Source: Bacillota bacterium
GTDB lineage: Bacteria > Bacillota > JAAYKD01
DNA length: 64,000 nucleotides
Direction of reading: 5' to 3'
NCBI GenBank assembly: GCA_963666425.2
Contig: OY762825.2
Span: 1,536,001-1,600,000 of the forward strand
Positions 1 to 64,000 of the stretch are shown here, piece by piece. The position numbers and the translations under genes are program-made. Positions within the stretch are counted from its first letter, which is position 1, and every line of letters starts with the position of its first letter. The notes beneath the pieces were generated by a model, which was given only the letters and a program-made list of their open reading frames with translations, was not told where the DNA came from and ran no database searches.

Positions 1-1
1 T

Positions 2-373
2 GATGTTCTAATTACCGGCACCATCACCGGCGATGTCATCGGTGAATCTGTCACGCTGCAACACTGCAGTGTGCAAGGCAGTATCAATGCCGAAGCTTTC
101 ATACATATTGACAGCGAGTCAGTTGTGATGGGAAACATCACTTCTCAGGATTTAACGGTCGACGGTAAGGTAAAAGGGAACCTGGTGATTGATCAATCTG
201 CTGTCCTGCAAAAAAACTCTCTGATCATCGGCAATCTCACTGCTTTCGCCTTATCCATCGAAATGGGATCTGTGCTGTACGGTGAAGTAAAGATTCAGCA
301 GAACGCCGTACAAGCAATACCGGAAGAAGCAGAGGCTGTCTTTCAGAACGCCACCTCCCGCGTTGCCAGCTAA
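2..373 (+). CDS. Bactofilin / polymer-forming cytoskeletal protein (5'-partial)
   Basis: Frame is open from the window edge; repeated V/I-x-G-x-I/V-x-G beta-helix pattern (ITGTITGDVIG, VDGKVKGNL, LSIEMGSVLYGEV). Confidence 0.75.
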   Translation, partial: DVLITGTITGDVIGESVTLQHCSVQGSINAEAFIHIDSESVVMGNITSQDLTVDGKVKGNLVIDQSAVLQKNSLIIGNLTAFALSIEMGSVLYGEVKIQQNAVQAIPEEAEAVFQNATSRVAS

Positions 374-401
374 AAAGTCAGGAATTTAACTTCGTTATAG
401 A

Positions 402-439
402 AAAACCAGCTCATTACATAGCAATGAGCTGGTTTTTTT
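402..439. terminator. Bidirectional intrinsic terminator
   Basis: AAAAACCAGCTCATT...AATGAGCTGGTTTTTTT between convergent genes. Confidence 0.85.
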
Positions 440-442
440 CTT

Positions 443-955
443 CTAGAGCATGATTACTGTTTCGCTTAAAGCCTTACGCTGATGATGCGTGCTGGATGGC
501 ACAACACCGGCAGCAGGATACCCCAAGGGCAGCAAGCAGAACGGTTCGATCTCTTCCGGCAGACAGAACGCCGCCTTGACCGCTGCAGTATCAAACCAGC
601 AGACCCAGGTAGAGTCCAGGCCTAGCTCTTTTGCTTGCAGCATCATTTGGGTATTGACGATACTGACATCCATTTCCGTGGAATTGCGCTGGTTGAATGG
701 ATTGACCCAGCCTTCTTTCAAATCGCCGCAGACCAGCAGGACGAGCGGGGCGTTAAAAGCGCATCGGGCGATCGTGCGGATTTTCAGCAGTGCTTCTTGA
801 CTTTGCAGCACATAAATCCGCTGTGGCTGTAGGTTCTTCGCGGTTGGAGCGACCCGGCCGGCTTCCAGGATTTTTTCTAATTTATCCTGTTCTACCGGCT
901 GATCCGCAAATTTACGGACAGAATAACGTTCTTTGATTAATTGACTGAATTCCAT
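443..955 (-). CDS. Nitroreductase family protein
   Basis: RYSVRKF, APTAKNLQP and LGLDSTWV motifs; AAGGA RBS favours the ATG at 955 (ORF track starts at 964). Confidence 0.9.
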   Translation of the reverse strand: MEFSQLIKERYSVRKFADQPVEQDKLEKILEAGRVAPTAKNLQPQRIYVLQSQEALLKIRTIARCAFNAPLVLLVCGDLKEGWVNPFNQRNSTEMDVSIVNTQMMLQAKELGLDSTWVCWFDTAAVKAAFCLPEEIEPFCLLPLGYPAAGVVPSSTHHQRKALSETVIML

Positions 956-1196
956 TTTTTCCATCCTTTCTTGTCATCAAGAACAGCTTCATCGTCTCTT
1001 CGCAATACAGAAAAGCAATAAGCAAGGTAATTATTCCCAAACAAAGTGCGGCGTGTGAAAGAAAAGGATGATCAGGTTTTTTGCTTCAATCCTATCACAT
1101 TTCGCTTTTTGTCTGCAGAACAATCAATGTTTACCCTCTGATCAAAGGCTCGCCAAACCTTATGAATCGGTGAAATAGAAACATTATATACCAGCC

Positions 1197-1835
1197 ATTG
1201 TTTCGTTGTTCCGGTCGTTTCGTCGTTTCGCTGTTCCGTCGTTTCGCTGTTCCGTCGTTTCGTTGGTAAGTCGTTGTATCGTTTCGCTGTTTCATTGTTT
1301 CGTTGTTAAGTCGTCAAATCGTTTCGCTGTTTACCCATCATCGTGCAACGATCATGTTGCGTTACGGAACGGTCAAGACCGTTCCCTACCTTTGCCCCAT
1401 CGTTGCATCGTTTCGCTGCTTCATTGTTTCGTTGTTAGGTCGTTCAATCGTTTCGCTGTTTACCCATCATCGCGCAACAATCATGTTGCGTTACGGAACG
1501 GTCAAGACCGTTCCCTACCTTTGCCCCATCGTTGTATCGTTTCGCTGTTTCATTGTTTCGTTGGTAAATCGTCAAATCGTTTCGCTGTTTACCCATCGTT
1601 GTATCGTTTCGCTGTTTCATTGTTTCGTTGTTAGGCCGTCAAATCGTTTCGCTGTTTACCCATCATCGTGCAACGATCATGTTGCGTTACGGAACGGTCA
1701 AGACCGTTCCCTTTGCCCCATCGTTGTATCGTTTCGCTGTTTCGTTGTTCCGTTGTTAGGTCGTCAAATCGTTTCATTGCTTACCCATCATCGTGCAACG
1801 ATCATGTTGCGTTACGGAACGGTCAAGACCGTTCC
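1197..1835 (+). repeat. REP-containing tandem array, segment 1 (129-bp unit with 8-bp sub-repeats)
   Basis: Hairpin GGAACGGTC-AA-GACCGTTCC at 1366, 1495, 1691 and 1816; a second hairpin GCAAC-N6-GTTGC; linkers of degenerate 8-mers (TCGTTTCG, CTGTTTCA, TTGTTTCG). Confidence 0.95.
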
Positions 1836-1853
1836 CTCGTATATACTAGTAGT

Positions 1854-2070
1854 GCCAAGGTAACTCATTTACAGGGTACAGGAAGCGAGCCAAAGCCACT
1901 CTTTAGGTATCCAAGGGGTTTGCCCTTTGTGGTATAATTTTGTCAGGCAGAGGTCAACGTACTGTTCCCTGGGAATCGTTCCTGTGATGTAGAGTGTTGC
2001 CTCTGATCTGACAGAAATCTGCGTATTGGCTGGATAGGGTAAAATCCTTGTATTTCACGCGAGGTTGCAG
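1854..2070 (+). ncRNA. Predicted bridge RNA of IS110 copy 1 (target loop 1941-2013, donor loop 2019-2070; 5' end inferred)
   Basis: Nested stems TGTCAG/CTGACA, CAGAGG/CCTCTG, CAAC/GTTG and GGGAA/TTCCT enclose ACTGTTCCCT (1961-1970) and GATGTAG (1986-1992), which match the insertion sites. A second loop holds TGGCTGG and GCGAG, which match the end junction. Confidence 0.85.
1930..1938 (+). promoter_or_regulatory. Extended -10 (TGnTATAAT) inside the IS left end
   Basis: TGGTATAAT directly before the target-binding stem; no good -35. Confidence 0.4.
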
Positions 2071-2127
2071 CTGTCAGCGTCAGAGAGATCATCCTTTGCC
2101 GCATTCCAGTTTGAGGAGTTGCTGTAA

Positions 2128-3300
2128 ATGATTACTTTTGGCGTAGACATCGGTAAATTCCGTCACCAGGCGATCGCGGTGGACGCCAGTGGTCAAGCGC
2201 TGGCTCCCTCGTTTGCATTTGAAAATTCCGAAGAGGGCTTTCAATTGTTTTTGCAGAAGGTCGCTCTTTACCAAAAGCAAGATGCAATTTGCGTCGGCAT
2301 GGAAGCCACCGGTCATTACTGGCTGAATTTTTATTGTGTTTTACTCGATTTAGGAATTGAATTGCATGTGGTCAATCCCCTGCTCACCGACGCCATACGG
2401 CGCATGTCTGTCCGTAAAACCAAGACGGATACGGTGGATTGCGGTTATATCGCGGATGTGATCCGCATGGGACGTTATTCCGACGTAGCGGTACAAACGG
2501 AGGATGTCCAGAATTTACGCGAGTTATGCCGTTTCCGCTGTTCTCTGGTTGATGAGATTGCAAAGCACAAAAACCATGTAATTGGCGTGCTGGATCATCT
2601 TTTTCCGGAATATCACAAGCTTTTTTCAGATATTTTCGGTAAAACTTCGCTGGAGTTGCTCAGCAAGTATCCGTCACCGGATGCCATTCTGAAGCTCGGC
2701 ACAAAGCGGTTGGCTGATTTTTTAGCGAAGCATTCCCGCGGCAGTTTCGGTGAGGAAAAAGCGCTGGAGATCCGCAGCGCCTGCAAACACACAGTTGGGG
2801 TGAATAGAGCAAATGCTGCTCTATGCTTTGAATTACACCAAACCGTGGATCTGATTCAATTCATTGAAGAACAGATTGACGCAATTGAAAAAAAGATTGA
2901 GCAGATCTATTCCCAATGTGAATGCTATCTGGATACCATTATTGGTGTTGGAGTCACCTCGGCTGCGGTGATCTACTCGGAAATCGGCAATATTGATAAT
3001 TTCGAAAATCCGAAGAAACTGGCGGCATTTGCCGGTATTGACCCTTCGATTAAACAATCCGGTAATTTCACTTCAACGCACAACACGATGTCGAAGCGAG
3101 GCTCACCTTATCTGCGCAGAGCGCTCTGGAATGCCGCAACGGTTGCCGCGCAAAAAGATCCGGTCATGTCTGCTTTTTACCAGAAGAAACGCGACGAAGG
3201 AAAAGATTATATGACGGCAATTGGAGCTGTTACACATAAATTATGCAACATTGTTTTCGCTGTTTTAAGGGATAAAAAGCCTTATGTTCCCAGAATATAA
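2128..3300 (+). CDS. IS110-family DEDD transposase/recombinase
   Basis: GVDIGK, GMEATG and KTDTVD (DEDD tetrad); C-terminal Tnp20-type LAAFAGIDPSIKQSG...SKRGSPYLR. Confidence 0.97.
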   Translation: MITFGVDIGKFRHQAIAVDASGQALAPSFAFENSEEGFQLFLQKVALYQKQDAICVGMEATGHYWLNFYCVLLDLGIELHVVNPLLTDAIRRMSVRKTKTDTVDCGYIADVIRMGRYSDVAVQTEDVQNLRELCRFRCSLVDEIAKHKNHVIGVLDHLFPEYHKLFSDIFGKTSLELLSKYPSPDAILKLGTKRLADFLAKHSRGSFGEEKALEIRSACKHTVGVNRANAALCFELHQTVDLIQFIEEQIDAIEKKIEQIYSQCECYLDTIIGVGVTSAAVIYSEIGNIDNFENPKKLAAFAGIDPSIKQSGNFTSTHNTMSKRGSPYLRRALWNAATVAAQKDPVMSAFYQKKRDEGKDYMTAIGAVTHKLCNIVFAVLRDKKPYVPRI

Positions 3301-3335
3301 TTTTCGTTTTGCCACTTGACGTTTGATAGCTGGCT

Positions 3336-4106
3336 ACCTTTGTCCCATCGTTGTATCGTTTCGCTGTTTCATTGTTTCGGTGTTTCGTTGGTAAGTCGTT
3401 GTATCGTTTCGCTGTTTCATTGTTCTGTTCTTATGTCGTCAAATCGTTTCGTTGTTTACCCATCATCGTGCAACGACCATGTTGCGTTACGGAACGGTCA
3501 AGACCGTTCCCTACCTTTGCCCCATCGTTGTATCGTTTCGCTGTTTCATTGTTTCGCTGTTAGGTCGTCAAATCGTTTCGCTGTTTACCCATCATCGCGC
3601 AACAATCATGTTGCGTTACGGAACGGTCAAGACCGTTCCCTACCTTTGTCCCATCGTTGTATCGTTTCGCTGTTTCATTGTTCCGTTGTTAGGTCGTCAA
3701 ATCGTTTCATTGCTTACCCATCATCGTGCAACGACCATGTTGCGTTACGGAACGGTCAAGACCGTTCCCTACCTTTGCCCCATCGTTGCATCGTTTCGCT
3801 GTTTCATTGTTTCGTTGGTAAGTCGTTGTATCGTTTCGCTGTTTACCCATCATCGTGCAACGATCATGTTGCGTTACGGAACGGTCAAGACCGTTCCCTA
3901 CCTTTGCCCCATCGTTGTATCGTTTCGCTGTTTCATTGTTTCGTTGTTCCGTCGTTGCATCGTTTCGCTGTTCCGGTGTTTCGTTGGTAAGTCGTTGTAT
4001 CGTTTCGCTGTTTCATTGTTCCGTTGTTAGGTCGTCAAATCGTTTCATTGCTTACCCATCATCGTGCAACGACCATGTTGCGTTACGGAACGGTCAAGAC
4101 CGTTCC
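3336..4106 (+). repeat. REP-containing tandem array, segment 2
   Basis: Hairpins at 3491, 3620, 3749, 3878 and 4087 (spacings 129, 129, 129, 209). Confidence 0.95.
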
Positions 4107-4124
4107 CTCGTATATACTAGTAGT

Positions 4125-4341
4125 GCCAAGGTAACTCATTTACAGGGTACAGGAAGCGAGCCAAAGCCACTCTTTAGGTATCCAAGGGGTTTGCCCTTTG
4201 TGGTATAATTTTGTCAGGCAGAGGTCAACGTACTGTTCCCTGGGAATCGTTCCTGTGATGTAGAGTGTTGCCTCTGATCTGACAGAAATCTGCGTATTGG
4301 CTGGATAGGGTAAAATCCTTGTATTTCACGCGAGGTTGCAG
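4125..4341 (+). ncRNA. Predicted bridge RNA of IS110 copy 2
   Basis: Same sequence as copy 1. Confidence 0.85.
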
Positions 4342-4398
4342 CTGTCAGCGTCAGAGAGATCATCCTTTGCCGCATTCCAGTTTGAGGAGTTGCTGTAA

Positions 4399-5571
4399 AT
4401 GATTACTTTTGGCGTAGACATCGGTAAATTCCGTCACCAGGCGATCGCGGTGGACGCCAGTGGTCAAGCGCTGGCTCCCTCGTTTGCATTTGAAAATTCC
4501 GAAGAGGGCTTTCAATTGTTTTTGCAGAAGGTCGCTCTTTACCAAAAGCAAGATGCAATTTGCGTCGGCATGGAAGCCACCGGTCATTACTGGCTGAATT
4601 TTTATTGTGTTTTACTCGATTTAGGAATTGAATTGCATGTGGTCAATCCCCTGCTCACCGACGCCATACGGCGCATGTCTGTCCGTAAAACCAAGACGGA
4701 TACGGTGGATTGCGGTTATATCGCGGATGTGATCCGCATGGGACGTTATTCCGACGTAGCGGTACAAACGGAGGATGTCCAGAATTTACGCGAGTTATGC
4801 CGTTTCCGCTGTTCTCTGGTTGATGAGATTGCAAAGCACAAAAACCATGTAATTGGCGTGCTGGATCATCTTTTTCCGGAATATCACAAGCTTTTTTCAG
4901 ATATTTTCGGTAAAACTTCGCTGGAGTTGCTCAGCAAGTATCCGTCACCGGATGCCATTCTGAAGCTCGGCACAAAGCGGTTGGCTGATTTTTTAGCGAA
5001 GCATTCCCGCGGCAGTTTCGGTGAGGAAAAAGCGCTGGAGATCCGCAGCGCCTGCAAACACACAGTTGGGGTGAATAGAGCAAATGCTGCTCTATGCTTT
5101 GAATTACACCAAACCGTGGATCTGATTCAATTCATTGAAGAACAGATTGACGCAATTGAAAAAAAGATTGAGCAGATCTATTCCCAATGTGAATGCTATC
5201 TGGATACCATTATTGGTGTTGGAGTCACCTCGGCTGCGGTGATCTACTCGGAAATCGGCAATATTGATAATTTCGAAAATCCGAAGAAACTGGCGGCATT
5301 TGCCGGTATTGACCCTTCGATTAAACAATCCGGTAATTTCACTTCAACGCACAACACGATGTCGAAGCGAGGCTCACCTTATCTGCGCAGAGCGCTCTGG
5401 AATGCCGCAACGGTTGCCGCGCAAAAAGATCCGGTCATGTCTGCTTTTTACCAGAAGAAACGCGACGAAGGAAAAGATTATATGACGGCAATTGGAGCTG
5501 TTACACATAAATTATGCAACATTGTTTTCGCTGTTTTAAGGGATAAAAAGCCTTATGTTCCCAGAATATAA
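4399..5571 (+). CDS. IS110-family transposase/recombinase
   Basis: Protein identical to 2128..3300. Confidence 0.97.
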   Translation: MITFGVDIGKFRHQAIAVDASGQALAPSFAFENSEEGFQLFLQKVALYQKQDAICVGMEATGHYWLNFYCVLLDLGIELHVVNPLLTDAIRRMSVRKTKTDTVDCGYIADVIRMGRYSDVAVQTEDVQNLRELCRFRCSLVDEIAKHKNHVIGVLDHLFPEYHKLFSDIFGKTSLELLSKYPSPDAILKLGTKRLADFLAKHSRGSFGEEKALEIRSACKHTVGVNRANAALCFELHQTVDLIQFIEEQIDAIEKKIEQIYSQCECYLDTIIGVGVTSAAVIYSEIGNIDNFENPKKLAAFAGIDPSIKQSGNFTSTHNTMSKRGSPYLRRALWNAATVAAQKDPVMSAFYQKKRDEGKDYMTAIGAVTHKLCNIVFAVLRDKKPYVPRI

Positions 5572-5606
5572 TTTTCGTTTTGCCACTTGACGTTTGATAG
5601 CTGGCT

Positions 5607-5796
5607 ACCTTTGCCCCATCGTTGCATCGTTTCGCTGTTTCATTGTTTCGTTGGTAAGTCGTTGTATCGTTTCGCTGTTTCATTGTTCCGTTGTTAAGTC
5701 GTTGTATCGTTTCGCTGTTTCATTGTTTCGCTGTTAAGTCGTTGTATCGTTTCGCTGTTTACCCATCATCGTGCAACGATCATGTTGCGTTACGGA
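5607..5796 (+). repeat. REP-containing tandem array, terminal segment
   Basis: Same 8-mer linker and GCAAC hairpin; breaks off at GCGTTACGGA, just as the next REP hairpin would begin. Confidence 0.9.
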
Positions 5797-5860
5797 TTAG
5801 TAGATGCGGATCCAGCGTAATACCAGTCTTAGGCGTATTATCGCCAACGTACGGGCAGAT

Positions 5861-5884
5861 GTAGGGAACGGTCTTGACCGTTCC
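5861..5884 (+). repeat. Single GTAG-REP, inverted relative to the array
   Basis: GTAG-GGAACGGTC-TT-GACCGTTCC. Confidence 0.9.
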
Positions 5885-5992
5885 GCGTGACTCCATGATC
5901 CACACTCCCGTTTGACATTTACAAAAAAATAAGACAAGCGGAACAAATCCTGCTATAATAGGAAATGGAATAATTTGAAGGAGGATTCAACT

Positions 5993-6547
5993 ATGCAAAA
6001 ATACGCAATTCCTGCCGCTACCGTGTTAGCACCGGTGCCGGCTGTTTTGATTTCCAGCGGTGACTCACCGGAAAATTACAACATCGCTACCGCTTCCTGG
6101 ACCGGCACTGTCTGCAGTAAGCCACCGATGACCTACGTTTCCTTCCGACCGGCCACCCTCTCACAGGGTATCCTCTTACGTACAAGAGAATTCGTGATCA
6201 ATCTGATCACAGAGGACCAATGCGAAATGTTGGATTGGTGCGGCAGAGTCTCAGGCCGGGAACATAACAAATGGCAGGAGGCCGGTCTCACCCCGATCGC
6301 AGCCCAAAAAGTCAAGGCACCCTTAATTGCCGAATGCCCGGTCAATATTGAATGTAAAGTCACGCAAGTCTTAGAACTCGGTTCCCACTTTATGTATCTG
6401 GCGGAAATTGTCGCCGTCAATGCGGATGAAAAGTTTCAGCACGAGGGTAAATTGGATCTCAGCAACTTTAACACCATCGTCAACCGCGGCGGCTTTTATG
6501 TTCGTTTGGGTGAACCGATTGCCCGCATGGGTTTCTCTGTTTTGTAG
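5993..6547 (+). CDS. Flavin reductase family protein
   Basis: PVPAVLISS, EFVINL, APLIAECPVNIEC and GSHFMYLAEI; GAGGA RBS before the ATG at 5993. Confidence 0.9.
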   Translation: MQKYAIPAATVLAPVPAVLISSGDSPENYNIATASWTGTVCSKPPMTYVSFRPATLSQGILLRTREFVINLITEDQCEMLDWCGRVSGREHNKWQEAGLTPIAAQKVKAPLIAECPVNIECKVTQVLELGSHFMYLAEIVAVNADEKFQHEGKLDLSNFNTIVNRGGFYVRLGEPIARMGFSVL

Positions 6548-6582
6548 ACCTGCACGCGGAGAAATAAGCCTGATTTTTCAGC

Positions 6583-6617
6583 AAAAGCCATTGGTGTAAA
6601 AACCAATGGCTTTTTTT
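6583..6617. terminator. Bidirectional intrinsic terminator
   Basis: AAAAGCCATTGGT...ACCAATGGCTTTTTTT between convergent genes. Confidence 0.85.
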
Positions 6618-6624
6618 ATATCTG

Positions 6625-8067
6625 CTATTTGACTGCGGATGGTTTGATTCCTGCCGGAATGGGGCACTGATAACCCTCCGGACCAACCCGTTCAATTAGT
6701 TCAGCTTTGGCTTCCACTAATAACTGCGGCTGCAAAATCAAATCCAGACCGACACCAGCCATCGCCTTGGCAGCCGTCAGCATGCCATCGTGAGCCCAAT
6801 CTTCTTTGCCTTGGGCAACCTGCTGCCAGGAATGTCCCGGTGTATTCAGCGCGTAGCAGCTGCTGCGGCATTGAACCGTAGGAGTCAGCCAGGAAACGTC
6901 CGAAACATCGGTAGAACCGGAGGAAACTTTCTCGCTGGTCTGATAAGGCAGCAGTTTCGCCGAAATGGGATGAACCAATAATTCTGACGCCACTTTCTTG
7001 CCGGTGCGCTCACCAAACATGCCAATCAGAGTCTTCAGAGTACTGCCTTTTTCCTCTGTACTGAGCGATGCTTGGATTCCCTCGGCGTAAGCGATTTCCT
7101 GGGCGGTCGGCTTACGTTCCGGAATCAATTGTAAATTTTCATTCATTACTTTTTCCAATACTTCATTGGGAATCAGATTGGAACACGCCTTGTCAATCTG
7201 AATTTCCAGCTTGGTTTGAGTCATCAAAGCGGCGCCGCGAGCGATATCGCAGACACGCTCAAAAATATCCTGCACCAAGTTGTTCTTAGGAGCTCGGATT
7301 AAGTAGAGGACTTCGGCTAACGGCTGCACGACATTAGGGCTCTTGCCGCCCGCGTCGATCAAAGCGTAATGCACTCTGGCTTCGGAAATGATATGCTCCC
7401 TCAAATAATTGACGCCTACATTCATCAATTCTACGGCATCCAACGCGCTGCGGCCTAAATGCGGTGAAGCGCCGGCATGAGAAGCCCGACCGGTGAATTT
7501 GTAATAGACTTGGATATTCGCCAAAGAAGAACCGACAGAAGTTTGCGTCATTGCGCTGCCATGCCAAGTGATAGCGGCATCGATCGCATTGAAAACTCCC
7601 TCCCGCGCCATAAAGGCTTTACCGGACCCACCCTCTTCTCCCGGGCAGCCGAAATATTGGATGGTACAAGCAAGATGATTTTCTTTGACATAGTCGCGTA
7701 AAGCAACAGCGGCGGCCAAAGCGCCGGTACCCAGCAAATGATGACAGCAGCCATGCCCGTTTCCTCCGGGTTCAATGGCTTCCCGCTGGGCGCTGCCGGC
7801 TTTTTGGCTCAAACTGGAAAGCGCGTCGAATTCACCCAGGAAGCCAATCACCGGTTTCCCCTCACCCCAAGTGCCAACAAAGGCACAGGGAATGCGTGCT
7901 CCGAGATCCGTCACCGTAAAGTCCTCAGCTTTCAGTGCCTCAATTAAAGCAGCGGAAGATTTGTGTTCCTGAAAACGGGTTTCAGGAGTTACCCAAATCC
8001 GATCGCTTAAAGCAGACCATTGGTTTTTCTTCTGTTCGATGAGCTCAAATAAGTGTTGTTTCGACAT
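6625..8067 (-). CDS. M20 amidohydrolase, AbgB-like (aminobenzoyl-glutamate utilization protein B family)
   Basis: GFLGEFDAL, GHGCCHHLLG, PGEEGGSGK, GRSALDAVELM, GSTDVSDVSW and HSWQ; start taken at MSKQ on RBS spacing. Confidence 0.85.
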   Translation of the reverse strand: MSKQHLFELIEQKKNQWSALSDRIWVTPETRFQEHKSSAALIEALKAEDFTVTDLGARIPCAFVGTWGEGKPVIGFLGEFDALSSLSQKAGSAQREAIEPGGNGHGCCHHLLGTGALAAAVALRDYVKENHLACTIQYFGCPGEEGGSGKAFMAREGVFNAIDAAITWHGSAMTQTSVGSSLANIQVYYKFTGRASHAGASPHLGRSALDAVELMNVGVNYLREHIISEARVHYALIDAGGKSPNVVQPLAEVLYLIRAPKNNLVQDIFERVCDIARGAALMTQTKLEIQIDKACSNLIPNEVLEKVMNENLQLIPERKPTAQEIAYAEGIQASLSTEEKGSTLKTLIGMFGERTGKKVASELLVHPISAKLLPYQTSEKVSSGSTDVSDVSWLTPTVQCRSSCYALNTPGHSWQQVAQGKEDWAHDGMLTAAKAMAGVGLDLILQPQLLVEAKAELIERVGPEGYQCPIPAGIKPSAVK

Positions 8068-8158
8068 AAATTTCATCCTTTCCGATTTATCATTTCCAAC
8101 CGCCTTCTTGGCAGTCAGGGTAGCACCCATTTTTATGGCAATTATTAGAAAAAATCAC

Positions 8159-8186
8159 TTGCATTTCCCGGTGAATTCGCTATAAT
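8159..8186 (+). promoter_or_regulatory. Sigma-A-like promoter
   Basis: TTGCAT-N16-TATAAT. Confidence 0.65.
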
Positions 8187-8192
8187 AGAAGC

Positions 8193-8415
8193 AATCGCGG
8201 TAGCAGCGAATTCGCGGAGAGATCAAGGCAACTTGTCACTTACGAATGTCTGCCGACGTCTGCGAGCATAAACCGTCTCTACTGTTTTGGTAGCAGACCG
8301 TGGCCGAGGCCGGCTCATTTGTCAGACGATGCGAGGGCTTGCGGCGGTTGTTCATCAACCGCCGGAGCGATTTTATATTTGCCACCTCAGAGATGAACGC
8401 TCTGGGGTTTTTTTT
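8193..8415 (+). ncRNA. Candidate standalone structured RNA (6S-like size; family unassigned)
   Basis: Own promoter and terminator (CCTCAGAG...CTCTGGGG-T8); closing stem AATCGC/GCGATT; internal pairings GTCTG/CAGAC, GAGC/GCTC and GGCGGTTG/CAACCGCC; no credible ORF. Confidence 0.5.
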
Positions 8416-8418
8416 ACC

Positions 8419-9726
8419 CTATTCGCAGAGCAATGCGGCAATATCCGCCTCGAACAGCGCTTTAAAGAGCATCGTCATGGCATATTGGTCGTCGGTTCCG
8501 CTCAATTCGCGAACCGAGTGCATGGAGAGCATCGGATTGCCGATATCGACCGTGGTTGCGCCATAAGCCGCAGCCATGATGGGGCCAATCGTACCGCCGC
8601 CGCGGGCATCACTGTGATTGACTAAAATTTGATAAGGAATCTGGTTCTTGGCGCAGAGCCATTTAAAGATCGCTGTGCCGCGGCTGGAAGTCGCATAGGA
8701 TTGGAAGTTTGCCAATTTTAAGACCGGACCTTTGTTCATATAGACCGGATGGTTCAAGTCGCTTTTGGCAGCATAGCCCGGATGCACCGCATGCGCCATA
8801 TCGGCAGAAAATAAAAGGCTGGCCGACATCGCCCGGTATTTATCTTCCACGCTGAGGTTTAATTTCTCACAGATGCGGTCGATTGTCATCATCAGGCTGT
8901 TGCTGCGGGCACCGCGGGTGGAATTGGAGCCGATTTCTTCGTGGTCATAAGCGGCCACGATGATATTCTGTTCACTGTCGGCAGCTACCGCTTCCAACAA
9001 ACCGCAAAAAGCAGCATACACCATGGCCACATCATCCAGATGAGGTGCGGAAATCCATTCCTCCTTCTGCCCCACAAAACAGGCAGGCTGGATATCGATC
9101 GGCTGCAGTTCAAAACTTAAAATGTCCTCTGCCTGTACACCGGCCGCTGCTGCCAACCAATTCATGAATTGTTTTTCTTTGCCCTCATTCAAACCAAAGA
9201 AAGGACAAAGCTCTGTTTGCGCGCTGACCTTCGCATTTTCGTTGACATCACGCACCAAATGAATGGCAGCACTGGGGATGATGAAAATCGGTTGATTGAT
9301 CTGGATGGAAACGCTCTCAATGCCCGTTGCTGTTTTGACACAGATTCGTCCGGCTAAACCAAGCGGACGGTCAAACCAACCGCGAATGATCGGTCCGCCA
9401 TAAATTTCGATCATCAAGCGTTCCACATTTTGCTCGATGATGGTGCCAACCGGTTTGATTTTCAAGGCCGGCGAATCATGATGCGCCGCGCCGATCCGGA
9501 AGCCATTGGCAGCCAGCTCTCTGCTGCCCAAACGGAAGGCGACCAATTGCGTACCGTCTTTGACAAAATAGTAGAGCTGTTTTTGCTGCAATTGCCAGGG
9601 CTGACGTTCCTGTAATTCCACTGCTCCCGCTGCCTGCAGCATTTTCTTTAAAGCGGTGACCGATTGAAACGGCGTGGGAGAGGCATCCAAGTGCGCCATT
9701 AAGCGCTGGGCATACTCTTTTTTCAT
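8419..9726 (-). CDS. M18 family (aspartyl) aminopeptidase
   Basis: AHHDSP, HLDD, DHEEIGS, SADMAHAVHP, GGGTIGP and LSMHSVRE. Confidence 0.92.
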   Translation of the reverse strand: MKKEYAQRLMAHLDASPTPFQSVTALKKMLQAAGAVELQERQPWQLQQKQLYYFVKDGTQLVAFRLGSRELAANGFRIGAAHHDSPALKIKPVGTIIEQNVERLMIEIYGGPIIRGWFDRPLGLAGRICVKTATGIESVSIQINQPIFIIPSAAIHLVRDVNENAKVSAQTELCPFFGLNEGKEKQFMNWLAAAAGVQAEDILSFELQPIDIQPACFVGQKEEWISAPHLDDVAMVYAAFCGLLEAVAADSEQNIIVAAYDHEEIGSNSTRGARSNSLMMTIDRICEKLNLSVEDKYRAMSASLLFSADMAHAVHPGYAAKSDLNHPVYMNKGPVLKLANFQSYATSSRGTAIFKWLCAKNQIPYQILVNHSDARGGGTIGPIMAAAYGATTVDIGNPMLSMHSVRELSGTDDQYAMTMLFKALFEADIAALLCE

Positions 9727-9804
9727 CTGTCAGATTCATCCTTTCTATATTAAGTTGATCGATCACGAAACCAAATCAAGCAGCGATTCGGTTATCGCAG
9801 AACG

Positions 9805-10734
9805 CTATTTCGTCAGCCAGAGTGGCTGCATCGCCAACGGAATCACAAAAGGCACCATTTTGGGCAGCACGGTCATTTCGACCGTTTCCGCGCTGAAGAA
9901 TTCCCCGTCTATACAAACATGCAGCGTCTGTTGACCAACGATACGGACACGGCGATGTTTGCCATAATAGAGAATCTCTTGCAAACCCGGATGTCCGACA
10001 TGCTCGCCGCGCTGATAAAAAGGAATATACTTCAGGATGGTCATTCTGCCGACATAGCGAAAAAAGCAGGCATCCAGCACACCGTCTGCCGGGGTCGCCA
10101 GCGGAGTTGCTTGGTAACCGCTGCCATAAGTCGTGCCGTTGCCGAAGGCAGCCAGGATGAATTTCTGATCCGGCTGCGCAATGCCATCCAATTCGATGGT
10201 CATTTCCACACCATAGCGGCGAAAGAAACAAAAAGCCAGTGCCAGGTTATAAGCCATCGGTCCGCTGACCCCCGGTAAGTGTTGAAATTTGGTTTTAAAA
10301 TAAGCGGATTCCGCATCCAGCCCTACATTCAACAGATTTAAAGCGTAATGCTCATTCGCCTTGATCACATCCACCATAATTGTCTGACCTTTGGCCAATG
10401 CTTCGAGATTGAGAAAATCCTCGACCTTGCCGAAACACTTGAGAAAATCATTGCCGGATCCCAGCGGGACTACCGTCATCTCCCAGTTTTCCTGACCCAT
10501 GGCGCCGTGCAGCACCTCGTTCATGGTGCCGTCACCGCCGCAGGCATAAAAACGGATTTGCTCGCTGCTAGGCAGCCGTTCTTTCACCAAATTCACGGCA
10601 TGACCGGCATATTGGGTAAAAAGAATCTCATAATCCATTTGCAGCTGCCGCATCAATGCTTCGGCTTCTCTGACAAAATCAGTGAAATTTCGTTTGTGTC
10701 CTGCCTTGGGATTCACGATAAAAACATGTTTCAT
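9805..10734 (-). CDS. Diacylglycerol/lipid kinase (YegS/DgkB family)
   Basis: IVNPKAG, GGDGTMNEV, PLGSGNDF and IDGE. Confidence 0.9.
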   Translation of the reverse strand: MKHVFIVNPKAGHKRNFTDFVREAEALMRQLQMDYEILFTQYAGHAVNLVKERLPSSEQIRFYACGGDGTMNEVLHGAMGQENWEMTVVPLGSGNDFLKCFGKVEDFLNLEALAKGQTIMVDVIKANEHYALNLLNVGLDAESAYFKTKFQHLPGVSGPMAYNLALAFCFFRRYGVEMTIELDGIAQPDQKFILAAFGNGTTYGSGYQATPLATPADGVLDACFFRYVGRMTILKYIPFYQRGEHVGHPGLQEILYYGKHRRVRIVGQQTLHVCIDGEFFSAETVEMTVLPKMVPFVIPLAMQPLWLTK

Positions 10735-11025
10735 GCTGTGTCCTCATTTCTCAATGTGTTATTTTACTGATCCTAAGACATTTCTGGCAAACAGTATTTT
10801 TTTCCACACGCAGCCGATGAATTCCTGCATACGAAATAATCTGACCAGCTGAAATCGCTGAAATATCCGGCGAATCAATACATTTTTTGCTCCCATTCCG
10901 GATAGAGAAGCAAGCTTGCGTTTTCTGACGCGTGATGTTATAATCTATCATAAGATTACTGCAAACATCTATTAATGGTTATATTCTTTTTTATTTACAG
11001 ATCTGTTTCCATGGAGGTAACGGCA

Positions 11026-12183
11026 ATGGATTTCGGAAAACGACTCGTCTCCTGGTATTATGGCGATTACAGCAAAGCCTTTTTTCAAAAAAACAAAGTG
11101 ACGATCCAGCAGGAGAATGCGGAATCTCTGAGCAAAATAAGCGCAGCCGCCGGCCTCCTTGCCCTATTCATGCTTTTTTCTACCCTCAGGGTCGCCTATC
11201 TCGTCAATCTGCGCAGCGGTTATCTGCTTTTCAATTTCGTTTTCTGGGCTTTTGCCTTGTTTGCTCAGGCAGTCATAAAAAAAAAGCCACAGTATTCGGG
11301 GTACGCTCTTTATGCTTTTATGATTATGATTTATCTTTTTTCCTATTATATCAGTGTAATTTATAACAACGATTCCGCAGCCAGTACCTTTTTCGTCTTT
11401 CAAATTGTGCTGCCTGTTCTGTTTTTAATTCCACCGGGTGAAGCGGCCATCTTTAGTCTCGTCGTTACATTGGTTTTTTGTAAGCTTAGTTTTCTCTGGA
11501 AACCGTTGGATCTTGCCGCTTCAGATACGATCAACGGCTTGGCCTGTTATTGTATCGGTTTGATTCTGACTTATTTTGTGATCCATCTGCGCTTGAAGAG
11601 CATGGACCGGCAAGAGCTTCTGGAGCAGCAAAGAGATACGGATGTGCAAACCAATCTGCCCAATCGCCGTAAATTTAACCATATCATCGAACGGACCTTT
11701 CGTGATTTTCACGCATCACCCAGAGATTTCTATGTGCTGATGATGGATGTCGATTACTTTAAAGCTTATAACGATACCTTCGGACATGTGCAGGGCGACA
11801 ATTGTTTGGAATCGCTTGGCATTTTCTTTCACCAATTCGCCACACAAAATTCTATTTTCTTAGCACGCTATGGCGGCGAAGAATTTGTGGCCATTGATAC
11901 CCTGCATACGAAAGAAGCAGTTGAGCGTTTGGGCGAGCAGCTGATCCTGCAAACTGCCGCTCTGAAGATCAGCCACCCAAAGTCGCCCTATGGCGTCATT
12001 ACTTTAAGTGCGGGCTGTGCCGGTCTCTTGGAAACGCAGGCCGCAAACTATATGACACTGGTCAATTACGCGGATGATGCCCTCTATCAAGCCAAGCATA
12101 CCGGCAGAAATTCTTTTGTCGCTTGGCAACAAGGAATGACCAGACAGCCCGATTTCACCGACGACGGAATGGACAAGACGTAA
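11026..12183 (+). CDS. Membrane-bound GGDEF diguanylate cyclase
   Basis: About six hydrophobic segments, then TNLPNRR, DVDYFKAYNDTFGHVQGD, RYGGEEF and ADDALYQAK; GGAGG RBS before 11026. Confidence 0.9.
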   Translation: MDFGKRLVSWYYGDYSKAFFQKNKVTIQQENAESLSKISAAAGLLALFMLFSTLRVAYLVNLRSGYLLFNFVFWAFALFAQAVIKKKPQYSGYALYAFMIMIYLFSYYISVIYNNDSAASTFFVFQIVLPVLFLIPPGEAAIFSLVVTLVFCKLSFLWKPLDLAASDTINGLACYCIGLILTYFVIHLRLKSMDRQELLEQQRDTDVQTNLPNRRKFNHIIERTFRDFHASPRDFYVLMMDVDYFKAYNDTFGHVQGDNCLESLGIFFHQFATQNSIFLARYGGEEFVAIDTLHTKEAVERLGEQLILQTAALKISHPKSPYGVITLSAGCAGLLETQAANYMTLVNYADDALYQAKHTGRNSFVAWQQGMTRQPDFTDDGMDKT

Positions 12184-12313
12184 TCCAACGAAAAATAAGA
12201 GCACGCTGAATCGTAGAAACATTCAAGCGTACTCTTATTTTATCGTTCGGTGCCATAACTTTAACAAACCGCGGCGGAGCCCAATCGACTGAAAAGACTG
12301 CTGTGGTTCGCTT

Positions 12314-13198
12314 TTACAGCCAATTCCACTCTGGTAGATATTCCTCACTGGCAGCGCTGCGCTTTTGAAAGAAGCCATACTCCAAACCCAGTTCCAGCAG
12401 CGCATTTGCCACTTTAGCGTATTCCCGCTTGGTGATCCGCCGCTGTAATTCCGTTGGCAGCATCAATCCGGTTGGCGGGCAATATTGCGCCATCAGACTG
12501 ATATAAACTCCTTTGGGCAGCGCGTCCGCCAGCCACTGCAAGGCGGCAAGTGAATTTTTAGTATGCCCGGGTAAAATCAAATGCCGGACCATCAAGCCCT
12601 TTTGCATCATCCCGTTCGGATCATGCTGCGGCAGCCCTACCTGACGGACCATTTCCAAAATCGCCGCCTGCGCTTGCTGCGGATAATCGGCGGCGCCTGA
12701 GTACTGCAGTGCCAAATCCGCTTGATGATATTTATAATCCGGCAGATAGATATCCACCAAACCTTCCAATAGGCGTAACGTTTCCACCCGCTCATAACCG
12801 CTGCTGTTATAAACCACCGGGATTCGGAGCGGCTGCAGACGCAGCGCCTCTACAATCAGCGGCACATACGGCGTCGGACTGACTAAATTAATATTATGCG
12901 CCCCTGCTGCCTGCAGTTCCTGAAATATCGTTGCCAGTTCGGCAGCATTCACTACCTTACCGCAGCTGTGGCGGCTGATCAGATGGTTTTGACAATAGCT
13001 GCAGCGCAGCACACAACCGCTGAAAAAGACGGCTCCCGAACCCCTACTACCGCTGAGATTGGGTTCTTCACCAAAATGCAGGGCGGCTCGGCAAATACCG
13101 GGCAGCCACGGCAGACCGCAATAACCTTTGGATTCCCCGTGCTCCTGTCTCGTCACACCGCACTGACGCGGACAGAGCGTACATCGCTGTTGTTCCAT
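12314..13198 (-). CDS. Radical SAM protein, PflX-like
   Basis: CTLCPRQCG, CVLRCSYCQN (CxxxCxxC), AHNINLVSPT and VRHLILPG; TAATG coupling to the upstream gene. Confidence 0.88.
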   Translation of the reverse strand: MEQQRCTLCPRQCGVTRQEHGESKGYCGLPWLPGICRAALHFGEEPNLSGSRGSGAVFFSGCVLRCSYCQNHLISRHSCGKVVNAAELATIFQELQAAGAHNINLVSPTPYVPLIVEALRLQPLRIPVVYNSSGYERVETLRLLEGLVDIYLPDYKYHQADLALQYSGAADYPQQAQAAILEMVRQVGLPQHDPNGMMQKGLMVRHLILPGHTKNSLAALQWLADALPKGVYISLMAQYCPPTGLMLPTELQRRITKREYAKVANALLELGLEYGFFQKRSAASEEYLPEWNWL

Positions 13199-13770
13199 TA
13201 CTTGCGCCAATCAACAAATGTCCGGTCCTTTTGGTCGGAGCCATAGAAAAGTCCCATCATTTGCAGCTGATCATCCGCGGCAAAATCAAATTTCCACCAC
13301 AGTTTATAATCTTCGGAATAACATAAATAGCTGCGTCCTCCATTGACGGGCAGACCCAGTTTGTCCAAGACCTGGCGATTACTCAAAGAAAAGCTCACTC
13401 CCTTGATGTTATACTTGGCTGGATCTGTTTGGTTTTCTGCCAGTAAGCTGAAGCCGCTGATCACGAGCACAGCATTTTTACTGACCAGATTCACTTTCAA
13501 ATCCGCATATTCCGCAATCGGCAGTCCGGTCATTTCTGAATTCACCGTCTGCTCCGGTTCACCATACAATGTTTTAAAATCTGCAAAGGGTTGGTTGATC
13601 CAATCGAATAATTCAATCGGCTGTGTTTCCTCCGCACCCGTTACGGGGATCTGCGGAATTGGATCCGGTGTTTTCTCTGCCTCTTTCACTCTGCCACAGG
13701 CAGATAAAGCAAGCAAGACGAATAGACAAAACAAGAAAACGATGGTTTTATGTTGACGGTTGTTTCTCAT
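13198..13770 (-). CDS. Hypothetical lipoprotein
   Basis: Signal peptide with lipobox LSAC. Confidence 0.7.
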   Translation of the reverse strand: MRNNRQHKTIVFLFCLFVLLALSACGRVKEAEKTPDPIPQIPVTGAEETQPIELFDWINQPFADFKTLYGEPEQTVNSEMTGLPIAEYADLKVNLVSKNAVLVISGFSLLAENQTDPAKYNIKGVSFSLSNRQVLDKLGLPVNGGRSYLCYSEDYKLWWKFDFAADDQLQMMGLFYGSDQKDRTFVDWRK

Positions 13771-13971
13771 CCGAAACCTTCCTTTCATAAGAACGCGTAT
13801 CGGTCTATTCGTTACTTTTCGTGCTGTTCGCTTTCAACTCCTGCTTTTTCTGGCTTTTCGGGTTTTAGCATCCCAGGAAAGCCAGCAAACAAGAAGGGTT
13901 TCAGCGTCAGTAAGGCGTAATAAGAGAATGATTCTTTGATCATTTTTTTTGCAATAGAGGAGGAACTTTCG

Positions 13972-14985
13972 ATGTCTTCTGTCAGATTAGTTGAGGATTA
14001 TCGCGGCGGTATTTTAGAAAACGTCCATCGCGGTTTTATTGCTGTGGTTAATGACCGGGGAGAGGTAATCGGTTCTGCCGGCGACCCAAATCAAGTCGTT
14101 TTTTACCGTTCCGCATCCAAACCGATCCAGGCGCTGCCGGTCTTAGCCCATGGCATTGACCGCATGTTCGGCCTGACACCGGAAGAAACCACGGTGATGG
14201 CTGGCTCTCATCTGGGCGAACCCTTCCATGTTGCTGCCATTGAGTCAATCTTGCGTAAAATCGGCTGCAAAGAAGAAGATCTTTGCATGAAACCGACCTA
14301 TCCCGGCTATCTGCCGCGCCGCAATGAATTGATCTGCGCCGGTTTGCCCAAACGAAAAATCTACCATAATTGCTCCGGTAAACACAGCGCTGCCCTGGCG
14401 ATTTCCCGCTATCTCGGCGTTCCGATTGAAGGTTACTGGAAACCGGAACATCCGGCGCAGCAAGAAATCCTGCGTTGCATCAGTTATTTTACCGAACTGG
14501 CACCGAATCAGATCGGTATTGGCGTGGACGGCTGCGGTGTCCCCGTTTTTGCAGTCCCGCTACGCAATATGGCCTTGGGTGCGATGAAAATGGCCTGTCC
14601 CGATCGGATCAGCGATCCGCTCTGGGCAGAAGCGGCCGAGCGGATGGGGCATAATATGAACCGCTATTACCGGATGGTAACGGGCAGCAACTATATCTGT
14701 TCTTTGAATAATATGGATGACAATCTGGTCGCCAAAGGCGGCGCCGAAGGTGTTTATGGCATCGGGATGAGAAAACAACGCCTGGGCATCGCTTTCAAGT
14801 GTGAGGACGGTACGGAGGTTTGCTGGCCGCTGATCATCAATGAAATTTTTCGTCAGTTGGGTTATGAAAACGAAGCCGGCCGGCAACGGATGCTCAGCTT
14901 AGCCAAGCCTTATGTCATCAACGACAACGACGAAATGGTCGGTGAAAAGAAGATGGCCTTTGATTTGTTTGCTTCCGTCCAATAA
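13972..14985 (+). CDS. L-asparaginase II (Rhizobium AnsA type)
   Basis: RSASKPIQ, HNCSGKH, DGCG, AKGGAEG and KCEDG. Confidence 0.9.
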   Translation: MSSVRLVEDYRGGILENVHRGFIAVVNDRGEVIGSAGDPNQVVFYRSASKPIQALPVLAHGIDRMFGLTPEETTVMAGSHLGEPFHVAAIESILRKIGCKEEDLCMKPTYPGYLPRRNELICAGLPKRKIYHNCSGKHSAALAISRYLGVPIEGYWKPEHPAQQEILRCISYFTELAPNQIGIGVDGCGVPVFAVPLRNMALGAMKMACPDRISDPLWAEAAERMGHNMNRYYRMVTGSNYICSLNNMDDNLVAKGGAEGVYGIGMRKQRLGIAFKCEDGTEVCWPLIINEIFRQLGYENEAGRQRMLSLAKPYVINDNDEMVGEKKMAFDLFASVQ

Positions 14986-15029
14986 ACACTCGGACTCGGT
15001 TGGGGACAGCTTAGAAAGGAGCCGATACC

Positions 15030-16433
15030 ATGACTTCAGAGGTCAAAATCATTTCCTGCGACCCGTTTTACCTGACTCCCGTCTTTACGGCTTTGCCGCA
15101 GTTGGAGACGGAGGATTATCTGCGCCGCCTGAATTTGCTGCAGGAGAAAATGCAGAGCGCCGGTTTGACCCATTTGCTCGTTTACGCCGATCGGGAACAC
15201 TTTGCCAACATGGACTATTTGATTGGTCATGATCCGCGCTTCGAAGAAGCTCTGTTGATTCTCGATGCCAGTGGCGCTCGCACGTTGTTGGTAGGAAATG
15301 AAGGCTGGGGGCACAGCAGTCAGTTGCCGGTGCCAACCCAACGGATTTTACATCAAACCTTCAGCCTGCAGGGGCAGCCGCGGCAGCAGACGAAACCTTT
15401 GGCGCATCACCTGCGCCGGGCGGGAATCGGCAAGAGCAGCCAATTGGGCGTGATCGGTTACAAGTATTTTTTGGCGAGTGAAATGAAAGACGCAGAACAT
15501 CAGACCGATCTGCCTGCCTTTCTGATGGAAGAGATTTACCGGCTGACCCCACGCGCTCAGGTGTGTAATTTCACCGCCAGCCTGACCGGCTTACCGGATG
15601 GCATCCGCATGCGTCTTCGCAGCGCCAAAGAAGTGGCGATCTATGAGCAAATTGCCGAACGCACCGCTCAGAGCGTGATCCGCATGCTGAAATTCTTAAA
15701 ACCCGGGATCAGTGAACTCGAGCTGAGCGCGCTGGCCGCCCTGGATGCCCTACCGATCTCTGCCTTCCCCATGATCAACTTTGGCGCGGAACATGTGGCA
15801 AACGGTTTGCGTTCACCCAATGAGCATACCCTGCAGCTGGGCGACCCTGTTTGTATCTGCCGCGCGCTGCGCGGCGCTCTGGTCTCACGCGCCGGCCTTG
15901 CCGCTTATGACGAGGCTACCCTGCCGAGCAACTTGAAAAAGGTGACCGAGCAATTCTACCAGCCTTTTTGGGCGGCTATGGCTGCCTGGTATGAGACAGT
16001 GGGGATTGGGGTGACCGGCGGAGAACTGTATGAAAGCATCTTCTCCCGCATCGGCAGTCAGCGCTTTGGCGTCAGCTTAAATCCCGGCCACCATATCGGG
16101 GCTGACGAATGGACTAATTCCGAAATGGCGGCAGGTTCGGTCCTTGCTTTAACGGATGGCGCTTATCTGCAAAGCGATGTCATCGCTTCCCACGCGAAAC
16201 CGGTCTATTCCGCCATCATGGAAGACGGCCTCGTTTTAGCGGGAGCGGATCTGCGCCAGGCGCTGGCTCTGGAATACCCCCTTACCTGGCAGCGCATCCA
16301 AGAGCGCCGTGCTTTTATGCAAAACAGACTGGGTCTCCGGATCAAGCCGGAAGTGCTGCCGCTGTCATCGCTTTGCGGCGTTTATTTCCCTTATCTTTTG
16401 AACTGCAATCGCATCTTTAGTAAAGCGGAATAG
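15030..16433 (+). CDS. M24/creatinase-like (Xaa-Pro aminopeptidase family) protein
   Basis: YADREHFAN, DPRFEEALL, LNPGHHIG and EDG pattern of this family. Confidence 0.7.
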   Translation: MTSEVKIISCDPFYLTPVFTALPQLETEDYLRRLNLLQEKMQSAGLTHLLVYADREHFANMDYLIGHDPRFEEALLILDASGARTLLVGNEGWGHSSQLPVPTQRILHQTFSLQGQPRQQTKPLAHHLRRAGIGKSSQLGVIGYKYFLASEMKDAEHQTDLPAFLMEEIYRLTPRAQVCNFTASLTGLPDGIRMRLRSAKEVAIYEQIAERTAQSVIRMLKFLKPGISELELSALAALDALPISAFPMINFGAEHVANGLRSPNEHTLQLGDPVCICRALRGALVSRAGLAAYDEATLPSNLKKVTEQFYQPFWAAMAAWYETVGIGVTGGELYESIFSRIGSQRFGVSLNPGHHIGADEWTNSEMAAGSVLALTDGAYLQSDVIASHAKPVYSAIMEDGLVLAGADLRQALALEYPLTWQRIQERRAFMQNRLGLRIKPEVLPLSSLCGVYFPYLLNCNRIFSKAE

Positions 16434-16444
16434 GAAGTGGCAAG

Positions 16445-17458
16445 ATGAAGAAATACCGTTTGGGCATTGATTTAGGTGGCACCAATCTGGTAGCAGCCTT
16501 GTTGGACATCGATCAAATCAAAGCCGGCCACAGCGGCATCCTCGGCAAGACCGCTTTGCCAACCCACTGGCAGCAAGGTTATCTCGGTGTAGCGGCCGAG
16601 ATGGCGCAGCTCTGCCGGCAGTTGATGCAACTGCATCAAATCAATCAAGAGCAGATTGCTTACGCCGGTATCGGTTCGCCCGGCGTGATTGACGTGGAAC
16701 ATGGCATCATTGTTTATACCAGCAATTTGCATTTTCATAATGCGCCCATCACGGACGCGCTGTCTTATCAGCTGGGGCTGCCGGTTTATTTAGCCAATGA
16801 TGCCAATGCAGCCGCCTTAGGCGAAGCAGTAGTCGGTTCCACCCGCGGCTGCCGTCACTCGGTCGTGATTACCTTAGGTACCGGGGTTGGCGGCGGTGTG
16901 ATCGCCGATGGTAAGCTCCTGGTTGGCTTTAACGGAGCGGGCGGCGAATTGGGACATCACGTCATTGCTGCCGGCGGCGCAGAATGCAGCTGCGGCCGCA
17001 GGGGCTGTTGGGAAGCATACTCCTCCGCAACCGGTCTGCTGCGGATGGCGAAAACGATGCTGCCGGACTACCCCGCCTCGCAGCTTTGGCAATCTGTGGA
17101 CGCTGCCGGCAGCCTCAGCGACTGCCGTACTGTCTTTACCGCCTATGACCAGGGTGACGCGGCAGCGCAGAGTATCCTGGCGGAATACCTGAAAATGCTG
17201 GCTGCCGGGATTGTCAATATCGTCAACCTCTTTCAACCGGAAATTCTGGCAATCGGCGGCGGCTTAAGTGCCCGCTGCGATCTCTTTATCCCTTATCTGC
17301 AGGCAGCGCTGCAGCGGGAAGTCTATGCTTACCGTTGGATTCAGCAGACAAAAATCGTCGCGGCAACACTCGGCAATGATGCCGGTCTGATTGGCGCCGC
17401 TATTTTAGCCGAAGAAGATTTATTGCAGCAGGAGGTAAGCCATGTCTCAACGTTATGA
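16445..17458 (+). CDS. ROK family sugar kinase
   Basis: GIDLGGT, NDANAAALGE, GTGVGGG, GELGH and CSCGRRGCWE. Confidence 0.92.
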   Translation: MKKYRLGIDLGGTNLVAALLDIDQIKAGHSGILGKTALPTHWQQGYLGVAAEMAQLCRQLMQLHQINQEQIAYAGIGSPGVIDVEHGIIVYTSNLHFHNAPITDALSYQLGLPVYLANDANAAALGEAVVGSTRGCRHSVVITLGTGVGGGVIADGKLLVGFNGAGGELGHHVIAAGGAECSCGRRGCWEAYSSATGLLRMAKTMLPDYPASQLWQSVDAAGSLSDCRTVFTAYDQGDAAAQSILAEYLKMLAAGIVNIVNLFQPEILAIGGGLSARCDLFIPYLQAALQREVYAYRWIQQTKIVAATLGNDAGLIGAAILAEEDLLQQEVSHVSTL

Positions 17459-18263
17459 AAAAATCCAAACCACCGTCCGCTTTTTGCAGGAAAAATTACC
17501 TGCCCTGCCGGAAATCGCCCTGATCCTGGGTTCCGGGCTGGGACCGCTGGCCGATCGGATCGAAGACCCGCTTTTCCTGGAGTATCAAGCCATTCCCGGT
17601 TTCGCCGCCACCACAGCGCCTGGTCATCGCGGTCGTCTGGTCTACGGTAAACTGGGGGGCAAGCGCGTTCTGGCGATGCAGGGACGTTTTCATTATTATG
17701 AAGGGCACGAGATCAGCACCTGCATTTTCCCCGTGCAAGTCTTTGCTGCCTTAGGCATTCCCCGTTTGCTCGTCTCCAATGCGGCCGGCGGGATCAACCG
17801 CCGCTTCCACCCCGGCGATTTGATGCTGCTGAGCGATATCATCACGCTCTTCTGCCCCTCTCCCATGCGGGGAGAGAACATGCCGGAATTGGGTTCCCGT
17901 TTCTTTGATATGAGCTACACTTTTGACAAGGATTGGCGGGAGTTAGCGCATGCCGTTGCCCGCGAGCAGGATTTTGCTTTGCAGGAAGGGGTCTATGTGT
18001 TTGCCCAGGGGCCTCATTTTGAAACACCGGCAGAAATCCTTGCTTTACGCGGCATGGGAGCCGATGCGGTCGGCATGTCAACCGTACCGGAAGTCATTGC
18101 CGCGCGCCAGGCCGGCATGAAAATCCTCGGAATTTCCTGCATTACCAACATGGCTGCCGGTATGCTCAATCAGCCGCTGAGCGGTGAAGAAGTCAATCAG
18201 ACAGCGCAGCTGGCCGAAGAGCGTTTCTGTAATTTTGTCAGCCGTCTGATTGAACGGCTCTAA
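17442..18263 (+). CDS. punA: Purine-nucleoside phosphorylase (trimeric type)
   Basis: LGSGLG, GRFHYYEG, NAAGG, ETPAE, VGMSTVPE and ITNMAAG. Confidence 0.9.
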   Translation: MSQRYEKIQTTVRFLQEKLPALPEIALILGSGLGPLADRIEDPLFLEYQAIPGFAATTAPGHRGRLVYGKLGGKRVLAMQGRFHYYEGHEISTCIFPVQVFAALGIPRLLVSNAAGGINRRFHPGDLMLLSDIITLFCPSPMRGENMPELGSRFFDMSYTFDKDWRELAHAVAREQDFALQEGVYVFAQGPHFETPAEILALRGMGADAVGMSTVPEVIAARQAGMKILGISCITNMAAGMLNQPLSGEEVNQTAQLAEERFCNFVSRLIERL

Positions 18264-18276
18264 GGAGGACCAAATT

Positions 18277-19596
18277 ATGAAACTACTGATCCGCGATACG
18301 ACGGTCCTCACTGCCTGCAGTGATTTTCCGATCCTAACACATCAGGATCTGGCGGTCGAGGGCAAACGCATTGCGTTCATCCAGCCGCATGACGAGCAAA
18401 AAGCCGCCGCTTTCGAGGCGGAGCGGACGCTCGACGGCAGCCGTCTCGTCCTCTTACCCGGCCTCGTCAACAGCCATAGCCATGCTTATATGGTTTATTT
18501 CCGCAATTACGGCAGCGGCCTCAACCTGCAGGATTGGCTTTTTACGAAAATCTTTCCGGCGGAAGCGCGCCTGACCGAAGCAGACTGCGCCTGGGGAACG
18601 GCGTTGGGCTTGTTGGAAATGCTGCGCAGCGGCATCACCGCAGTCGCTGATATGCCACTGATGTCTGTATCAGGCATGCAGATCATCGAGCAAAGCGGTA
18701 TGCGGGTAGCGACCGGTCATGCTGTTTTCCAGACTGAATTTAACCCACCCGCCTGTAAAACGCTCTTCCGCAATTTTGAAGCCAACTACCGTGCCTATCA
18801 TAACCGGGCGGACGGCCGCATGAAGGTCTATGCCACCGTACACAGCGGTTATCTCTATCCGCCGGAGCAATTGGCGGAAGGCGCTGCCTGGCTGAAAGCC
18901 AATGGTTATCGGGTACATACACATCTGCATGAAACAGCCAAAGAAGTAGAGGACGATCTGCGTCTCTACGGTCAGCGGCCGCTGCAGCGCTTCGCCGCCT
19001 TGGGCTTATTAGGACCGGGCAACGTGGCCGCGCATTGTCTGCATCTCAGCCCGGAAGACCGCCGGCTGCTGAGCGAAAGCCAAACCCTGGCCGTACCCTG
19101 CCCTACCAGCAACCTGCGTTTGGCTGCCGGCATACCGGATCTTCCCGCTCTGCTGCAAGCCGGCGTGCAGGTAGCCCTCGGTACCGACGGTTCCGGCAGC
19201 GGCAATGCCTTGAACCTCTGGAAAGAAATGCATCTTGCCTCCTTGCTCTCCGGCAGCCTCTACAAGCAACCGGGCATTTTGAGCGATTTGGCTGTTTTGC
19301 AGATGGTCACCGCCACGCCGGCACAGGCGATTTTCGGTGATGCTGAAAACAGCATCGGCAGACTGCAAGCCGGTGCTGCCGCCGATCTGATCGCAGTCAG
19401 TACCGATGCGCCTCACTTCCATCCGCTCAACGACCCGCTCGCTGCCATTGTCCAGCATACGCTGCCCACTGATGTTGCGCTGGTGATGGCCGACGGTGCC
19501 CTTCTCATGGAAAAGGGACAATTCACCACGCTTGACGCGGAACGCATCAGTTATGAAGTGGAAAAGCGAACACCCCGCTTGCTCACCGGTCTCTAG
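18277..19596 (+). CDS. Amidohydrolase, MtaD/SAH-deaminase-like
   Basis: PGLVNSHSH, HTHLHET, AAHCLH and LGTDG. Confidence 0.85.
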   Translation: MKLLIRDTTVLTACSDFPILTHQDLAVEGKRIAFIQPHDEQKAAAFEAERTLDGSRLVLLPGLVNSHSHAYMVYFRNYGSGLNLQDWLFTKIFPAEARLTEADCAWGTALGLLEMLRSGITAVADMPLMSVSGMQIIEQSGMRVATGHAVFQTEFNPPACKTLFRNFEANYRAYHNRADGRMKVYATVHSGYLYPPEQLAEGAAWLKANGYRVHTHLHETAKEVEDDLRLYGQRPLQRFAALGLLGPGNVAAHCLHLSPEDRRLLSESQTLAVPCPTSNLRLAAGIPDLPALLQAGVQVALGTDGSGSGNALNLWKEMHLASLLSGSLYKQPGILSDLAVLQMVTATPAQAIFGDAENSIGRLQAGAAADLIAVSTDAPHFHPLNDPLAAIVQHTLPTDVALVMADGALLMEKGQFTTLDAERISYEVEKRTPRLLTGL

Positions 19597-19676
19597 AATG
19601 GGGATTTTTGCCGTTCAGACTCTCGAAGATAAAAAAGCAAGGTGGGAATCCGCAAGAATTGAGGAGGTTTTTAGTG

Positions 19677-20027
19677 ATGAGCGCACCCGTGAAACCAACA
19701 ATCACAATTGATATCCTGGAACAGGTGGACATCCGGGTCGGTACGATTCTGCAAGTGGAAGATGTGATTCGTTCCGATAAATTGCTCAAACTCACTGTCG
19801 ATTTCGGGGATTTCAGACGCACGATTCTTTCCGGAATGAAGGGCGAGCGCAGCAATCCTCAGGAAATCGTCGGTCAGCAGGCCTTGTTCGTGGTGAATCT
19901 GGCGCCGCGCAAAATGGCAGGCGAACGTTCGGAGGGAATGCTCTTTGATATCGGCTATGCCGATGGCATCACACCGGTCTTAGCCTGTCCCGAAAAGCCG
20001 GTCGCCAACGGCAGTCGTTTAGGTTAA
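19677..20027 (+). CDS. tRNA-binding / CsaA-like OB-fold protein
   Basis: DIRVGTI, VVNLAPRKMAG and SEGM. Confidence 0.85.
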   Translation: MSAPVKPTITIDILEQVDIRVGTILQVEDVIRSDKLLKLTVDFGDFRRTILSGMKGERSNPQEIVGQQALFVVNLAPRKMAGERSEGMLFDIGYADGITPVLACPEKPVANGSRLG

Positions 20028-20167
20028 GTAAGAGGATTGCCGCTCCGTTCCTGCCATTGCGCTCGCATCCACAGGGGAAGGCAAACCGGCGGCAGTCAGC
20101 GCGTTCTGATTTTATATGCCTTATGCGGATATTTTGCCCAAATGATCAAGAAGAAGGAGGCGTCTCA

Positions 20168-21175
20168 ATGAGAATCATGGTCAGCGGCGGTGCCGGTTAT
20201 ATTGGTTCGCATACCTGTGTTGCTTTGCTGCAGGCGGGTCATCAGGTGATTATCGCCGATAATTTCAGCAACAGTCATCCCGATGTATTGAAAGCCATCC
20301 GGCAAATCAGCGGTAAAGATTTTATTTTTCAGCAAATTGATGTCACCGACTCAAAAGCAGTACAGGCACTCTTTCGGGAAACAAAACCGGAGGCAGTGAT
20401 TCACTTTGCCGGTTTCAAAGCGGTTGGAGAATCCGTGACAAAGCCGCTGGACTATTATCAGAATAATCTGCTGAGCACCATTGTCTTGGCTGAATGCTGT
20501 CTTGCCGAGGATGTCAGACAATTTGTTTTCAGTTCTTCCGCAACGGTTTATGGGGCGAATCCGCCGCCGCTGCGGGAAGACATGGCGCTTTTGCCGACCA
20601 CCAATCCCTATGGAGAAACGAAAGTGATCAGCGAGCGGATCCTGATGGACACGGCGGCAGCCAATCCCGGTTTTTGCGTCGCTTTGCTGCGCTATTTTAA
20701 TCCGGTTGGCGCACACAGCAGCGGTTTGATTGGAGAGGACCCGAACGGACTCCCCAACAACCTAATGCCGAATATTACCCGTTCGGTAGCCGGCCGCCTG
20801 CCGACTCTGCGTATTTTTGGCAGCGATTACGAGACGCCGGACGGAACCTGCATTCGTGATTATATTCATGTGATGGACTTGGCGGAAGGGCATCTCGCAG
20901 CGCTTGACCATCTGCACGCGGGCACGCAGATTTATAATTTAGGCAGAGGAGAAGGCGCTTCGGTTTTTCAATTAATCCACGCTTTTGAAGAAGCAACGGG
21001 GAAAAAAGTAGCGTATCAGCTGGAAGCACGCCGTCCGGGCGATTTGGCTGTTTCTTATGCCGATGTCAGCAAGGCAGAAAGGGAATTGCATTGGCAAGCA
21101 AAGCGCGATCTGGTCAGCATCTGCCGCGATGCCTGGCGTTATGAAGAAAATTGCTTAAAAAAAACCAATCGCTAA
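20168..21175 (+). CDS. galE: UDP-glucose 4-epimerase
   Basis: GGAGYIGSH, HFAGFKAVGES, YGETK, LRYFNPVGAH and RDYIHV. Confidence 0.95.
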   Translation: MRIMVSGGAGYIGSHTCVALLQAGHQVIIADNFSNSHPDVLKAIRQISGKDFIFQQIDVTDSKAVQALFRETKPEAVIHFAGFKAVGESVTKPLDYYQNNLLSTIVLAECCLAEDVRQFVFSSSATVYGANPPPLREDMALLPTTNPYGETKVISERILMDTAAANPGFCVALLRYFNPVGAHSSGLIGEDPNGLPNNLMPNITRSVAGRLPTLRIFGSDYETPDGTCIRDYIHVMDLAEGHLAALDHLHAGTQIYNLGRGEGASVFQLIHAFEEATGKKVAYQLEARRPGDLAVSYADVSKAERELHWQAKRDLVSICRDAWRYEENCLKKTNR

Positions 21176-21202
21176 GGTCATTTCACTCTTTTAAGCAAAC
21201 GG

Positions 21203-21275
21203 AAACCGAAAGCATGCCGTTTTACAGCTCCACCCGTCAATCAGAGTTGTAAGATAGCATGCTTTCGGTTTTTTT
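21203..21275 (+). terminator. Intrinsic terminator after galE
   Basis: AAACCGAAAGCATGC...GCATGCTTTCGGTTTTTTT (long hairpin). Confidence 0.7.
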
Positions 21276-21545
21276 ATCGTATTTTCACCTGACTGTCAGG
21301 CAAAGTGCTCAGCTGCAGGATTTTCCGACGGTGTCATTGCACAAAGCTTGCCTTCTTGATGGTGCCATGTAGGAAAACCTTCGCCTTATCTCAAGCTTGC
21401 AGGAGCCGTCCAGAGCAGGATATTTTAACCCTCACAGAGAATTATTGCTTATGCGGATTATCTTTCTGTGCTTGTTTTCACAACGATTTTTCACACTTTT
21501 TCACGATGGATACGTCAAATTTTCCATAAATAGGAGGTAAAATTC

Positions 21546-23051
21546 ATGAAAAGAAAATACGCTTTGCTTCTACTGCTTGTCTTAAGCCTGCTTTTGTCCG
21601 CTTGCAACGGCGGCAGCCCGAAACCGACTACCCCGGCTTTAGAAAAAGCGGTCGTCGGGATTCCCCAAGATTTCGACTCACTCGATCCGCATCGCTCCGC
21701 TGCCACCGGGACGCAGGAAGTCATGCTGAATGTATTTACCGGTTTGATTTCCACCACGACGCAGGGTGAAATTATCCCCGATTTGGCCGTCAGTATCACA
21801 GCCAGCGACGATTTACTCACTTACACTGCGGTCCTGCGCACAGATGTCGTCTTCCATAACGGACAGACCATGACCTCAGCCGATGTGAAATACAGCTTCG
21901 ACCGGCTGCGCGGCAAAACAGAGGATCAAAAGGAAGCGTTGTCTTCCACCTTTAACGGCATCACCTCCATCGAGACACCGGATGCCAAAACAGTCGTTTT
22001 CCACTTAAGCAGCACCGATGCCAGCTTCCTGTCGAAATTAATGGTGGCAGTGATACCAAAAGACAGCGGAGCCCAGCAGGCAACGAAACCCATCGGCGCC
22101 GGACCTTTCAAATTCGTCTCTTATACACCGGGCGTTGGTCTGAGCTTAGCCAAAAACACGAGCTATTACGGTAAACTGCCGGCGCTCGATCTGGTCGATT
22201 TCCGCATTTATACCGACTCCAATACCGGTTTTTTGGCTTTGCAAACAGGTGAAGTGGATATTCTGAATATCACCCTGGATCAATGCGCCAGTGTTAATCC
22301 AGCTAAAATCAAGATTTTGGAAACACCGCAAAATATGGTGCAGCTGATGGCTTTAAACTTTAAGGTCCCCGCTTTTGCCAAATTGCAGGTGCGGCAAGCC
22401 CTCAATTATGCCGTCAACAAGACGGAGATCATCGAAATGCTGGGCCCCGGTTCACTGAAGCTGGATACCAACTTCAGCCCGCTGATGGCTTCCTATTATA
22501 ATCAGGAGACCGAAGGTTATTACAGCTTCGATCCGGCCAAAGCAATCAGTCTGCTGGCAGAAGCGGGCGAAAGTGATCTGCATTTTTCCGTCAAAGTACC
22601 CTCCGAATATAAATTCCATATGGATACCGCGCTCTTGATCCAAGCGCAGCTGGCTGCCGTGGGGGTGACAATGGACATCGTCCCGATTGAATGGAATACC
22701 TGGTTAGATGAAGTCTATAGTCAAGCCAACTTCGAAGCAACCATCATCGGCTTTACCGGAAAATTGGATCCGGATGCCATTTTAGGACGTTATGCCTCTG
22801 ATTTCCGGCGCAATTTCTCCCACTACAACAGCCCGGCTTATGATGCAATCATCACCGCCGCCCGCAGCAGCACCGATCTCAGTATACGTAAACAGCTCTA
22901 TGCCCAAGCCCAGATGATGCTGACACAGGATGCCGCCGCACTCTATATCATGGATCCCAGCCTCTATCGCGCCGTCAACCAGCGCCTCAGCGGTCTGGAA
23001 ACTTACCCGATCGGGTTCATTGATATGAAAACAGTCACCGTCAACAAATAA
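21546..23051 (+). CDS. Peptide/nickel ABC transporter substrate-binding lipoprotein (family 5)
   Basis: Lipobox LSAC; SLDPH, FHNGQTMTSADVKYSFDR and IGAGPFK. Confidence 0.92.
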   Translation: MKRKYALLLLLVLSLLLSACNGGSPKPTTPALEKAVVGIPQDFDSLDPHRSAATGTQEVMLNVFTGLISTTTQGEIIPDLAVSITASDDLLTYTAVLRTDVVFHNGQTMTSADVKYSFDRLRGKTEDQKEALSSTFNGITSIETPDAKTVVFHLSSTDASFLSKLMVAVIPKDSGAQQATKPIGAGPFKFVSYTPGVGLSLAKNTSYYGKLPALDLVDFRIYTDSNTGFLALQTGEVDILNITLDQCASVNPAKIKILETPQNMVQLMALNFKVPAFAKLQVRQALNYAVNKTEIIEMLGPGSLKLDTNFSPLMASYYNQETEGYYSFDPAKAISLLAEAGESDLHFSVKVPSEYKFHMDTALLIQAQLAAVGVTMDIVPIEWNTWLDEVYSQANFEATIIGFTGKLDPDAILGRYASDFRRNFSHYNSPAYDAIITAARSSTDLSIRKQLYAQAQMMLTQDAAALYIMDPSLYRAVNQRLSGLETYPIGFIDMKTVTVNK

Positions 23052-23087
23052 GCGAGCTTTAGCCGGAGCCCAAAGGAGCTGATCCCT

Positions 23088-24047
23088 ATTTCACGCTCAC
23101 TTCTCAGCCGTTTGCTTTCCAGTCTGCTCACGCTCTTCCTGGTCAGTCTGCTCATTTTCTTCTTCTTTCAGTTCATACCCGGCGACCCTGTCTTATCTCG
23201 TTTGGGTGAGGAAGCCGATCCCGCCCTGGAAGCACTGCTGCGCAAAGAATTGGGCTTGGATCTGCCTTTGGCGCAGCGTTATCTGAATTGGATGCTGCAT
23301 CTATCGCATGGCGATCTGGGACAGTCGATTCGCTTTAATCTGCCCGTCAATCAATTGATCGGTCAGCGGCTGCCAAGCACCTTGGCTCTGGCGGCCTGGT
23401 CATTTTTTCTTACCATTGTGATTGCCATTCCTTTGGGTTTATGGTTAGCTCGTCACAGCCAAGATTCCGCCGGCTTTGCCGTCAACGCCTTCAGTCAATT
23501 GGGTATTGCCATTCCTTCCTTCTGGCTGGCGATTCTCCTGATGCTGGTTTTTGGTGTCAAGCTGAACTGGCTGCCTATCAACGGCTATGTGCCCTGGAGT
23601 GTCAGCCCCTGGGGGTTTATGCGCTCCATACTGCTGCCGGGCTTGGCAATCAGCTGCTCTTCCGTGGCGATTGTGGTGCGCTACCTGCGCGCTTCTTTAC
23701 TGGACCAGATGCTGCAGGATTACGTCCGCACCGCCCGCAATAAGGGTTTGAGTGAGAATGTCATCCTATATCGTCATGTTCTGCGCAATGCGCTGATTCC
23801 GGTCCTGACGATTTTAGGCGTTCTGCTGGTCAACATCCTCAGCGGTTCGATTGTGATCGAATCCACCTTTTCCATTCCCGGTTTGGGGCAATTACTGCAG
23901 ACCGCCATTCGCAGCCGGGACCTGCCCCTGGTGCAAGGGATCACCCTCTATATTTCAATCGTCGTCACCCTAGGATTTCTCTTGGTGGATCTGCTCTGTG
24001 TCTGGGCCGACCCGCGCATCCGCGACAGGGGGGCTGACAATGCCTAA
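23088..24047 (+). CDS. Peptide ABC permease (DppB/OppB-like); probable ATT start
   Basis: IPGDP, DYVRTARNKGL, HVLRNALIP and DPRIR; start inferred from AAGGAG spacing (ORF track gives TTG at 23112). Confidence 0.88.
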   Translation: MSRSLLSRLLSSLLTLFLVSLLIFFFFQFIPGDPVLSRLGEEADPALEALLRKELGLDLPLAQRYLNWMLHLSHGDLGQSIRFNLPVNQLIGQRLPSTLALAAWSFFLTIVIAIPLGLWLARHSQDSAGFAVNAFSQLGIAIPSFWLAILLMLVFGVKLNWLPINGYVPWSVSPWGFMRSILLPGLAISCSSVAIVVRYLRASLLDQMLQDYVRTARNKGLSENVILYRHVLRNALIPVLTILGVLLVNILSGSIVIESTFSIPGLGQLLQTAIRSRDLPLVQGITLYISIVVTLGFLLVDLLCVWADPRIRDRGADNA

Positions 24048-24870
24048 GCAAACCATCGCCCGGCGGATAAACAGCAATTTAATCATTGGCGGCAGTATCG
24101 TCTGCCTGCTGCTGCTGATCATGCTGATCAGTTTTTTCTGGACTCCCTATTCCGCCACCGCACCGAGCGCGGCGGCGAAATTACAGGCGCCCTCCTTTGC
24201 TCATTGGTTTGGTACCGATCACCTGGGACGGGATGTACTGAGCCGGCTGATGTTGGGCTCGCAAACTGCCTTTCTGGTCGGTATCTCCTCGGTTGGCGCC
24301 GGCTGTCTCGTCGGTGTTTCGCTGGGTTTAGCCTGTGGTTATGCCGGCGGCTGGTTTGACCTGATCACCGTTCGGCTGCTGGACGCTTTTAAAGCCATCC
24401 CCAGCATCTTATTGGCTTTGATGATGATTGCCGTCTTTGGCTCCGGCATGAAAGTGACCGTGCTGGCGATTGCGCTGCTGTCCATTCCCCTTTATGCCCG
24501 CATGGCGCGCAGCAGTGCCATTCAACTGAAGAATCTCGAATACATGCAGTGGACCAAGCTGATCGGTATCAGCCGATGGCGTATTTTATTCGTCCATCTG
24601 CTGCCAAATATGCGTTCTCCCCTGCTGATTACCGCTTCCTTAGGCTTTGCCAATAGCGTTCTGACCGAAGCCGGTCTCTCTTACCTGGGCCTCGGGGTGC
24701 AGCCGCCGGATCCCAGTTGGGGTAAAATGCTGGCGGAAGCACAGGATTATTTGTTCAATGCCCCCTGGCTCGCCATCAGCGCAGGTCTTGCGATCACTTT
24801 ATTGGTCTTGGGTTTTAACCTCTTGGGTGACGGTCTGCGCGATCTCAGCGATACGCGGCGAAAGGACTGA
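24040..24870 (+). CDS. Peptide ABC permease (DppC/OppC-like)
   Basis: HWFGTDHLGRDVLSR and LSYLGLGVQPPDPSWG. Confidence 0.92.
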   Translation: MPKQTIARRINSNLIIGGSIVCLLLLIMLISFFWTPYSATAPSAAAKLQAPSFAHWFGTDHLGRDVLSRLMLGSQTAFLVGISSVGAGCLVGVSLGLACGYAGGWFDLITVRLLDAFKAIPSILLALMMIAVFGSGMKVTVLAIALLSIPLYARMARSSAIQLKNLEYMQWTKLIGISRWRILFVHLLPNMRSPLLITASLGFANSVLTEAGLSYLGLGVQPPDPSWGKMLAEAQDYLFNAPWLAISAGLAITLLVLGFNLLGDGLRDLSDTRRKD

Positions 24871-24874
24871 CGGC

Positions 24875-25843
24875 ATGGACAAGACGACTTTCTTGCAGGT
24901 AGAAGATCTCAGTCTGAGCGTACCCTACCACGGCAATGTTTATCCGGCGGTGGAGCATGTTTCCTTTTGCATGGCCGCAGGCGACAGCCTTGGCCTGATC
25001 GGTGAATCCGGCTGCGGCAAAAGCCTGACCGCTCTGGCGATTGCCGGTTTACTGCCGCAGCAAGTCCTGCGCAGCAGCGGCCGGATTCTCTTGGACGGCG
25101 TTGACTTAACGCAATTGACAGCAGAGCAAATGCAGGCGTATCACGGAAAGACGATCTCCATGGTCTTTCAGGATTCCGCCACCTCGCTCAATCCCCTGCT
25201 CACCGTCGGTTATCAAATACGGGAAGTGATTCAGCTTTACTGCCCGGCGGCCGACACCACAGCCAAACAAAAACAATTGGCGGAGGACAGCCTCGGCGAA
25301 GTCGGTTTGCTGAATCCGGCCGAAATTCTCAGGCAATATCCGCATCAGCTTTCCGGCGGACAGCGGCAGCGCATCATGCTGGCCATGGCCATGCTGCCGA
25401 AACCCCGGCTGCTCTTGGCAGACGAACCGACGACGGCTTTGGATCTCACCACCCAGCAGCAAATCCTGGCGCTGATTCGCAGCCTGCAGCAAAAACATCA
25501 GCTGACACTCTTGATGATTTCGCATAACATGCGGGTGGTGCAGTCGCTCTGCCGGCGCACGCTCGTCATGTATGCCGGAAAAATCGTGGAAGAGGGACCG
25601 ACGGTCCGCATCCTGCAGCAGCCGCTGCATCCCTACAGCAAAGCCCTGCTCGGTGCCATGCCGACCTTTGAAGGGCGCGGCAAAGCGCTTGCCACAGTGG
25701 AGGGTATGGTGCCGCCTTTGTATGCCCGCCAGCTTGCCTGCAGCTTCTCGCCGCGCTGTCCCCGCAAAACAGCGGCGTGTGATCTGGCGGTTGCCGAAAA
25801 AAGGCTGGCAGACCGCTTGGTCTTTTGCAACCATCCGGCCTAG
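24875..25843 (+). CDS. Peptide ABC ATP-binding protein (DppD/OppD-like)
   Basis: GESGCGKS, LSGGQRQR, ADEPTTALD, HPYS and C-terminal Cys cluster. Confidence 0.92.
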   Translation: MDKTTFLQVEDLSLSVPYHGNVYPAVEHVSFCMAAGDSLGLIGESGCGKSLTALAIAGLLPQQVLRSSGRILLDGVDLTQLTAEQMQAYHGKTISMVFQDSATSLNPLLTVGYQIREVIQLYCPAADTTAKQKQLAEDSLGEVGLLNPAEILRQYPHQLSGGQRQRIMLAMAMLPKPRLLLADEPTTALDLTTQQQILALIRSLQQKHQLTLLMISHNMRVVQSLCRRTLVMYAGKIVEEGPTVRILQQPLHPYSKALLGAMPTFEGRGKALATVEGMVPPLYARQLACSFSPRCPRKTAACDLAVAEKRLADRLVFCNHPA

Positions 25844-25909
25844 CCGGCAGCGGAATCGAATGAATCGGGCGAGCAATGGAGCAGAATCAGCAGAAAAGGC
25901 GGTGATTAT

Positions 25910-26875
25910 GTGATGTGGGAGGAAACCTGTCTCTTGCAGGTGAATCATTTATACAAAACCTATCCGCGCAGCGGCGGCAGTTTGTTTTCTGCCAAAGAGA
26001 GATTTACCGCCGTGCACGATCTCAGCTTCTCTCTGCAGAAAGGTCAGATTCTTGGTTTGATCGGCGAATCCGGCTGCGGTAAAACGACCACCGCCCGCAT
26101 TCTGGCTCGCTTGCTGCGAGCGGATCAAGGCGAAGCCAGCCTGAACGGTGTTGATTACCTGGCACTGACGGACCGCCAGTTCCACCCTCTGCGCCGGCAA
26201 ATCCAAATGATTTTCCAGGACCCGCAGCAAGTTTTAAATCCTTCCCTGACCGTAGGCCGCATCCTGCAGGAACCTTTGATCGGTTTTGGCATCGGCGGCA
26301 CGGCGAAAGAACGCTATGAATTATTGCTTCCACAATTGGCAGAAGTCGGTTTGGACGAAAGCCACCTCTCTTTCTACCCGCATCAGCTATCCGGCGGTCA
26401 GCGGCAAAGAGTTGCGATCTTGAGTGCACTGCTGGTGCAGCCGGAGCTTTTGATTGCTGATGAAGTCGTTTCGGCACTGGACTTATCGATTCAGGCACAA
26501 ATTCTCAATCTGTTGCAGGAATTGCGCCGGAAGCATGCCTTATCCATGCTGTTCATCTCCCATGATTTGCATGTTGTTTCCTGGTTAGCCGATCGCATTT
26601 TGGTGATGTATCGCGGTTATCTTGTGGAAGAAGCGAGTACCGAAGCATTGCTGATCAATCCTCTGCATCCTTATACAGAAGCACTTTTCGCAGCTGCAGC
26701 CGCTGCTGTCAGCGAAGAAACGCCGGCGAAGCTGACGATTCCCGCTCTGCCGGACGGTCAAGCCTGTCCTTATGCTGCGCTCTGCCCCCGCTGCCGCCCC
26801 TTTTGTCGGACAAGTATTCCGGCAATCCGTCTCGTCTCGGAAAACCACAAAGTCGCCTGTCATTATCCGGAATAA
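25910..26875 (+). CDS. Peptide ABC ATP-binding protein (DppF/OppF-like)
   Basis: GESGCGKT, LSGGQRQR, DEVVSALD and VACH. Confidence 0.92.
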   Translation: MMWEETCLLQVNHLYKTYPRSGGSLFSAKERFTAVHDLSFSLQKGQILGLIGESGCGKTTTARILARLLRADQGEASLNGVDYLALTDRQFHPLRRQIQMIFQDPQQVLNPSLTVGRILQEPLIGFGIGGTAKERYELLLPQLAEVGLDESHLSFYPHQLSGGQRQRVAILSALLVQPELLIADEVVSALDLSIQAQILNLLQELRRKHALSMLFISHDLHVVSWLADRILVMYRGYLVEEASTEALLINPLHPYTEALFAAAAAAVSEETPAKLTIPALPDGQACPYAALCPRCRPFCRTSIPAIRLVSENHKVACHYPE

Positions 26876-26918
26876 AGGATTTGCCTGAGCGCAATTTTAA
26901 GGAGGCTCCCGTTTTAGT

Positions 26919-27860
26919 ATGGAGAATACGTTTAACATCATCATCACTGTTTTTGCTGTGATCGGGTTTGGCTTTTTTCTCAGCCGCAAAGGGATCATCG
27001 ACGAGAAAATTGCGCAATTCATCGCCAAATTGGTTGTCACTTATGTCGTGCCCTGCACATTAATCAATAACATGATGACCTATTTTTCCCTGGAAAGCCT
27101 GCAGGATGCCGGTTTGGCTCTGCTGGCTCCTTTTCTTTCCATCCTGGCCACCTTTGGCATTGCCCATTTGCTGATTCTGATTTTGAAAATCCCCAAAGGC
27201 CAGCGCGGTGTCTTTGCCGCGCTCTTTGGTTTTTCCAATACAATTTTCGTCGGACTGCCGGTCTGCACAGCCATCTTCGGCGACGCAGCAGCGCCTTTGG
27301 CTCTGCTTTTCTTTGCTGCCAACAGTGTTTTATTCTGGGCCCTGGCGGCGCCCGGAATTCGGCGGGATGCGCCCGGCAATCAGAGCGCCGGCTGGCAGGA
27401 AACCCTGCAGAAGATCTTCACGCCCGCGCTGATCACCCTGATCGTCTGTTTTGCCTTGCTGTTTCTGCGGGTCAGTTTACCAAAGTTTGTCATGGATACA
27501 ACCAAAATCATCGGCGGCATGAGTACACCGCTGGCGCTGACTTATATCGGTTACGTGCTCGCCAGTACTGGCTTAAGCAACTTAAAAATCAGCCGCAATG
27601 TGATCATCGTCTGCCTCGGACGCTTCCTGATTTCTCCCCTTATCACCTTTGGTTTGATGAAGCTCTTCCATATTCAGGGCTTGATCGCCGATGTCAGCAT
27701 CATTCAATCCGCCATGCCGGCAATGGCTCAGGTGCCAATTGTCGCCGCTCTTTATGGTTCCGATCATAAATTCGCTGCGACCTGCACCTCCTTCTCTACC
27801 TTGCTGGGTTTGCTCTTTTTACCGGTCTACATGTATCTCTTCACCCTGCTGGGGATCTAG
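26919..27860 (+). CDS. AEC (auxin efflux carrier) family transporter
   Basis: About 10 hydrophobic segments; FSNTIFVGLP and SAMP motifs. Confidence 0.85.
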   Translation: MENTFNIIITVFAVIGFGFFLSRKGIIDEKIAQFIAKLVVTYVVPCTLINNMMTYFSLESLQDAGLALLAPFLSILATFGIAHLLILILKIPKGQRGVFAALFGFSNTIFVGLPVCTAIFGDAAAPLALLFFAANSVLFWALAAPGIRRDAPGNQSAGWQETLQKIFTPALITLIVCFALLFLRVSLPKFVMDTTKIIGGMSTPLALTYIGYVLASTGLSNLKISRNVIIVCLGRFLISPLITFGLMKLFHIQGLIADVSIIQSAMPAMAQVPIVAALYGSDHKFAATCTSFSTLLGLLFLPVYMYLFTLLGI

Positions 27861-27933
27861 ACCGCAATACAAAAAAAACCCAACTTCTTTTCTTGTTTGT
27901 TTTTTGGCAATTTTGTATTTTTTTAAGAATCAC

Positions 27934-27962
27934 TGGACAAATCGACGGGGTCATGCTATAGT
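27934..27962 (+). promoter_or_regulatory. Sigma-A-like promoter
   Basis: TGGACA-N17-TATAGT with a TG extension, upstream of the riboswitch. Confidence 0.65.
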
Positions 27963-27991
27963 AGGTTTACGTTCTTTGTAACGTATTAATG

Positions 27992-28134
27992 TGAGAGGGC
28001 TTCTAGGGTTCCGACAGAGCCATGGTTCTGTGCAGGTCCGAGCGAAGCCGCGTTTTGTTCTACAAAACGTACACCGTGAGAATAAAAGACTCTGCGGAAG
28101 GTCTCCTGTCTAAGGGAGACCTTCCGCTTTTTTT
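27992..28134 (+). promoter_or_regulatory. ykkC-family subtype-2 riboswitch (ppGpp-like) with overlapping intrinsic terminator
   Basis: CTAGGGTTCCG...GGTCCGAGCG...ACACCGTGAG-A-ATAAAAG-ACTC-T-GCGG; P0 GAGA/TCTC; terminator GCGGAAGGTCTCC/GGAGACCTTCCGC-T7 at 28094-28134. Confidence 0.88.
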
Positions 28135-28401
28135 CATGGTTTCTCATATTTCCTCCTCTCTTTTATTTCTACTGTATTGCTGTTTTCTTGCCGGTGGCCG
28201 CTGCGAATCTGATTTCGCGGCGGCATTTTTTTTTAAAAGAGCGAGTCATGGCAGTTCAGCCGGCAAAAAAAGAACCGTTTTGCTGAAATTGCCTGCGTTG
28301 AAGCGGTAGTTTTTCCCTCTGCCGGCAAAGGAATTCATTGCGATGTAACGAATTAAGCACCTATTCTATAAAATTCCACCGTAAAGGAGTGCGATCTCTC
28401 C

Positions 28402-30363
28402 ATGGCAGCTGCAATGACAGTAAAAGATATCTTTTTGCTCAAGGAATTGTCCGATATCCAAATTTCTGCGGATGGCCGCCGCATTGCCTGGCTGCAAACC
28501 GAGACCAATCGGCCAAAGAACCGCAAAGAAAGTGCGATCTGGCTGGCTGACAGCGAGGATGGCAGTCAACCGGCTGCCTTAACCGGGGATCGCAGCGATT
28601 CGAAGCCGCGTTTCTCGCCGGATGGCCAAAAAATTGCTTTTTGTTCGGAGCGCGATCACGAAAATCCCGGCGGGCTTTACCTGATTGCTCTGCAGGGCGG
28701 TGAGGCACGCTTACTGCAGGGAGAGCACAGCCTGGCTTCGGCGCCGCTCTGGTCACCCGACGGATCAAAAATCGCCTTCCTTGCCTTTGTCAAGCAGGAA
28801 GCCGCAGCCCGTTATCGCGGGGAGACAAAGGAGCTCTATCAGCCGCCGGAAGAAGAAATGCTGCGAGCGCCGCAGGTGATCAACTCGATCTCCTACCATA
28901 AGGATGGCCGGGGTTTTACACTCGGCGGTCATAATCAGCTTTTTGTCTTTGATCTCAAGGAGAACACTTGTGTTCAGCTGACCAAAGAACTGCGTAACAT
29001 CGGTCCTTTCATTTGGAATCAAAACGCAACTGCACTCTATTATGCGGTTACTTACATCAATGAGACCAGCTTCCGTTTTCAAAGCCAAGTCCTGCAAGTC
29101 ACCGCCGCCAATCAAGCCTTGCAGCATCTGCTCGATTTTGAGGGCAGCCTCGAAAGCCTCAGCCTGTTCGACCCACAAACCTTGCTGCTCGGCGGCGCCG
29201 ATCAGACTTATCCCAATGGCATCGGTCTCAGCTTGCTTTGGCAGGCAGACTTGAGCGCAAGCATGCCACTGGCACATCAGGAACTGAAATGCCTGAATCC
29301 GCACAGCCTGACCGGTTGTGAGAAGCCGATTTTCACGGCGGCAACGCAAAGCCTGACCTATCTGCGTCTATGGCAAGGCAGCAAGTCGCTTTTTTACTCG
29401 GATGCCGCCGGTGGTTTCGGCACGGAGCTGCCGGCTGCCGAAACTTTAGCGACCGTCACGGATTTCAGCTGTGATCAGGCAGGCAAGCTCGCTCTGATCG
29501 CCAGTGATTTTACACATCCGCCGGAAGTTTATTATAGCGACGGTAAAACGACGCGGCGCATTTCAGCCGCCAATGATGATTTGCTGAAAAAATTCCCCGC
29601 CCTGCCGGCTGAGAAGTTTACCGTAGAAAATGAAGGATTAACCATCGAAGCCTGGCTTGTCAAACCGCCGGAGCGGCAGGCAGGCGTTGCCTTGCCAACC
29701 ATCCTGAACATACACGGCGGACCCACCGGCGTTTATCTGGATGCTTATCAAATCACCTTTCAGCTGCAAGCCTATCAGGGTTATGCCGTCCTCTTTGCCA
29801 ATCCGCGCGGCAGCAGCAGTTATGGCCCCGCCTTCTCGGCAGCCGGCTGCAGCGATTGGGGCGGTGCCGATTACCGCGATTTAATGGCTGCAGTCGATTT
29901 CAGCATTGCACTTGGCATTGCCGATCCGAAGCGTTTGGCTGTGACCGGCTGGAGTTACGGCGGTTACATGACCGGTTGGATCGTGACTCAAAATCAGCGT
30001 TTCAAAGCGGCGGTCGCCGGAGCGATGATTTCCAATTGGCTGACGCTTTACTGTGTCTGCGATATTAATGTCTATGATGAAGGGCTCTGGGATCAGCCGC
30101 TCTTTTTGGATTACAGCAAGGCGATGCAGCGCAGTCCGGTCACTCAGGTCGCTGCGGTAACGACACCGATCCTGCTGCTGCATGGCGGCGCCGATATTCG
30201 CTGCCCGATCGATCAAAGCGAACAATTTTTCTTTGCCTTAAAGCGCATGGGGAAAGAAACGGTTTATGTCTATTATCCCGGTCAGTCCCATGCCTTTAGC
30301 TTACCCGCTTATATTGAAGACAGATGGCAGCGCACCCTGAATTGGATGCGGGAAAGACTATAA
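28402..30363 (+). CDS. S9 family (acylaminoacyl/prolyl oligo) peptidase
   Basis: N-terminal beta-propeller (SPDG repeats); IHGGP, GWSYGG, D and H triad. Confidence 0.92.
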   Translation: MAAAMTVKDIFLLKELSDIQISADGRRIAWLQTETNRPKNRKESAIWLADSEDGSQPAALTGDRSDSKPRFSPDGQKIAFCSERDHENPGGLYLIALQGGEARLLQGEHSLASAPLWSPDGSKIAFLAFVKQEAAARYRGETKELYQPPEEEMLRAPQVINSISYHKDGRGFTLGGHNQLFVFDLKENTCVQLTKELRNIGPFIWNQNATALYYAVTYINETSFRFQSQVLQVTAANQALQHLLDFEGSLESLSLFDPQTLLLGGADQTYPNGIGLSLLWQADLSASMPLAHQELKCLNPHSLTGCEKPIFTAATQSLTYLRLWQGSKSLFYSDAAGGFGTELPAAETLATVTDFSCDQAGKLALIASDFTHPPEVYYSDGKTTRRISAANDDLLKKFPALPAEKFTVENEGLTIEAWLVKPPERQAGVALPTILNIHGGPTGVYLDAYQITFQLQAYQGYAVLFANPRGSSSYGPAFSAAGCSDWGGADYRDLMAAVDFSIALGIADPKRLAVTGWSYGGYMTGWIVTQNQRFKAAVAGAMISNWLTLYCVCDINVYDEGLWDQPLFLDYSKAMQRSPVTQVAAVTTPILLLHGGADIRCPIDQSEQFFFALKRMGKETVYVYYPGQSHAFSLPAYIEDRWQRTLNWMRERL

Positions 30364-30377
30364 AAAGGAGTGTCGTT

Positions 30378-32366
30378 ATGAAAAACATCTTAACTGCTGC
30401 AAACTTTTTCGATCTCAAAACAATCAGTGATCTGCAGATTGCACCGGACGGCAAAACGGCTGTGTATGTTCTGAACGAAACCAATCTGGAGAAAAACGAA
30501 AAAGTGACCAATCTTTGGCAGGTTGCCACGGATGCCGGCTCACCGCCGCGCCGCTTAACCAGCAGCGGCAAAGACAGCGCGCCGCGCTTCTCTCCGGATG
30601 GCAGCCAGGTGCTCTTTCTCTCTAACCGCGCAGAGCAAGCCAAAGCACAATTTTATACCATCTCCCTGCAAGGCGGCGAGGCGGAGCGGCTCAGCACGGA
30701 AGTCATTCCGGTTTCCGCCGGACTGTGGAGCCCGGATGGCAAGAAAATCGCTTTTCAGGCCGCCGTACCACTGACAGAAGGGCCGCGTTATGCCGATGAA
30801 CCGAAAGAACTCTATACGCTGGGGAAAACTGACAAAGAAAAAAAAGAGGCGCCCCTGGTCATCACAGATACGGATTACCGGGTTGACGGCAAGGGCTATG
30901 TCTTTCAGAATTATCTGCAGCTCTTTGTCCTGGATCTTAGTGAAAAAACAGCCGTCTGCCGGCAAATCACAGCGCAAAAACAACGGCAGGAAGCGTTTTT
31001 CTGGAACCAGGAAAGCACTGCGCTTTATTATGTGATCAATCGCTATGATCAGGCAAGCGTCAGCTACCGCAGCCGAATCTCGAAAATTCAATTAGCCAAT
31101 GCTTTCAGCAGCGACATCGTGGAGTTTGACGGCACGATTAAAAATCCGCTTTTAACAGACGATGGCAGCCGCTTCGTTTGGCTTGGCGCCGACAATTCTC
31201 AGGCCGCCGGCACTAATGTGGAAAGAATTTGGTCGATCGCGCTTTCTGGATCGCAACCCTTGGATCAACAAAATCTCGTCTGTCTGACGCCGGATTGTCA
31301 GGCCACGCGCAGCAATTTACGCTATGCGGCGGAGGAAAAGACGCTCTACTATCTCAAGCAGCATCATGCCAGCGCTTATTTCTGCCGTTTACCCTACTCT
31401 GACGGGCAAATCGGCGCAGAAGCCGACGCCGTCAGCGGTGCCCTGGCTACCGTCAGTGGCTTTGCGGTCAATGCTTTGGGTGAACGCGTCTTTCTCGGCG
31501 AAGACAGCAGCCATCCGGCCGAGCTCTTTGCGGTGAAGGAAGCAAAACCTTTGGGTCTCTCGGCTGTCAATGCTGAATTCTTAGCCAAGTTTCCCCCTTT
31601 GCCAACTGAAAAATTCACTTATGCCGGCGCGGATGGCTGGAATATAGAGGGTTTCCTCGTGCGGCCGCTCGATTATACCGCAGGCACCCGCGCAGCCACG
31701 ATCCTCAGCATTCATGGCGGCCCCACCGGTGTTTATATGGATAGCTTCCAATTCCCTTTCCAATTTTTAGCTTATCACGGTTATGCGGTTGTTTATGTCA
31801 ATCCGCGCGGCAGCATTACCTATGGTCCGGAATTTGCCGCGGCCTGCGTCAACGATCTGGGCGGCAAGGACTTTCAGGATATTATGCTGGGCGTCGATCA
31901 TGTCATCGCCATGGGCGTCGCCGACCCCAATCGTCTGGGCGTGACCGGCTGGAGCTATGGCGGCTACATGACTTCCTGGGCAGTCAGCCAAACGAAGCGC
32001 TTTCGGGCGGCCGTGGCCGGCGCGATCATTTCCAACTGGCTGACGCTCTGCTTGGTCAGCGACGCCAGTACCTATGGCGAAGGGCTGCACGGCGGTCCGG
32101 CTTTCGATGATATCCCGGCTCTGATGGCTCGCAGCCCCATTCAATTTGTACGCCAAGTAGAAACTCCTCTCCTGCTTCTGCACGGCATGAATGATGTGCG
32201 CTGCCCGCAGGATCAGACCGAACAATTCTATTATGCCCTCAAACGTCTTGGCAAAGAAACCGTCTATGTCAAATATCCGGAGCAATTCCACGGTTTTGTC
32301 AAACCATCCTATATTGCGGATCGTTGGCAAAGAACCCTGGCTTGGTTCCAGAGTCATATCAAATAA
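30378..32366 (+). CDS. S9 family peptidase, tandem paralog
   Basis: Same architecture; IHGGP, GWSYGG, DVRCP and HGF; AAGGAG RBS before 30378. Confidence 0.92.
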   Translation: MKNILTAANFFDLKTISDLQIAPDGKTAVYVLNETNLEKNEKVTNLWQVATDAGSPPRRLTSSGKDSAPRFSPDGSQVLFLSNRAEQAKAQFYTISLQGGEAERLSTEVIPVSAGLWSPDGKKIAFQAAVPLTEGPRYADEPKELYTLGKTDKEKKEAPLVITDTDYRVDGKGYVFQNYLQLFVLDLSEKTAVCRQITAQKQRQEAFFWNQESTALYYVINRYDQASVSYRSRISKIQLANAFSSDIVEFDGTIKNPLLTDDGSRFVWLGADNSQAAGTNVERIWSIALSGSQPLDQQNLVCLTPDCQATRSNLRYAAEEKTLYYLKQHHASAYFCRLPYSDGQIGAEADAVSGALATVSGFAVNALGERVFLGEDSSHPAELFAVKEAKPLGLSAVNAEFLAKFPPLPTEKFTYAGADGWNIEGFLVRPLDYTAGTRAATILSIHGGPTGVYMDSFQFPFQFLAYHGYAVVYVNPRGSITYGPEFAAACVNDLGGKDFQDIMLGVDHVIAMGVADPNRLGVTGWSYGGYMTSWAVSQTKRFRAAVAGAIISNWLTLCLVSDASTYGEGLHGGPAFDDIPALMARSPIQFVRQVETPLLLLHGMNDVRCPQDQTEQFYYALKRLGKETVYVKYPEQFHGFVKPSYIADRWQRTLAWFQSHIK

Positions 32367-32381
32367 GGTGAGTGATACAAA

Positions 32382-33359
32382 ATGAAACAGGAATTTGAAC
32401 AACATACCAGCAGCGGCAGCAATCCGTCGGACAATATGGATGAACTGCGCGATTTACAACAGAAAGGTGAACGCGCCGCTAAAATTGAAACCATGCTGCT
32501 GGAATTGGAAGACGAACTGGAAGAAACCGAATTGGATGCGGATGAACGTCTGACCCAGCTGGAACGCGAAGAAGCCGATGTGAAACGCATAAAAGGATTG
32601 GGTTTCAGCCGCTTTTTAGCCGGGATCAGCGGTGATTATTACGAGCGCCTGGATCAGGAGGAACGGGAAGCTGCCGAAGCTACCATTTACTACAATCAGG
32701 CGGTGGATCGAATCGAAGATATCAAGCTGCAGATTCAGCAGCTGAAACAGGAACAGGCAGACTGCCAGGTCGCGGCTGAGCGCTATCATTGGTTGCTGAA
32801 AGCCAAGCAAAAAGAAAGCCAAACGAAAGGCGGCAGCCCGGCAGGCAAGATTGCCGCGCTGCAGGAAGCCATTGACCTGTGCAAGCGAAATCAGCGCGAA
32901 TTACAGGAAGCGATCTCTGCCGGTGAAGCGGCCAAAGCCAGTCTGCTGCTCGTCATCCAAAGTTTGAACAGCGCTTCCGGCTGGGGAATCTTCGATATGG
33001 TGGGCGGCGGTCTGCTGGCTACTTTGGTCAAGCACTCACACATTGATGAAGCAAAGCGCCAAGTTACTGCCGCAGAAAATAACCTGCGCCGCTTTCATAC
33101 CGAACTGTTGGATACGCCGATCTCCGCCCAATTGCAGATTGATACCGACGGTTTTATGAAATTTGCCGATTTCTTTATGGATGGCTTCCTCTTTGATTTT
33201 TTCATGCAGGCAAAAATCAATACAGCCAGAGAAAATGTGCAGACCGTAACGGATTCCGTGCAGGAATATCTGCTCGACTTAAACGAATTAAGGCAAACCG
33301 AGCTGCAGGAAGAAGAACGCTTGCAACTGCAGCTGGAAGACTTGATTTTAGAGAAATAA
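32382..33359 (+). CDS. Conserved hypothetical coiled-coil protein
   Basis: Glu/Gln-rich heptads with WGIFDMVGGG and FADFFMDG segments. Confidence 0.7.
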   Translation: MKQEFEQHTSSGSNPSDNMDELRDLQQKGERAAKIETMLLELEDELEETELDADERLTQLEREEADVKRIKGLGFSRFLAGISGDYYERLDQEEREAAEATIYYNQAVDRIEDIKLQIQQLKQEQADCQVAAERYHWLLKAKQKESQTKGGSPAGKIAALQEAIDLCKRNQRELQEAISAGEAAKASLLLVIQSLNSASGWGIFDMVGGGLLATLVKHSHIDEAKRQVTAAENNLRRFHTELLDTPISAQLQIDTDGFMKFADFFMDGFLFDFFMQAKINTARENVQTVTDSVQEYLLDLNELRQTELQEEERLQLQLEDLILEK

Positions 33360-33414
33360 TCAGCCTTGAGTAAAGCAGGCCAAATCCCATTGAAAGACCG
33401 GAAGTGATGCGTAT

Positions 33415-34074
33415 ATGAAAAGAAAAGCAACCTGGCTGGTCGCGCTGCCATTGATTTTGTTTGTTCTGTTGGCCATCAGTATCGCAGCTGGCATCACGGT
33501 AGGATTTGAAGGCTGGGCTTACAATGAGACCATCGAACATATGTCTCCCCTGCTGACCGCGCTCGTCAAAGTCATTACGCACATCGGTGATGCGAGCAGT
33601 GTGATCTCCTTCTGCCTTTTACTGTTCGCCCTGCCGAAATCGAGACGAAGCATTGCGATTCCTGTTTCCGTTACGGTCATCATCTCGACCATCCTCAATG
33701 TTTTACTAAAAAATCTATTTACCAGACAGCGTCCGGATATTTTACGCTTGATTAACGAGCTGAGTTATAGTTTTCCCAGCGGCCATGCCATGAACAACGC
33801 CGCGCTTTATACGATCCTGATCCTGATGATTTTCCGCTCTGTTAAAAATCCCGTCCGGAAATACAGCTTAATCGCTCTCTGCGTCGTGCTGAACCTCAGC
33901 ATTGGTTTGAGCCGCATCTATCTGGGCGTGCATTATGCGGGCGATGTTTTAGGCGGCTGGCTGATTGGCTTTGCCGTTGCGGTGCTGGTTGATCTCTTTT
34001 GGCAAGAACAAAGTTTATCAAAGCAAAGCAGCACAGCACGCCTGCAAAGGAAGCAACACAGAACCAGAGAGTAA
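33415..34074 (+). CDS. PAP2 family membrane phosphatase
   Basis: KxxxxRxRP, SFPSGH and SRIYLGVHY. Confidence 0.9.
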   Translation: MKRKATWLVALPLILFVLLAISIAAGITVGFEGWAYNETIEHMSPLLTALVKVITHIGDASSVISFCLLLFALPKSRRSIAIPVSVTVIISTILNVLLKNLFTRQRPDILRLINELSYSFPSGHAMNNAALYTILILMIFRSVKNPVRKYSLIALCVVLNLSIGLSRIYLGVHYAGDVLGGWLIGFAVAVLVDLFWQEQSLSKQSSTARLQRKQHRTRE

Positions 34075-34094
34075 GTTTTTACATCAAATGAAAC

Positions 34095-34146
34095 AACAGG
34101 GGCAAAATGCTGCAATAACGCAGAATTTTGCCCCTGTTCCTTTTCT
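34095..34146. terminator. Terminator between convergent PAP2 gene and ileS
   Basis: AACAGGGGCAAAAT...ATTTTGCCCCTGTT. Confidence 0.65.
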
Positions 34147-34167
34147 TGTATGCCTGGTTGTGGATCT

Positions 34168-37100
34168 TTACACTGCTTTCATCTCCAGCAGAACCCTGCT
34201 ATCTCCCACCGCTACTTCTCTGCTGTTCGGCCAGCCCTGTGCTGTCAACAGCAGCGAATCTGTCAAAGTCTCCTGCTGCAGTTGCTTGCCGAAACGCTCG
34301 ATGGCCTGCCGGATGGCCGGCTCTGCCGACGAAACGCTGAGCTGGATGTGCATCTCAATTTGCAAACCGATCTCTTTGCGCATCACCTGGCACTGCCGCA
34401 AAACCTCCCGGTAATATCCTTCCTCTACCAAAGTGTCCGTCAGCACGGTATCGAGCGCGACCTGTAAGGCGCCGTCTTTCGCTAAAAGAATCCCTGCTTT
34501 GCTCTCCTGCTTGACGGTAAAGAGTTCCGCTGCCAGAGGCTGATCGTAATCGGTCAGGTTCACCGCCTTACCGGCCAAAACGCTGCACGCTGCCTGTTCC
34601 TGCTCTGCCGCAGAGGCTGTCTGCAGCAATTGCTGAACTTTGTGTAAATCGGTTTTCAAGATCTGTCCGGCCGTCCTGAAATTTAAACTTAAGCGATTGC
34701 TTTGCAATTGCGCGGCATCGGTCAAAAAGACAAGTTGTTTGACATTTAACTCATCCAAAATGATTGCTTCATAGAGCCGAATCGCGGCCGCCGCTTCCGG
34801 CTGGCAGACGAGATAGAGAACGGCCAAGGGCTGACGAACTTTGATCTGCGCTTCATTGCGCAGCTTCAGCGCCAAGGTAACCACCTGCCGTGCCACTTCA
34901 GCCTGCTGCAGACGGTTAGAGTCGGTTGCTGCCACAGCGGGGAAATCGCTGAGATGGACAGAAGCAGTTTCCTGCGGTTCGTAAACGCGGATCAAATCCT
35001 GCCAGAGAGACTCCGTCAGGAAGGGCAGGATCGGCGCCATGATTTGAATCATTGTTTTGATCGCACGGTAGAGCACCGTAAAGGCGGCGCTCTCTTCCTG
35101 CCAGAAACGGCGGCGATTGCTGCGCACATACCAATTGGAAAGGTCCTCTACACAGAGTTCGAAGGCTTTGACCACGTCGGAGGTCTTATAATTTTCATAG
35201 GCTGCTTTTGCGTCCGCGCTGAATTTAGCGATGCGCGCTGCCAGCCAGTGATCGCTTTCCTGCCAACCCGTCTCGCAGTGTAAATCGACCTGACTCAGAG
35301 AAGCGTAGGTCTCGAAGAAGACGCAGATTTGCCAGAAACCCATGATTTTACGTTTGGCCTCTTCGCCTAAAGTATAGCCAAAACGCACATCGCTGGCCGT
35401 ACCGGCTCCGGCAAAGAGATAACGAATCACATCCGCTCCCAGCCGGTCTGCCGCTTCATCAAAGCGGATCATGAAACCGGTTTTGGAAAAATGGGTGCCG
35501 TCTTCCGAAACCACGCTGCTGTAGCCCAGGACGCGTTCATACGGCGCCCGGCCGGTCAGCGTGACGCTCATGAACAACTGCGAATAAAACCAGAGGCGCA
35601 CTTGCTCCTGCATTTCCGTCACCCATTCGGCCGGAAACCAACGCTGCCATTCTTCGCGGTTGCTGAAATAGCCAAGGGTGGAAAAGGGAACGATGCCGGC
35701 ATCCAGCCAGACATCGCCGACTTCCGTGATACGCTGCACCGGAGCGCCGCAATGCGGGCAGGTGATGCGGATGCTGTCGATCCAGGGCCGATGCAGCTCG
35801 GGTAAGTCGTCTACCGCCGGACCGCCCAGTTCGCGCAGCTCGGCCTTGGAACCGACCACCGTCAGATGACCGCACTGTTCGCAGGGGTAGAAGGGCAAAG
35901 GTAAACCATAATAACGCTTGCGGGAGATATTCCAATCGCCCATATTCTGCAGCCAATCCTCCATCCGCTTGCCGATATGGGCGGGTTCCCATTTGACCGT
36001 CCGGGCAGCTCCCAGCAATTTTGGCCGAATGGCATCGGTGCGAATCACCCAGGAAGGTACCAGGCGGAAGAGTACTTCCTGCTTACAGCGCCAGCAGACC
36101 GGATAGGAGTGCGTATACTCCATTGTTTTATACAGTTTACCCGCCTGCTGCAGCTGAGCAAAGATCACCGGTGCGGCTTCTGCCGCGGTTAACCCTTGGA
36201 AAGGCGCATACTCCGCCGTTAAAATGCCGTTATCGTCAATCGGACAAAGCTGCGGCAGCTGCAGTTTTTGCCCCAATTCAAAGTCTTCCGCTCCGCAGCC
36301 GGGGGCGATATGCACGACGCCGCTGCCTTCTTCCGCCGCAACATCCTCCCAAGCAACAATACGATGTTCAAAATTCTGCAGCTCAAGCTCCGGAAAACAG
36401 GTTTCATAATGCAATCCCACCAGTTCAGTCCCCGGTAAAAGACGCAAGACCTGTTTTTCGCCGTCAATGTATTTCAAGGCGGTTTTCGCCAGCACCAGCG
36501 GTCTCGCCGCACCGGGCAGCTGCACCAGGGCATAGGTCAGAGACGGATTGACCGCCAGGGCCACATTGGCCGTCAAGGTCCAGGGTGTGGTGGTCCAAAC
36601 CAGGATATCGAAGTTTTGCTCCTGCACCGGCAATTTAACAAAGACCGAGGTATGGGTTACTTCGCGATGAGAGCCGGACATCTCATGCTCGGACAGCGAG
36701 GTACCGCAGCGCGGACACCAGGGTACCGGTCGGTAACTTTTATCCAGCCAGCCATTCTCAGCGCAGGTCTTTAAAAAATACCAGATGGCTGTGATGTTTT
36801 CGTCCGTATGGGTGAAATAAGAATGCTCCCAGTCCATCCATTGACCCAAGCGGATGGATTGCTGTGTAATGATACCGGAATATTTGGCAACCCGCTCTTC
36901 ACACTTGCGGGTGAAACGGTCCATGCCATAGGCTTCAATATCGCGTTTGCCGGCAAAGCCCAATTCTTTCTCCACTTCCACCTCAACCCACAGGCCCTGC
37001 GCATCAAAGCCGTTGCGGTAAAGACAGCTTTGTCCGTTCATTGCCTTGTAACGCAGTGTGATATCCTTTAAGCTGCGGCCCCAGGCATGATGCACACCCA

Positions 37101-37248
37101 TGGGATTATTGGCTGTGATCGGTCCATCGATGAAGCGGAACGGTTTACCGTTTTTGTTTTTTTCCTGTAAGGCAGCAAAGGTTTGCTCATCCTGCCATAA
37201 TTTCAGGATCTCCTGTTCCATCTGGGGAAAATCCAGTGTGTTTTTCAT
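34168..37248 (-). CDS. ileS: Isoleucine--tRNA ligase, type 2
   Basis: DGPITAN, WTTTPWTL, DWNISRKRY; Ile-specific T-box upstream; start taken at MKNTLDF. Confidence 0.93.
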   Translation of the reverse strand: MKNTLDFPQMEQEILKLWQDEQTFAALQEKNKNGKPFRFIDGPITANNPMGVHHAWGRSLKDITLRYKAMNGQSCLYRNGFDAQGLWVEVEVEKELGFAGKRDIEAYGMDRFTRKCEERVAKYSGIITQQSIRLGQWMDWEHSYFTHTDENITAIWYFLKTCAENGWLDKSYRPVPWCPRCGTSLSEHEMSGSHREVTHTSVFVKLPVQEQNFDILVWTTTPWTLTANVALAVNPSLTYALVQLPGAARPLVLAKTALKYIDGEKQVLRLLPGTELVGLHYETCFPELELQNFEHRIVAWEDVAAEEGSGVVHIAPGCGAEDFELGQKLQLPQLCPIDDNGILTAEYAPFQGLTAAEAAPVIFAQLQQAGKLYKTMEYTHSYPVCWRCKQEVLFRLVPSWVIRTDAIRPKLLGAARTVKWEPAHIGKRMEDWLQNMGDWNISRKRYYGLPLPFYPCEQCGHLTVVGSKAELRELGGPAVDDLPELHRPWIDSIRITCPHCGAPVQRITEVGDVWLDAGIVPFSTLGYFSNREEWQRWFPAEWVTEMQEQVRLWFYSQLFMSVTLTGRAPYERVLGYSSVVSEDGTHFSKTGFMIRFDEAADRLGADVIRYLFAGAGTASDVRFGYTLGEEAKRKIMGFWQICVFFETYASLSQVDLHCETGWQESDHWLAARIAKFSADAKAAYENYKTSDVVKAFELCVEDLSNWYVRSNRRRFWQEESAAFTVLYRAIKTMIQIMAPILPFLTESLWQDLIRVYEPQETASVHLSDFPAVAATDSNRLQQAEVARQVVTLALKLRNEAQIKVRQPLAVLYLVCQPEAAAAIRLYEAIILDELNVKQLVFLTDAAQLQSNRLSLNFRTAGQILKTDLHKVQQLLQTASAAEQEQAACSVLAGKAVNLTDYDQPLAAELFTVKQESKAGILLAKDGALQVALDTVLTDTLVEEGYYREVLRQCQVMRKEIGLQIEMHIQLSVSSAEPAIRQAIERFGKQLQQETLTDSLLLTAQGWPNSREVAVGDSRVLLEMKAV

Positions 37249-37397
37249 TTTTCTGCACCCTCTCTTGTTCTTCAATTTAAAAATAACAGCCAAAATCCAG
37301 AATCATCCCGGCTCTGTTCAGCAAACTGCCCATTGCCTAATCGCCTCCTTCTCGGTGAGACCGCCGGCTCTGCAACGCCAAGATCCGCTGAGGATAT

Positions 37398-37650
37398 AAA
37401 AAAAGCCTTCGTCCCCATAACAGGACGAAAGCTGATTGCGTTCGTTTGAAACCACCTATTACAACATACCAACATATGCGTTTCCTGATAACGGGGAAAA
37501 ACCGTCAGAGCCTACCGGCAGAGTGATCTGCTTTCGGTCTGAGACTCGGAAGTGATTTTCATCCGGCAGCTACTCGTATCGGGCTCGCACTCTCCCCGAC
37601 TCGCTGTTGCTTTGGCTGATGGCGGATTACTCTCTTCCTCACTGTCATTA
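37398..37650 (-). promoter_or_regulatory. T-box riboswitch, Ile specifier (AUC)
   Basis: Stem I with AGTA/GAA, CAGCGAG and GTGCGAG loops, GAAA-ATC-AC specifier (37554-37556); GGTGGT antiterminator bulge with TTCGTCC; terminator followed by a U-run. Confidence 0.9.
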
Positions 37651-37655
37651 TGCCT

Positions 37656-37684
37656 ATTGTAATGGCTGTAGGCAAGCTTGTCAA
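37656..37684 (-). promoter_or_regulatory. ileS promoter
   Basis: TTGACA-N17-TACAAT. Confidence 0.85.
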
Positions 37685-37743
37685 CTGGATTTTTTGCTTT
37701 GCCAATAACAGAAAGTCCTGACAAGAAAAAGATGCGGTTCTGA

Positions 37744-38469
37744 TTAACGGATCCTGGCTTTAAAACACAGCCCACGTTGATGACTGCCCTCGAGATAGAA
37801 CGTCTCTCCCGCTTCGGCCTGACAGCCTTGCAGCTGCAGCACATCTCCCGCAAAAGCTTCGCTGACATATTGGATCTGCAGCTGGCTGAAGCGATGTTCT
37901 GTGGGCGCCAACGGCCAAAAATCGCTGAGAATGTCCGCATAGATCGTATTGTTCAAGTGACTGTTATAATCCAAATCGGAATAATAAATAGTGCGGCTGC
38001 CGAGCGGAGACAAGTCAGCCGGCATTTTCATATTTTCTACTTGTAAAGCAGCATCCGGCTGACGATCTTCAAACACGCCCAAACGATAAAAAGCAGCGGG
38101 GCGCAGCAGACGATGCGTATTGACATCGGCCAGCACACTAAGCTGCAGAAGATTACCGATTTCCTCCCCGGCGGCATATAGGTGGAACGAACGATAAAAA
38201 TGCGCGCCGAGGTTGCCCAGCGGTTCTGTGATAATTGTTAAATTTTCTCCGAAACAGGGTTGACGCCGCAGGTTCAGCAGATTCGTCGTCAGCAAAAAGG
38301 CCATGCCTTCGGCTGCCAATTGGTTGTGGTCCATGCCAAAGGCAGCCACATGCTCCTCGCAAATTTCCTGAAACATGCGCAGCAGCGCGGAAGGTTTCAT
38401 CAAGTTGCCTGGTCCCACCTGAAAAACAGCTACGGTGACTTGACGTTGATACTGCTTTGCTGAAGTCAA
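37744..38469 (-). CDS. Acyl-ACP thioesterase (FatA-type hot-dog fold)
   Basis: YSDLDYNSHLNNTIY motif; length of about 240 aa. Confidence 0.82.
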   Translation of the reverse strand: MTSAKQYQRQVTVAVFQVGPGNLMKPSALLRMFQEICEEHVAAFGMDHNQLAAEGMAFLLTTNLLNLRRQPCFGENLTIITEPLGNLGAHFYRSFHLYAAGEEIGNLLQLSVLADVNTHRLLRPAAFYRLGVFEDRQPDAALQVENMKMPADLSPLGSRTIYYSDLDYNSHLNNTIYADILSDFWPLAPTEHRFSQLQIQYVSEAFAGDVLQLQGCQAEAGETFYLEGSHQRGLCFKARIR

Positions 38470-38549
38470 AACGCCTCACTCCTCTACTTTCAATACTGCT
38501 CTTTGCATGATCTCATCAAAAAGCGGCAGTCTTGCACTGCCGCCGCATT

Positions 38550-39161
38550 TCATTCGGGTTTCCGGTTGATTCGATCCTCTGCGATTTGCAGAGGCGGTCC
38601 CTGCAGCAAGAGAAAACGATCGGCTACCTGCGCCGCCTCTTCCCGGTCGTGACTTACCCAAACGACCAGCCGTTGCTTACCTTCTGCCATAATCACCTGC
38701 CATAATTGGCGGCGCTGCAGTTCATCCAAGCCTTTTAGCGGTTCGTCGAGCAAGAGTGCATCCCCATCATAGCACAAAGCGCGTCCCAAAGCCAGTCTGC
38801 GTTTCATCCCGCCGGATAATTCAGCCGGATATCGCCTAGCTTCGCTGAGCAAACCTAATTGCTCCAGCCGTCGGTTCACCTCTGCCAATCCGCCGGGAGG
38901 CCGGCAGACGAGAATATTCTGCAGCACATTCAACTGCGGCAGCAGCCTGTCTTCCTGAAACATCATGGCCGGCCGCTGAAATCCATCCCGGATGCTGCCG
39001 CTGTCCGCTTGCTCCAGACCCACCAGCAGGCGCAGCAGCGTCGTTTTACCGCAGCCGGAGGGCCCCATCAGCACCACCACCCCGGATTTTGGCAATTCCA
39101 AAGAAAAATTTTGCAGGACCGGTCGGTCATCAAAACGGAAGTTAATATTTTCTAGTTTCAT
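38550..39161 (-). CDS. NitT/TauT-type ABC ATP-binding protein
   Basis: GPSGCGKT, FQEDRLL, LSGGMKRR and LDEP. Confidence 0.9.
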   Translation of the reverse strand: MKLENINFRFDDRPVLQNFSLELPKSGVVVLMGPSGCGKTTLLRLLVGLEQADSGSIRDGFQRPAMMFQEDRLLPQLNVLQNILVCRPPGGLAEVNRRLEQLGLLSEARRYPAELSGGMKRRLALGRALCYDGDALLLDEPLKGLDELQRRQLWQVIMAEGKQRLVVWVSHDREEAAQVADRFLLLQGPPLQIAEDRINRKPE

Positions 39162-39940
39162 TCCGCCGGCTTCCTCCATTTCTTTTGCAGCCAAACGCTG
39201 AGCAGAAATTCAAAGGCGATACTGATCGTGATCACAACAATCGTCCAAGCAAACAAATCCGCTGTCTCCAGATAAATTTTCGCCAAATATAACTTCGTAC
39301 CAATCCCCAGCCGCGGCAGGCTCAGCACCTCGGTAGCCACACCCGATTTCCAGGCAAAACCAAAGCCAACCAGACAGGCGGTGGTAAAAAACGGCTTGAT
39401 CGCCGGCAGATAGACCGTTCGCCATAAACGAAGCGTGGAAAAGCGATAAACCCAGGCCATCTCCAGTAAATTTTCATCCGCTTCTCTAATTCCGGTTTCC
39501 ACATTACTCCAAACCATCGGTAAAACCATCAAAAAACAGATGAACAGCGGCAGCGCATCGGAAGCAATCCAAATCAGGGCTAAAATCACAAAAGAAGCAA
39601 CCGGCGAGGCTTTGATGATATTCATCGGCAAAGCCACCACCTGACGCAATGCCGGAACAAAAGCAGTAAAAACAGCCAAAAGGCTGCCCAGCAGTACCGC
39701 CAAAGCATAACCCAGAAAGATACGCCGCAAAGAAGCCCAGACGGTATGCCAGAAGGATGCTTCCCCCAGAAGCTCTGCCAAACGCTGCAAAACCTGACCG
39801 GGAGAAGGCAGCAATAAGCTAAGATGCACTCTCGCGGCTGCAATCTGCCAGACAATAAACCAAAACAGCAAGGCGAGACAAAAGAAAAGGGCGGCAGAAC
39901 TCGGCCGCAGCGGTTTTCTCTTGCCGTTGTAAAGCTTCAT
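39158..39940 (-). CDS. NitT/TauT-type ABC permease
   Basis: LPSP, ASPVASF, LLEMA and AWKSGVATE. Confidence 0.88.
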   Translation of the reverse strand: MKLYNGKRKPLRPSSAALFFCLALLFWFIVWQIAAARVHLSLLLPSPGQVLQRLAELLGEASFWHTVWASLRRIFLGYALAVLLGSLLAVFTAFVPALRQVVALPMNIIKASPVASFVILALIWIASDALPLFICFLMVLPMVWSNVETGIREADENLLEMAWVYRFSTLRLWRTVYLPAIKPFFTTACLVGFGFAWKSGVATEVLSLPRLGIGTKLYLAKIYLETADLFAWTIVVITISIAFEFLLSVWLQKKWRKPAE

Positions 39941-39980
39941 CTACTCACCCTCCTCCTGTTTATTTAAAAACGGCGGGATT

Positions 39981-40961
39981 TTATTTGATATAAAGTTCAT
40001 TGCCCGGCAGCTTGCCGCCTACCGATTTGGCATCCGCGGCAAATAAAACCTGCAGACAATTGCCAGCCTTCGTTACCATTTCATCTCCGTCAATATAAAC
40101 AATGTTGCAGAAGGGAATCGCCGCTTTCGCTACCGCTTCTGGGATCACGTTGTATTGTGCGCTCAGAGCAGCCGCGGCATCGACATTTTCATTGGTATAG
40201 TCAACCGATGCGGCATATTCTGCCAGGAAAGCATCCACTGCTTTTTGGTTGGCTTGATAGAATTCTGTGCGCACCGCCAGACACCCCATGACCAAACTGC
40301 CGCCTTCCGGAGCAACGGCTTCCCATTCTTTTGTCATATCCAGTGCAATCCGAACCGCCTCACTCTTCTGCTGCACCGTAGTCACAAAAGGCTGCGGCAG
40401 CAGCGCCAGGTCAATTTGACCCTCCGCCAGTAAAGCAGCGACTTCGGCATGTTCGCTCTTATAAACAATCTGCACATCTTGACCTGGGATCAGGCCATTG
40501 GAAGTCAGAATATAATTCAAAGCATATTCCGGTGTGGAGGCTTGCCCGGTGGCATAAATGGTTTTCCCGCGCAGATCTTCTACCGAATGCACAGTATTGC
40601 CATTTTCAAGAATGAATAAGACACCCAAGGTATTGATCGCCGCCATTTTTACTTTACCTTCCGTTTTGTTGTAAAGCACAGCAGCCAAATTGGCGGGGAT
40701 CGCTGCGATATCCAATTCACCGGCAATCATTTTTGCGCTGATTTCTTCCGGCGCCCCGGCTAACGTAAAATCATACTGGTTGGCAGTTGTCTTTGCTTCT
40801 GCTTTCTGCATTAATTGCAGCATACCAAGGGCAGTCGGTCCTTTGAGAGCGCCGATACGGATGGCAATTTTCTCCGCCGGTTTTTGAGTGCAGCCGGCAA
40901 ACAGTGCTGCCACGAGGGCAATCAGCAGAGTGACGATCAGGATTTTCTTTGTTCTGTTCAA
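39981..40961 (-). CDS. NitT/TauT-type ABC substrate-binding lipoprotein
   Basis: Lipobox FAGC; LKGPTALG, NTLGVL and LPQPFVT. Confidence 0.88.
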   Translation of the reverse strand: MNRTKKILIVTLLIALVAALFAGCTQKPAEKIAIRIGALKGPTALGMLQLMQKAEAKTTANQYDFTLAGAPEEISAKMIAGELDIAAIPANLAAVLYNKTEGKVKMAAINTLGVLFILENGNTVHSVEDLRGKTIYATGQASTPEYALNYILTSNGLIPGQDVQIVYKSEHAEVAALLAEGQIDLALLPQPFVTTVQQKSEAVRIALDMTKEWEAVAPEGGSLVMGCLAVRTEFYQANQKAVDAFLAEYAASVDYTNENVDAAAALSAQYNVIPEAVAKAAIPFCNIVYIDGDEMVTKAGNCLQVLFAADAKSVGGKLPGNELYIK

Positions 40962-40967
40962 TTGGAT

Positions 40968-41672
40968 CTACCTCCGTCCATTTATCTCTTTGATCTGGGA
41001 AATACCGCTCGGCAATCCGCTTTGCAGGCTCAAACTGCCATTCGCGTTTTCTATCAGCGTTCCGTCTGCTTTCAGCGCATCCAGCGCCCGGTAGAAAGTA
41101 GCTCGGCTCATATTCAGGCGTTTGCTCAGCTGCAGCCGGCTGCAGGGCAGAAAAAATTCATAGGTTTCACTGGCCGACGCTTGACTGGTCAGAAAAACCA
41201 ACAGGGCAGCCCGCGGCGTTGTGGCTGCAAAACCACTGATCTTTTGATTTAAAAAGATAATCCGACCGGACAGGAAGCTCAGGAAGTTACGGCAGATAGA
41301 AAACTCTTCCTGAAAAATCGCTTCCAGCTGCGCAGCCGATAAGAACATCACCAGCGATTTTTTCTCTGCTGTGACCTGAGAGACATAAGTTTCGTTCTCA
41401 TTGAACAACGAAGCAACACCAAACATCTGACCAGGCTGGATCGTATTCAATAAAACATCTGCTGTCGTACTGACCCGCAGGCACCCCGCTAAAACAATGC
41501 CAGCCGCCCGGCGAAAGTCATGCAGATCATAGACGCAAGTCCCTGCCACATACGATTCCAGGCTGTAACGCCCCTCCAGCAAATCAAGCAACCGTCCGGC
41601 TTCCACATTGTAAAACAACGGCGTCTGCTGCAGTTGCTTCACAAAATGGAACAAGCTGTTTTCTTGTTCCAC
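40968..41672 (-). CDS. Crp/Fnr family transcriptional regulator
   Basis: cNMP-like domain (PGQMFGVASLF) and C-terminal HTH LSKRLNMSRATFYRAL. Confidence 0.85.
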   Translation of the reverse strand: MEQENSLFHFVKQLQQTPLFYNVEAGRLLDLLEGRYSLESYVAGTCVYDLHDFRRAAGIVLAGCLRVSTTADVLLNTIQPGQMFGVASLFNENETYVSQVTAEKKSLVMFLSAAQLEAIFQEEFSICRNFLSFLSGRIIFLNQKISGFAATTPRAALLVFLTSQASASETYEFFLPCSRLQLSKRLNMSRATFYRALDALKADGTLIENANGSLSLQSGLPSGISQIKEINGRR

Positions 41673-41687
41673 AGCCTCACCTCACAA

Positions 41688-41743
41688 TGTCTCATATGAT
41701 ACATTTTCTTTTTTATTGTAATCCATAAATAACATTTAGTCAA
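41688..41743 (-). promoter_or_regulatory. Promoter plus imperfect palindrome upstream of the Crp/Fnr gene
   Basis: TTGACT-N17-TACAAT (41743-41715); ATGTCTCA-TA-TGATACAT near 41688-41704. Confidence 0.55.
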
Positions 41744-41778
41744 GAGAAACCGTGCGAGAGAAACTGTCTGATTCTGCA

Positions 41779-42483
41779 TCACGGTTCCATTTGTTGATTG
41801 ATGTCCTGCCAAAGGCCATTGAGAAAAGCAGTGATATCGCGGCATAACAAAGGCAAATCCTCGCTGTCGCAGATCTTATGCCAACTGCGCCGATAATAGT
41901 GCAATTGCTTTGTGTCAGTTACCAGATGACGGTCCCACCAGGCCGCGCTTTTGCGATCCACTGTTTCATCATAAATCGATTGTCCGATGAATACGGGTAA
42001 ATGCACCTCTGCGGCAAGCGGCAGTGTTGCCTGGCGCAGCCGCCAAAATGCCCAATTGGCTTTCAGATTCTGCTTCGTCATCGAGCTTGTGATCCGGTGC
42101 CAATGATATTTCCTGCCGTGTTTCCAATCGTCGCCGAGCCAGTGCAGCACGCTGGCCGCGTTACCGATATACACCGGTGTATTGATCATGACCAATGCCG
42201 CCGGCGTACGCAGTGCGGCCAACTGCAAACCGAGCAGGCCGCCCATCGAGAAGCCGACCAAAGCAACAGTCTGCTCCGGCGTTGCCAAAAGATCGTATTC
42301 TTGCAGCGCTGCCGCAATAAAGTCCGCCGCTTTGGCTCCCTTGATCTTACCCTTGTTCTTATGGCCCGGCAAGACGAAGCTGCGGCAAAGAAAACCTGCC
42401 TGCTCAAGACACATATGCAGCAACTCAATTTCTTCTATCCCACCGCCAAAGCCGTGAATCATTAGAATAACCGGCTTCTTCAT
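41779..42483 (-). CDS. Alpha/beta hydrolase (carboxylesterase-like)
   Basis: IHGFGG, LPGH, GFSMGG, D and H. Confidence 0.85.
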   Translation of the reverse strand: MKKPVILMIHGFGGGIEEIELLHMCLEQAGFLCRSFVLPGHKNKGKIKGAKAADFIAAALQEYDLLATPEQTVALVGFSMGGLLGLQLAALRTPAALVMINTPVYIGNAASVLHWLGDDWKHGRKYHWHRITSSMTKQNLKANWAFWRLRQATLPLAAEVHLPVFIGQSIYDETVDRKSAAWWDRHLVTDTKQLHYYRRSWHKICDSEDLPLLCRDITAFLNGLWQDINQQMEP

Positions 42484-42674
42484 ACTTACTCACACCCTTT
42501 CTAGGCTTGGCTCAATTGCTTTTAACCTACTGCAGCGAGCCAATTTGCTGAATTCTACTGAACTTTGTTTTTAAAAATCCTTCATTATTTTCCTCTTGTA
42601 ACTCGTTGACCGATATGGTAAGCTGAAATGATTGAAATTGAGAGTGATTGGCAAAGAAACACGAGGTGCAAACG

Positions 42675-43355
42675 ATGAAATATAACATTATTGGCGACCA
42701 ATTACCGGTAGTCATCTGCGAGCTGCAGGAAGGTGAAACCATGCTGACCGAAAGAGGTTCTATGTGTTGGATGTCACCCAATTTGAAAATGGAAACCACC
42801 ACGAGCGGCGGTCTTGGTAAAGCTTTAGGACGCATGCTAAGCGGGGAAGCCTTATTTCAGAATCGCTATACAGCCGTCGGAAAACCCGGCAAAATCGGTT
42901 TTGCCTCCAGTTTTCCGGGATCGATTCGCGCCTTTGAGATCAGTCCGGGTCACGAATTGATTGTTCAAAAATCCGCCTTTTTGGCGAGTGAGAGTTCTGT
43001 GGAACTCTCTATCCATTTCCAGAAAAAGCTCGGTGCTGCTTTCTTTGGCGGGGAAGGCTTTATTATGCAGAAACTCTCCGGTCAAGGTACTGTTTTTCTG
43101 GAAATTGACGGTTCTGCGGTGGAATACAACCTGGATGACGGTGAATCTATGATTATCGATACCGGGTATCTGGCTGTCATGGACCCAACCTGCAGTATGG
43201 ATATTCAAACGGTCCCGGGAATCAAGAATATGCTGTTTGGCGGGGAAGGCGTTTTCAACACGGTCGTAACCGGGCCGGGTAAGATCACTCTGCAAACCAT
43301 GCCGCTCAGCGGGGTGGCCGGTGCTTTCCGTCCGTTTATCTCACCGGGTAAATAA
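42675..43355 (+). CDS. TIGR00266 / AIM24 family protein
   Basis: LSGEALF, QKSAFLA, FFGGEGF and GPGKITLQTMP. Confidence 0.88.
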   Translation: MKYNIIGDQLPVVICELQEGETMLTERGSMCWMSPNLKMETTTSGGLGKALGRMLSGEALFQNRYTAVGKPGKIGFASSFPGSIRAFEISPGHELIVQKSAFLASESSVELSIHFQKKLGAAFFGGEGFIMQKLSGQGTVFLEIDGSAVEYNLDDGESMIIDTGYLAVMDPTCSMDIQTVPGIKNMLFGGEGVFNTVVTGPGKITLQTMPLSGVAGAFRPFISPGK

Positions 43356-43366
43356 GTTGTTGGAAC

Positions 43367-43407
43367 AAAAAGACGAGATCGTGCTTTTACGGTCTCGTCT
43401 TTTTTTT
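43367..43407. terminator. Bidirectional intrinsic terminator
   Basis: AAAAAGACGAGATCGT...ACGGTCTCGTCTTTTTTTT. Confidence 0.85.
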
Positions 43408-43428
43408 AATCTGCGCCTCGCGCACACT

Positions 43429-44097
43429 TTATTTTTGAGAACCGCAAAGTTGATTAATCTGCGCCGCGGCGGCTTTATCGGTGAAGGCCAACAACTCATC
43501 GCCGCCCTTTAAAATGGTATTTCCGCGGGGAATGATCACGTCTTTACCCCGATTCAAGGCAATCAGAACCGCGTTTTCCGGCAGATCCAACTCCTTGACC
43601 TGCCGATTCGCCGCTGCCGAGCTGTCGCTGATTGTTACCTGCACAATAGCATAATCGCCGCGATTCAGTTTCATCAGGGTCATAATGTGTTTCAGATCGA
43701 TCTCTTCCACCACGAGATGCGCCATCAGATCAGCTTGGTTTAAGCCCACATCCACACCCATTTCAGCGGTAAATAACCAGGCGTTTTGCGGATTGTTGAC
43801 TCTGGCGATCACGCGGCCTACGTTAAATTCAAACTTGGCGATGGTGGAAGCAACCAGGTTTGTTTCGTCGGCGCCGGTCACCGCCACAACCACATCGGCT
43901 GAAGCAATCCCGCAGGCCTCCAAAACGCTCGGTTCGATCCCATTGCCGGAATTGATACACTCCAATGGGATCATCTTTTTCAATTTTGCCAAAGGCGCTT
44001 CATGATTTTCAATGACCATGACAGCACAGCCATTTTCCAATAATAATTTTGCAATATAGGAACCGACTAAGCCGCCTCCGATAATGATGACTTTCAT
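43429..44097 (-). CDS. TrkA/KtrA family RCK protein
   Basis: GGGLVG, TGADETNLV, IARVNNP and TrkA_C IPRGNT. Confidence 0.9.
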   Translation of the reverse strand: MKVIIIGGGLVGSYIAKLLLENGCAVMVIENHEAPLAKLKKMIPLECINSGNGIEPSVLEACGIASADVVVAVTGADETNLVASTIAKFEFNVGRVIARVNNPQNAWLFTAEMGVDVGLNQADLMAHLVVEEIDLKHIMTLMKLNRGDYAIVQVTISDSSAAANRQVKELDLPENAVLIALNRGKDVIIPRGNTILKGGDELLAFTDKAAAAQINQLCGSQK

Positions 44098-44111
44098 TTT
44101 GTTACCTTCCA

Positions 44112-44765
44112 TTATAGCATCACCCCCAGCATGGTTTTTAATTTCTTGGCAGCCGAAGCCGCCACAGTCATGTAAAGCATATCATCCTGCTGCAGCGTGG
44201 TTCCTAGGGTGGGCAGAAAGGATTGATTATTCCGGCTGATGGCAATCACCTGAAACTCACCAATCGAGGTCAGCTCATTGACCGTTTTACCGATCAGGAG
44301 ATGCGGCACTTCGATCCGGATCAGATCTGCATTGTTGTCACCAAAGGTTAAAATAATATCCAGTTGGCTGTAGGTTAAAATATCCATCACCCGGGCAACC
44401 CCCCAGCTGGTGGTGGAGATGGTCTGAATGCCGAGGCTGCGATAGATTTCGGCGCTGCGGGGATCATATAAGCGCGCAATGGCACAGGGCACTTTATAGA
44501 TATTCTTGGATATTCTGGCGATTAAGGCATTGGAATCATCGTTTCTGGTACAGGCCACCACCGCATCCGCCTTGCGAATTTGCGCTTGTTCTAAGATCGT
44601 CTGATCAAAACCGATGCCGACGATGGTTTCTCCTTGAAAGTTCAGGCCAAGCTGTTCCAGTGCGGCTGCATTGGTATCAATTACAGTTACTTTATGACCT
44701 TTGTGCACCAGATTCAAGGCGAGCTGTGAACCAAGCTTGCCGCAGCCTACGATAATCACTTTCAT
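44112..44765 (-). CDS. TrkA/KtrA family RCK protein
   Basis: GCGKLG, GIGFD and ARLYDPR. Confidence 0.9.
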   Translation of the reverse strand: MKVIIVGCGKLGSQLALNLVHKGHKVTVIDTNAAALEQLGLNFQGETIVGIGFDQTILEQAQIRKADAVVACTRNDDSNALIARISKNIYKVPCAIARLYDPRSAEIYRSLGIQTISTTSWGVARVMDILTYSQLDIILTFGDNNADLIRIEVPHLLIGKTVNELTSIGEFQVIAISRNNQSFLPTLGTTLQQDDMLYMTVAASAAKKLKTMLGVML

Positions 44766-44766
44766 T

Positions 44767-47592
44767 TTAGTTGCCTCCTGTTTTTTTTGCTTTGTCCATC
44801 CGACGGACAATCGCTTTTCTCAGTTCCTCAACCAAGAGAATTGGAATGGGAATCACCACTAAAAACAGCCACTCCTGCCAACCGATAGCCGCGGTATGAA
44901 AGGTCACCTGTAAAAAGGGAACATAGATGATGGCGCTCAGCAAGAGGATCTCAAAGACGATGCCAAAGAGCACTTTTCGATTGCTGAAGAGTCCGATTTT
45001 GAAAACGGACTCTCTTTCGGTCCGGCAGTTCAGCACCGCACCGATTTGGCTGAAGACAATCGCCGCCAACGTCATGGTCGTCGCCTTGGCATAAACGGCA
45101 CCATCGGCTGCCAGGGGAACCGCAGGCCAACCATTCAGGTAGTTAACAAAGAAATATGCCGCCATGGAAATGGCCGATCCCATCATGCCATACCAAAGAA
45201 ATGCTTTGATCACATTTCTCCGATTCAACAGACTGTCCGAACGGGAACGCGGCGGCTGATCCATGACGCCTTTTTCGGCTAATTCCGTTCCTAAGCCGAG
45301 CGCCGGCATCATATCCGTGCCCAGATCGATGGTTAAGATCTGCATGACCGTTAAAGGCAGCGGGATCAAGCCTTTGGAAAATAGAAAGGCGGCGGAAGGA
45401 ACCGCTTCCGGCATATTGCTGTTGAGAATGTAGATCAGGAATTTTCTGATGTTGCTGTAAACCGTACGGCCCTCTTCGATGGCTTTGACAATGGAAGCAA
45501 AATTATCATCCGTCAGGATCATATCTGCCGCTTCCTTGGCGACATCGGTACCTGAAATTCCCATTGCCACTCCGATATCGGCTTTTTTCAAGGCGGGGGC
45601 ATCATTCACACCGTCGCCGGTAACAGCAACGATCTCTCCCGCTGCCTGTAAATTGCAGACGACTCTGTATTTTTGTTCCGGCGCAACGCGGGCAAAGATC
45701 ACTTCACCTTTCAACGCGTCTTTTAATTCCTCATCACTTAGCTTCGCTAACTCCTGACCGGAAATGACTCTGGGGTGCTCGCCTTGAACAATGCCAATCC
45801 GCTTGGCGATGCTCTCGGCAGTCAAACCGTAATCACCGGTAATCATGATAATTCGAATGCTGGCTTTGCGGCACTGCGCTACGGCCGCCGCAACTTCCGG
45901 GCGCGGCGGATCGGCCATCACGACCAAGCCGATAAAAGTTAAATTCTGTTCTACCAATTCCGGCGTATAGGCGCTCAAAGCAGTCGGCAGCTGACTCTCG
46001 CCGGTGATGGTACGGCAGGCAATGGCCAGAACCCGCAAGCCGTTGCGGGCGTAGCGGTCGTTGGCCTGCATGGCTTCAGCGCGCTGTTCTTCTGTAATCG
46101 CTTCCACTCGGCCGGAGCGCTGAATTTCTGTGCACAAATCCAAGATTTCCTTGGGAGCACCTTTGACATAAGCGATTCGACCACCGTTTTTCTGGCTGCT
46201 GTTTTGATGGATCGTTGTCATTCTTTTACGCCTGGAATCGAAGGGCAGCTCTCTGATTCTTGGCATTTGGCTGGCCGTTTCTTCTAGGTTAAGCCCGGCT
46301 TTGGCGGCAACCACCGACAGACAAGCTTCGGTTGGGTCACCCAAAACGGTATAGCGATCGGACTCCGCATCGGGCGGAACCAAACGGGCATTGCTGCAAA
46401 GACCGGCTGCAGTCAGCAGCAGTTTCAGGTCCGCATCGCCAAGAGCGCTAACCGGCTTGCCGTCTTGCATGACTTGACCGATTGGCGCGTAGCCCTGACC
46501 GGTCACCGTCAATTCCTGACCCGGCAGCCATAAGTTATTAACCGTCATTTCGTTTTGGGTCAGTGTGCCGGTTTTATCGGAACAAATCACTGTAGTACAA
46601 CCTAGAGTCTCCACCGCGGACAAGCGTTTGACCAAGGCATGTTCTTTGGCCATCCGCTGCACTGCCATCGCCAGGGATAAGGTGACGGTTGGCAATAAGC
46701 CTTCCGGAATAAAGGCAACGATCATGCCCAAGGCAAAAATAAAAGCCTGCGCCACCGGTTGTTTCACGAAGAAAACGGCAGCAATAAAGAAGACCGCACC
46801 GGCAGCCAGAGCCATAAAGGAAACCTGCTTGGTCAGTTGGTCCAGTTCTTTTTGCAGCGGACTCTGCTCTTCTTTCATTTCCTGGGTCAAACCGGCAATC
46901 TTGCCGAACTCTGTTTGCATTCCGGTTGTGATCACCACTGCTTTGGCCGTGCCGCTGGCAACACTGGTTCCGGCGAAAATCAGATTCGGAATCTCAAAGC
47001 GGGACAAACCTTCTCTAAGCACCGGATCGTGCGTTTTGCGAATCGGATTGGATTCCCCGGTCAGGGTTGACTGATCAATTTGAAAATCACTGGTATCCAA
47101 CAAGCGGGCGTCAGCGGAAATTTTGTCGCCTTCCTGCAGTAAGATCATATCACCCGGAGTCAGGTCTTCCGTCAAGATTTGCTGTTCTTTCTTTTCCCGG
47201 ATCACTCTGGCATAGGACGGCAGCATTTTCTTCAGGGCTTCTGTTGCTTTCCCGGCGCGGAATTCCTGCCAAAAGCTAAAAACGCCGTTGATCAGATTGA
47301 CCAACCAGATCGCAACAGCCAATTCGGGCATGTCGGCAAAGAAGGCGATGATGCCTCCGATCCATAAGAGCACTGCCATCAGGCTGATGAAATTGCCGGC
47401 AAAAACCAAAATGATTGATTTGCCTTTCTTCTCGCTGAGAATATTCTTGCCGTAGATCTCGAGATTCCGCTCGACTTCCACAGTCGTTAAACCATCCGGC
47501 CGGGTCTGCATTGTTTGACAGGCCTCCGACGCAGTCAGTTGCTGGATCGTCTCGATTTTCTTTTCTATAACCATTTGCTTTTGTTCACTCAT
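44767..47592 (-). CDS. Cation-transporting P-type ATPase (type II)
   Basis: TGES, PEGL, DKTGT, KGAP and GDGVND. Confidence 0.95.
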   Translation of the reverse strand: MSEQKQMVIEKKIETIQQLTASEACQTMQTRPDGLTTVEVERNLEIYGKNILSEKKGKSIILVFAGNFISLMAVLLWIGGIIAFFADMPELAVAIWLVNLINGVFSFWQEFRAGKATEALKKMLPSYARVIREKKEQQILTEDLTPGDMILLQEGDKISADARLLDTSDFQIDQSTLTGESNPIRKTHDPVLREGLSRFEIPNLIFAGTSVASGTAKAVVITTGMQTEFGKIAGLTQEMKEEQSPLQKELDQLTKQVSFMALAAGAVFFIAAVFFVKQPVAQAFIFALGMIVAFIPEGLLPTVTLSLAMAVQRMAKEHALVKRLSAVETLGCTTVICSDKTGTLTQNEMTVNNLWLPGQELTVTGQGYAPIGQVMQDGKPVSALGDADLKLLLTAAGLCSNARLVPPDAESDRYTVLGDPTEACLSVVAAKAGLNLEETASQMPRIRELPFDSRRKRMTTIHQNSSQKNGGRIAYVKGAPKEILDLCTEIQRSGRVEAITEEQRAEAMQANDRYARNGLRVLAIACRTITGESQLPTALSAYTPELVEQNLTFIGLVVMADPPRPEVAAAVAQCRKASIRIIMITGDYGLTAESIAKRIGIVQGEHPRVISGQELAKLSDEELKDALKGEVIFARVAPEQKYRVVCNLQAAGEIVAVTGDGVNDAPALKKADIGVAMGISGTDVAKEAADMILTDDNFASIVKAIEEGRTVYSNIRKFLIYILNSNMPEAVPSAAFLFSKGLIPLPLTVMQILTIDLGTDMMPALGLGTELAEKGVMDQPPRSRSDSLLNRRNVIKAFLWYGMMGSAISMAAYFFVNYLNGWPAVPLAADGAVYAKATTMTLAAIVFSQIGAVLNCRTERESVFKIGLFSNRKVLFGIVFEILLLSAIIYVPFLQVTFHTAAIGWQEWLFLVVIPIPILLVEELRKAIVRRMDKAKKTGGN

Positions 47593-47631
47593 TGTAAAAA
47601 CCTCATTTATTTTTCCAGAAATTTACTATTG

Positions 47632-47660
47632 ATTATAGCTCTTTCCGAATCAATTTACAA
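47632..47660 (-). promoter_or_regulatory. Promoter of the ATPase-trkA operon
   Basis: TTGTAA-N17-TATAAT. Confidence 0.65.
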
Positions 47661-47755
47661 GTACTAGATCAGAAGATGAAACGAGGCGCGCGGTAGAATT
47701 GGTATTGAATTGCCAATGCAACAATCATTTTAGTATTTAAGCAAAATACTCGTCA

Positions 47756-47796
47756 AAGAAGGCGGAACCGCTGCTCAAAACGGTTCCGCCTTTTTT
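47756..47796. terminator. Terminator-like hairpin downstream of citG
   Basis: AAGAAGGCGGAACCG...CGGTTCCGCCTTTTTT. Confidence 0.7.
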
Positions 47797-47859
47797 GTAT
47801 GCAAACCAGATGTCTACTCTGTTTGCCGTGGCGCAACCGATTGATGAGTTTTTCGCAAA

Positions 47860-48714
47860 TCATCGTATTGTTGTTAGCGCTGACGTTTTACAGGTAAGTC
47901 GATCTAGGAATAAGGTCAAAGCCAATAAATCGGCAGAGCCACCCGGGCTGATATGCAGAGCGATCAATTCCTGATCGAACTGCCTTACCGCGGCCAGACT
48001 GAATTCCTGGCAGATCTCTGCCGCTCTCTGCTGCACCAAAGCCACTCCGATCTGACCTTTGCGGGAAAGCACATTGGTATCCGTCACCTGCTGCATGAAG
48101 TGCAGCAGCGTATGCACGCCTGCTTCGTTGGCATCACAGCCTTCTGCGATCAGCCTTTGATAAAACGGCAGACCGTACTGCCGCACCGATGCAAAACCGC
48201 TTTCTGCTTCTCCCCGCGCACCCAGCGCTCCCGGCGGCGGCTCTGCGCTTTTTTGCTGGCTGCTTCGCGCCGACGCGTAGGCAACACCCAATTCGCGCTG
48301 ACAGATCCCCGCCGTCATGGCAGCAATAGTCTGACAGAGCTGCTCGGCCGTGGGCATCGCGTTGCTGCAGTAACCCACAGCAGCGCAAAGCAAACCCAAA
48401 GAGAAGAGTGCCCCCTTGTGGGTATTGACACCGCCGGTCGCTGCAAACATGGCTGCCTCACCGGCACGTCCAATTTGACGCAGGTCGGGCAGCAGTTGAG
48501 CCGGAGATCTTTGCCGGTGCTGCTCTGCAAACGCCGCCAGAGCGGCAAAGCAGGGTTCTACAGCGGCAGCGCTGAGGGTGAAGGTTGTCAGATTCATATC
48601 GCAATGCGCGCCGCTGTTGCTGCGGTCGACTAGACCTGGTTTGGGTGTCAGATTGACCTCCTCCAGCAAAGCTAATTTGGCCAGGGATGCAATTTCATTT
48701 GCTGTCAGACGCAT
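47860..48714 (-). CDS. citG: Triphosphoribosyl-dephospho-CoA synthase
   Basis: PKPGLVD, GVNTHKG, GARGEA and SPGGSADL. Confidence 0.93.
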   Translation of the reverse strand: MRLTANEIASLAKLALLEEVNLTPKPGLVDRSNSGAHCDMNLTTFTLSAAAVEPCFAALAAFAEQHRQRSPAQLLPDLRQIGRAGEAAMFAATGGVNTHKGALFSLGLLCAAVGYCSNAMPTAEQLCQTIAAMTAGICQRELGVAYASARSSQQKSAEPPPGALGARGEAESGFASVRQYGLPFYQRLIAEGCDANEAGVHTLLHFMQQVTDTNVLSRKGQIGVALVQQRAAEICQEFSLAAVRQFDQELIALHISPGGSADLLALTLFLDRLTCKTSALTTIR

Positions 48715-49721
48715 GCCATCAGCTCCTGTCGATGCTGGTTCAGGTAGCGCATGGTGCTCGAGGGCACCATCAGCGCGATGTCGTCCCAGTCACTTTGGGT
48801 CAGTAAAGCACGCACGCGGCTGGCGCTGATGATACTGCCGTCTTGGGTCCGCTGGCGCGGGATGATTTCAACCGCAATCCCGGCCGCAGGCAGGATTTGC
48901 TGCATGCGCTCGTTATATTGCGCGGTCAGCGCATCCAGCGGTTCTTCACCGGCAAAGCGGCGGGAAATTGCCAGGGCCGGAGCCAAATAACGCGTAAAAA
49001 GCGTGAGATCCAAATCGATCTGCACCGCAGCGGCAACCCCGGCGCTTTTTAGAAAATAAGCGGGAAACAAGCCGGCTGCAATACTGTAGGGTCCGCCGGC
49101 ATGCATTTTCACCTTCGCTAAATGCGCTGTGCCTGCCTCCAACATCTGCCAACGAGCGGCAAAGGAAAAGAGAGGCTGTTCTGTCTGCAGCAATAAAACG
49201 TGAACCGTATCGCTGACCGCTGCCGCCGCTTCGATTAAGGCGAGATGGCCCAGCGTAAAGGGATTGCAGTTCATCACAATGCCTGAGCTGCAGCCAGGCT
49301 GTTTTGCTTTGGCAAGCGCCTGGCAAAAGCGAGCAATGCCGCGTTTTTCACTTTCTAAAAACAAGACATCGTCTGTGGCTGCCACAGCGGTAAAGGCCAG
49401 GTTTTGAAAAACGGCCAAATTTCGCGGTTTAGTAAAAACAAAAATGTTGTCGATGCCGCTGCTTTGCATTTGCTGACGCAGATGGGTCACCAGCTGATTA
49501 ATCAAGCCCAACCCTTCCGCTTCCGGTAAGACTGCGATACACTTCATGGTGTTGCCGCTGTAACCGCCGCCGGCTATGAGCTGCTCGCCGCAAAACAGGC
49601 CGGCGTAATAATCCAGCGCTTCACGGCGCAGCCCTGCTTGCCCGAGTAATTCATCGACCTGCTTTTGCACGGCAGGCAGCGACAGCGGCAGGCTGCGCAA
49701 TTCCGGCAGGCAATTCATCAT
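48705..49721 (-). CDS. citC: Citrate lyase ligase
   Basis: VMNCNPFTLGH, FPAYF, RFAGEEP and ISASRVR. Confidence 0.93.
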   Translation of the reverse strand: MMNCLPELRSLPLSLPAVQKQVDELLGQAGLRREALDYYAGLFCGEQLIAGGGYSGNTMKCIAVLPEAEGLGLINQLVTHLRQQMQSSGIDNIFVFTKPRNLAVFQNLAFTAVAATDDVLFLESEKRGIARFCQALAKAKQPGCSSGIVMNCNPFTLGHLALIEAAAAVSDTVHVLLLQTEQPLFSFAARWQMLEAGTAHLAKVKMHAGGPYSIAAGLFPAYFLKSAGVAAAVQIDLDLTLFTRYLAPALAISRRFAGEEPLDALTAQYNERMQQILPAAGIAVEIIPRQRTQDGSIISASRVRALLTQSDWDDIALMVPSSTMRYLNQHRQELMACV

Positions 49722-50239
49722 GTAATATCACCCATTTCAAAATGACTGACCATTTGTTCAATTTTAGCCAAAAGCTCCGCCAGAGGATGGCTGCGATTTC
49801 TGGCGCAGGCTGCCCCGTCTTCGGAGCAGAGCAAACACGGACGCGGCGGATACGCCAGTTCACGGCGGCCGATCTGTTTGCCATCCGCAGCAAAGACATC
49901 CAGATCGAACAAGCGGCCCAGCGCATGTTCGTTTTCAATCCGGCAGAGCGCCTGCTTGACCAGGAAAGCATCCGTTGGTAAAACAAAATAAGCCTCGCAG
50001 CCGGTCGCCCGGTAAATTTGCCGGCGATAACTGATCTGATCGGCAAAAACCGCTTCCACCGCAGCCAGCGCGGCGGCAAAGATAACTTCGCTGTGATGAT
50101 TCCGCTTAACCGGCCCCGGCAGATTGACGTTCAGGCAAATAAGAGTGGAGTGATAGGTCCGCAGCAGTTGCTGCTGCAGCAAAGCCCGTGCATCTCTTAC
50201 GCAAAGCATTTCACTCAAAGTCACCGCATGTTCAAGCAT
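49718..50239 (-). CDS. citX: Apo-citrate lyase phosphoribosyl-dephospho-CoA transferase
   Basis: PGPVK, GRLFDLDV and CARNRSH. Confidence 0.92.
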   Translation of the reverse strand: MLEHAVTLSEMLCVRDARALLQQQLLRTYHSTLICLNVNLPGPVKRNHHSEVIFAAALAAVEAVFADQISYRRQIYRATGCEAYFVLPTDAFLVKQALCRIENEHALGRLFDLDVFAADGKQIGRRELAYPPRPCLLCSEDGAACARNRSHPLAELLAKIEQMVSHFEMGDIT

Positions 50240-51698
50240 GCTCGTTCATTTGATGCACACGATCTATTACCGTACCGTCCGGTGCTGTTACGAGCGCCAC
50301 CACCCGCTCTGTAAAAGGCAAGGCATCCGGCTTGCCGGCAATTTGCTCCGCCAGATCTTTCAGCTGTTCGATGGTTGTTAACCGAATCCCGGCCGCTTGC
50401 AGCGTCTTCTGCAAGTCCGCTCGCAGCGGATTCACCGCCACACCGCGGTCAGTGACCAAAACATCGCAGTTTTTTCCCTCTGTACAAATGGTATTGACCT
50501 GCTGCACAACACAAGGAATGCGGCCACGCAGCAGAGGTGTGACCAGAACGGTCAGAGCCGCCCCGGCGGCGGTATCCGAATGTCCGCCGATGGCACCGCG
50601 AATGATCCCGTCCGAGCCGGTCAGTACGTTGACATTGAAGGCAGTATCCACCTCCAAAGCGGATAGAATCACCACATCCAACTGATGAATCAGCGAACCG
50701 GCATCAAAAGGATTAGCGTATTGATTGCCGTCTATTTCAAAATGATTGGCGTTGCTGCCCAATGACTGCGCCGCTTCCAGGTCGAAATCCTGGACGTCGA
50801 ACAATTGGCCAATCAAACCCTCTTCCTGTAGATGAACCATCTGCGCCGTAATGCCGCCCAAGGCAAAGCGCGCCTTGACCCCTTGCTCCAGCATCGCTTC
50901 TTTTAGAAAACGGGTAACGGCCAGGGCTGCCCCACCGCTGCCTGTCTGCAAAGAAAAGCCATCCTGAAAATAACCGGAAGCAATGATTACCTGCGCCGCG
51001 CGCTCGGCAATCAGCAAATCGCGGGGGTTTTGGCTGAAACGGGTCGCCCCGCTGGATATTTTGGCGGAATCACCGATGGAATCGAGCAAGACTACGCAGT
51101 CTACTTCGCTCGACGGGATACTCGGCGCAGCGAGGGGAGCAGCAACCAAGTAATTGGTCAGGATCACCGTTTTTTTCGCATAGTGTGCATCCACTTTGGC
51201 ATAACCCAGGCTGCCGCAGATATCGACGCCTTCGCTCTGGTTACGCAGCACGCCGGCAGCATTGCCATAAACATCCGCCACGCTGGCACCTAAAAAGGCA
51301 ATATCAATTGGCAGGCGGCCATCGGCAATGGCTGCCGCCCGTCCGCCATGACTGCGGAAAACAACCGGTTCACTTAAAAGACCATGCGAAATCGCCTCGG
51401 CCAGTTTGCCGCGGCAACCCGAGCTTTCCATATGCGTCACTACGCCATTTTTGATATGTTCAAGCAAAGGCGCATGCACATCGGTCAGCGAGCTAGGCGC
51501 CAATTTCAGGTCATGGAAGCCCATTTTGGCAATCACCGCCATAACTTGATTTAAAACCTGATCACCTTCCCGAAAATGATGGTGAAATGAGATCGTCATA
51601 CCGTCCTGCAGTCCCATCTGTTGGATGGCCTGCTCGAGCGAGGCAGCCAATTTATCCGGCCGTTTTTCAACGACGGTATGCTCAGAAACTTTGTTCAT
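50232..51698 (-). CDS. citF: Citrate lyase alpha subunit
   Basis: GMTISFHHHFR, RSHGGR, QTGSGG and GGHSDTA. Confidence 0.95.
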   Translation of the reverse strand: MNKVSEHTVVEKRPDKLAASLEQAIQQMGLQDGMTISFHHHFREGDQVLNQVMAVIAKMGFHDLKLAPSSLTDVHAPLLEHIKNGVVTHMESSGCRGKLAEAISHGLLSEPVVFRSHGGRAAAIADGRLPIDIAFLGASVADVYGNAAGVLRNQSEGVDICGSLGYAKVDAHYAKKTVILTNYLVAAPLAAPSIPSSEVDCVVLLDSIGDSAKISSGATRFSQNPRDLLIAERAAQVIIASGYFQDGFSLQTGSGGAALAVTRFLKEAMLEQGVKARFALGGITAQMVHLQEEGLIGQLFDVQDFDLEAAQSLGSNANHFEIDGNQYANPFDAGSLIHQLDVVILSALEVDTAFNVNVLTGSDGIIRGAIGGHSDTAAGAALTVLVTPLLRGRIPCVVQQVNTICTEGKNCDVLVTDRGVAVNPLRADLQKTLQAAGIRLTTIEQLKDLAEQIAGKPDALPFTERVVALVTAPDGTVIDRVHQMNEHA

Positions 51699-52601
51699 TT
51701 ACAGCGCCTCCGATGCTTTGATCACGCCGGCAGCAGCAGCCAGCTGCAGCACATGCTGCGCCCGCAGCACAACCGGCCGATCAATCATTTTACCATTCAG
51801 GCTGATCACACCGCTGCCCCGCGCCTCCGCTTCCTGCAATGCCGCGATGATCCGCTGCGCCTGCTCCACTTCCGGCTTCGTCGGTGTAAAAATACGATGA
51901 ATCGGCTGAATTTGTCTGGGATGAATCACCGATTTGCCGTCAAAACCAAGATTCTTGATCAATCTGGTTTCATAAATCAACTGCTCCTCATTATTGAGAT
52001 CAGAATAGACCGTATCCAAAGCAGCAATACCGGCTGCCCGGGCGGCCAGGACAATCGTCTGACGTGCCAATTGCAGTTCGGCTCCGCTCGCCGTACGTTG
52101 GCAGCGCAAATCCGCACAGAAATCCTCCGCACCCAAAGCAATGCCAATCAAGCGCGGCGAAGCGACTGCGATGGCATAAGCTTCGATCACCCCGCGCGCG
52201 CTTTCAATGGCAGCCATCATCAGCGTAGAACCAATGGGGCGATGGTGCTTTGCTTCCATTTCCGCAATCACCTGCTCGCAATCCCGCACATCCTGCGCTG
52301 TTTCTGTTTTGGGCATGCGCAGCACATCAACACCGGCGCAGACCATGGCCTCAATATCCTGACGGCCAAAGGGCGTACTGAGCGGATTGATCCGCACCAC
52401 CAGCTCAACGCCTCCGTAATCGATGGTTCGTAACGCCTCGTAAACCAATTGGCGGGCAGCATCTTTTTCGGATAAGGAAACGGAATCTTCCAGATCAAAC
52501 ATCAGCGCATCGGCTCCGTAAATCTGCGCATCCCGAATCATACCGGGTTGATTGCCGGGGATAAACATCATGGTGCGGCGCAGTCTAGACTTCTCCGTCA
52601 T
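51699..52601 (-). CDS. citE: Citrate lyase beta subunit
   Basis: RRTMMF, FDLEDSV, LGAEDF and GKSVIHPRQ. Confidence 0.95.
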   Translation of the reverse strand: MTEKSRLRRTMMFIPGNQPGMIRDAQIYGADALMFDLEDSVSLSEKDAARQLVYEALRTIDYGGVELVVRINPLSTPFGRQDIEAMVCAGVDVLRMPKTETAQDVRDCEQVIAEMEAKHHRPIGSTLMMAAIESARGVIEAYAIAVASPRLIGIALGAEDFCADLRCQRTASGAELQLARQTIVLAARAAGIAALDTVYSDLNNEEQLIYETRLIKNLGFDGKSVIHPRQIQPIHRIFTPTKPEVEQAQRIIAALQEAEARGSGVISLNGKMIDRPVVLRAQHVLQLAAAAGVIKASEAL

Positions 52602-52899
52602 CTTGCTGCCTCCCTTGCCATGAAAATTCTGTGCACTCACTAGCCCGCAGGACCGCCGTGGTCAGACGGGCCCGGATCGCACAGTCCAGCGCGCCTTTAT
52701 CGGTGGCCGTCACCAGAGCAGAAAATATCTGTAGCGCCGCCAGTGTTTCTGTGATCGTCAGCCGAATTTGGCGGCCATAAAGCCGTTCCACACTGCTGGT
52801 CAAATCGATTTCAATACCATTGCCTTGATTCGGCTCGATCTCGATCAGAATATCCCCCGATTCCAAGGTCCCGGCTGTCGCTTTTTTACTTAATTGCAT
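52585..52899 (-). CDS. citD: Citrate lyase acyl carrier protein
   Basis: AGTLESGD and DKGALDC. Confidence 0.95.
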   Translation of the reverse strand: MQLSKKATAGTLESGDILIEIEPNQGNGIEIDLTSSVERLYGRQIRLTITETLAALQIFSALVTATDKGALDCAIRARLTTAVLRASECTEFSWQGRQQDDGEV

Positions 52900-52959
52900 T
52901 TTCTCAACTCCAAATCAATCGATTGTTTGAGGACTTTAAAAAGCGATTCGCTTGCTGAT

Positions 52960-53787
52960 TTATGCTAAGAGACCGAAATAAACCAAAACGGCAATACCCA
53001 GAACAATTCGATACCAACCGAAAACGGCAAAATCATTTTTCTGAATATAGCGCATCAGAAAACGAATGGCCAAGAGGGAAACCACAAAAGCCACAATCGT
53101 ACCGACCGCCAGAATCGCCCACTCGGTTTGCGTCAGGACAAAGCCAAATTTCAAAATGCGCAGGGCACTGGCACCCAGCATGACCGGAATGGCCATAAAG
53201 AAAGAAAACTCCGCCGCAATGGTGCGGGAAGCGCCCAGCAGCATACCGCCTAAAATTGTCGCTCCGGAGCGGGAGGTGCCGGGAACCAAGGCCAGGACCT
53301 GAAAGATACCCATCAAGGCGGCAGTGCCGTAGCCGAAGTGATCCATCTTGCGAATCTTTGCCTGCCGCGATTTGTTGCGCCGCTCCAAAACAATAAACAG
53401 CACACCGTAGACAATCAGCATGATCGCCACCGTCAGATAGCCGCTGAGCTTTGCTTCTACCCAATCATTAAACAAAAGTCCAATGATCCCCGCCGGAACG
53501 GAAGCCACAAAAACCTTCAGCCATAACTCGATTGTCTCTTTGCGTTCGCGCTTGGATTTACTGAGAGCAAAAGGATTCAAACGATTAAAATAAAGTACAA
53601 TGACAGCCAAAATAGAGCCCAACTGCACAACTACCAGGAACATATTCATAAAGGTCGCCGACACATTCAAATGCATCAACTCGTCCAATAAAATCATATG
53701 TCCGGTGCTACTGACCGGCAGCCATTCCGTAACGCCCTGCACAAGCCCCAAGAGCGCTGCTTTCGCAATTTCCAACCAATTCATCAT
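52960..53787 (-). CDS. uppP: Undecaprenyl-diphosphatase (BacA)
   Basis: [26 protein letters not shown] and FGWYRI. Confidence 0.95.
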
Positions 53788-53844
53788 AAACCGCCTCCCT
53801 TAATACGATTATTTTAGCACGTTACCAGGCTTTTTACCATGACT

Positions 53845-53864
53845 ATTTCGTAATATTACGAAAT
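53845..53864. promoter_or_regulatory. Perfect 20-bp palindrome, candidate operator
   Basis: ATTTCGTAAT/ATTACGAAAT about 60 bp upstream of uppP. Confidence 0.45.
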
Positions 53865-53972
53865 TGATATCATTTTCCACTGTGTAGGAATTATTACGCC
53901 CTTTGAAGAAATGATCAAGCAATTGGCGGGAAGAGGAAGCGTCCGCAACCTGTCAAAGAAGGAAGCACCCGC

Positions 53973-54168
53973 TCAAGTACATTGGGCAGAACCAACAAAA
54001 TAGATAGGTAGACCGATCAAGCACACTGGGCAAAACCAACAAAATGTAGAAGCAAACCGATCAAACACATTGGCCGAACCAACAAAAATATAAAGCAAAC
54101 CGATCAAGCGCATTGGGCAGAACCAACAATAATATAAAGCAAGCCGATGAAGCACATTGGGCAGATGT
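53973..54168 (+). repeat. Degenerate ~44-bp tandem repeat (about 4.3 copies)
   Basis: ACATTGGGCAGAACCAACAAAATA...CCGATCAAGC units ending in GGGCAGATGT-AG at the IS end. Confidence 0.9.
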
Positions 54169-54203
54169 AGCCAGCTATCAAACGTCAAGTGGCAAAACGA
54201 AAA

Positions 54204-55376
54204 TTATATTCTGGGAACATAAGGCTTTTTATCCCTTAAAACAGCAAAAACAATGTTGCATAATTTATGTGTAACAGCTCCAATTGCCGTCATATAATCT
54301 TTTCCTTCGTCGCGTTTCTTCTGGTAAAAAGCAGACATGACCGGATCTTTTTGCGCGGCAACCGTTGCGGCATTCCAGAGCGCTCTGCGCAGATAAGGTG
54401 AGCCTCGCTTCGACATCGTGTTGTGCGTTGAAGTGAAATTACCGGATTGCTTAATCGAAGGGTCAATACCGGCAAATGCCGCCAGTTTCTTTGGATTTTC
54501 GAAATTATCAATATTGCCGATTTCCGAGTAGATCACCGCAGCCGAGGTGACTCCAACACCAATAATGGTATCCAGATAGCATTCACATTGGGAATAGATC
54601 TGCTCAATCTTATTCTCAATTGCGTCAATCTGTTCTTCAATGAATTGAATCAGATCCACGGTTTGGTGTAATTCAAAGCATAGAGCAGCGTTCGCTCTAT
54701 TCACACCAACAGTGTGTCTGCAGGCGCTGCGGATCTCCAGCGCTTTTTCCTCACCGAAACTGCCGCGGGAATGCTTCGCTAAAAAATCAGCCAACCGCTT
54801 TGTGCCGAGCTTCAGAATGGCATCCGGTGACGGATACTTGCTGAGCAACTCCAGCGAAGTTTTACCGAAAATATTGGAAAACAGCTTGTGATATTCCGGA
54901 AAAAGGTGATCCAGCACGCCAATTACATGGTTTTTGTGCTTTGCAATCTCATCAACCAGAGAACAGCGGAAACGGCATAACTCGCGTAAATTCTGGACAT
55001 CCTCCGTTTGTACCGCTACGTCGGAATAACGTCCCATGCGGATCACATCCGCGATATAACCGCAATCCACCGTATCCGTCTTGGTTTTACGGACAGACAT
55101 GCGCCGTATGGCGTCGGTGAGCAGGGGATTGACCACATGCAATTCAATTCCTAAATCGAGTAAAACACAATAAAAATTCAGCCAGTAATGACCGGTGGCT
55201 TCCATGCCGACGCAAATTGCATCTTGCTTTTGGTAAAGAGCGACCTTCTGCAAAAACAATTGAAAGCCCTCTTCGGAATTTTCAAATGCAAACGAGGGAG
55301 CCAGCGCTTGACCACTGGCGTCCACCGCGATCACCTGGTGACGGAATTTACCGATGTCTACGCCAAAAGTAATCAT
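54204..55376 (-). CDS. IS110-family transposase/recombinase
   Basis: About 99% identical to copy 1; motifs intact. Confidence 0.97.
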   Translation of the reverse strand: MITFGVDIGKFRHQVIAVDASGQALAPSFAFENSEEGFQLFLQKVALYQKQDAICVGMEATGHYWLNFYCVLLDLGIELHVVNPLLTDAIRRMSVRKTKTDTVDCGYIADVIRMGRYSDVAVQTEDVQNLRELCRFRCSLVDEIAKHKNHVIGVLDHLFPEYHKLFSNIFGKTSLELLSKYPSPDAILKLGTKRLADFLAKHSRGSFGEEKALEIRSACRHTVGVNRANAALCFELHQTVDLIQFIEEQIDAIENKIEQIYSQCECYLDTIIGVGVTSAAVIYSEIGNIDNFENPKKLAAFAGIDPSIKQSGNFTSTHNTMSKRGSPYLRRALWNAATVAAQKDPVMSAFYQKKRDEGKDYMTAIGAVTHKLCNIVFAVLRDKKPYVPRI

Positions 55377-55433
55377 TTACAGCAACTCCTCAAACTGGAA
55401 TGCGGCAAAGGATGATCTCTCTGACGCTGACAG

Positions 55434-55650
55434 CTGCAACCTCGCGTGAAATACAAGGATTTTACCCTATCCAGCCAATACGCAGATTTCTGTCAGATCA
55501 GAGGCAACACTCTACATCACAGGAACGATTCCCAGGGAACAGTACGTTGACCTCTGCCTGACAAAATTATACCACAAAGGGCAAACCCCTTGGATACCTA
55601 AAGAGTGGCTTTGGCTCGCTTCCTGTACCCCGTAAATGAGTTACCTTGGC
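55434..55650 (-). ncRNA. Predicted bridge RNA of IS110 copy 3
   Basis: Guide loops identical to copy 1. Confidence 0.85.
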
Positions 55651-55668
55651 ACTACTAGTATATACGAG

Positions 55669-55754
55669 GGAACAGTCTTGACTGTTCCGAACGCATCGCA
55701 TCAGTCAGCTTGATATGCTTATGGGTGCGCGGAATGGTCAAGACCATTCCCTAC
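55669..55754. repeat. Inverted REP doublet (REPIN/BIME-like), left GTAG split by IS copy 3
   Basis: GGAACAGTC-TT-GACTGTTCC, 42-bp spacer, GGAATGGTC-AA-GACCATTCC-CTAC. Confidence 0.88.
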
Positions 55755-55807
55755 CTTGCACAATGTTTATAACAAATCTGCAATGGTATGCATATTAACG
55801 CCAAGTC

Positions 55808-55866
55808 ACATTGGGCAGAACCAACAAAATAGATTGGCAACCCGATCAAACACATTGGGCAAATGT
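55808..55866 (+). repeat. ~44-bp repeat (about 1.3 copies)
   Basis: Same unit as 53973-54168, abutting IS copy 4. Confidence 0.85.
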
Positions 55867-55901
55867 AGCCAGCTATCAAACGTCAAGTGGCAAAACGAAA
55901 A

Positions 55902-57074
55902 TTATATTCTGGGAACATAAGGCTTTTTATCCCTTAAAACAGCAAAAACAATGTTGCATAATTTATGTGTAACAGCTCCAATTGCCGTCATATAATCTTT
56001 TCCTTCGTCGCGTTTCTTCTGGTAAAAAGCAGACATGACCGGATCTTTTTGCGCGGCAACCGTTGCGGCATTCCAGAGCGCTCTGCGCAGATAAGGTGAG
56101 CCTCGCTTCGACATCGTGTTGTGCGTTGAAGTGAAATTACCGGATTGCTTAATCGAAGGGTCAATACCGGCAAATGCCGCCAGTTTCTTTGGATTTTCGA
56201 AATTATCAATATTGCCGATTTCCGAGTAGATCACCGCAGCCGAGGTGACTCCAACACCAATAATGGTATCCAGATAGCATTCACATTGGGAATAGATCTG
56301 CTCAATCTTATTCTCAATTGCGTCAATCTGTTCTTCAATGAATTGAATCAGATCCACGGTTTGGTGTAATTCAAAGCATAGAGCAGCGTTCGCTCTATTC
56401 ACACCAACAGTGTGTCTGCAGGCGCTGCGGATCTCCAGCGCTTTTTCCTCACCGAAACTGCCGCGGGAATGCTTCGCTAAAAAATCAGCCAACCGCTTTG
56501 TGCCGAGCTTCAGAATGGCATCCGGTGACGGATACTTGCTGAGCAACTCCAGCGAAGTTTTACCGAAAATATTGGAAAACAGCTTGTGATATTCCGGAAA
56601 AAGGTGATCCAGCACGCCAATTACATGGTTTTTGTGCTTTGCAATCTCATCAACCAGAGAACAGCGGAAACGGCATAACTCGCGTAAATTCTGGACATCC
56701 TCCGTTTGTACCGCTACGTCGGAATAACGTCCCATGCGGATCACATCCGCGATATAACCGCAATCCACCGTATCCGTCTTGGTTTTACGGACAGACATGC
56801 GCCGTATGGCGTCGGTGAGCAGGGGATTGACCACATGCAATTCAATTCCTAAATCGAGTAAAACACAATAAAAATTCAGCCAGTAATGACCGGTGGCTTC
56901 CATGCCGACGCAAATTGCATCTTGCTTTTGGTAAAGAGCGACCTTCTGCAAAAACAATTGAAAGCCCTCTTCGGAATTTTCAAATGCAAACGAGGGAGCC
57001 AGCGCTTGACCACTGGCGTCCACCGCGATCGCCTGGTGACGGAATTTACCGATGTCTACGCCAAAAGTAATCAT
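55902..57074 (-). CDS. IS110-family transposase/recombinase
   Basis: Differs from copy 3 by one residue (A vs V at position 15). Confidence 0.97.
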   Translation of the reverse strand: MITFGVDIGKFRHQAIAVDASGQALAPSFAFENSEEGFQLFLQKVALYQKQDAICVGMEATGHYWLNFYCVLLDLGIELHVVNPLLTDAIRRMSVRKTKTDTVDCGYIADVIRMGRYSDVAVQTEDVQNLRELCRFRCSLVDEIAKHKNHVIGVLDHLFPEYHKLFSNIFGKTSLELLSKYPSPDAILKLGTKRLADFLAKHSRGSFGEEKALEIRSACRHTVGVNRANAALCFELHQTVDLIQFIEEQIDAIENKIEQIYSQCECYLDTIIGVGVTSAAVIYSEIGNIDNFENPKKLAAFAGIDPSIKQSGNFTSTHNTMSKRGSPYLRRALWNAATVAAQKDPVMSAFYQKKRDEGKDYMTAIGAVTHKLCNIVFAVLRDKKPYVPRI

Positions 57075-57131
57075 TTACAGCAACTCCTCAAACTGGAATG
57101 CGGCAAAGGATGATCTCTCTGACGCTGACAG

Positions 57132-57348
57132 CTGCAACCTCGCGTGAAATACAAGGATTTTACCCTATCCAGCCAATACGCAGATTTCTGTCAGATCAGA
57201 GGCAACACTCTACATCACAGGAACGATTCCCAGGGAACAGTACGTTGACCTCTGCCTGACAAAATTATACCACAAAGGGCAAACCCCTTGGATACCTAAA
57301 GAGTGGCTTTGGCTCGCTTCCTGTACCCCGTAAATGAGTTACCTTGGC
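57132..57348 (-). ncRNA. Predicted bridge RNA of IS110 copy 4
   Basis: Guide loops identical to copy 1. Confidence 0.85.
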
Positions 57349-57366
57349 ACTACTAGTATATACGAG

Positions 57367-57449
57367 GGAACAGTCTTGACTGTTCCGCAACGTATCGCAC
57401 AAGTAAACCTAATATGTCTATGAACACGCGGAATGGTCAAGACCATTCC
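57367..57449. repeat. Second inverted REP doublet
   Basis: Same two hairpins with a diverged 43-bp spacer; the second hairpin lacks the following CTAC. Confidence 0.85.
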
Positions 57450-57456
57450 GCGCATC

Positions 57457-57540
57457 TATACTAGTCGTGCCAAGGTAACTCATTGACAGGGTACAAGAAA
57501 CGAGTCAGAGCAACTCTTTTTAGGTATCCAAGCGGGTTGA
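57457..57540 (+). mobile_element. Truncated left-end relic of a related IS110
   Basis: Aligns by eye to 1842-1922 with about 9 substitutions and a 2-nt indel. Confidence 0.8.
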
Positions 57541-57548
57541 AGGAGCTC

Positions 57549-58322
57549 TCAATTTTGCATGCTCGATGATTCTGCTATGTAAATTTGCTCATAAACATCA
57601 AGCATAGTTTCTTTACTGCGCGTGATGTGAATGGCTGCTAAATCTATGTCTAGAGTACGCATTTTTTGAATACAGATTTGAATATCGTTATAGACTTCAA
57701 CCGGAGCAGGGATCTTATTTGCCGCATTGATAAGTGGAAACAGGCGAAATACATCCTGCCGATGCTTACGCAAATCGCGGTCGTTTACATGTGCTCCGCG
57801 AGCTTTACGATCTGTAAGATCCAGCCAAGCTTTCATTTTTAATGGAATGATATGAACTGCATCCAGCACGGAGACATCACCGGCAACTGCTCTGCCAGCC
57901 AGAAGGAACTTATAGTAGCTGTCATTCAATAAAATAGCCGAAAGGCTGGTTATCTCATCGTCAATATGCAGAGGCATGAGATGGCCGATTGCCTGAAGTT
58001 GAACCCCACTTTGAGGGCGTGAGAACAATTCTATCATTTTAGGGTAAGCAGGGTTAGTAGGATTAACAAACCTATAAAACTTTGGCTGTCCAATGCTGCT
58101 CAAGTGTGTTGTATAGTCACCATCTTCAATGAACTGCCAAATAGCTTTGCCAAAATCTGTTGTTAAGGCTTCAATGATAAGCACCATATCAATATCTTGG
58201 GTAAGCCGAAAGTCGAGGCCCGCGTCACTCATCAGCAAATCGCAGGCCATGCCTCCGATTACCGTGTATTGTTCTTTATATGCACTGAAGTGTTCCCTAA
58301 AAACCTCAATTCCATGCGCCAT
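57549..58322 (-). CDS. Nucleotidyltransferase-like protein (AbiEii-like, putative toxin)
   Basis: N-terminal IGGMAC...RLTQDID (GG...RxTxDxD); C-terminal LKMKAW and KHRQD. Confidence 0.65.
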   Translation of the reverse strand: MAHGIEVFREHFSAYKEQYTVIGGMACDLLMSDAGLDFRLTQDIDMVLIIEALTTDFGKAIWQFIEDGDYTTHLSSIGQPKFYRFVNPTNPAYPKMIELFSRPQSGVQLQAIGHLMPLHIDDEITSLSAILLNDSYYKFLLAGRAVAGDVSVLDAVHIIPLKMKAWLDLTDRKARGAHVNDRDLRKHRQDVFRLFPLINAANKIPAPVEVYNDIQICIQKMRTLDIDLAAIHITRSKETMLDVYEQIYIAESSSMQN

Positions 58323-58339
58323 AAAAACAACTCCTCTCT

Positions 58340-59326
58340 TTAACCCTCAGTTGGCAGCCCATACTTTTCGCGTATTGTATCAAGACCACCTTGAATACGC
58401 TCATCAGTTACTGCTCTCAGGCTAAGCAGTAAGGAAATATCATCGACTATTTCGCCTTCGGATAAAGCTTTTGGATCGTAGTTCCATACTTCTATAATGT
58501 GACCACCAAAGTCATTGAATTTTTTTTTTGTAATGATAGAATCTGGTAAAATGGCTTTTACATCTTTTCTCGAAATGACAAGGCCGCCATCAGATGTATT
58601 AGCATTCACCATTGTCAGTTTTGATAATGCTTGAAGGCCGCCGTATTTGTATGCAGCATGATTCTGCAATGATTTTACATAGATCTCTTTATCAACGGGC
58701 GAGCTCATTCGCAGCATTGCTTTTTGCAGTATTTCATCCAGACTAAGGGCAGGAGAAAGCCATTTGTTTGTGCCTACTGTTCTTTGAGCGAAAATTCCGG
58801 AATCGGTTAAGTCATCAATGGCTCTGGTGCAGCTCGACTTTGCAATATTTAATGCTCTTACTATTTGCGTAAGGTTAATCTGCACTTGCGGGTTATTCTT
58901 ATATTGATAGTACAAATATAAAAATACAACCTGAGTCATTGGAGCCATTTTGTCAGCAACAGCAATCTCTCGTTTAAAACGATCGCTGAAGCTACAGCCC
59001 CAAAACGGAAGATATACTTGGTGCGGTATTGAAATGAATGGTGTGTTGCTCTCAAGAAGATTCTGCCGCTGCGCTGCAGAAAGGTTATCCAGATTTAGAA
59101 CACAATTTATATTACACAGTGAACCTATGATTTTGAGTTGCTTTTTTAGAGAAGAAAGCCTAAGAGAAGTGTCATAAGGTTTGACAACCAGGCATTCGTT
59201 ATTATTCCAAGTTAGTTTTTGTGCAGTATATCCATCGTTAATATAAAAGGGAACATTGGGCGGGAAGGAATAGGGTACGCTTTTTATTGTTGTACCGAAT
59301 ATGGTTTGAAGATAATCCAACATCAA
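58340..59326 (-). CDS. HTH (MarR/AbiEi-like) protein, putative antitoxin/regulator
   Basis: HTH-like LTQIVRALNIAKSSCTRAIDDL; VYLPFWG, WNYDP, VDDISLLLSL and DERI; 17 bp upstream of the NTase gene. Confidence 0.65.
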   Translation of the reverse strand: MMLDYLQTIFGTTIKSVPYSFPPNVPFYINDGYTAQKLTWNNNECLVVKPYDTSLRLSSLKKQLKIIGSLCNINCVLNLDNLSAAQRQNLLESNTPFISIPHQVYLPFWGCSFSDRFKREIAVADKMAPMTQVVFLYLYYQYKNNPQVQINLTQIVRALNIAKSSCTRAIDDLTDSGIFAQRTVGTNKWLSPALSLDEILQKAMLRMSSPVDKEIYVKSLQNHAAYKYGGLQALSKLTMVNANTSDGGLVISRKDVKAILPDSIITKKKFNDFGGHIIEVWNYDPKALSEGEIVDDISLLLSLRAVTDERIQGGLDTIREKYGLPTEG

Positions 59327-59353
59327 TATTGAGCCTCCTTACACTTTTTAAGT

Positions 59354-59418
59354 AATTGTTCCAACCGACTTTGATTGTACCATAGCAAATGGAACAAGTC
59401 AATTACGTTGGAACAATT
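59354..59418 (-). promoter_or_regulatory. Promoter overlapped by a nested inverted-repeat operator
   Basis: TTGACT-N17-TACAAT (59402-59374) within AATTGTTCCAAC...TTGTACCA...TGGAACAA...GTTGGAACAATT. Confidence 0.75.
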
Positions 59419-59742
59419 TGTGAAAAAATAAACCCGCTCGGTTAGTATTACCGCCTTGACTGATTGTTTAACCAGCAGAGCCAAACGCACTTCGGCGGTG
59501 ACAGCATAACATGCAACGCTTCGGGCGAGATACTATCTCGCTCGGCGGAATGGTCAGTGTATGGATCATAGTGAATTGCAAAATAGCATGAGTTGACCCT
59601 TCAGAAGGAACACGAATCCCGGCTGTAGTCGACTTTCTCTGCATAAACTTCTGTGAAAATAATGTTTGTGCATTTTAGAGCATAAATTCCACAAATTAAA
59701 AAGTTTGTGCTGCAATGGGAAAAATAATAGGAGGCGAGCAAA

Positions 59743-60222
59743 TTGATAGCAATCCAGGAGTATGTGTATGCGTTGCAGCAGGCCTATTTCTTTTATGAAA
59801 CAAAGCGCTTTGATGTAAAAGGCAAGGAGTATCTCAAGACGCTTGGAAAATACTACATTGTCGAAATTGGCATGAGAAACTATTTGCTCGGATTCAGGAA
59901 TATTGACAGAGGTCACGTTCTGGAGAACATCGTCTGCTTTGAACTTCTAAAAAGAGGGTATGACGCTGCAATCGGGAAAGTGGAGAACCTTGAAGTTGAT
60001 TTCATAGCAACCAAGCCTGAAGAGGTTTTGCATATCCAGGTAACAGAATCCATGCTTTCCGAAGAAACACGCGCTCGAGAATTGAGACCTTTGATGAAGA
60101 TTCAGGACAATTACGAGAAGATCGTTTTATCCTTGGATGATGACCTCTCAAATTCATATGATGGGATTAAGTCACTCATCCTTGTGAATTGGCTGATGGA
60201 AGACTGGATAGGGTGGAAATAA
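59743..60222 (+). pseudogene. C-terminal fragment of an AAA_14/DUF4143 ATP-binding protein
   Basis: KYYIVEIGMRN, LENIVCFEL, EVDFIA and IQV; the N-terminal Walker A region is missing. Confidence 0.75.
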
Positions 60223-60247
60223 CCATTTGCGCATATTTATCTAAGCC

Positions 60248-60314
60248 ATAGGGAATGACCATTGGTCATTCCGCAAACGAATACGATGTGCGGAACGATG
60301 GATCATCATTTCCG
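60248..60314. repeat. Degenerate REP doublet
   Basis: ATAG-GGAATGACC-ATT-GGTCATTCC, then a decayed GGAACGATG...CATCATTTCC. Confidence 0.55.
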
Positions 60315-60372
60315 GCAAAGCTTTTTGCTAATGCAGTGATATTGTTTTTGATGAAACACTATTTTTGTCATC

Positions 60373-60397
60373 GTAGGGGCGAGGCATTGACTCGCCC
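60373..60397 (+). repeat. GTAG-REP of a second family
   Basis: GTAG-GGGCGAG-GCATTGA-CTCGCCC. Confidence 0.6.
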
Positions 60398-60416
60398 TGC
60401 GTCACTCCGCAAATTG

Positions 60417-60463
60417 AAAAGGTCATTCAAAACAGCTGATTAAGCGTTTTGAATGACCTTTTT
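60417..60463. terminator. Bidirectional intrinsic terminator
   Basis: AAAAGGTCATTCAAAAC...GTTTTGAATGACCTTTTT. Confidence 0.85.
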
Positions 60464-60480
60464 ATAATTGATAAAATACT

Positions 60481-61179
60481 CTATTGTTTTCTAAACTGCT
60501 CCGCCAAAAATTCCATATCTCTGGCGTAAGTCAGCTTGATGTTCTCTTCACTGCCCGGTATGATGCCAATCTTCGTCGCCGGCAAGTATTTTCTGATCAC
60601 GCCGCAGTCATCACTGGCAAACTGACTGTTGTCTTTCGCAGCCAGTTCATAGGCTTTGGCAATCACCCGCTGACGGAACGCTTGCGGGGTCTGGCAGCGG
60701 TACATCAGACGCCGCTCCGGAATGGCGTCAATTTCGTTACTGTCCGCTTTACTGACTAAAATGGTATCGACACTGGGGATGGCGGCTGTTACCGCTTCAT
60801 AATTTGCTGCTGCATCAATCGCCGCGGTAATCGTCTCTGCCGTGACCAAGGGTCTCGCTCCATCATGAAAGAGCAGCCAACTTTCCGGTTGGTCGGCATA
60901 TGCCTGCACTGCAATTAAGCTTGATTCGCTGCGCGTCGCACCGCCTGCTAATATTTTCTTTACTTTCGGGACTCCGGCAAATAGCGTCCGTACCCATTGC
61001 AGCTGTGCCTGCGGCACCACCAAAGCAACTTCTGTGATACCGGGATGCTGCAGAAACGCCTCTGCCGTGTGTTCCAAGACAGTGCGTCCTTCGATCGGCC
61101 AAAACTGTTTTGGCATTAAGCCGCCCATCCGTGTACCATAGCCCGCTGCTAAAATTACTGCAATCGCCATTTGCATCAC
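60481..61179 (-). CDS. ispD: IspD/TarI family cytidylyltransferase
   Basis: LAAGYGTRMG, PKQF, HDGARP, QTPQAF and NIKLT. Confidence 0.85.
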   Translation of the reverse strand: MMQMAIAVILAAGYGTRMGGLMPKQFWPIEGRTVLEHTAEAFLQHPGITEVALVVPQAQLQWVRTLFAGVPKVKKILAGGATRSESSLIAVQAYADQPESWLLFHDGARPLVTAETITAAIDAAANYEAVTAAIPSVDTILVSKADSNEIDAIPERRLMYRCQTPQAFRQRVIAKAYELAAKDNSQFASDDCGVIRKYLPATKIGIIPGSEENIKLTYARDMEFLAEQFRKQ

Positions 61180-61278
61180 CCCATTCTTTCTCTCATCGCT
61201 TCACCTATTATAGCGAACTTGCCTGGCAAATGCAAATAGTTTTCTTGTTGTTTGACGTCATTGCCAGATGAAATTATC

Positions 61279-61328
61279 AAAAAACGCCCCCGGAACACTC
61301 ACAAAGAGTATTTCGGGGACGCTGTTTT
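61279..61328 (-). terminator. Terminator after the surface-protein gene
   Basis: CG-CCCCGGAA-ACTC/GAGT-TTTCGGGG-CG hairpin with an A-run on the + strand (U-run on the - strand). Confidence 0.7.
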
Positions 61329-61379
61329 GTTATCATCTCACTCTAGGAGTGAAATAACTTCAATCGCTGAACCTTGTTA

Positions 61380-64000
61380 TTACTGAGGGATAACTAAGGT
61401 AACGGTTTGAGTTACTGCATTCCAGTCAAGGGTAACGCCAATGGCTTCCATAATTTCTCTCATCGGAACTAAGGTGCGATTGGTGGCAGATGCAACAAAC
61501 GGAGCTTCCAATAAGGTAACATTCACACCATTCACAACTGCAGTTTTGGAGCCAATAACCATTTGAATGGTATTGCCTTTTACAACAGCGGTGATGGTCT
61601 GTGTCGCTTGATTCCAGCCAACAGTACCGTTGAGCAAGCTTTCGAAGACGAAGCGGACAGGAAGGAAGGTGCGGCCGTTGACAACAACGGGAGCCTGGTC
61701 CATACCGGTCATCGCAGCGCCGTCTTTGGTTGCATCTAAGGAACCAATGGTCAGAACGACAGTAGCGGGTTTCAGATATTCAATATTCAAAGTGGACAGG
61801 GTAGCATTGCCTTCGGTATCGTAAGCAAGAACTTCAAATGTGTTCACGCCAACAGATAAGCTGGAGACGGTGAATTTTACATTGCCGTCCGGACGAAGCA
61901 AAGCTTTGGTATCGCCAATCCAAACTTCAGCAACCTTGCTGCCATCAGTTACTTTGAAAGTAATGGTGGAAGGAAGGGTGGTTACGGTATAAACGTCATC
62001 TACGGCAACAATCGGACCAGCGTTGTCTCTTACAACAGGAATTGTTACAGCAAATTCAGCAATCGCAGGAACGGTGATGGTTGTATCCCAAACTGCATCG
62101 AGATCGGTAACTTGCAGAGTCAATTTACCAACAGCAGTCGGAGAAACGGAGAGAACAGCTTTGCCATTGGCATCTGTTTCTACAGTAGCATTGCCAGCAA
62201 AAGCAGCGCCGTCGGTCGGGATGATTTCATAGCCCTTCATCGCAACGCCATTGGCATCGGTCAGGGTGAGGCTAAGATCTACAGCATTGCTGACTTCGAG
62301 TTGTTTGACGCCGCCCAGATCAAGTTTCGGGTTGGCAACAGTCAAAGTAGCAACAGTGATCGCACCGGAACCAAAGTTCGCTTTGATGGTCAAAGCAGCA
62401 GAGGTAACATCATCATAAAGAGCATATTCCGGGTAGATGGTCACAACGCCAGCGGTAACCGCAGGAATCGCAGTGCCAGCACCGGCAGTGGTGGTGTTCG
62501 GGTTACCAACTAAGGTTTCGTCGGTTTTGATGGTAGCGGTTAAGGTGCCATTGTAGCTGGAATCGAAGGTGAGAACAACTTTTTCACGCACACCGGCGGT
62601 AATTGTGTTGCTTTCAACGCCGTTCACAGTAATTTTGACAGCAGGAGCAACTACGTTAACAGGAACAACAACCATTTTCTCACCACCGGTGGTGCCAACA
62701 AGGATGTTGAAGGTGCCGGTAGCAGTCGGAGCAAAGGTCAATTTTACGGAGTTGCCGTCATAGGTGAAGGCAGGAACTTGGCTGCCGCCAACAATGGCGT
62801 CTTTGTCTTCCAAGAAGACATAGGTCGGTTTAATGGAAGTGCCGTTGGTATCAACCATTTTCAGGGTAACAGATTGGTTGGATTTACCGGCAATCAAATC
62901 AGCAACAGCGGCTACGGAGTAGCTGGCGGTGCCGTAAATGGTTTGGGTATTAAAGGCTTTCAATACGCCGCCATTGGTGGTAACTGTGCAGTATAATTTA
63001 GCAGGAGCAACCAATTTAATCTTAGCAGCGTAAACGCCGTTTTGAATAATGGTGGTAGCGCCAATTACGCTGGTGGTATTGGTAGCAGTGCCATAAGCTT
63101 CATCATCGGTATCCCAGACTTTGAAAGCATTGATGGCTGTTGCAGAATTGAGGTAATCGGTGGCATACCAAGTTACAGTCGCGTTATTGATGGGAAGTCC
63201 ATCGATATCGGTGACAACAACTTGCAGGTTGACTTCGTCGCCAACATTGCCGATGCCGGCAGCAGGAGTATAAGCAGCCATATAACCAGAAACGGTAATG
63301 GTCTTGCTGAAGGTTTCAGTGGTGTCATCATCATAAGTCGCGGTGCCGGCGATCGTGATCACGCCTTCGCCATTGACGGTGATGGTCTTCTGAGCGGCAG
63401 TATAGGTAGCGCCGGCATCATTGCTGGCAGGAGAGGTGACAAAACCGTCAAACGGGCTGGCAATGGTGATGGTCTGGGAAGCAGTGCTGACAACAGGACC
63501 GGTTACTGTATAAGTAACTTTTTTGATCAGCTTGCTGCTCGGAGAAGTCCAGCTTAAATTGACATTCTGTGCGGTCATGGAGACGGGCACATTTTTGGTC
63601 AAGGTAGCTACATTGGCAGTGGTATAAAGGGTATCGGTATTGTCAACAACGGTGAATGTAGTGGTCGCAGAACGATACGGCTTGTAGTCAGCAGCGTCAG
63701 CGATTTTATACATATCAGTAGCGGTGTTGGTGCCAAGAACGACAGCATCAACCGTATTCTTAATGAACATGGTTACGTCAACGGTATAGGTGCCGGCATC
63801 AAAGTTCGCATTGGGAATGGCTACGGTAACAGCATATTCGCCATCCGCAGGAACCCAGGTAGCAATCGCCGGAAGCACAGTGCCGTCCGGAGTGGTGATG
63901 TTAACCAAATGATATTCGGTGGCAGCGCCTGTTAAAGCGGTAGTACCGGTTTTGTTATCAAAGGTTAAAACAACATTCTGGGAAGAAGAACGCAGGGTGG
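61380..64000 (-). CDS. Large Thr/Val/Ala-rich surface (S-layer-like) protein with C-terminal copper-amine-oxidase N-terminal (stalk) domains; 5'-partial
   Basis: Frame is open to the window edge; APVVVNGRTFLPVRF and NRTLVPMREIMEAIG motifs; Ig-like beta-rich segments; double TAA stop. Confidence 0.8.
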   Translation of the reverse strand, partial: TLRSSSQNVVLTFDNKTGTTALTGAATEYHLVNITTPDGTVLPAIATWVPADGEYAVTVAIPNANFDAGTYTVDVTMFIKNTVDAVVLGTNTATDMYKIADAADYKPYRSATTTFTVVDNTDTLYTTANVATLTKNVPVSMTAQNVNLSWTSPSSKLIKKVTYTVTGPVVSTASQTITIASPFDGFVTSPASNDAGATYTAAQKTITVNGEGVITIAGTATYDDDTTETFSKTITVSGYMAAYTPAAGIGNVGDEVNLQVVVTDIDGLPINNATVTWYATDYLNSATAINAFKVWDTDDEAYGTATNTTSVIGATTIIQNGVYAAKIKLVAPAKLYCTVTTNGGVLKAFNTQTIYGTASYSVAAVADLIAGKSNQSVTLKMVDTNGTSIKPTYVFLEDKDAIVGGSQVPAFTYDGNSVKLTFAPTATGTFNILVGTTGGEKMVVVPVNVVAPAVKITVNGVESNTITAGVREKVVLTFDSSYNGTLTATIKTDETLVGNPNTTTAGAGTAIPAVTAGVVTIYPEYALYDDVTSAALTIKANFGSGAITVATLTVANPKLDLGGVKQLEVSNAVDLSLTLTDANGVAMKGYEIIPTDGAAFAGNATVETDANGKAVLSVSPTAVGKLTLQVTDLDAVWDTTITVPAIAEFAVTIPVVRDNAGPIVAVDDVYTVTTLPSTITFKVTDGSKVAEVWIGDTKALLRPDGNVKFTVSSLSVGVNTFEVLAYDTEGNATLSTLNIEYLKPATVVLTIGSLDATKDGAAMTGMDQAPVVVNGRTFLPVRFVFESLLNGTVGWNQATQTITAVVKGNTIQMVIGSKTAVVNGVNVTLLEAPFVASATNRTLVPMREIMEAIGVTLDWNAVTQTVTLVIPQ

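Follow-up and report, generated by a model that had tools for sequence, protein, structure and literature searches.

Tandem array of GTAG/CTAC-tagged REP elements between two divergent genes of a Bacillota bacterium and its two copies of an IS110-family element

Why do two divergent genes of a Bacillota bacterium enclose a head-to-tail series of identical hairpins, and how did two copies of an insertion sequence (IS) come to lie inside it? The window, i.e., the whole stretch of DNA analysed here, comprises 64,000 nt (GCA_963666425.2, contig OY762825.2, forward strand, 1,536,001-1,600,000), and the array sits exactly between the two genes. In a congener (G001:C22), ~190 bp of REP-free DNA separates the same flanking genes, those for a nitroreductase and a flavin reductase, and alignment to this empty site places the boundaries of the segment near 1183/1184 and 5896/5897. 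Promoter-like sites remain beside both flanking genes (minus strand, 1059-1030; plus strand, 5931-5959). The segment is composed as follows, in window coordinates.

1184..5896, plus strand: lineage-specific segment with the REP array and two IS copies, absent from the congener G001
1197..1330, plus strand: leading T-rich octamer microsatellite, with units such as GTCGTTTC and GCTGTTCC (period 8, 13.6 copies)
1331..1837, plus strand: array block 1, made up of four REP units (92% matches at period 129; also period 125)
1366-1385, 1495-1514, 1691-1710, 1816-1835, plus strand: block 1 hairpins, from an exact motif search
1838..3335, plus strand: IS110-family element, copy 1, 1,498 bp, from genome-wide copy comparison
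1938..2015, plus strand: candidate bridge-RNA target-binding stem-loop, from a predicted fold, a pairing scan, comparative repeats, and guide polymorphism
2128..3300, plus strand: IS110 transposase gene, copy 1, 390 aa, from Pfam and NCBIfam
3336..4108, plus strand: array block 2, five REP units, hairpins at 3491, 3620, 3749, 3878, and 4087
4109..5606, plus strand: IS110-family element, copy 2, 1,498 bp, with 0 differences from copy 1
4399-5571, plus strand: IS110 transposase gene, copy 2
5607..5796, plus strand: array block 3, comprising the final linker (a 40-mer in 3.5 copies), the second hairpin, and a cut-off REP
5861..5884, minus strand: terminal inverted REP, read on the plus strand as GTAG and the hairpin

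The architecture outlined in a preliminary description of this DNA was borne out in its details. The nine direct copies of the hairpin that it listed are exact matches to GGAACGGTCAAGACCGTTCC on the plus strand (1366, 1495, 1691, 1816, 3491, 3620, 3749, 3878, and 4087), and the motif had 0 matches in 100 shuffles of the sequence; a single inverted copy with the loop TT lies at 5865-5884. Most hairpins were said to be followed by CTAC: this tail stands directly 3′ of six of the nine, while two more regain it upon IS removal (CT/IS/CTAC), blocks 1 and 2 ending with the target core CT (1836-1837 and 4107-4108). The hairpin at 1691 has no CTAC, which accounts for the spacing of 125. A second hairpin, GCAAC-N6-GTTGC, is found, as described, 5′ of all nine REP copies and of the truncated one, the tenth unit, whose REP hairpin breaks off after GGA (5794-5796). 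In a predicted DNA fold of one unit, the second hairpin and the REP hairpin form, and the remainder stays unpaired.

After removal of both 1,498-bp inserts, the hairpins are spaced by 129, 196, 125, 177, 129, 129, 129, and 209 bp, with another 209 bp from the last full hairpin to the truncated tenth unit, in agreement with the earlier list. The proposal that the longer units equal 129 plus 6 or 10 eight-mers holds arithmetically, with 177-129 = 48 = 6x8 and 209-129 = 80 = 10x8, the latter also being two 40-mers; 196-129 = 67 is no multiple of 8. Tandem Repeats Finder, which had been named as a check, returned periods of 129, 125, 67, 40, and 8, with units ~92% alike; within block 2, it found period 129 in 4.5 copies and period 40 in 3.4 copies, and extra octamers and 40-mers are located in the 177- and 209-bp units of this block. 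The linker is T-rich and A-poor (T 38.7%, A 14.7%) and built of degenerate 8-mers, as had been noted: autocorrelation of the linker alone is nearly equal at lags 8 (0.57) and 40 (0.56), and no lag exceeded 0.37 in 500 shuffles. The octamer periodicity of this array is the strongest among all 27 REP clusters of the genome, and the leading microsatellite (1197..1330) has no REP on its left side. The units 5′ of both IS copies carry the same sub-variant, cattgctt.

Several other readings of the repeats were considered and rejected. A CRISPR-like array does not fit because the "spacers" are ~92% identical to one another rather than unrelated. The long open reading frames through the array, whose lack of stops reflects the low A content of the DNA, gave no Pfam family above the cut-off. 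There is no T-run 3′ of the REPs to make them terminators, and terminator-like sites are no commoner than in shuffles. Nor do the octamers behave as copies of the REP 3′ arm, since no REP has three or more CGTYYC hexamers within 60 nt on either side. Other REP clusters show a strong enrichment of arm-like GRRACG repeats on the 5′ side of the hairpin. Neither the unit, taken as the second hairpin together with the REP, nor the octamer linker had any match in metagenome scans (0 for each), and an Rfam scan of 1100-6000, including the IS left end, matched no family at E values up to 1.

The hairpin is by its sequence features a genome-wide GTAG/CTAC-tagged REP of a REP-RAYT system. There are 182 exact hairpins in the genome, and 179 of them fall into three fully paired stem variants that differ by compensatory substitutions (117 CG/CG, 50 TG/CA, and 12 CA/TG), with only 3 mixed stems. 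When one substitution is allowed, the family grows to 195 REP copies in 27 clusters, and 175 of these copies are followed by CTAC, a further 10 being split by the IS after CT. Each REP is a short palindrome, as expected of such elements (20-40 bp), predicted to fold as single-stranded DNA, with a 9-bp stem, a 2-nt loop, the CTAC tail (GTAG on the opposite strand) at the hairpin foot, and a few conserved bases beyond; the copies are dispersed and numerous. According to the GC skew, the origin is near 1.66 Mb and the terminus near 0.22 Mb, and the REP strand counts are 68 vs 40 on one replichore and 15 vs 20 on the other, figures from which no strand bias can be concluded because arrayed copies are not independent.

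A 158-aa Y1 transposase gene (C1:532982-533455) lies within another REP cluster (530432-536700). Its best NCBIfam match is REP_Tyr_transpos (NF047646; E 4.3e-19), with 68.9 bits, the highest score of any family though below the equivalog cut-off of 80; against Pfam Y1_Tnp, it scores 28.6 bits (cut-off 23). The motifs NHVH, IWQKSF, and YIDENP were scored as the Y1 HUH set (NH[IFV]H, WQ, YIxNNP), the last one reading YIDENP and not YIxNNP, and for a homologue (L018), the sole PDB match is 4er8 TnpAREP. The congener has a 92% identical gene (G001:C29:4492-4965) with REPs on both sides (4026, 4305, 5063, 5160, and 5302), so the RAYT is flanked by the same REPs in both genomes. By such likeness, the protein would be a TnpAREP of the subclass 2.4 type, cognate to this REP. 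REPs in frame inside RAYT genes have been described by Quentin et al. 2018 (PMC6006769), and the subclass 2.4 REPtrons of that work share with the present case the NHVH, WQ, and YIxxNP motifs and a single-copy RAYT flanked by its own REPs; they differ in that here the in-gene REP has decayed, both in this genome and in the congener (EQSTSFPN/EQSKSFPN), and its hairpin is no longer formed. An intact in-gene REP is seen at 8 of 30 homologous loci sampled regardless of REPs, as well as in L018 and L095. The assignment of the hairpin to RAYT-associated REPs, made initially from the GTAG signature, has thus gained the genome-wide copies, CTAC tags, compensatory stems, and a REP-flanked RAYT.

The inserted element is 1,498 bp long including one CT core (CGTATATAC...GATAGCTGG-CT), has no inverted ends, and shows the same core dinucleotide at both junctions. 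Ten copies, 98.9-100% identical, are present in the genome, nine of them resolved on a 2.9-Mb contig and the tenth on contig C17. All ten lie directly 3′ of a hairpin plus CT, with CT-AC at their other end, in a single orientation (CT/CGTATATAC...GATAGCTGG-CT/AC), and the only copy of the congener has the same target site and orientation, which makes 11 of 11 insertions precise and upholds the earlier view that the IS110 uses the hairpin as its target. The transposase gene is intact in 10/10 copies. Its product combines an N-terminal DEDD (RuvC-like) domain and a C-terminal Tnp_20 domain (Pfam DEDD_Tnp_IS110, 1.8e-40; Transposase_20, 8.2e-26), matches NCBIfam NF033542, "IS110 family RNA-guided transposase", with 263 bits (cut-off 140), and is only distantly related to everything sampled, the nearest sequence among 400 genomes of the phylum being 48% identical. 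Eight of the ten copies form same-orientation pairs in 4 REP clusters, with P ~0.01 under random REP choice, supporting the observation that REP clusters collect several IS copies; two of the pairs differ by 14-15 nt and are therefore independent insertions rather than duplications. Among the clusters, 21 of 27 are without an IS copy. None of the 10 copies has entered a variant b REP, although about a quarter of the REPs belong to this variant and wobble pairing would permit insertion; ~2.7 would be expected by hand calculation. If the IS ends were joined, they would read TTGACG-N18-TATACT, a predicted circle-junction promoter.

How such an element might recognize the REP is suggested by its left end, to which the bridge-RNA model of Durrant 2024 (PMC11208160) was applied. 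Just downstream of a putative extended -10 sequence, TGGTATAAT (1930-1938), a candidate stem-loop would present a left target guide, ACUGUUCCCU, at 1961-1970 (IS nt 124-133) and, on the 3′ side of the same stem-loop in the predicted fold, a right target guide, GUAG, at 1989-1992 (IS nt 152-155). The loop was scored as a candidate left-end RNA loop with both target guides, and its repetition of the target is what is expected of a bridge-RNA guide. The left guide is identical in sequence to REP variant c, read on the top strand, and matches variant a with one G.U pair. In the IS copy at C1:706183, a C at IS nt 126 makes the fit to variant a perfect, and a REP of this variant is where the copy is inserted; the polymorphic nucleotide (U or C) corresponds to the very position that separates variants c and a. 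Comparison points the same way, the left flank recurring 91-133 nt inside the left end at 14 of 24 related IS loci, with sequences that vary between elements. The guide pairing run of 11, with G.U allowed, was seen in 86 of 1000 left-end shuffles, so the match alone is weak. For the donor loop, tentative candidates are UUGGCU (IS nt 189-194), a short match to the bottom strand of CTGGCT, and GCGAG (IS nt 222-226), which faces CTCGT over a 5-nt run below the 6-nt limit of the scan.

Most of these components have known counterparts. IS621 of E. coli and ISPpu9/ISPpu10 of P. putida are IS110-family elements that insert into REPs by means of a bridge RNA; the present element has in common with them the DEDD and Tnp_20 recombinase, the CT core, the lack of inverted ends, a target in the REP 3′ arm ending in ...CT-AC, and a left guide that repeats the left target. 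The REP and the host are different, and here the bridge RNA is predicted from sequence, with no Rfam match; the target of IS621, according to Durrant 2024 (PMC11208160), is ATCAGGCCTAC. In the BIME-2 arrays of E. coli, too, units that contain REPs have been amplified in tandem between genes. BIMEs consist of alternating inverted REPs with short linkers, whereas here there are nine direct REPs with linkers of at least 105 bp, and an E. coli-type BIME was rejected for want of alternation and short linkers. Di Nocera, De Gregorio, and Rocco 2013 (PMC3733652) report head-to-tail REP clusters reiterated with flanking DNA, and Bertels and Rainey 2011 (PMC3337134) report tandem REPINs. From these GTAG-tagged families, the present one differs by its host lineage, by a hairpin and tail absent from the literature searched (a full-text search matched no paper, whether for the hairpin with either loop or for the hairpin foot together with the GTAG/CTAC tag), and by a 105-bp linker with its own octamer and 40-mer microsatellite.

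In the light of these reports, the architecture is less unusual than its earlier characterization suggested, given that head-to-tail REP clusters with flanks are already published and 12 of the 27 clusters of this genome are all-direct. The idea of a "landing pad" survives insofar as IS110 does target the array; the function that the term implies goes beyond data that show targeting and not selection. The locus, though clear-cut, is a largely ordinary encounter between two known systems and reveals no new kind of system: REP clusters in tandem, REPs within RAYT genes, and IS110 elements that target REPs are all already published. Its new features are the lineage of the host, a nested octamer microsatellite, and a guide polymorphism tracking REP variants. 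It offers a clean natural case, outside Proteobacteria, of a REP family with its RAYT and a REP-targeting IS110, and the 11 precise insertions, the three stem variants, and the natural guide variant make it usable for testing how bridge-RNA elements jointly read sequence and hairpin.

Taken together, the locus is probably a tagged REP cluster that has grown head-to-tail in one lineage and has been hit twice by a bridge-RNA-guided IS110. A REP with its neighbouring DNA would have entered between the two divergent genes after the split from the congener, and REP plus flank would then have been amplified head-to-tail as the 129-bp unit. The linker has no second copy elsewhere in the genome; the empty site of the congener marks the array as a recent local amplification of a REP with a private linker and, by dating it as young, suggests its possible use for measuring REP cluster growth. 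As to the mechanism of this growth, we infer that the route was most likely unequal recombination or replication slippage between identical direct REPs, and that the T-rich octamer/40-mer microsatellite of the linker slips independently to give the 177- and 209-bp units; for tandem REPINs, Bertels and Rainey 2011 (PMC3337134) point to the lack of an established mechanism. Every unit would present the site ...GACCGTTCC-CT-AC, which an active IS110-family element would find via the target loop of a bridge RNA from its own left end, with a left guide that repeats the REP 3′ arm together with CT and a right guide, GUAG, that pairs with CTAC; two units of the array would have been entered in this way. 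The array may therefore be regarded as a by-product of REP dynamics that is only incidentally a dense patch of IS targets.

It might instead be supposed that enzymes drove the growth, i.e., that recombination between two REP targets, within one molecule or between sister chromosomes, is carried out by the IS110 recombinase and its bridge RNA or else by the RAYT, and that this changes the number of units and multiplies IS targets. This is unlikely. The non-random pairing of IS copies (8 of 10, P ~0.01) is in its favour; the two identical copies of the array with their shared upstream sub-variant would fit a duplicated 2,271-bp higher-order unit; according to Durrant 2024 (PMC11208160), excision and inversion between matching sites are within the reach of bridge recombinases; and one abstract links ISPpu10 to segmental amplifications. 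However, the 21 clusters without an IS are tandem arrays all the same, 12 of the 27 clusters being all-direct, and two of the IS pairs arose by independent insertions. An extension, which we consider improbable, would make REP arrays and IS110 a feedback pair, in which recombination by the recombinase or the RAYT adds units and hence targets while the IS guide tracks REP variants, the whole being a self-expanding, IS-driven satellite. It is quite improbable, too, that the array is a selected cis element with incidental IS hits, whether its octamers bind a protein or it serves as a structural or topological insulator between the divergent promoters: the position exactly between divergent genes with both promoter-like sites retained and the octamer periodicity above that of every other cluster would agree with such a role, yet the congener does without the array at the same locus, the linker was found nowhere else in the genome nor in two metagenome scans, two 1.5-kb IS copies are tolerated inside, the REPs show no terminator-like hairpin followed by a T-run, and the Rfam scan gave no match.

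It is most improbable that faulty assembly produced the tandem structure or the second IS copy. The two IS copies do not differ from each other, nor do their near flanks, and when contigs of four public runs were compared over 600-2200, the short-read contigs broke inside the array, none spanning it, so the array copy number is neither confirmed nor refuted by them. Against an artefact, assembly of the 2.9-Mb contig has separated 9 dispersed IS copies, many positions distinguish the unit variants, and several of the variant-specific pieces recur mismatch-free in contigs of run X1, where the IS word depth relative to flank depth (62/7.25, ~8.6) is close to the 10 assembled copies; since X1 may be the source sample of the genome, this agreement attests consistency rather than giving independent proof. 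A contig in runs X3 and X4 connects 1254 with 1400 on the strength of only 42 nt, a hint that the first unit is shorter in a strain of ~2% divergence.

The plus strand carries nine exact copies of the 20-nt palindrome GGAACGGTCAAGACCGTTCC from 1366 to 4106; a further copy, in inverted orientation, occupies 5865–5884, and a tenth array unit is broken off after GGA at 5794–5796. No hairpin match occurred in 100 shuffled sequences. The array is interrupted by two insertion sequences (IS):

1838–3335, IS insert 1, 1,498 bp, identical to insert 2
4109–5606, IS insert 2, 1,498 bp, identical to insert 1

Without these inserts, the hairpins are spaced by 129, 196, 125, 177, 129, 129, 129, and 209 bp, with another 209 bp to the truncated unit, and the sequence thus agrees with the nine-copy array of the preliminary description. 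The 8-bp periodicity that it placed within the 129-bp unit is borne out both by Tandem Repeats Finder (periods 129, 125, 67, 40, and 8) and by autocorrelation of the linker only, which at lags 8 and 40 reaches 0.57 and 0.56, respectively, against a maximum of 0.37 at any lag in 500 shuffles. The 48 and 80 bp added in the longer units are integer multiples of the octamer, 80 bp being twice the 40-mer; the 67-bp surplus of the 196-bp unit is a separate kind of duplication. When a single unit is folded as DNA, only two hairpins form, the REP and GCAAC-N6-GTTGC, and all else is unpaired. The arms of the second hairpin, GCAAC...GTTGC (1346–1361 and its repeats), are one compensatory pair apart from the outer REP arms, GGAAC...GTTCC. 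This hairpin may be a decayed REP, and the array unit would then be a former head-to-tail dimer.

In the 3.2-Mb assembly (window, C1:1536001–1600000), 182 exact hairpins occur in three stem variants related by paired substitution (117 CG/CG, 50 TG/CA, and 12 CA/TG), only 3 being mixed. With one substitution permitted, 195 hairpins form 27 clusters of 1–19; CTAC directly follows 175 of them, and CT plus the IS follows 10 more. In its CTAC tail and compensatory stem, the hairpin bears the hallmarks of GTAG-tagged REPs. On C1, 73 of 143 REP hairpins, roughly half, are concentrated in G000:C1:500000–750000, which includes the RAYT locus. The family is also present on contigs C2, C16, and C17. The small contigs C3, C5, C7, C10, C12, C13, and C15 have a G+C content of 0.22–0.63 vs 0.47 for C1, and the stated contamination of the assembly is 6.85%; parts of it probably belong to other organisms.

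Purine-rich 7-/8-mer microsatellites resembling the REP 5′ arm, such as (GGAACGA)n, (GGGACGAG)n, and (GGATGACG)n, stand directly 5′ of many hairpins in the source genome, at these sites:

C1:479750–484000, 5′-arm-like microsatellite
C1:468100–468980, 5′-arm-like microsatellite
C1:530300–536850, 5′-arm-like microsatellite
C1:2001700–2003350, 5′-arm-like microsatellite
C17:10900–13950, 5′-arm-like microsatellite

The density of GRRACG 5′ of hairpins is 0.83 per 60 nt vs 0.048 genome-wide, and 23 of the 195 REPs have at least three copies. No description of such microsatellites beside REPs was found in the available parts of the cited REP literature.

A gene for a Y1 HUH transposase is located within a REP cluster at C1:532982–533455. 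It scores best against the NCBIfam family 'REP-associated tyrosine transposase' (E 4.3e-19), with 68.9 bits, short of the cut-off of 80, and its motifs NHVH, WQ, and YIDENP fit TnpAREP subclass 2.4 of Quentin et al. 2018 (PMC6006769). REPs also map on either side of a 92% identical gene in the congener G001. The check for a cognate RAYT suggested in the preliminary description thus has a positive outcome. Of 401 genomes sampled across the phylum, 34 contain a RAYT homologue, counting the one the window comes from. A perfect GTAG/CTAC-tagged palindrome stands in frame right after the HUH strand in 8 of 30 RAYT loci sampled without regard to REPs, as well as in L018 and L095, stretches counted separately, where it is the window's own REP:

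L018, 765–788, in-frame REP
L095, 301–324, in-frame REP
L144, L147, L151, L159, L166, L168, L170, and L171, in-frame REP

Seven of these ten loci bear a second copy (≤2 mismatches) elsewhere in the fetched stretch. An in-gene REP has been reported for subclass 2.4 (Quentin et al. 2018, PMC6006769); in the window genome's own RAYT (G000:C1:532982–533455), it is decayed. In L107 and L023, deletion or truncation of the RAYT gene falls exactly at the internal REP. Another Y1_Tnp protein, 245 aa long and extended at its C-terminus, is encoded twice (G000:C1:435734–436066 and C8:4493–4825); since no REP of the window family lies near either copy, both probably belong to another class of Y1 transposases.

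The exact 24-mer (hairpin plus CTAC) is found in at least 127 stretches (L012–L138), which belong to numerous MAG families of Clostridia type and to a single Chloroflexi MAG, and the matches listed often carry further GTAG-hairpin types alongside. Among 40 sampled relatives of the window genome, the hairpin occurs in the congener only. Such a patchy distribution would be compatible with horizontal transfer of the REP along with the RAYT gene.

The IS protein (390 aa) contains the DEDD_Tnp_IS110 and Transposase_20 domains and scores 263 bits (cut-off 140) against NF033542, 'IS110 family RNA-guided transposase'. All ten full copies in the genome are 98.9–100% identical, with the gene intact, and all share one orientation relative to the REP and the same junctions (left, hairpin-CT/CGTATATAC; right, GATAGCTGG-CT/AC); the one copy assembled in G001 has these junctions and this orientation as well. 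The proposed IS110 identity and REP targeting are supported. REP variant a is the target of eight insertions, and variant c of two. The same IS is present in a second REP cluster of the window:

54167–57538, second REP cluster with the IS
54167–55668, minus strand, IS copy
55862–57366, minus strand, IS copy, differing from the preceding one at 1 nt

Here each IS abuts a variant-c hairpin (55669, 57367), with a variant-b hairpin 62–63 bp off, and an 82-nt left-end fragment of the IS (87.8% identity) lies at 57457–57538.

A stem-loop is predicted in the IS left end (IS nt 101–178). Its 5′ side at nt 124–133, ACUGUUCCCU, equals the top strand of the REP 3′ arm plus CT, and its 3′ side bears GUAG, complementary to CTAC. 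Taken alone, the guide–target match is weak, since a run of 11 (G·U permitted) appears in 86 of 1000 shuffles. The reading as a guide is supported by a polymorphism and by related elements. The copy at C1:706183, inserted in variant a, carries a U-to-C substitution at nt 126, the position distinguishing variant a from variant c, and at 14 of 24 related IS loci in other genomes the left-adjoining sequence, which varies by element, recurs 91–133 nt inside the element. Donor guides can be assigned tentatively at most. Two further readings are inferred from the sequence: joining of the IS ends would create TTGACG-N18-TATACT, and TGGTATAAT precedes the stem-loop.

As to the origin of the array, the flanking nitroreductase and flavin reductase genes are ~190 bp apart in G001 with no REP between them, and alignment makes ~1184–5896 the extra segment. 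The 105-bp linker has no second copy in the genome, the array unit and octamer linker have no match in two metagenome scans, and other clusters carry the same REP with private linkers (unit lengths 72, 84, 129, 159, and 184 bp). From the empty site, the linker lacking other copies, and the private linkers elsewhere, we conclude that the array arose locally via tandem reiteration of the REP with adjoining DNA, probably growing through unequal recombination or slippage among identical REPs. Contrary to the preliminary description, this head-to-tail architecture is of a known kind: 12 of the 27 clusters are all-direct, reiteration of a REP with neighbouring DNA is already published (Di Nocera et al. 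2013, PMC3733652), and Bertels and Rainey 2011 (PMC3337134) describe tandem REPINs, stating that the mechanism is not known. The window array is alike in tandem reiteration but adds an octamer and 40-mer microsatellite nested in the linker, the strongest among the 27 clusters. Contigs from four public sequencing runs (X1–X4) end inside the array. Those of X1 match the left flank without mismatch up to 1286 and several unit-specific pieces exactly, with IS depth ~8.6 times flank depth; this agreement is a consistency check only, because the genome may derive from the X1 sample. Both readings, REP and IS110, find support, and novelty is modest, lying in the host lineage, a REP sequence that found no match in a full-text literature search, the nested microsatellite, and a guide polymorphism matching REP variants.

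The array was also proposed to be a landing pad for the IS. REP clusters do accumulate IS copies: 8 of 10 are paired within four clusters (P ~0.01 under random REP choice), and two pairs differ by 14–15 nt and so are independent hits; a further pair differs by 1 nt. For the identical pair in the array, reinsertion nearby and duplication of a higher-order unit of 2,271 bp would both be adequate explanations. The array sits between two promoter-like sites, each remaining beside its gene, and insertions within it should therefore be harmless. No sign was seen that the array is maintained for such a purpose, and 21 of the 27 clusters are free of IS copies. Its role as a landing pad is read as a consequence, not as a demonstrated function.

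At several related IS110 loci of other genomes, among L180–L202 (transposases 38–45% identical), the left flank ends in ...CCTCCTTG, and CCTCCTTG recurs 109–128 nt inside the element, which suggests that this subgroup may target sequences complementary to ribosome-binding sites.

Follow-up and report, generated by a model that had tools for sequence, protein, structure and literature searches.

An IS110-family IS of 1498 bp, counting one CT, is present in four copies in the window (the whole 64,000-nt stretch of DNA analysed) and in ten copies genome-wide, each of them splitting a GTAG-type REP at the same CT. We consider it very likely that the element belongs to the IS110 group, is or recently was active, and is directed to REPs by a bridge RNA that its own left end would encode. 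The copies share one insertion site, the guides in the left end are complementary to that site and lie on a scaffold with covarying stems, an empty allele exists in a second genome of the genus and the recombinase genes are intact.

Element copies and recombinase

Copies 1 (1838-3335, 1498 bp including the right-hand CT) and 2 (4109-5606, identical to copy 1) lie on the forward strand, with left core CTs at 1836-1837 and 4107-4108, and copies 3 (55867-57364) and 4 (54169-55666) on the reverse strand, with left core CTs at 57365-57366 and 55667-55668. The outer limits given in the sequence-only reading, 1836 and 57366, are thus the left CTs of copies 1 and 3. One further full copy was found in a genome of the same genus (G001), giving 11 full copies over two genomes, all of them flanked by CT on both sides with no longer duplication. 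The window also holds an 83-nt remnant of the left end (57457-57539, forward strand, 87% identity) abutting another REP hairpin (57430-57449).

Each element consists of a non-coding left end of 290 nt upstream of the gene, the recombinase gene and a right end of 35 nt. The gene of copy 1 (2128-3300, +) encodes 390 aa with DEDD_Tnp_IS110 and Transposase_20 domains; its counterparts in copies 2, 3 and 4 are at 4399-5571 (+), 55902-57074 (-) and 54204-55376 (-), and the ORF is intact in 11 of 11 copies. The assignment to the IS110 family made from the sequence alone is confirmed by matches to Pfam PF01548 and PF02371 (E = 1.8e-40 and 8.2e-26) and to the NCBIfam model NF033542 'IS110 family RNA-guided transposase' (263 bits, cut-off 140). 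A HMMER alignment to IS621 (8wt6_A) retains the motifs EATG, KTDTVD and MSKxG, which correspond to the IS621 residues that PMC11208158 names E60, D102/D105 and S241. The first Asp of IS621 (D11) is not covered by this alignment; the GVDIGK of residues 5-10 was read, unaligned, from the translation.

A GTAG-type REP family

The interrupted repeat behaves as a GTAG-type REP. At up to three mismatches, 195 hairpins were detected in the genome, 175 of them followed by a CTAC tag and a further 10 in the IS-interrupted form, making 185 in total. The stem occurs in three variants with paired, compensatory changes (117, 50 and 12 copies). By ORF length, a proxy used here in place of gene annotation, the repeats are mostly extragenic: 7.7% of the 195 lie within an open frame of at least 200 codons, compared with 83.8% of 1000 random positions. 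In one BIME-like array (C1:578114-579874), the repeats alternate between strands at spacings of mostly 113 and 71 nt (165 in two units), and other arrays, including that of the window, are in direct orientation. An uninterrupted target (hairpin plus CTAC) can be seen at 1366-1389 (+), and more start at 1495, 3491, 3620, 3749 and 3878. REPs lie on either side of a candidate RAYT, a Y1 HUH transposase ORF of 179 aa (C1:532979-533518), which scores best against NF047646 'REP-associated tyrosine transposase' but at 68.8 bits stays under the 80-bit cut-off. Passages of a 2013 survey record GTAG repeats only from Proteobacteria, Cyanobacteria, Chloroflexi and the PVC group.

Insertion at the CT of the REP

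All 11 full copies (10 of 10 in the genome and the one in G001) are inserted between the hairpin-CT and the CT-AC of one repeat, which extends to two genomes the same-CT insertion noticed for the four window copies; none lies outside a REP or at a variable position. To the left of each window copy the sequence reads GGAAC[G/A]GTCAAGAC[C/T]GTTCC-CT, and to the right the element's own terminal CT is followed by AC[C/A]T. The abutting hairpins are at 1816-1835 (+) for copy 1, 4087-4106 (+) for copy 2, 57367-57386 (-) for copy 3 and 55669-55688 (-) for copy 4. Removing the element plus one CT restores, as had been claimed, an intact REP, hairpin-CT-AC, which is the form of the 175 uninterrupted hairpins. 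The two different repeat contexts described earlier also stand, a 129-bp tandem array (1177-5800) and a second, different array (about 53960-57450), and beyond the REP the flanks differ from locus to locus. Given that the hairpins (about 195 of roughly 24 nt) make up only about 0.15% of the 3.2 Mb genome, chance placement is excluded. The empty allele by which the sequence-only reading could be checked was found in the congener G001, where the orthologous locus on contig C9 is free of the IS and carries an intact GGAACAGTCAAGACTGTTCC-CT-AC. The GGAATGG/CCATTCC variant of the stem is occupied at none of 50 sites, an avoidance that is not significant (two-sided Fisher p = 0.064).

A predicted bridge RNA and its guides

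The left end of copy 1 contains a predicted bridge RNA (1944-2100, +) of two stem-loops with internal loops, preceded by an extended -10 box, TGGTATAAT (1930-1938, +). This left-end scaffold is common to 39 elements, namely the IS and 38 relatives, and an RNAalifold analysis of the 39 left ends found compensatory changes in 15 of 15 predicted pairs; along the alignment, conservation is lowest in the target-guide columns and highest in the donor-guide columns. A single-sequence fold was no better than shuffles (z = -1.48), and no Rfam family matched the left-end RNA.

The 5' side of the first internal loop, ACUGUUCCCU, copies the 3' hairpin arm plus CT, and its 3' side, GAUGUAG, is the complement of CTACATC. 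In the DNA, the left target guide ACTGTTCCCT (1961-1970, +) has the same sequence as the top strand of the 3' arm plus CT and would therefore pair with the bottom strand, while the right target guide GATGTAG (1986-1992, +) complements the top-strand CTACATC formed by the core CT and the right flank. The guides are thus anchored as the sequence-only reading had placed them, the left one on the family-specific stem, whose 3' arm it copies, and the right one on the invariant GTAG, its last four bases being GUAG. At the best sites the matches extend over 10 nt on the 5' side and 7 nt on the 3' side of the loop; their strand polarity is the one described for IS621 (PMC11208160). In an unanchored longest-match test, 10 nt was reached by 7 of 2000 shuffles for the left guide; for the right guide, 7 nt was reached by 168 of 2000, a weak result.

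In 10 of the 11 copies, the left guide matches the dominant REP variant only via a U-G wobble, and the third base after the core is mismatched to the guide at 3 of 10 sites. Copy D (C1:706185) carries U126C in its left guide and so matches perfectly, over 10 nt, the dominant REP variant that it occupies; the chance of exactly this change among the 11 differences of copy D is about 0.002. The genome has two left-guide alleles, U and C, which may correspond to two REP stem variants.

Covariation between right guides and right flanks was also observed among relatives. A right end was found for 33 of 57 elements and a CT for 27, the other 30 being dropped; in these 27, the prediction from the right-guide columns is matched on average by 3.07 of the 5 nt that follow the right-hand CT, compared with 1.74 of 5 under permuted guide/flank pairing, and the observed value was reached by none of 2000 permutations.

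The putative donor guides match the element's own ends over short stretches of 5 nt (GCUGG) and 4 nt (CGAG). In the left donor guide region, TTGGCTGG (2026-2033, +), GCTGG repeats the 5 nt with which the right end closes ahead of the core, and in the right donor guide region, CGCGAGG (2058-2064, +), CGAG is complementary to CT followed by the two opening bases (CG) of the left end. Donor-guide variants recur in the right ends of the relatives that carry them (AGCCGG in 9 of 9, AGTTGG in 8 of 10 and AGCTGG in 14 of 36).

Proposed mechanism and alternative explanations

We propose that a bridge RNA transcribed from the 290-nt left end would direct the recombinase, its first internal loop carrying the two target guides. 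RNA-guided recombination at the CT would then leave the hairpin on one side of the IS and the remainder of the GTAG tag on the other, with a CT at each end, probably by way of a circular intermediate. In such a circle, the TTGACG read directly from the right end (3316-3321, +) would stand 16-18 nt from the TATATA/TATACT of the left-end start, forming a predicted junction promoter; in IS621, a promoter is reconstituted at the circle junction (PMC11208158). No clean circle junction was found in the assembled contigs of public runs. REPs may offer many safe extragenic landing sites to the IS, since about 185 of them carry the target, and the presence of several sites per REP array would explain the neighbouring pairs of copies.

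These pairs could also have arisen differently. Eight of the ten genomic copies form four neighbouring, same-orientation pairs inside REP arrays, as might be expected if units of IS plus repeat had been multiplied by unequal recombination in tandem arrays, the identical junctions being inherited rather than targeted. Two pairs are nearly identical (1838/4109 with no difference, 54169/55867 with one), copies 1 and 2 agree at 99% in the part of their left flanks that was compared, and both pairs could be duplicated array units rather than separate insertions. However, the members of each of the other two pairs are 14-15 substitutions apart and are thus separate insertions, identical copies occur far apart, with flanks that are unrelated beyond the REP (C1:560959 and C1:707993; copies 1 and 2 are likewise identical to a copy on contig C17), the G001 copy has yet another context, and an orthologous empty site is present. 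Duplication accounts for two of the ten copies at most; from these comparisons at least eight insertions in the genome look independent, and unit duplication is a very unlikely source of the shared junctions. That the repeats themselves are left over from, or produced by, the IS, for instance as solo ends or a miniature derivative, we regard as extremely improbable. The IS and the repeat family are equally narrow in distribution (one genus among the 31 genomes searched) and the left guide copies part of the repeat, but 175 hairpins have no adjoining IS-end sequence, G001 has 69 repeats and a single IS, and the repeats combine a GTAG tag with compensatory stem variants and alternating BIME-like arrays and have among them the Y1 transposase gene whose best model, under its cut-off, is the REP-associated one.

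A further possibility is that the recombinase or a host factor reads the REP hairpin as a structure, with the RNA matches secondary or only part of a dual gate of sequence plus structure. A perfect hairpin lies directly 5' of the core in every target, sites are used despite wobble or mismatch to the guides, and a target stem-loop is described as adding specificity for ISPpu10 in a 2026 preprint (10.64898/2026.03.19.712850). On the other hand, in both position and polarity the guides agree with those directing IS621 (PMC11208160), the right-guide columns covary with the flanks in 27 relatives, and relatives with the same scaffold, such as L004, L063 and L079, insert at hairpin-free sites. We judge structure recognition to be unlikely and favour guidance by the bridge RNA, to which the structure of the target may add.

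Host and distribution

Among the 31 genomes searched, the IS and the REP family were found only in this genus. The sequence-only reading had taken the host for a probable member of the Bacillota, which is plausible but unproven. A PolC-type polymerase scores above its cut-off, and comparing RpoB with that of five named genomes failed to separate phyla. LpxC and Spo0A were looked for in the genome and not found. The host is probably a PolC-bearing member of the Bacillota, and a REP/RAYT-like system is documented here in a probably Bacillota genus.

Comparison with known systems

Targeting of REPs by the IS110 family at large has already been published (Tobes and Pareja 2006, PMC1525189; Durrant 2024, PMC11208160), and to that extent the proposal that REP parasitism is a general niche for the group was already in print. 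The IS110/IS1111 elements ISPpu9, ISPpu10, ISPa11, ISPsy8, ISRm19 and ISRm22 have REP targets (PMC1525189, PMC12288879) and, as far as their published descriptions allow the comparison, share with the present IS site-specific insertion into REPs and the use of REP clusters as hot spots; unlike it, all are from Proteobacteria.

Within the element's own clade, the general-niche proposal fails, given that the left guides of most relatives end in CCTCCT and that the IS and its REP family are confined to one genus in the genomes searched. The closest recombinase found (64% identity) belongs to L004, an IS110 element from a MAG that bears the label Clostridiales bacterium. L004 shares with the present IS its left-end scaffold, its ends (CGTATATA... 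/ ...GATAGCTGG-CT) and a right guide that terminates in GTAG. Its left guide differs (TTTCGCCCCT), no hairpin adjoins its one visible insertion site, and its predicted target is not repeated in its genome (30 hits compared with 45 for a reversed control). The genomes of two relatives whose right guides are of the GTAG type were examined: neither the site occupied by one element nor that predicted from the guide of the other is repeated.

IS621 of Escherichia coli is only a distant homologue (79 bits over a partial alignment, with a 328-aa chain compared with 390 aa here), and it uses another REP family, with the target ATCAGGCCTAC (PMC11208160), in another host phylum. Both elements nevertheless have the same two-domain recombinase architecture, a left-end non-coding RNA (predicted in the present case) with guides on two internal loops, a CT core inside the CTAC (= GTAG) at the REP end, a left guide on the hairpin arm and a right guide on the tag (PMC11208160). 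The suggestion that an IS621-like strategy is applied here to a different REP family is thus upheld, down to the CT core in the CTAC tag and the geometry. Considering that closer relatives (44-64% identity) have other guides, the strategy looks convergent, and the common target logic is, from these sequences, best read as convergence.

With somewhat less than even confidence, we suggest that a monoderm, PolC-bearing, Bacillota-like genus has a GTAG-REP/RAYT system of its own, and that an IS110 from a clade aiming mostly at CCTCCT-type sites re-tuned its bridge RNA to this REP, independently reaching the same CT of GTAG as IS621, with U and C left-guide alleles matching two stem variants. If so, the two alleles would be a natural snapshot of guide/target co-evolution one base at a time; together with the three target variants, they could be used to measure how well a bridge recombinase only distantly related to IS621 tolerates wobbles and mismatches. 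Bridge-RNA IS110 elements on REPs are a known strategy, met here in a new host and a new repeat family, and since mechanism and ecological strategy are already in print, the case opens no new question; its value is that of a clean natural example outside Proteobacteria. It suggests that, with a programmable guide, unrelated lineages of IS110 can arrive independently at the one invariant feature of GTAG REPs, the GTAG that contains the complement of the CT core common to these recombinases.

Copies of the element and their insertion sites

Four copies of one IS110-family element were identified in the window by ORF listing and repeat finding, each 1498 bp long including one CT: copies 1 and 2 on the forward strand at positions 1838-3335 and 4109-5606, and copies 3 and 4 on the reverse strand at 55867-57364 and 54169-55666. 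Every copy carries a 390-aa ORF with both Pfam domains of the IS110 recombinases, PF01548 (E = 1.8e-40) and PF02371 (E = 8.2e-26), and the NCBIfam model 'IS110 family RNA-guided transposase' matches this ORF at 263 bits (cut-off 140). The non-coding ends, 290 nt on the left and 35 nt on the right, reproduce the layout of the IS110 group, in which the bridge RNA is located in the left end according to the description in PMC11208160. The window corresponds to C1:1536001-1600000 in an assembly of 18 contigs and 3.2 Mb. A genome-wide blastn search returned 10 full copies at 98.9-100% identity and one 83-nt remnant, and the same-genus genome (G001) contributed one further copy, 97% identical and with the same junctions. 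The ORF is intact in all 11, and no DNA match to the element was found in the plasmid collection.

The sequence-only reading held that the four window copies occupy the same CT of a GTAG-type hairpin repeat (REP), separating the hairpin from its tetranucleotide. This proved correct as written, positions 1836 and 57366 being the outermost core dinucleotides. On the left, each window copy is preceded by GGAAC[G/A]GTCAAGAC[C/T]GTTCC-CT, while on the right the terminal CT of the element is followed by AC[C/A]T. Identical junctions were found in the 10 copies of the genome and in 11 of 11 when G001 is included, so that the flanks of all genomic copies agree and none lies outside a REP or at a variable position. 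The comparison with an empty allele is likewise consistent with exact insertion at the CT: the locus of copies 3 and 4 has its orthologue on contig C9 of G001 (flanks 80-83% identical), where the left flank of copy 3 adjoins the right flank of copy 4, and between them an intact REP reads ...GGAACAGTCAAGACTGTTCC-CT-AC..., with the element absent.

Uniform junctions could have arisen by duplication of occupied array units rather than by repeated insertion, and two neighbouring pairs, with 0-1 differences between their copies, could be such duplicated units. Two other neighbouring pairs differ by 14-15 substitutions and therefore represent separate insertions. Identical copies are also found at distant loci: the copy at C1:560959 equals that at C1:707993, and the copy on contig C17 is identical to window copies 1 and 2. 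In total, no fewer than eight insertions appear to be independent. The choice among REPs showed no significant bias, either for stem variant (the GGAATGG variant is occupied in 0 of 50 cases) or for the match to the predicted guide described below (2 of 13 perfect matches occupied vs 8 of 117 wobble matches).

The 83-nt remnant, at window positions 57457-57539, corresponds to the left end of the element at 87% identity, in inverted orientation relative to copy 3. It adjoins a hairpin of the GGAATGG/CCATTCC variant (57430-57449) through a divergent junction in which GCG replaces CT, and it nearly reaches the 57549-58322 ORF at its stop codon. At 1691-1716, 125 nt upstream of copy 1, CTTTGC stands in place of CTACCTTTGC after one REP of the 129-bp array, four bases being missing directly after the CT core. 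This is the sole such case among 195 hairpins, and it could reflect slippage between two CTs or the scar of an off-register excision.

The circle junction of an excised element would read ...GATAGCTGG-CT-CGTATATAC..., and none was seen in the public sequencing runs, which were searched as assembled contigs. In run X6, a freshwater metagenome, a 1600-nt contig, on which the element differs at about 42 of about 1550 aligned bases, joins its left end to a right end via about 70 other letters; this join may represent a tandem pair or an assembly loop. In a 47.5-kb contig of run X3, the flank at 53967 is connected through 58 other letters to the right end of copy 3, skipping copy 4. The apparent presence of one element where the window has two hints at copy-number polymorphism, with repeats making the alignment ambiguous.

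The REP family and a candidate REP-associated transposase

A 20-nt hairpin search allowing up to 3 mismatches detected the 195 oriented hairpins in the genome, whose three stem variants show paired changes: 117 CG/CG, 50 TG/CA and 12 CA/TG. CTAC, that is, GTAG on the opposite strand, follows 175 of them, and CTCG, the junction with the element, follows 10. The REPs are clustered into about 25 arrays of either direct or alternating arrangement, the alternating ones resembling BIMEs. With ORF length as a proxy they lie largely outside genes, 7.7% falling within frames of at least 200 codons vs 83.8% of 1000 random positions. The array around copies 1 and 2 (window 1177-5800) is a direct tandem of 129-bp units that also hold short CGTTTCGCTGTT-like sub-repeats and a second small palindrome. 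Most genomic REPs are found in comparable arrays, with periods of about 72-160 nt.

The present genome has 184 occurrences of the REP pattern and G001 has 69; the pattern was not detected in 29 further genomes from the same family, order or phylum. The element has the same distribution, being present in these two genomes only among those searched. Within the genome, REPs and copies are confined to contigs C1, C2, C16 and C17. The assembly is 98.5% complete, with contamination rated at 6.85%, and several of the small contigs C3, C5, C7, C10, C12 and C15 have a G+C content of 0.22-0.63 vs 0.47 for the main contig.

Three Y1-transposase matches were detected, one of them a 179-aa ORF with REPs on both sides. 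Among NCBIfam models, it is best matched by 'REP-associated tyrosine transposase' (RAYT), at 68.8 bits, below the 80-bit cut-off. The other two genes, at C1:435734-436066 (where a 245-aa ORF was read) and C8:4493-4825, have no REP within 3 kb and are probably not the REP-associated copy. In the available parts of a 2013 survey, GTAG repeats are assigned to Proteobacteria, Cyanobacteria, Chloroflexi and the PVC group, with Bacillota not among them (PMC3733652). A literature search for RAYTs or REPINs in Firmicutes turned up nothing useful, which does not imply their absence from print.

A predicted bridge RNA with guides matching the REP

An alignment of the 215 nt upstream of the start codon in 41 elements revealed a shared scaffold, consisting of a -10 box followed by two stem-loops, in which two poorly conserved stretches flank the first internal loop and two well-conserved ones lie in the second. 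RNAalifold, applied to 39 of the 41, predicted the enclosing stems, with compensatory changes in 15 of 15 pairs. In copy 1, the extended -10 box TGGTATAAT (1930-1938) was read by eye and from the alignment; a promoter consensus scan of the + strand of the left end found nothing. An Rfam scan of window 1700-3450 at E values up to 1 gave no family, and the single-sequence fold of the predicted RNA was no better than that of shuffles.

The putative left target guide, ACTGTTCCCT (1961-1970), lies on the 5' side of the first loop and has the same sequence as the top strand of the CA/TG variant across the 3' hairpin arm and the CT; it is one U-G wobble away from the dominant REP variant. The putative right target guide, GATGTAG (1986-1992), lies on the 3' side and is the complement of CTACATC. 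The left guide thus copies the family-specific stem and the right one ends in GUAG, bearing out the anchoring proposed from sequence alone. Both polarity and lengths fit the description of IS621, in which 8-9 nt of the 5' side pair with the bottom strand and 4-7 nt of the 3' side with the top strand, with the core in both (PMC11208160). The candidate donor guides match over short stretches, with GCUGG identical to the final 5 nt of the right end and CGAG the complement of CT+CG.

Both the right end and a CT could be located in 27 of 57 elements. In these, agreement between the five positions following the CT and the homologous right-guide columns was 3.07 of 5, compared with 1.74 for permuted pairs, and none of 2000 permutations reached 3.07. 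Unanchored longest-match shuffles were too permissive to inform on the right guide. In the copy at C1:706185, outside the window, U126C changes the left guide to ACCGTTCCCT, a perfect match to the dominant variant it occupies; the chance of this exact change among the 11 differences of that copy is about 0.002. The C allele is probably derived, since the G001 copy has U. Taken as sequence comparisons, these results support an RNA-guided mechanism.

Host affiliation

A PolC-type polymerase was detected at 1138 bits, against a cut-off of 1043 passed by only 3 of 14 control genomes. PolC is a marker of Bacillota and a few allied groups, and the earlier assignment of the host as a probable member of Bacillota therefore stands. 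LpxC and Spo0A were not found in the 98.5%-complete assembly, the lack of LpxC also favouring the assignment. It falls short of proof, with RpoB and IleRS indecisive: RpoB is 55-69% identical to that of five named genomes over unequal ranges, which does not discriminate between phyla, and IleRS shares 57% identity with its counterpart in the MAG carrying recombinase relative L004 and belongs to a protein-atlas cluster in which Bacillota is the commonest phylum, the phylum being known for 5.

Relatives of the element and comparison with IS621

The nearest relatives found share 44-64% identity and come nearly all from records labelled Bacillota. For most of them, the left guide ends in CCTCCT and the insertion site has no hairpin, so REP parasitism, which the sequence-only reading had suggested as a general niche, is not supported as a trait of this clade. 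Among the relatives with a GTAG-type right guide that were checked in their own genomes, none was shown to be a second REP-parasitising lineage. L019 and L020 were rejected because the adjacent hairpin occurs once per genome at up to 3 mismatches, as the occupied site itself, and L004 because its predicted target had 30 matches vs 45 for the reversed control.

Other features of the relatives were also observed. In most (left ends L005-L083), the left guide reads xCACCTCCT, which resembles a strong Shine-Dalgarno sequence in complement, and the left flank of two Peptostreptococcus copies (L063 and L079) has CAT 7-8 nt ahead of CCTCCT; judging from these motifs, such elements may land just upstream of ribosome-binding sites. 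In L044, L047 and L049, all from one MAG, the IS110-type gene lies within a 2784-bp element (about 1202-3985 in each locus) bounded by TGTAGG...CCTACA. Around each copy the insertion site is directly duplicated over 24-25 bp, unlike at IS110 junctions.

REP targeting by the IS110 family has been in print since 2003-2006 (PMC1525189 and the reference list of PMC11208160), and the generalisation is not new for the family. The present element is a non-proteobacterial example of REP targeting with natural guide polymorphism. IS621 is described as targeting ATCAGGCCTAC at the end of E. coli REPs (PMC11208160), and its CT therefore also lies within CTAC. The two elements share the same target geometry, but their recombinases are distant homologues (79 bits, partial alignment). 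Given that IS621 is distant, that most closer relatives carry other guides and that the sites of the relatives with GTAG-type guides that were checked are not repeated, the strategy in common with IS621 is best read, from these comparisons, as convergence, facilitated by the programmability of the guide and the conservation of the CT core.

Follow-up and report, generated by a model that had tools for sequence, protein, structure and literature searches.

Does the 290-nt non-coding left end of the insertion sequence described here encode the RNA that selects its insertion sites, and what are these sites? An earlier note, made by reading the sequence, had described this end as a bispecific bridge RNA with visible target and donor guides. 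The window, by which we mean the whole 64,000-nt stretch of DNA analysed, contains four of the ten full copies present in the genome, in addition to which there is one fragment; the coordinates of all features are collected in Table 1. Positions 1838-3335 very probably represent an active IS110-group insertion sequence, the left end of which encodes a bridge RNA. Its natural target is a REP-like hairpin, and the 3' arm of this hairpin is covered by the left target guide.

Table 1. Positions of the element, its RNA features and its target site within the window.
Feature	Position	Strand	Description
Target site at copy 1	1816..1837	+	REP-like hairpin GGAACGGTC-AA-GACCGTTCC (1816-1835), then CT core (1836-1837)
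Left target at copy 1	1828-1837	+	ACCGTTCC-CT
IS110-group insertion sequence, copy 1	1838..3335	+	1498 bp including the single CT core at 3334-3335
Copy 2	4109..5606	+	identical to copy 1; in a different unit of the same tandem array
Copy 3	54169..55666	-	target GACTGTTCC-CT-ACATC; full Watson-Crick match to both target guides
Copy 4	55867..57364	-	target GACTGTTCC-CT-ACATT
TATATA, candidate -10 half of junction promoter	1840..1845	+	other half TTGACG at 3316-3321; 16 nt between them across the joint
TGgTATAAT, extended -10-like motif	1930..1938	+	7-10 nt upstream of the target-loop stem
Target-binding loop domain	1948..2005	+	MFE fold; closing stems CAGAGG/CCTCTG and CAAC/GTTG; inner hairpin 1971-1983
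Target-loop strings, 5' part and inner hairpin			TGTCAG 1941-1946; CAGAGG 1948-1953; CAAC 1955-1958; GGGAA/TTCCT 1971-1975 / 1979-1983
Target-loop strings, 3' half			GTTG 1996-1999; CCTCTG 2000-2005; CTGACA 2008-2013
Left target guide ACUGUUCC-CU (DNA ACTGTTCCCT)	1961..1970	+	same as top strand of left flank plus core; pairs with bottom strand
Right target guide GAUGU-AG (GATGTAG)	1986-1992	+	complementary to CT-ACATC; followed by handshake positions AG 1993-1994
Linker strand CUGACAG	2008..2014	+	pairs with CUGUCAG 2071-2077, enclosing the donor loop
Donor-binding loop domain	2019..2070	+	closing stem CUGC/GCAG (2019-2022 / 2067-2070); inner hairpin AGGGU/AUCCU (2036-2048)
Left donor guide UGGCUGG-AU (DNA TGGCTGGAT)	2027..2035	+	opposite right end TAGCTGG-CT
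Donor inner-hairpin strands AGGGT/ATCCT	2036-2040 / 2044-2048	+
Right donor guide GCG-AG	2059-2063	+	opposite CT-CGT, 5/5 with one G-T; followed by handshake GU 2064-2065
Distal 3' segment CCUUUGCC	2093..2100	+	can pair with GGCAGAGG (1946-1953); seen in the fold
Recombinase gene, 390 aa	2128..3300	+	DEDD RuvC-like domain and Tnp domain
Right end, 35 nt	3301..3335	+	contains TTGACG 3316-3321 and left donor GATAGCTGG-CT 3325-3335

The element and its target hairpin

The recombinase matches the Pfam families PF01548 (1.8e-40, residues 5-160) and PF02371 (8.2e-26, residues 268-352), and scores 263.4 bits against the NCBIfam model NF033542, 'IS110 family RNA-guided transposase', for which the cut-off is 140. 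Matches in the PDB are IS621 (3.9e-21) and ISCro4 (5.4e-21). No variation was seen across 37 proteins at the candidate catalytic residues D7, E59, D101, D104 and S311; E59, D101, D104 and S311 align to the EATG, KTDTVD and ESGS motifs of IS621, and D7 lies outside the aligned stretch. Elements of the IS1111 group use the same protein family and also have RNA-selected targets, their guide RNA (seekRNA) being encoded downstream of the gene. The present element has a right end of just 35 nt and its structured RNA upstream, which places it in the IS110 group rather than the IS1111 group. Further IS110-group traits are the absence of terminal inverted repeats, a duplication that at copy 1 is limited to the 2-nt CT core, and site-specific insertion.

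All ten copies begin with CGTATA and end with GCTGGCT, and all are flanked by ...GTTCC-CT on the left and AC... on the right; unoccupied units of the tandem array that harbors copy 1 read ...GTTCC-CT-ACCTTTG. Each copy retains an intact reading frame, differing by 0-4 amino acids, as well as intact guides, and only 27 of 1498 nt are variable among them, in keeping with the earlier characterization of the element as multi-copy and recently active. That the host is not an enterobacterium was likewise borne out, the nearest named relatives of its IleS being Bacillota at about 60% identity. One copy is present in a genome of the same genus, where it is 97% identical and inserted at a different hairpin; none of its 45 differences falls in the 290-nt left end. 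Nothing closely similar to the element was returned by a search of a plasmid collection.

A REP-like hairpin, GGAAC[G/A]GTCAAGAC[C/T]GTTCC-CT, directly precedes all ten insertions. There are 130 such hairpin-plus-CT sites in the genome and 150 genome-wide occurrences of the target 10-mer, and in the window the sequence AC[C/T]GTTCCCT is found 16 times where 0.16 would be expected, a count reached in none of 100 shuffles. With 121 unoccupied AC[C/T]GTTCCCT-AC sites, the element occupies 10 of roughly 131 candidate sites.

Guides and their covariation with targets and ends

The left end comprises two internal loops, each with a closing stem and an inner hairpin, as is expected of a bridge RNA, and it is non-coding. 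Both loops follow one rule: their 5' side has the sequence of the top strand of the DNA partner, their 3' side its complement. All target-loop and donor-loop strings quoted in the earlier note were recovered where it had placed them. At the window copies, the left target guide is identical to the flank at copies 3 and 4 (10/10, ACTGTTCCCT) and at 9/10 positions at copies 1 and 2 (ACCGTTCCCT), and the right guide matches 7/7 at copy 3 (CT-ACATC), 6/7 at copy 4 (CT-ACATT) and the CTAC of copies 1 and 2 (CT-ACCTT), as had been proposed. Extended to all ten insertion sites, the left guide pairs at 10/10 positions at every site if wobbles are included. Its position 3 faces C at eight sites, giving a U-G wobble in seven copies, while copy d has C at 1963. 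The U at this position enables a single RNA to recognize hairpins of either variant, ACCG or ACTG. The right target guide forms seven Watson-Crick pairs at one site, six plus one G-T at six sites, and five pairs with one mismatch and one G-T at the remaining three.

On the donor side, the claimed correspondence with the ends of the element also held: the right end (3327-3335) reads TAGCTGGCT, and the core and left end together (1836-1840) read CT-CGT. When the left donor guide is set against the right end (GGCTGGAT against AGCTGGCT), 8 of 9 positions pair, one of them as G-T, and the first core base is left with an A-G mismatch. Facing the first core base with A is characteristic of the whole family and does not represent a defect. 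Handshake base G2064 of the donor loop is able to pair with target position 7 (C), and handshake base A1993 of the target loop faces G at donor position 7, with which it makes no pair. Among relatives with a right end found, donor position 7 is T in 61 of 64, and the facing handshake base is A or G.

These relatives share 44-64% protein identity with the recombinase. Eight of 80 loci were dropped because they were exact duplicates or had less than 240 nt of upstream DNA, leaving 72. The left junction was left unplaced in 11 of these (short upstream DNA or a missed guide class) and was placed next to too short a flank in five more, so that 56 were scored; the right-end motif was absent in 8 of the 72, and the motif match at one locus (L053) was false because the element there is longer.

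Across 73 aligned left ends, pairing reaches 89.9% in the closing stem of the target loop, 84.2% in the target inner hairpin and 97.6% in the closing stem of the donor loop, and both partners have changed in 7 of 10, 4 of 4 and 4 of 4 pairs, respectively. The donor inner hairpin, visible in the single sequence, is 47.7% paired, a value that is uninformative either way because loop lengths vary and the family alignment is out of register there. Compensatory changes are seen in 18 of 20 RNAalifold pairs, and the covariation score is 0.448 compared with 0.199 upon shuffling (0/500 as high) and at most 0.213 when the partners are slid. The outermost stem TGTCAG/CTGACA (1941-1946 / 2008-2013) that had been part of the original description fared less well. 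Its strings are present and it is possible in this one sequence; as a family feature we rejected it, since its columns are mostly unpaired in the 73 left ends, at two of its pairs in 56/73 and 67/73 sequences. Its 3' strand has a different, conserved partner, CTGACAG pairing with 2071-2077 instead.

The guides change together with the DNA they face. In 62 of 64 loci, the hexamer of the donor guide is the same as that of the right end; these loci fall into four classes (AGCTGG, AGCCGG, AGTTGG and AGTTAG). Right donor guides ACGAG, ACAAG, AGTAG and AACAG go with left ends that start CT-CGT, CT-TGT, CT-ACT and CT-GTT beside a TATAAT box, a correspondence found in 61 of 63 loci of four classes (72 loci in all); as this search used three guide bases, only unique placement counts as evidence. 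For the targets, left flanks match their cognate guides at a mean of 7.64/10 positions versus 6.26 when permuted, and right flanks at 3.74/7 versus 2.12; in both cases 0/10,000 permutations reached the observed value, counts that overstate the significance somewhat because the relatives are not mutually independent. The matches hold, again at 0/10,000, when one locus per distinct guide is kept (48 and 45 loci), and the match frequency at right-guide positions 10 and 11 is 91% and 84% for cognate versus 41% and 33% for non-cognate pairs. The absence of guide-target covariation among homologs had been named beforehand as grounds for abandoning the bridge RNA; these target-flank and donor-guide results show that such covariation exists. 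Together with the protein families, the alignment to IS621 and ISCro4 and the stem covariation, they uphold a bispecific two-loop RNA with the target loop before the donor loop. Rfam yielded no match at the gathering score in the whole window, and at E up to 10 only a chance snoRNA match (E = 9.4) between 1800 and 2140.

In the proposed mechanism, GGCUGG-AU and GCG-AG of the donor loop would recognize the joined ends GATAGCTGG-CT-CGTAT of the excised circle, and the 390-residue DEDD/Ser recombinase would exchange strands at the CT core shared with the target. We infer that the RNA is transcribed, bound by the recombinase and used in catalysis, and that it can be reprogrammed.

Candidate promoters, RNA extent and alternative readings

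Two candidate promoters were assigned by sequence reading and conservation. The halves TTGACG and TATATA fit a promoter that would form only when the element circularizes; in relatives, the right-end/left-end joint reads TTGAC[T/A]-17 nt-TATAAT, and a junction promoter is a known IS110 feature (PMC11208160). The extended -10-like motif TGgTATAAT may act as an internal promoter, which would place an RNA 5' end near 1945; among the 73 left ends, conservation of its TGnGATAAT-like columns is 90% or higher. A promoter and terminator scan of the plus strand of the left end found nothing; TGgTATAAT was missed because it has no -35 element. In RNA libraries, the sole match consists of two contigs from one wastewater metatranscriptome, covering 1810-2024 and 2056-2322, for which DNA carry-over is possible; the first begins 28 nt outside the element. 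Coverage in run X1 ends at 2322, and since these are contig data no RNA end can be read from it. The RNA-labeled run X2, limited to 2344-2481 and bearing loose ends that resemble adapters, is probably DNA.

Folding and covariation across homologous left ends had been suggested as a check. Folding energy proved uninformative (z = -1.5 for the single sequence), so that structural support comes from the relatives, in which the covariation was found. Beyond the two loops, the linker helix is kept in the family: RNAalifold joins 170-172 to 290-292, where compensatory changes occur, and the duplex energy is -7.31 kcal/mol for cognate versus -3.18 kcal/mol for permuted strands (0/500 as low). The 5' end pairs with the distal segment at -12.6 versus -7.5 kcal/mol permuted (0/300 as low), and outside the target-loop stem at -5.08 versus -3.06 (0/500). 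CCUUUGCC at 2093-2100 is the probable 3' closing strand, and the RNA probably extends to about 2100; overall, we infer ends at roughly 1945 and 2077-2105.

These pairings raise the idea that the RNA has a regulated fold, in which long transcripts, serving as mRNA leader, would be blind to the target, and shorter or protein-bound RNA would be active. A conserved AGAGG-like segment at 2081-2087, after the donor loop, and the distal strand at 2093-2100 would invade the closing stem of the target loop and displace both its strands, and the MFE fold of 187 nt, which favors an alternative with this stem opened, forms exactly these pairings. The 5' AGAGG pairs with the distal strand at -3.84 cognate versus -3.41 permuted, and the target-loop 3' strand with the post-loop segment at -7.84 versus -6.91, with 0/500 permutations as low in either case. 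These effects are small, however, covariation being weak because the displacing segments hardly vary, and most of the signal resides in the helices that do not overlap the target stem (-5.08 versus -3.06; -7.31 versus -3.18), which fit a plain three-way junction with that stem intact. No cognate signal was seen when the post-loop segment was paired with the distal strand as a hairpin (130/300 and 470/500 permutations as low). We consider regulation of this kind unlikely. Also doubtful is a broader proposal that joins a closed three-way junction bearing a decoy switch to a retargeting of the lineage. In its RNA part, the 5' end would be paired to a segment 25-45 nt upstream of the start codon, the AGAGG-like stretch and distal strand would act as a conserved decoy able to open the target-loop stem, and this switch would set whether a transcript serves as guide or as mRNA leader. 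In its lineage part, this element would have shifted from the Shine-Dalgarno sites used by most relatives to the REP-like hairpin, and donor position 7 and the target-loop handshake pair would have been lost along with the retargeting.

Two further readings would deny the left end a guiding role or the element its mobility. The left end could be a mere 5' untranslated leader controlling recombinase expression, its likeness to the flank being a relic, for example of a captured REP-like repeat; in its favor, the target motif is very abundant (150 copies of the 10-mer), and the conserved -10-like box and alternative pairings near the start codon could serve regulation. Against this, relatives at different insertion sequences have matching different loop sequences in the same alignment columns, donor-loop sequences follow the ends of their own element in 62 of 64 loci, and both loops obey the strand polarity rule, which a relic would not maintain; we regard this explanation as extremely improbable. 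It is somewhat less remote, though still very unlikely, that the copies are fossils of an element no longer mobile. Neither a new insertion nor a circle junction was observed, the latter having been sought only among contigs of DNA runs, where failure to find the right-end/left-end joint is no evidence of its absence. Against immobility stand ten intact reading frames and sets of guides, a guide variant in one copy that exactly matches that copy's own site, occupation of so few candidate sites, and a nearly identical copy at a different hairpin in a related genome. An active, RNA-guided IS110-group element is the reading that we retain.

Comparison with known systems

From a Bacillota lineage about which little is known, the element contributes a natural bridge recombinase that is well supported and a candidate orthologue for recombination assays, for which target, donor, guides and likely catalytic residues are now laid out. 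It displays natural guide flexibility, in that a wobble U reads two variants of the target repeat and one genomic copy has an exact-match guide, and the spacing from donor guide block to core can differ by one base among close relatives.

As described in the reports on the bridge recombinase and bridge RNA of Escherichia coli IS621 (PMC11208160, PMC11208158), the two systems share a left-end RNA encoded upstream of the gene, with the target loop first and the donor loop second; pairing of each loop's 5' side to the bottom strand (8-10 nt, core included) and of the 3' side to the top strand (5-7 nt); a CT core; a promoter, predicted in the present element, split across the right-end/left-end joint; and a REP-like natural target. 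By alignment, they also share the DEDD plus Ser chemistry. In contrast, protein similarity is low, phmmer aligning only residues 33-116 and 220-386, the protein has 390 residues versus 328 for the IS621 chain in the PDB, and the left end is 290 nt long versus 191 nt for IS621 in the same reports. An extra conserved -10-like box directly precedes the target loop here, an A of the donor guide faces the first core base, and the 5' end pairs with the distal 3' segment, whereas IS621 has a separate 5' stem-loop beside its loops.

ISPpu10 of Pseudomonas putida, from a different host phylum, is termed a 'structure-gated' bridge recombinase in a preprint (bioRxiv 10.64898/2026.03.19.712850). Like the present element, it is described there as inserting directly 3' of a hairpin in the genome, the 3' arm of which serves as left target, with many unoccupied host REP targets, a CT core and a junction promoter, which here is predicted. 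No T-run follows the hairpin at the junction in our case, so that a terminator-forming feature of the ISPpu10 type is not evident. The preprint on CazIS110-1 of Caloranaerobacter azorensis (bioRxiv 10.1101/2025.10.25.684509) reports a Bacillota IS110 element with 10 genomic copies, a bridge RNA of ~170 nt, target-loop-only (~77 nt) and donor-loop-only (87 nt) species, and copy-out and direct-transfer pathways. By description only, it resembles the present element in phylum, in its 10 copies and in RNA species of sizes near those of the domains 1945-2013 and 2008-2077. IS110-family bridge RNAs have already been catalogued in the thousands (PMC11208160), and the current picture of their function is unchanged by this element. 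With its typical bridge RNA, it is a sound, if ordinary, new example of the known RNA-guided recombinases represented by IS621, ISCro4, ISPpu10 and CazIS110-1.

Recombinase, copies and insertion sites

We assign the recombinase to the IS110 family on the basis of its sequence. It contains PF01548 (DEDD_Tnp_IS110, 1.8e-40) and PF02371 (Transposase_20, 8.2e-26), and it scores 263 bits against NCBIfam NF033542, "IS110 family RNA-guided transposase", for which the curated cut-off is 140. Its only relatives with a solved structure are IS621 (3.9e-21) and ISCro4 (5.4e-21), both bridge recombinases. Residues E59, D101, D104 and S311 align to the IS621 motifs EATG, KTDTVD and ESGS and, together with D7, are invariant among 37 homologues. 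The nearest named relatives of the IleS protein encoded in the window all come from Bacillota (Syntrophomonadaceae, Oscillospiraceae, Defluviitaleaceae; ~57–60% identity), which bears out the description of the host as non-enterobacterial and marks it, as judged from this protein, as a poorly sampled Bacillota lineage.

Features of the element and of the window
Feature	Position	Strand	Remark
IS110-group element, copy 1	1838-3335	+	1498 bp
Non-coding left end	first 290 nt of 1838-3335	+	
Recombinase gene	2128-3300	+	390 aa; sole gene of the element
Right end	last 35 nt of 1838-3335	+	
Element copy 2	4109-5606	+	
Element copy 3	54169-55666	-	
Element copy 4	55867-57364	-	
IleS gene	34171-37293	-	closest named relatives only ~60% identical

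Ten full copies of the element and one 83-nt fragment are present in the genome (3.2 Mb, 18 contigs). All ten begin with CGTATATAC and end with GATAGCTGGCT, and all encode an intact recombinase with 0–4 amino-acid differences; the copies differ at 27 of the 1498 positions, of which 5 lie in the left end, 22 in the gene and none in the right end. Every copy is flanked on one side by a perfect hairpin followed by CT, GGAAC[G/A]GTC-AA-GAC[C/T]GTTCC-CT, and on the other by AC[A/C]T. Because empty units of the target repeat read GTTCC-CT-AC, crossover takes place at a single CT core with no other duplication. There are 150 occurrences of the 10-mer AC[C/T]GTTCCCT in the genome, 10 of them within the element, as the guide itself, and 10 at occupied junctions; the whole hairpin is present at 130 of these occurrences, and 121 sites followed by AC are still empty. 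The window alone contains 16, versus 0.16 expected. A copy with 97% identity, in a genome of the same genus, lies at another hairpin, and none of its 45 differences falls within the 290-nt left end.

A tandem array (1206–1837, 3336–4108, 5607–5760) is built of ~129-nt units containing 40-nt sub-repeats, and the target hairpin and CT-AC close each unit; copies 1 and 2 occupy different units, and the long ORFs listed within the array are artefacts of the repeat. Another tandem repeat (53969–54165; 44-nt unit, 4.5 copies, 80% matches) adjoins the right flank of copy 3. The 83-nt fragment (57457–57539, plus strand, opposite in orientation to copy 4) is 87% identical to left-end positions 5–85, adjoins a variant hairpin, GGAATGGTC..GACCATTCC, and resembles a degraded relic of an earlier or related insertion.

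Guide pairing and its covariation among relatives

The strings and match counts quoted in the earlier note were all correct on rereading of the sequence, and counting RNA–DNA pairs instead of identities improves the agreement. All ten positions of the left target guide, ACUGUUCC-CU, are paired at every one of the ten sites; its third base, U, meets A at the 2 sites with the ACTG variant and G, as a U-G wobble, at the 8 ACCG sites. In a copy outside the window (contig C1, 706185–707682), a C replaces T at the equivalent of 1963, and the guide exactly matches the occupied ACCG site. The right target guide, GAUGU-AG, forms seven Watson–Crick pairs at one site, six plus G-T at 6 sites, and five with one mismatch and G-T at the remaining 3. 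On the donor side, the right guide GCG-AG pairs with CT-CGT with one G-T, and the left guide UGGCUGG-AU pairs with TAGCTGG-CT with one G-T and, opposite the first core base, an A-G mismatch.

Protein searches return thousands of homologues. Scanning one genome per species with a profile yielded 568 relatives, and the best 80 of the 568 loci (44–64% identity) were used; alignment A2 comprises the 220 nt preceding the gene in 72 distinct loci and in the element, which are alignable over their whole length. Their loop sequences differ precisely at the expected guide positions. A right-end motif was located in 64 loci, and in 62 of them the donor guide carries the same hexamer as the right end (AGCTGG 41, AGCCGG 10, AGTTGG 10, AGTTAG 1); the two exceptions are locus L018, with the same G-for-A wobble as the element, and L053, a false motif match. 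The right donor guides ACGAG, ACAAG, AGTAG and AACAG correspond to left ends starting with CT-CGT, CT-TGT, CT-ACT and CT-GTT, beside a TATAAT box. Across the family, the donor guide almost invariably has A facing the first core base.

For the target guides, the flanks compared, from 56 (left) and 59 (right) of the 72 loci, had not been used to place the junctions. On average, 7.64 of 10 left-flank positions agree with the cognate guide region (permuted, 6.26) and 3.74 of 7 right-flank positions do so (permuted, 2.12), values reached in 0/10,000 permutations in either case. Guides and targets thus covary among homologues, with the same result for one locus per distinct guide (48 and 45 loci). 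In cognate pairs, right-target position 10 matches in 91%, position 11 in 84% and position 12 in 57%.

The usual insertion site of the relatives (L012–L091) reads ...CCTCC-CT. On the opposite strand, 39/56 left flanks start with an AGGAGG-like Shine–Dalgarno run, and in 33/56 an open frame begins 8–23 nt beyond this point; this sub-family therefore mostly inserts just upstream of the ribosome-binding sites of divergent genes. The element of the window, unlike most relatives, targets a REP-like hairpin. A literature search combining IS110, Shine–Dalgarno and bridge RNA found no paper describing insertion at Shine–Dalgarno sites. Three copies of one relative in a single genome (L053, L056, L057) share, relative to the standard element, an extra ~1.3 kb on the left and 0.3 kb on the right, and may represent a larger, cargo-carrying derivative.

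Fold and probable extent of the bridge RNA

On the fold proposed in the earlier note, 75.2% of cells pair across A2 (shuffled, 62.3%) and the covariation score is 0.448, compared with 0.199 after shuffling (0/500 as high) and at most 0.213 with partners slid. Pairing reaches 89.9% in the target closing stem, 84.2% in the target inner hairpin and 97.6% in the donor closing stem. RNAalifold returns these three helices and a linker helix, with compensatory changes in 18/20 pairs. In the copy at C1 92799–94296, an A at the equivalent of 2070 disrupts one base pair in the stem closing the donor loop.

Two parts of that model need revision. Its outermost stem (1941–1946/2008–2013) is not conserved in the family; the conserved partner of CUGACAG (2008–2014) is CUGUCAG (2071–2077), which places the donor loop on an extended stem. 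Moreover, the RNA, which had been taken to end at 2070, probably continues to ~2100. Its 5' end pairs with a segment 25–45 nt upstream of the start codon, in the element GGCAGAGG with CCUUUGCC at 2093–2100. Since this pairing is far stronger in cognate than in permuted combinations across the family (−12.6 versus −7.5 kcal/mol; 0/300 as low), the modelled RNA is probably a closed three-way junction. Downstream of the donor loop, a conserved AGAGG-like segment resembles the 5' strand of the stem of the target loop, and with the distal strand (together 2081–2100; A2 columns 296–333) it can, in the model, adopt an alternative fold that opens this stem.

In 61/64 relatives, an extra T (donor position 7) separates the GG block from the CT core; the element and locus L012 lack it. 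As this T is missing, A1993, the handshake base of the target loop, is left without a pairing partner in the element; G2064, its counterpart in the donor loop, retains a possible pair with target position 7.

A TGnGATAAT-like box is conserved in A2 7–10 nt before the target loop; in the element it reads TGgTATAAT (1930–1938) and, if a promoter, would place the RNA start near 1945. A split candidate promoter, TTGACG (3316–3321), 16 nt and TATATA (1840–1845), for which the relatives' consensus is TTGAC[T/A]-17-TATAAT, would form in the circle only. One metatranscriptome library contains two contigs, over 1810–2024 and 2056–2322, which are at most a weak hint of bridge RNA transcription: the first begins outside the element, and DNA carry-over is possible.

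Comparison with known bridge RNA systems

Sequence comparison places the element mechanistically in the IS621 type, and programmability of its bridge RNA is a reasonable inference. Loop order agrees with that described for IS621, and so does polarity: in each loop the bottom strand is read by the 5' side and the top strand by the 3' side (PMC11208160, PMC11208158). Rfam models gave no match in the window; large catalogues of IS110-adjacent RNAs exist (PMC11208160). ISPpu10, as described in its preprint, likewise inserts just downstream of a genomic hairpin, the 3' arm of which serves as the left target (bioRxiv 10.64898/2026.03.19.712850). CazIS110-1, also present in ten copies in a Bacillota host, has already been characterised, with a bridge RNA of ~170 nt (bioRxiv 10.1101/2025.10.25.684509). 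The finding of the earlier note is correct, and the left end of the element is a well-decoded further example of an already known bridge RNA type.
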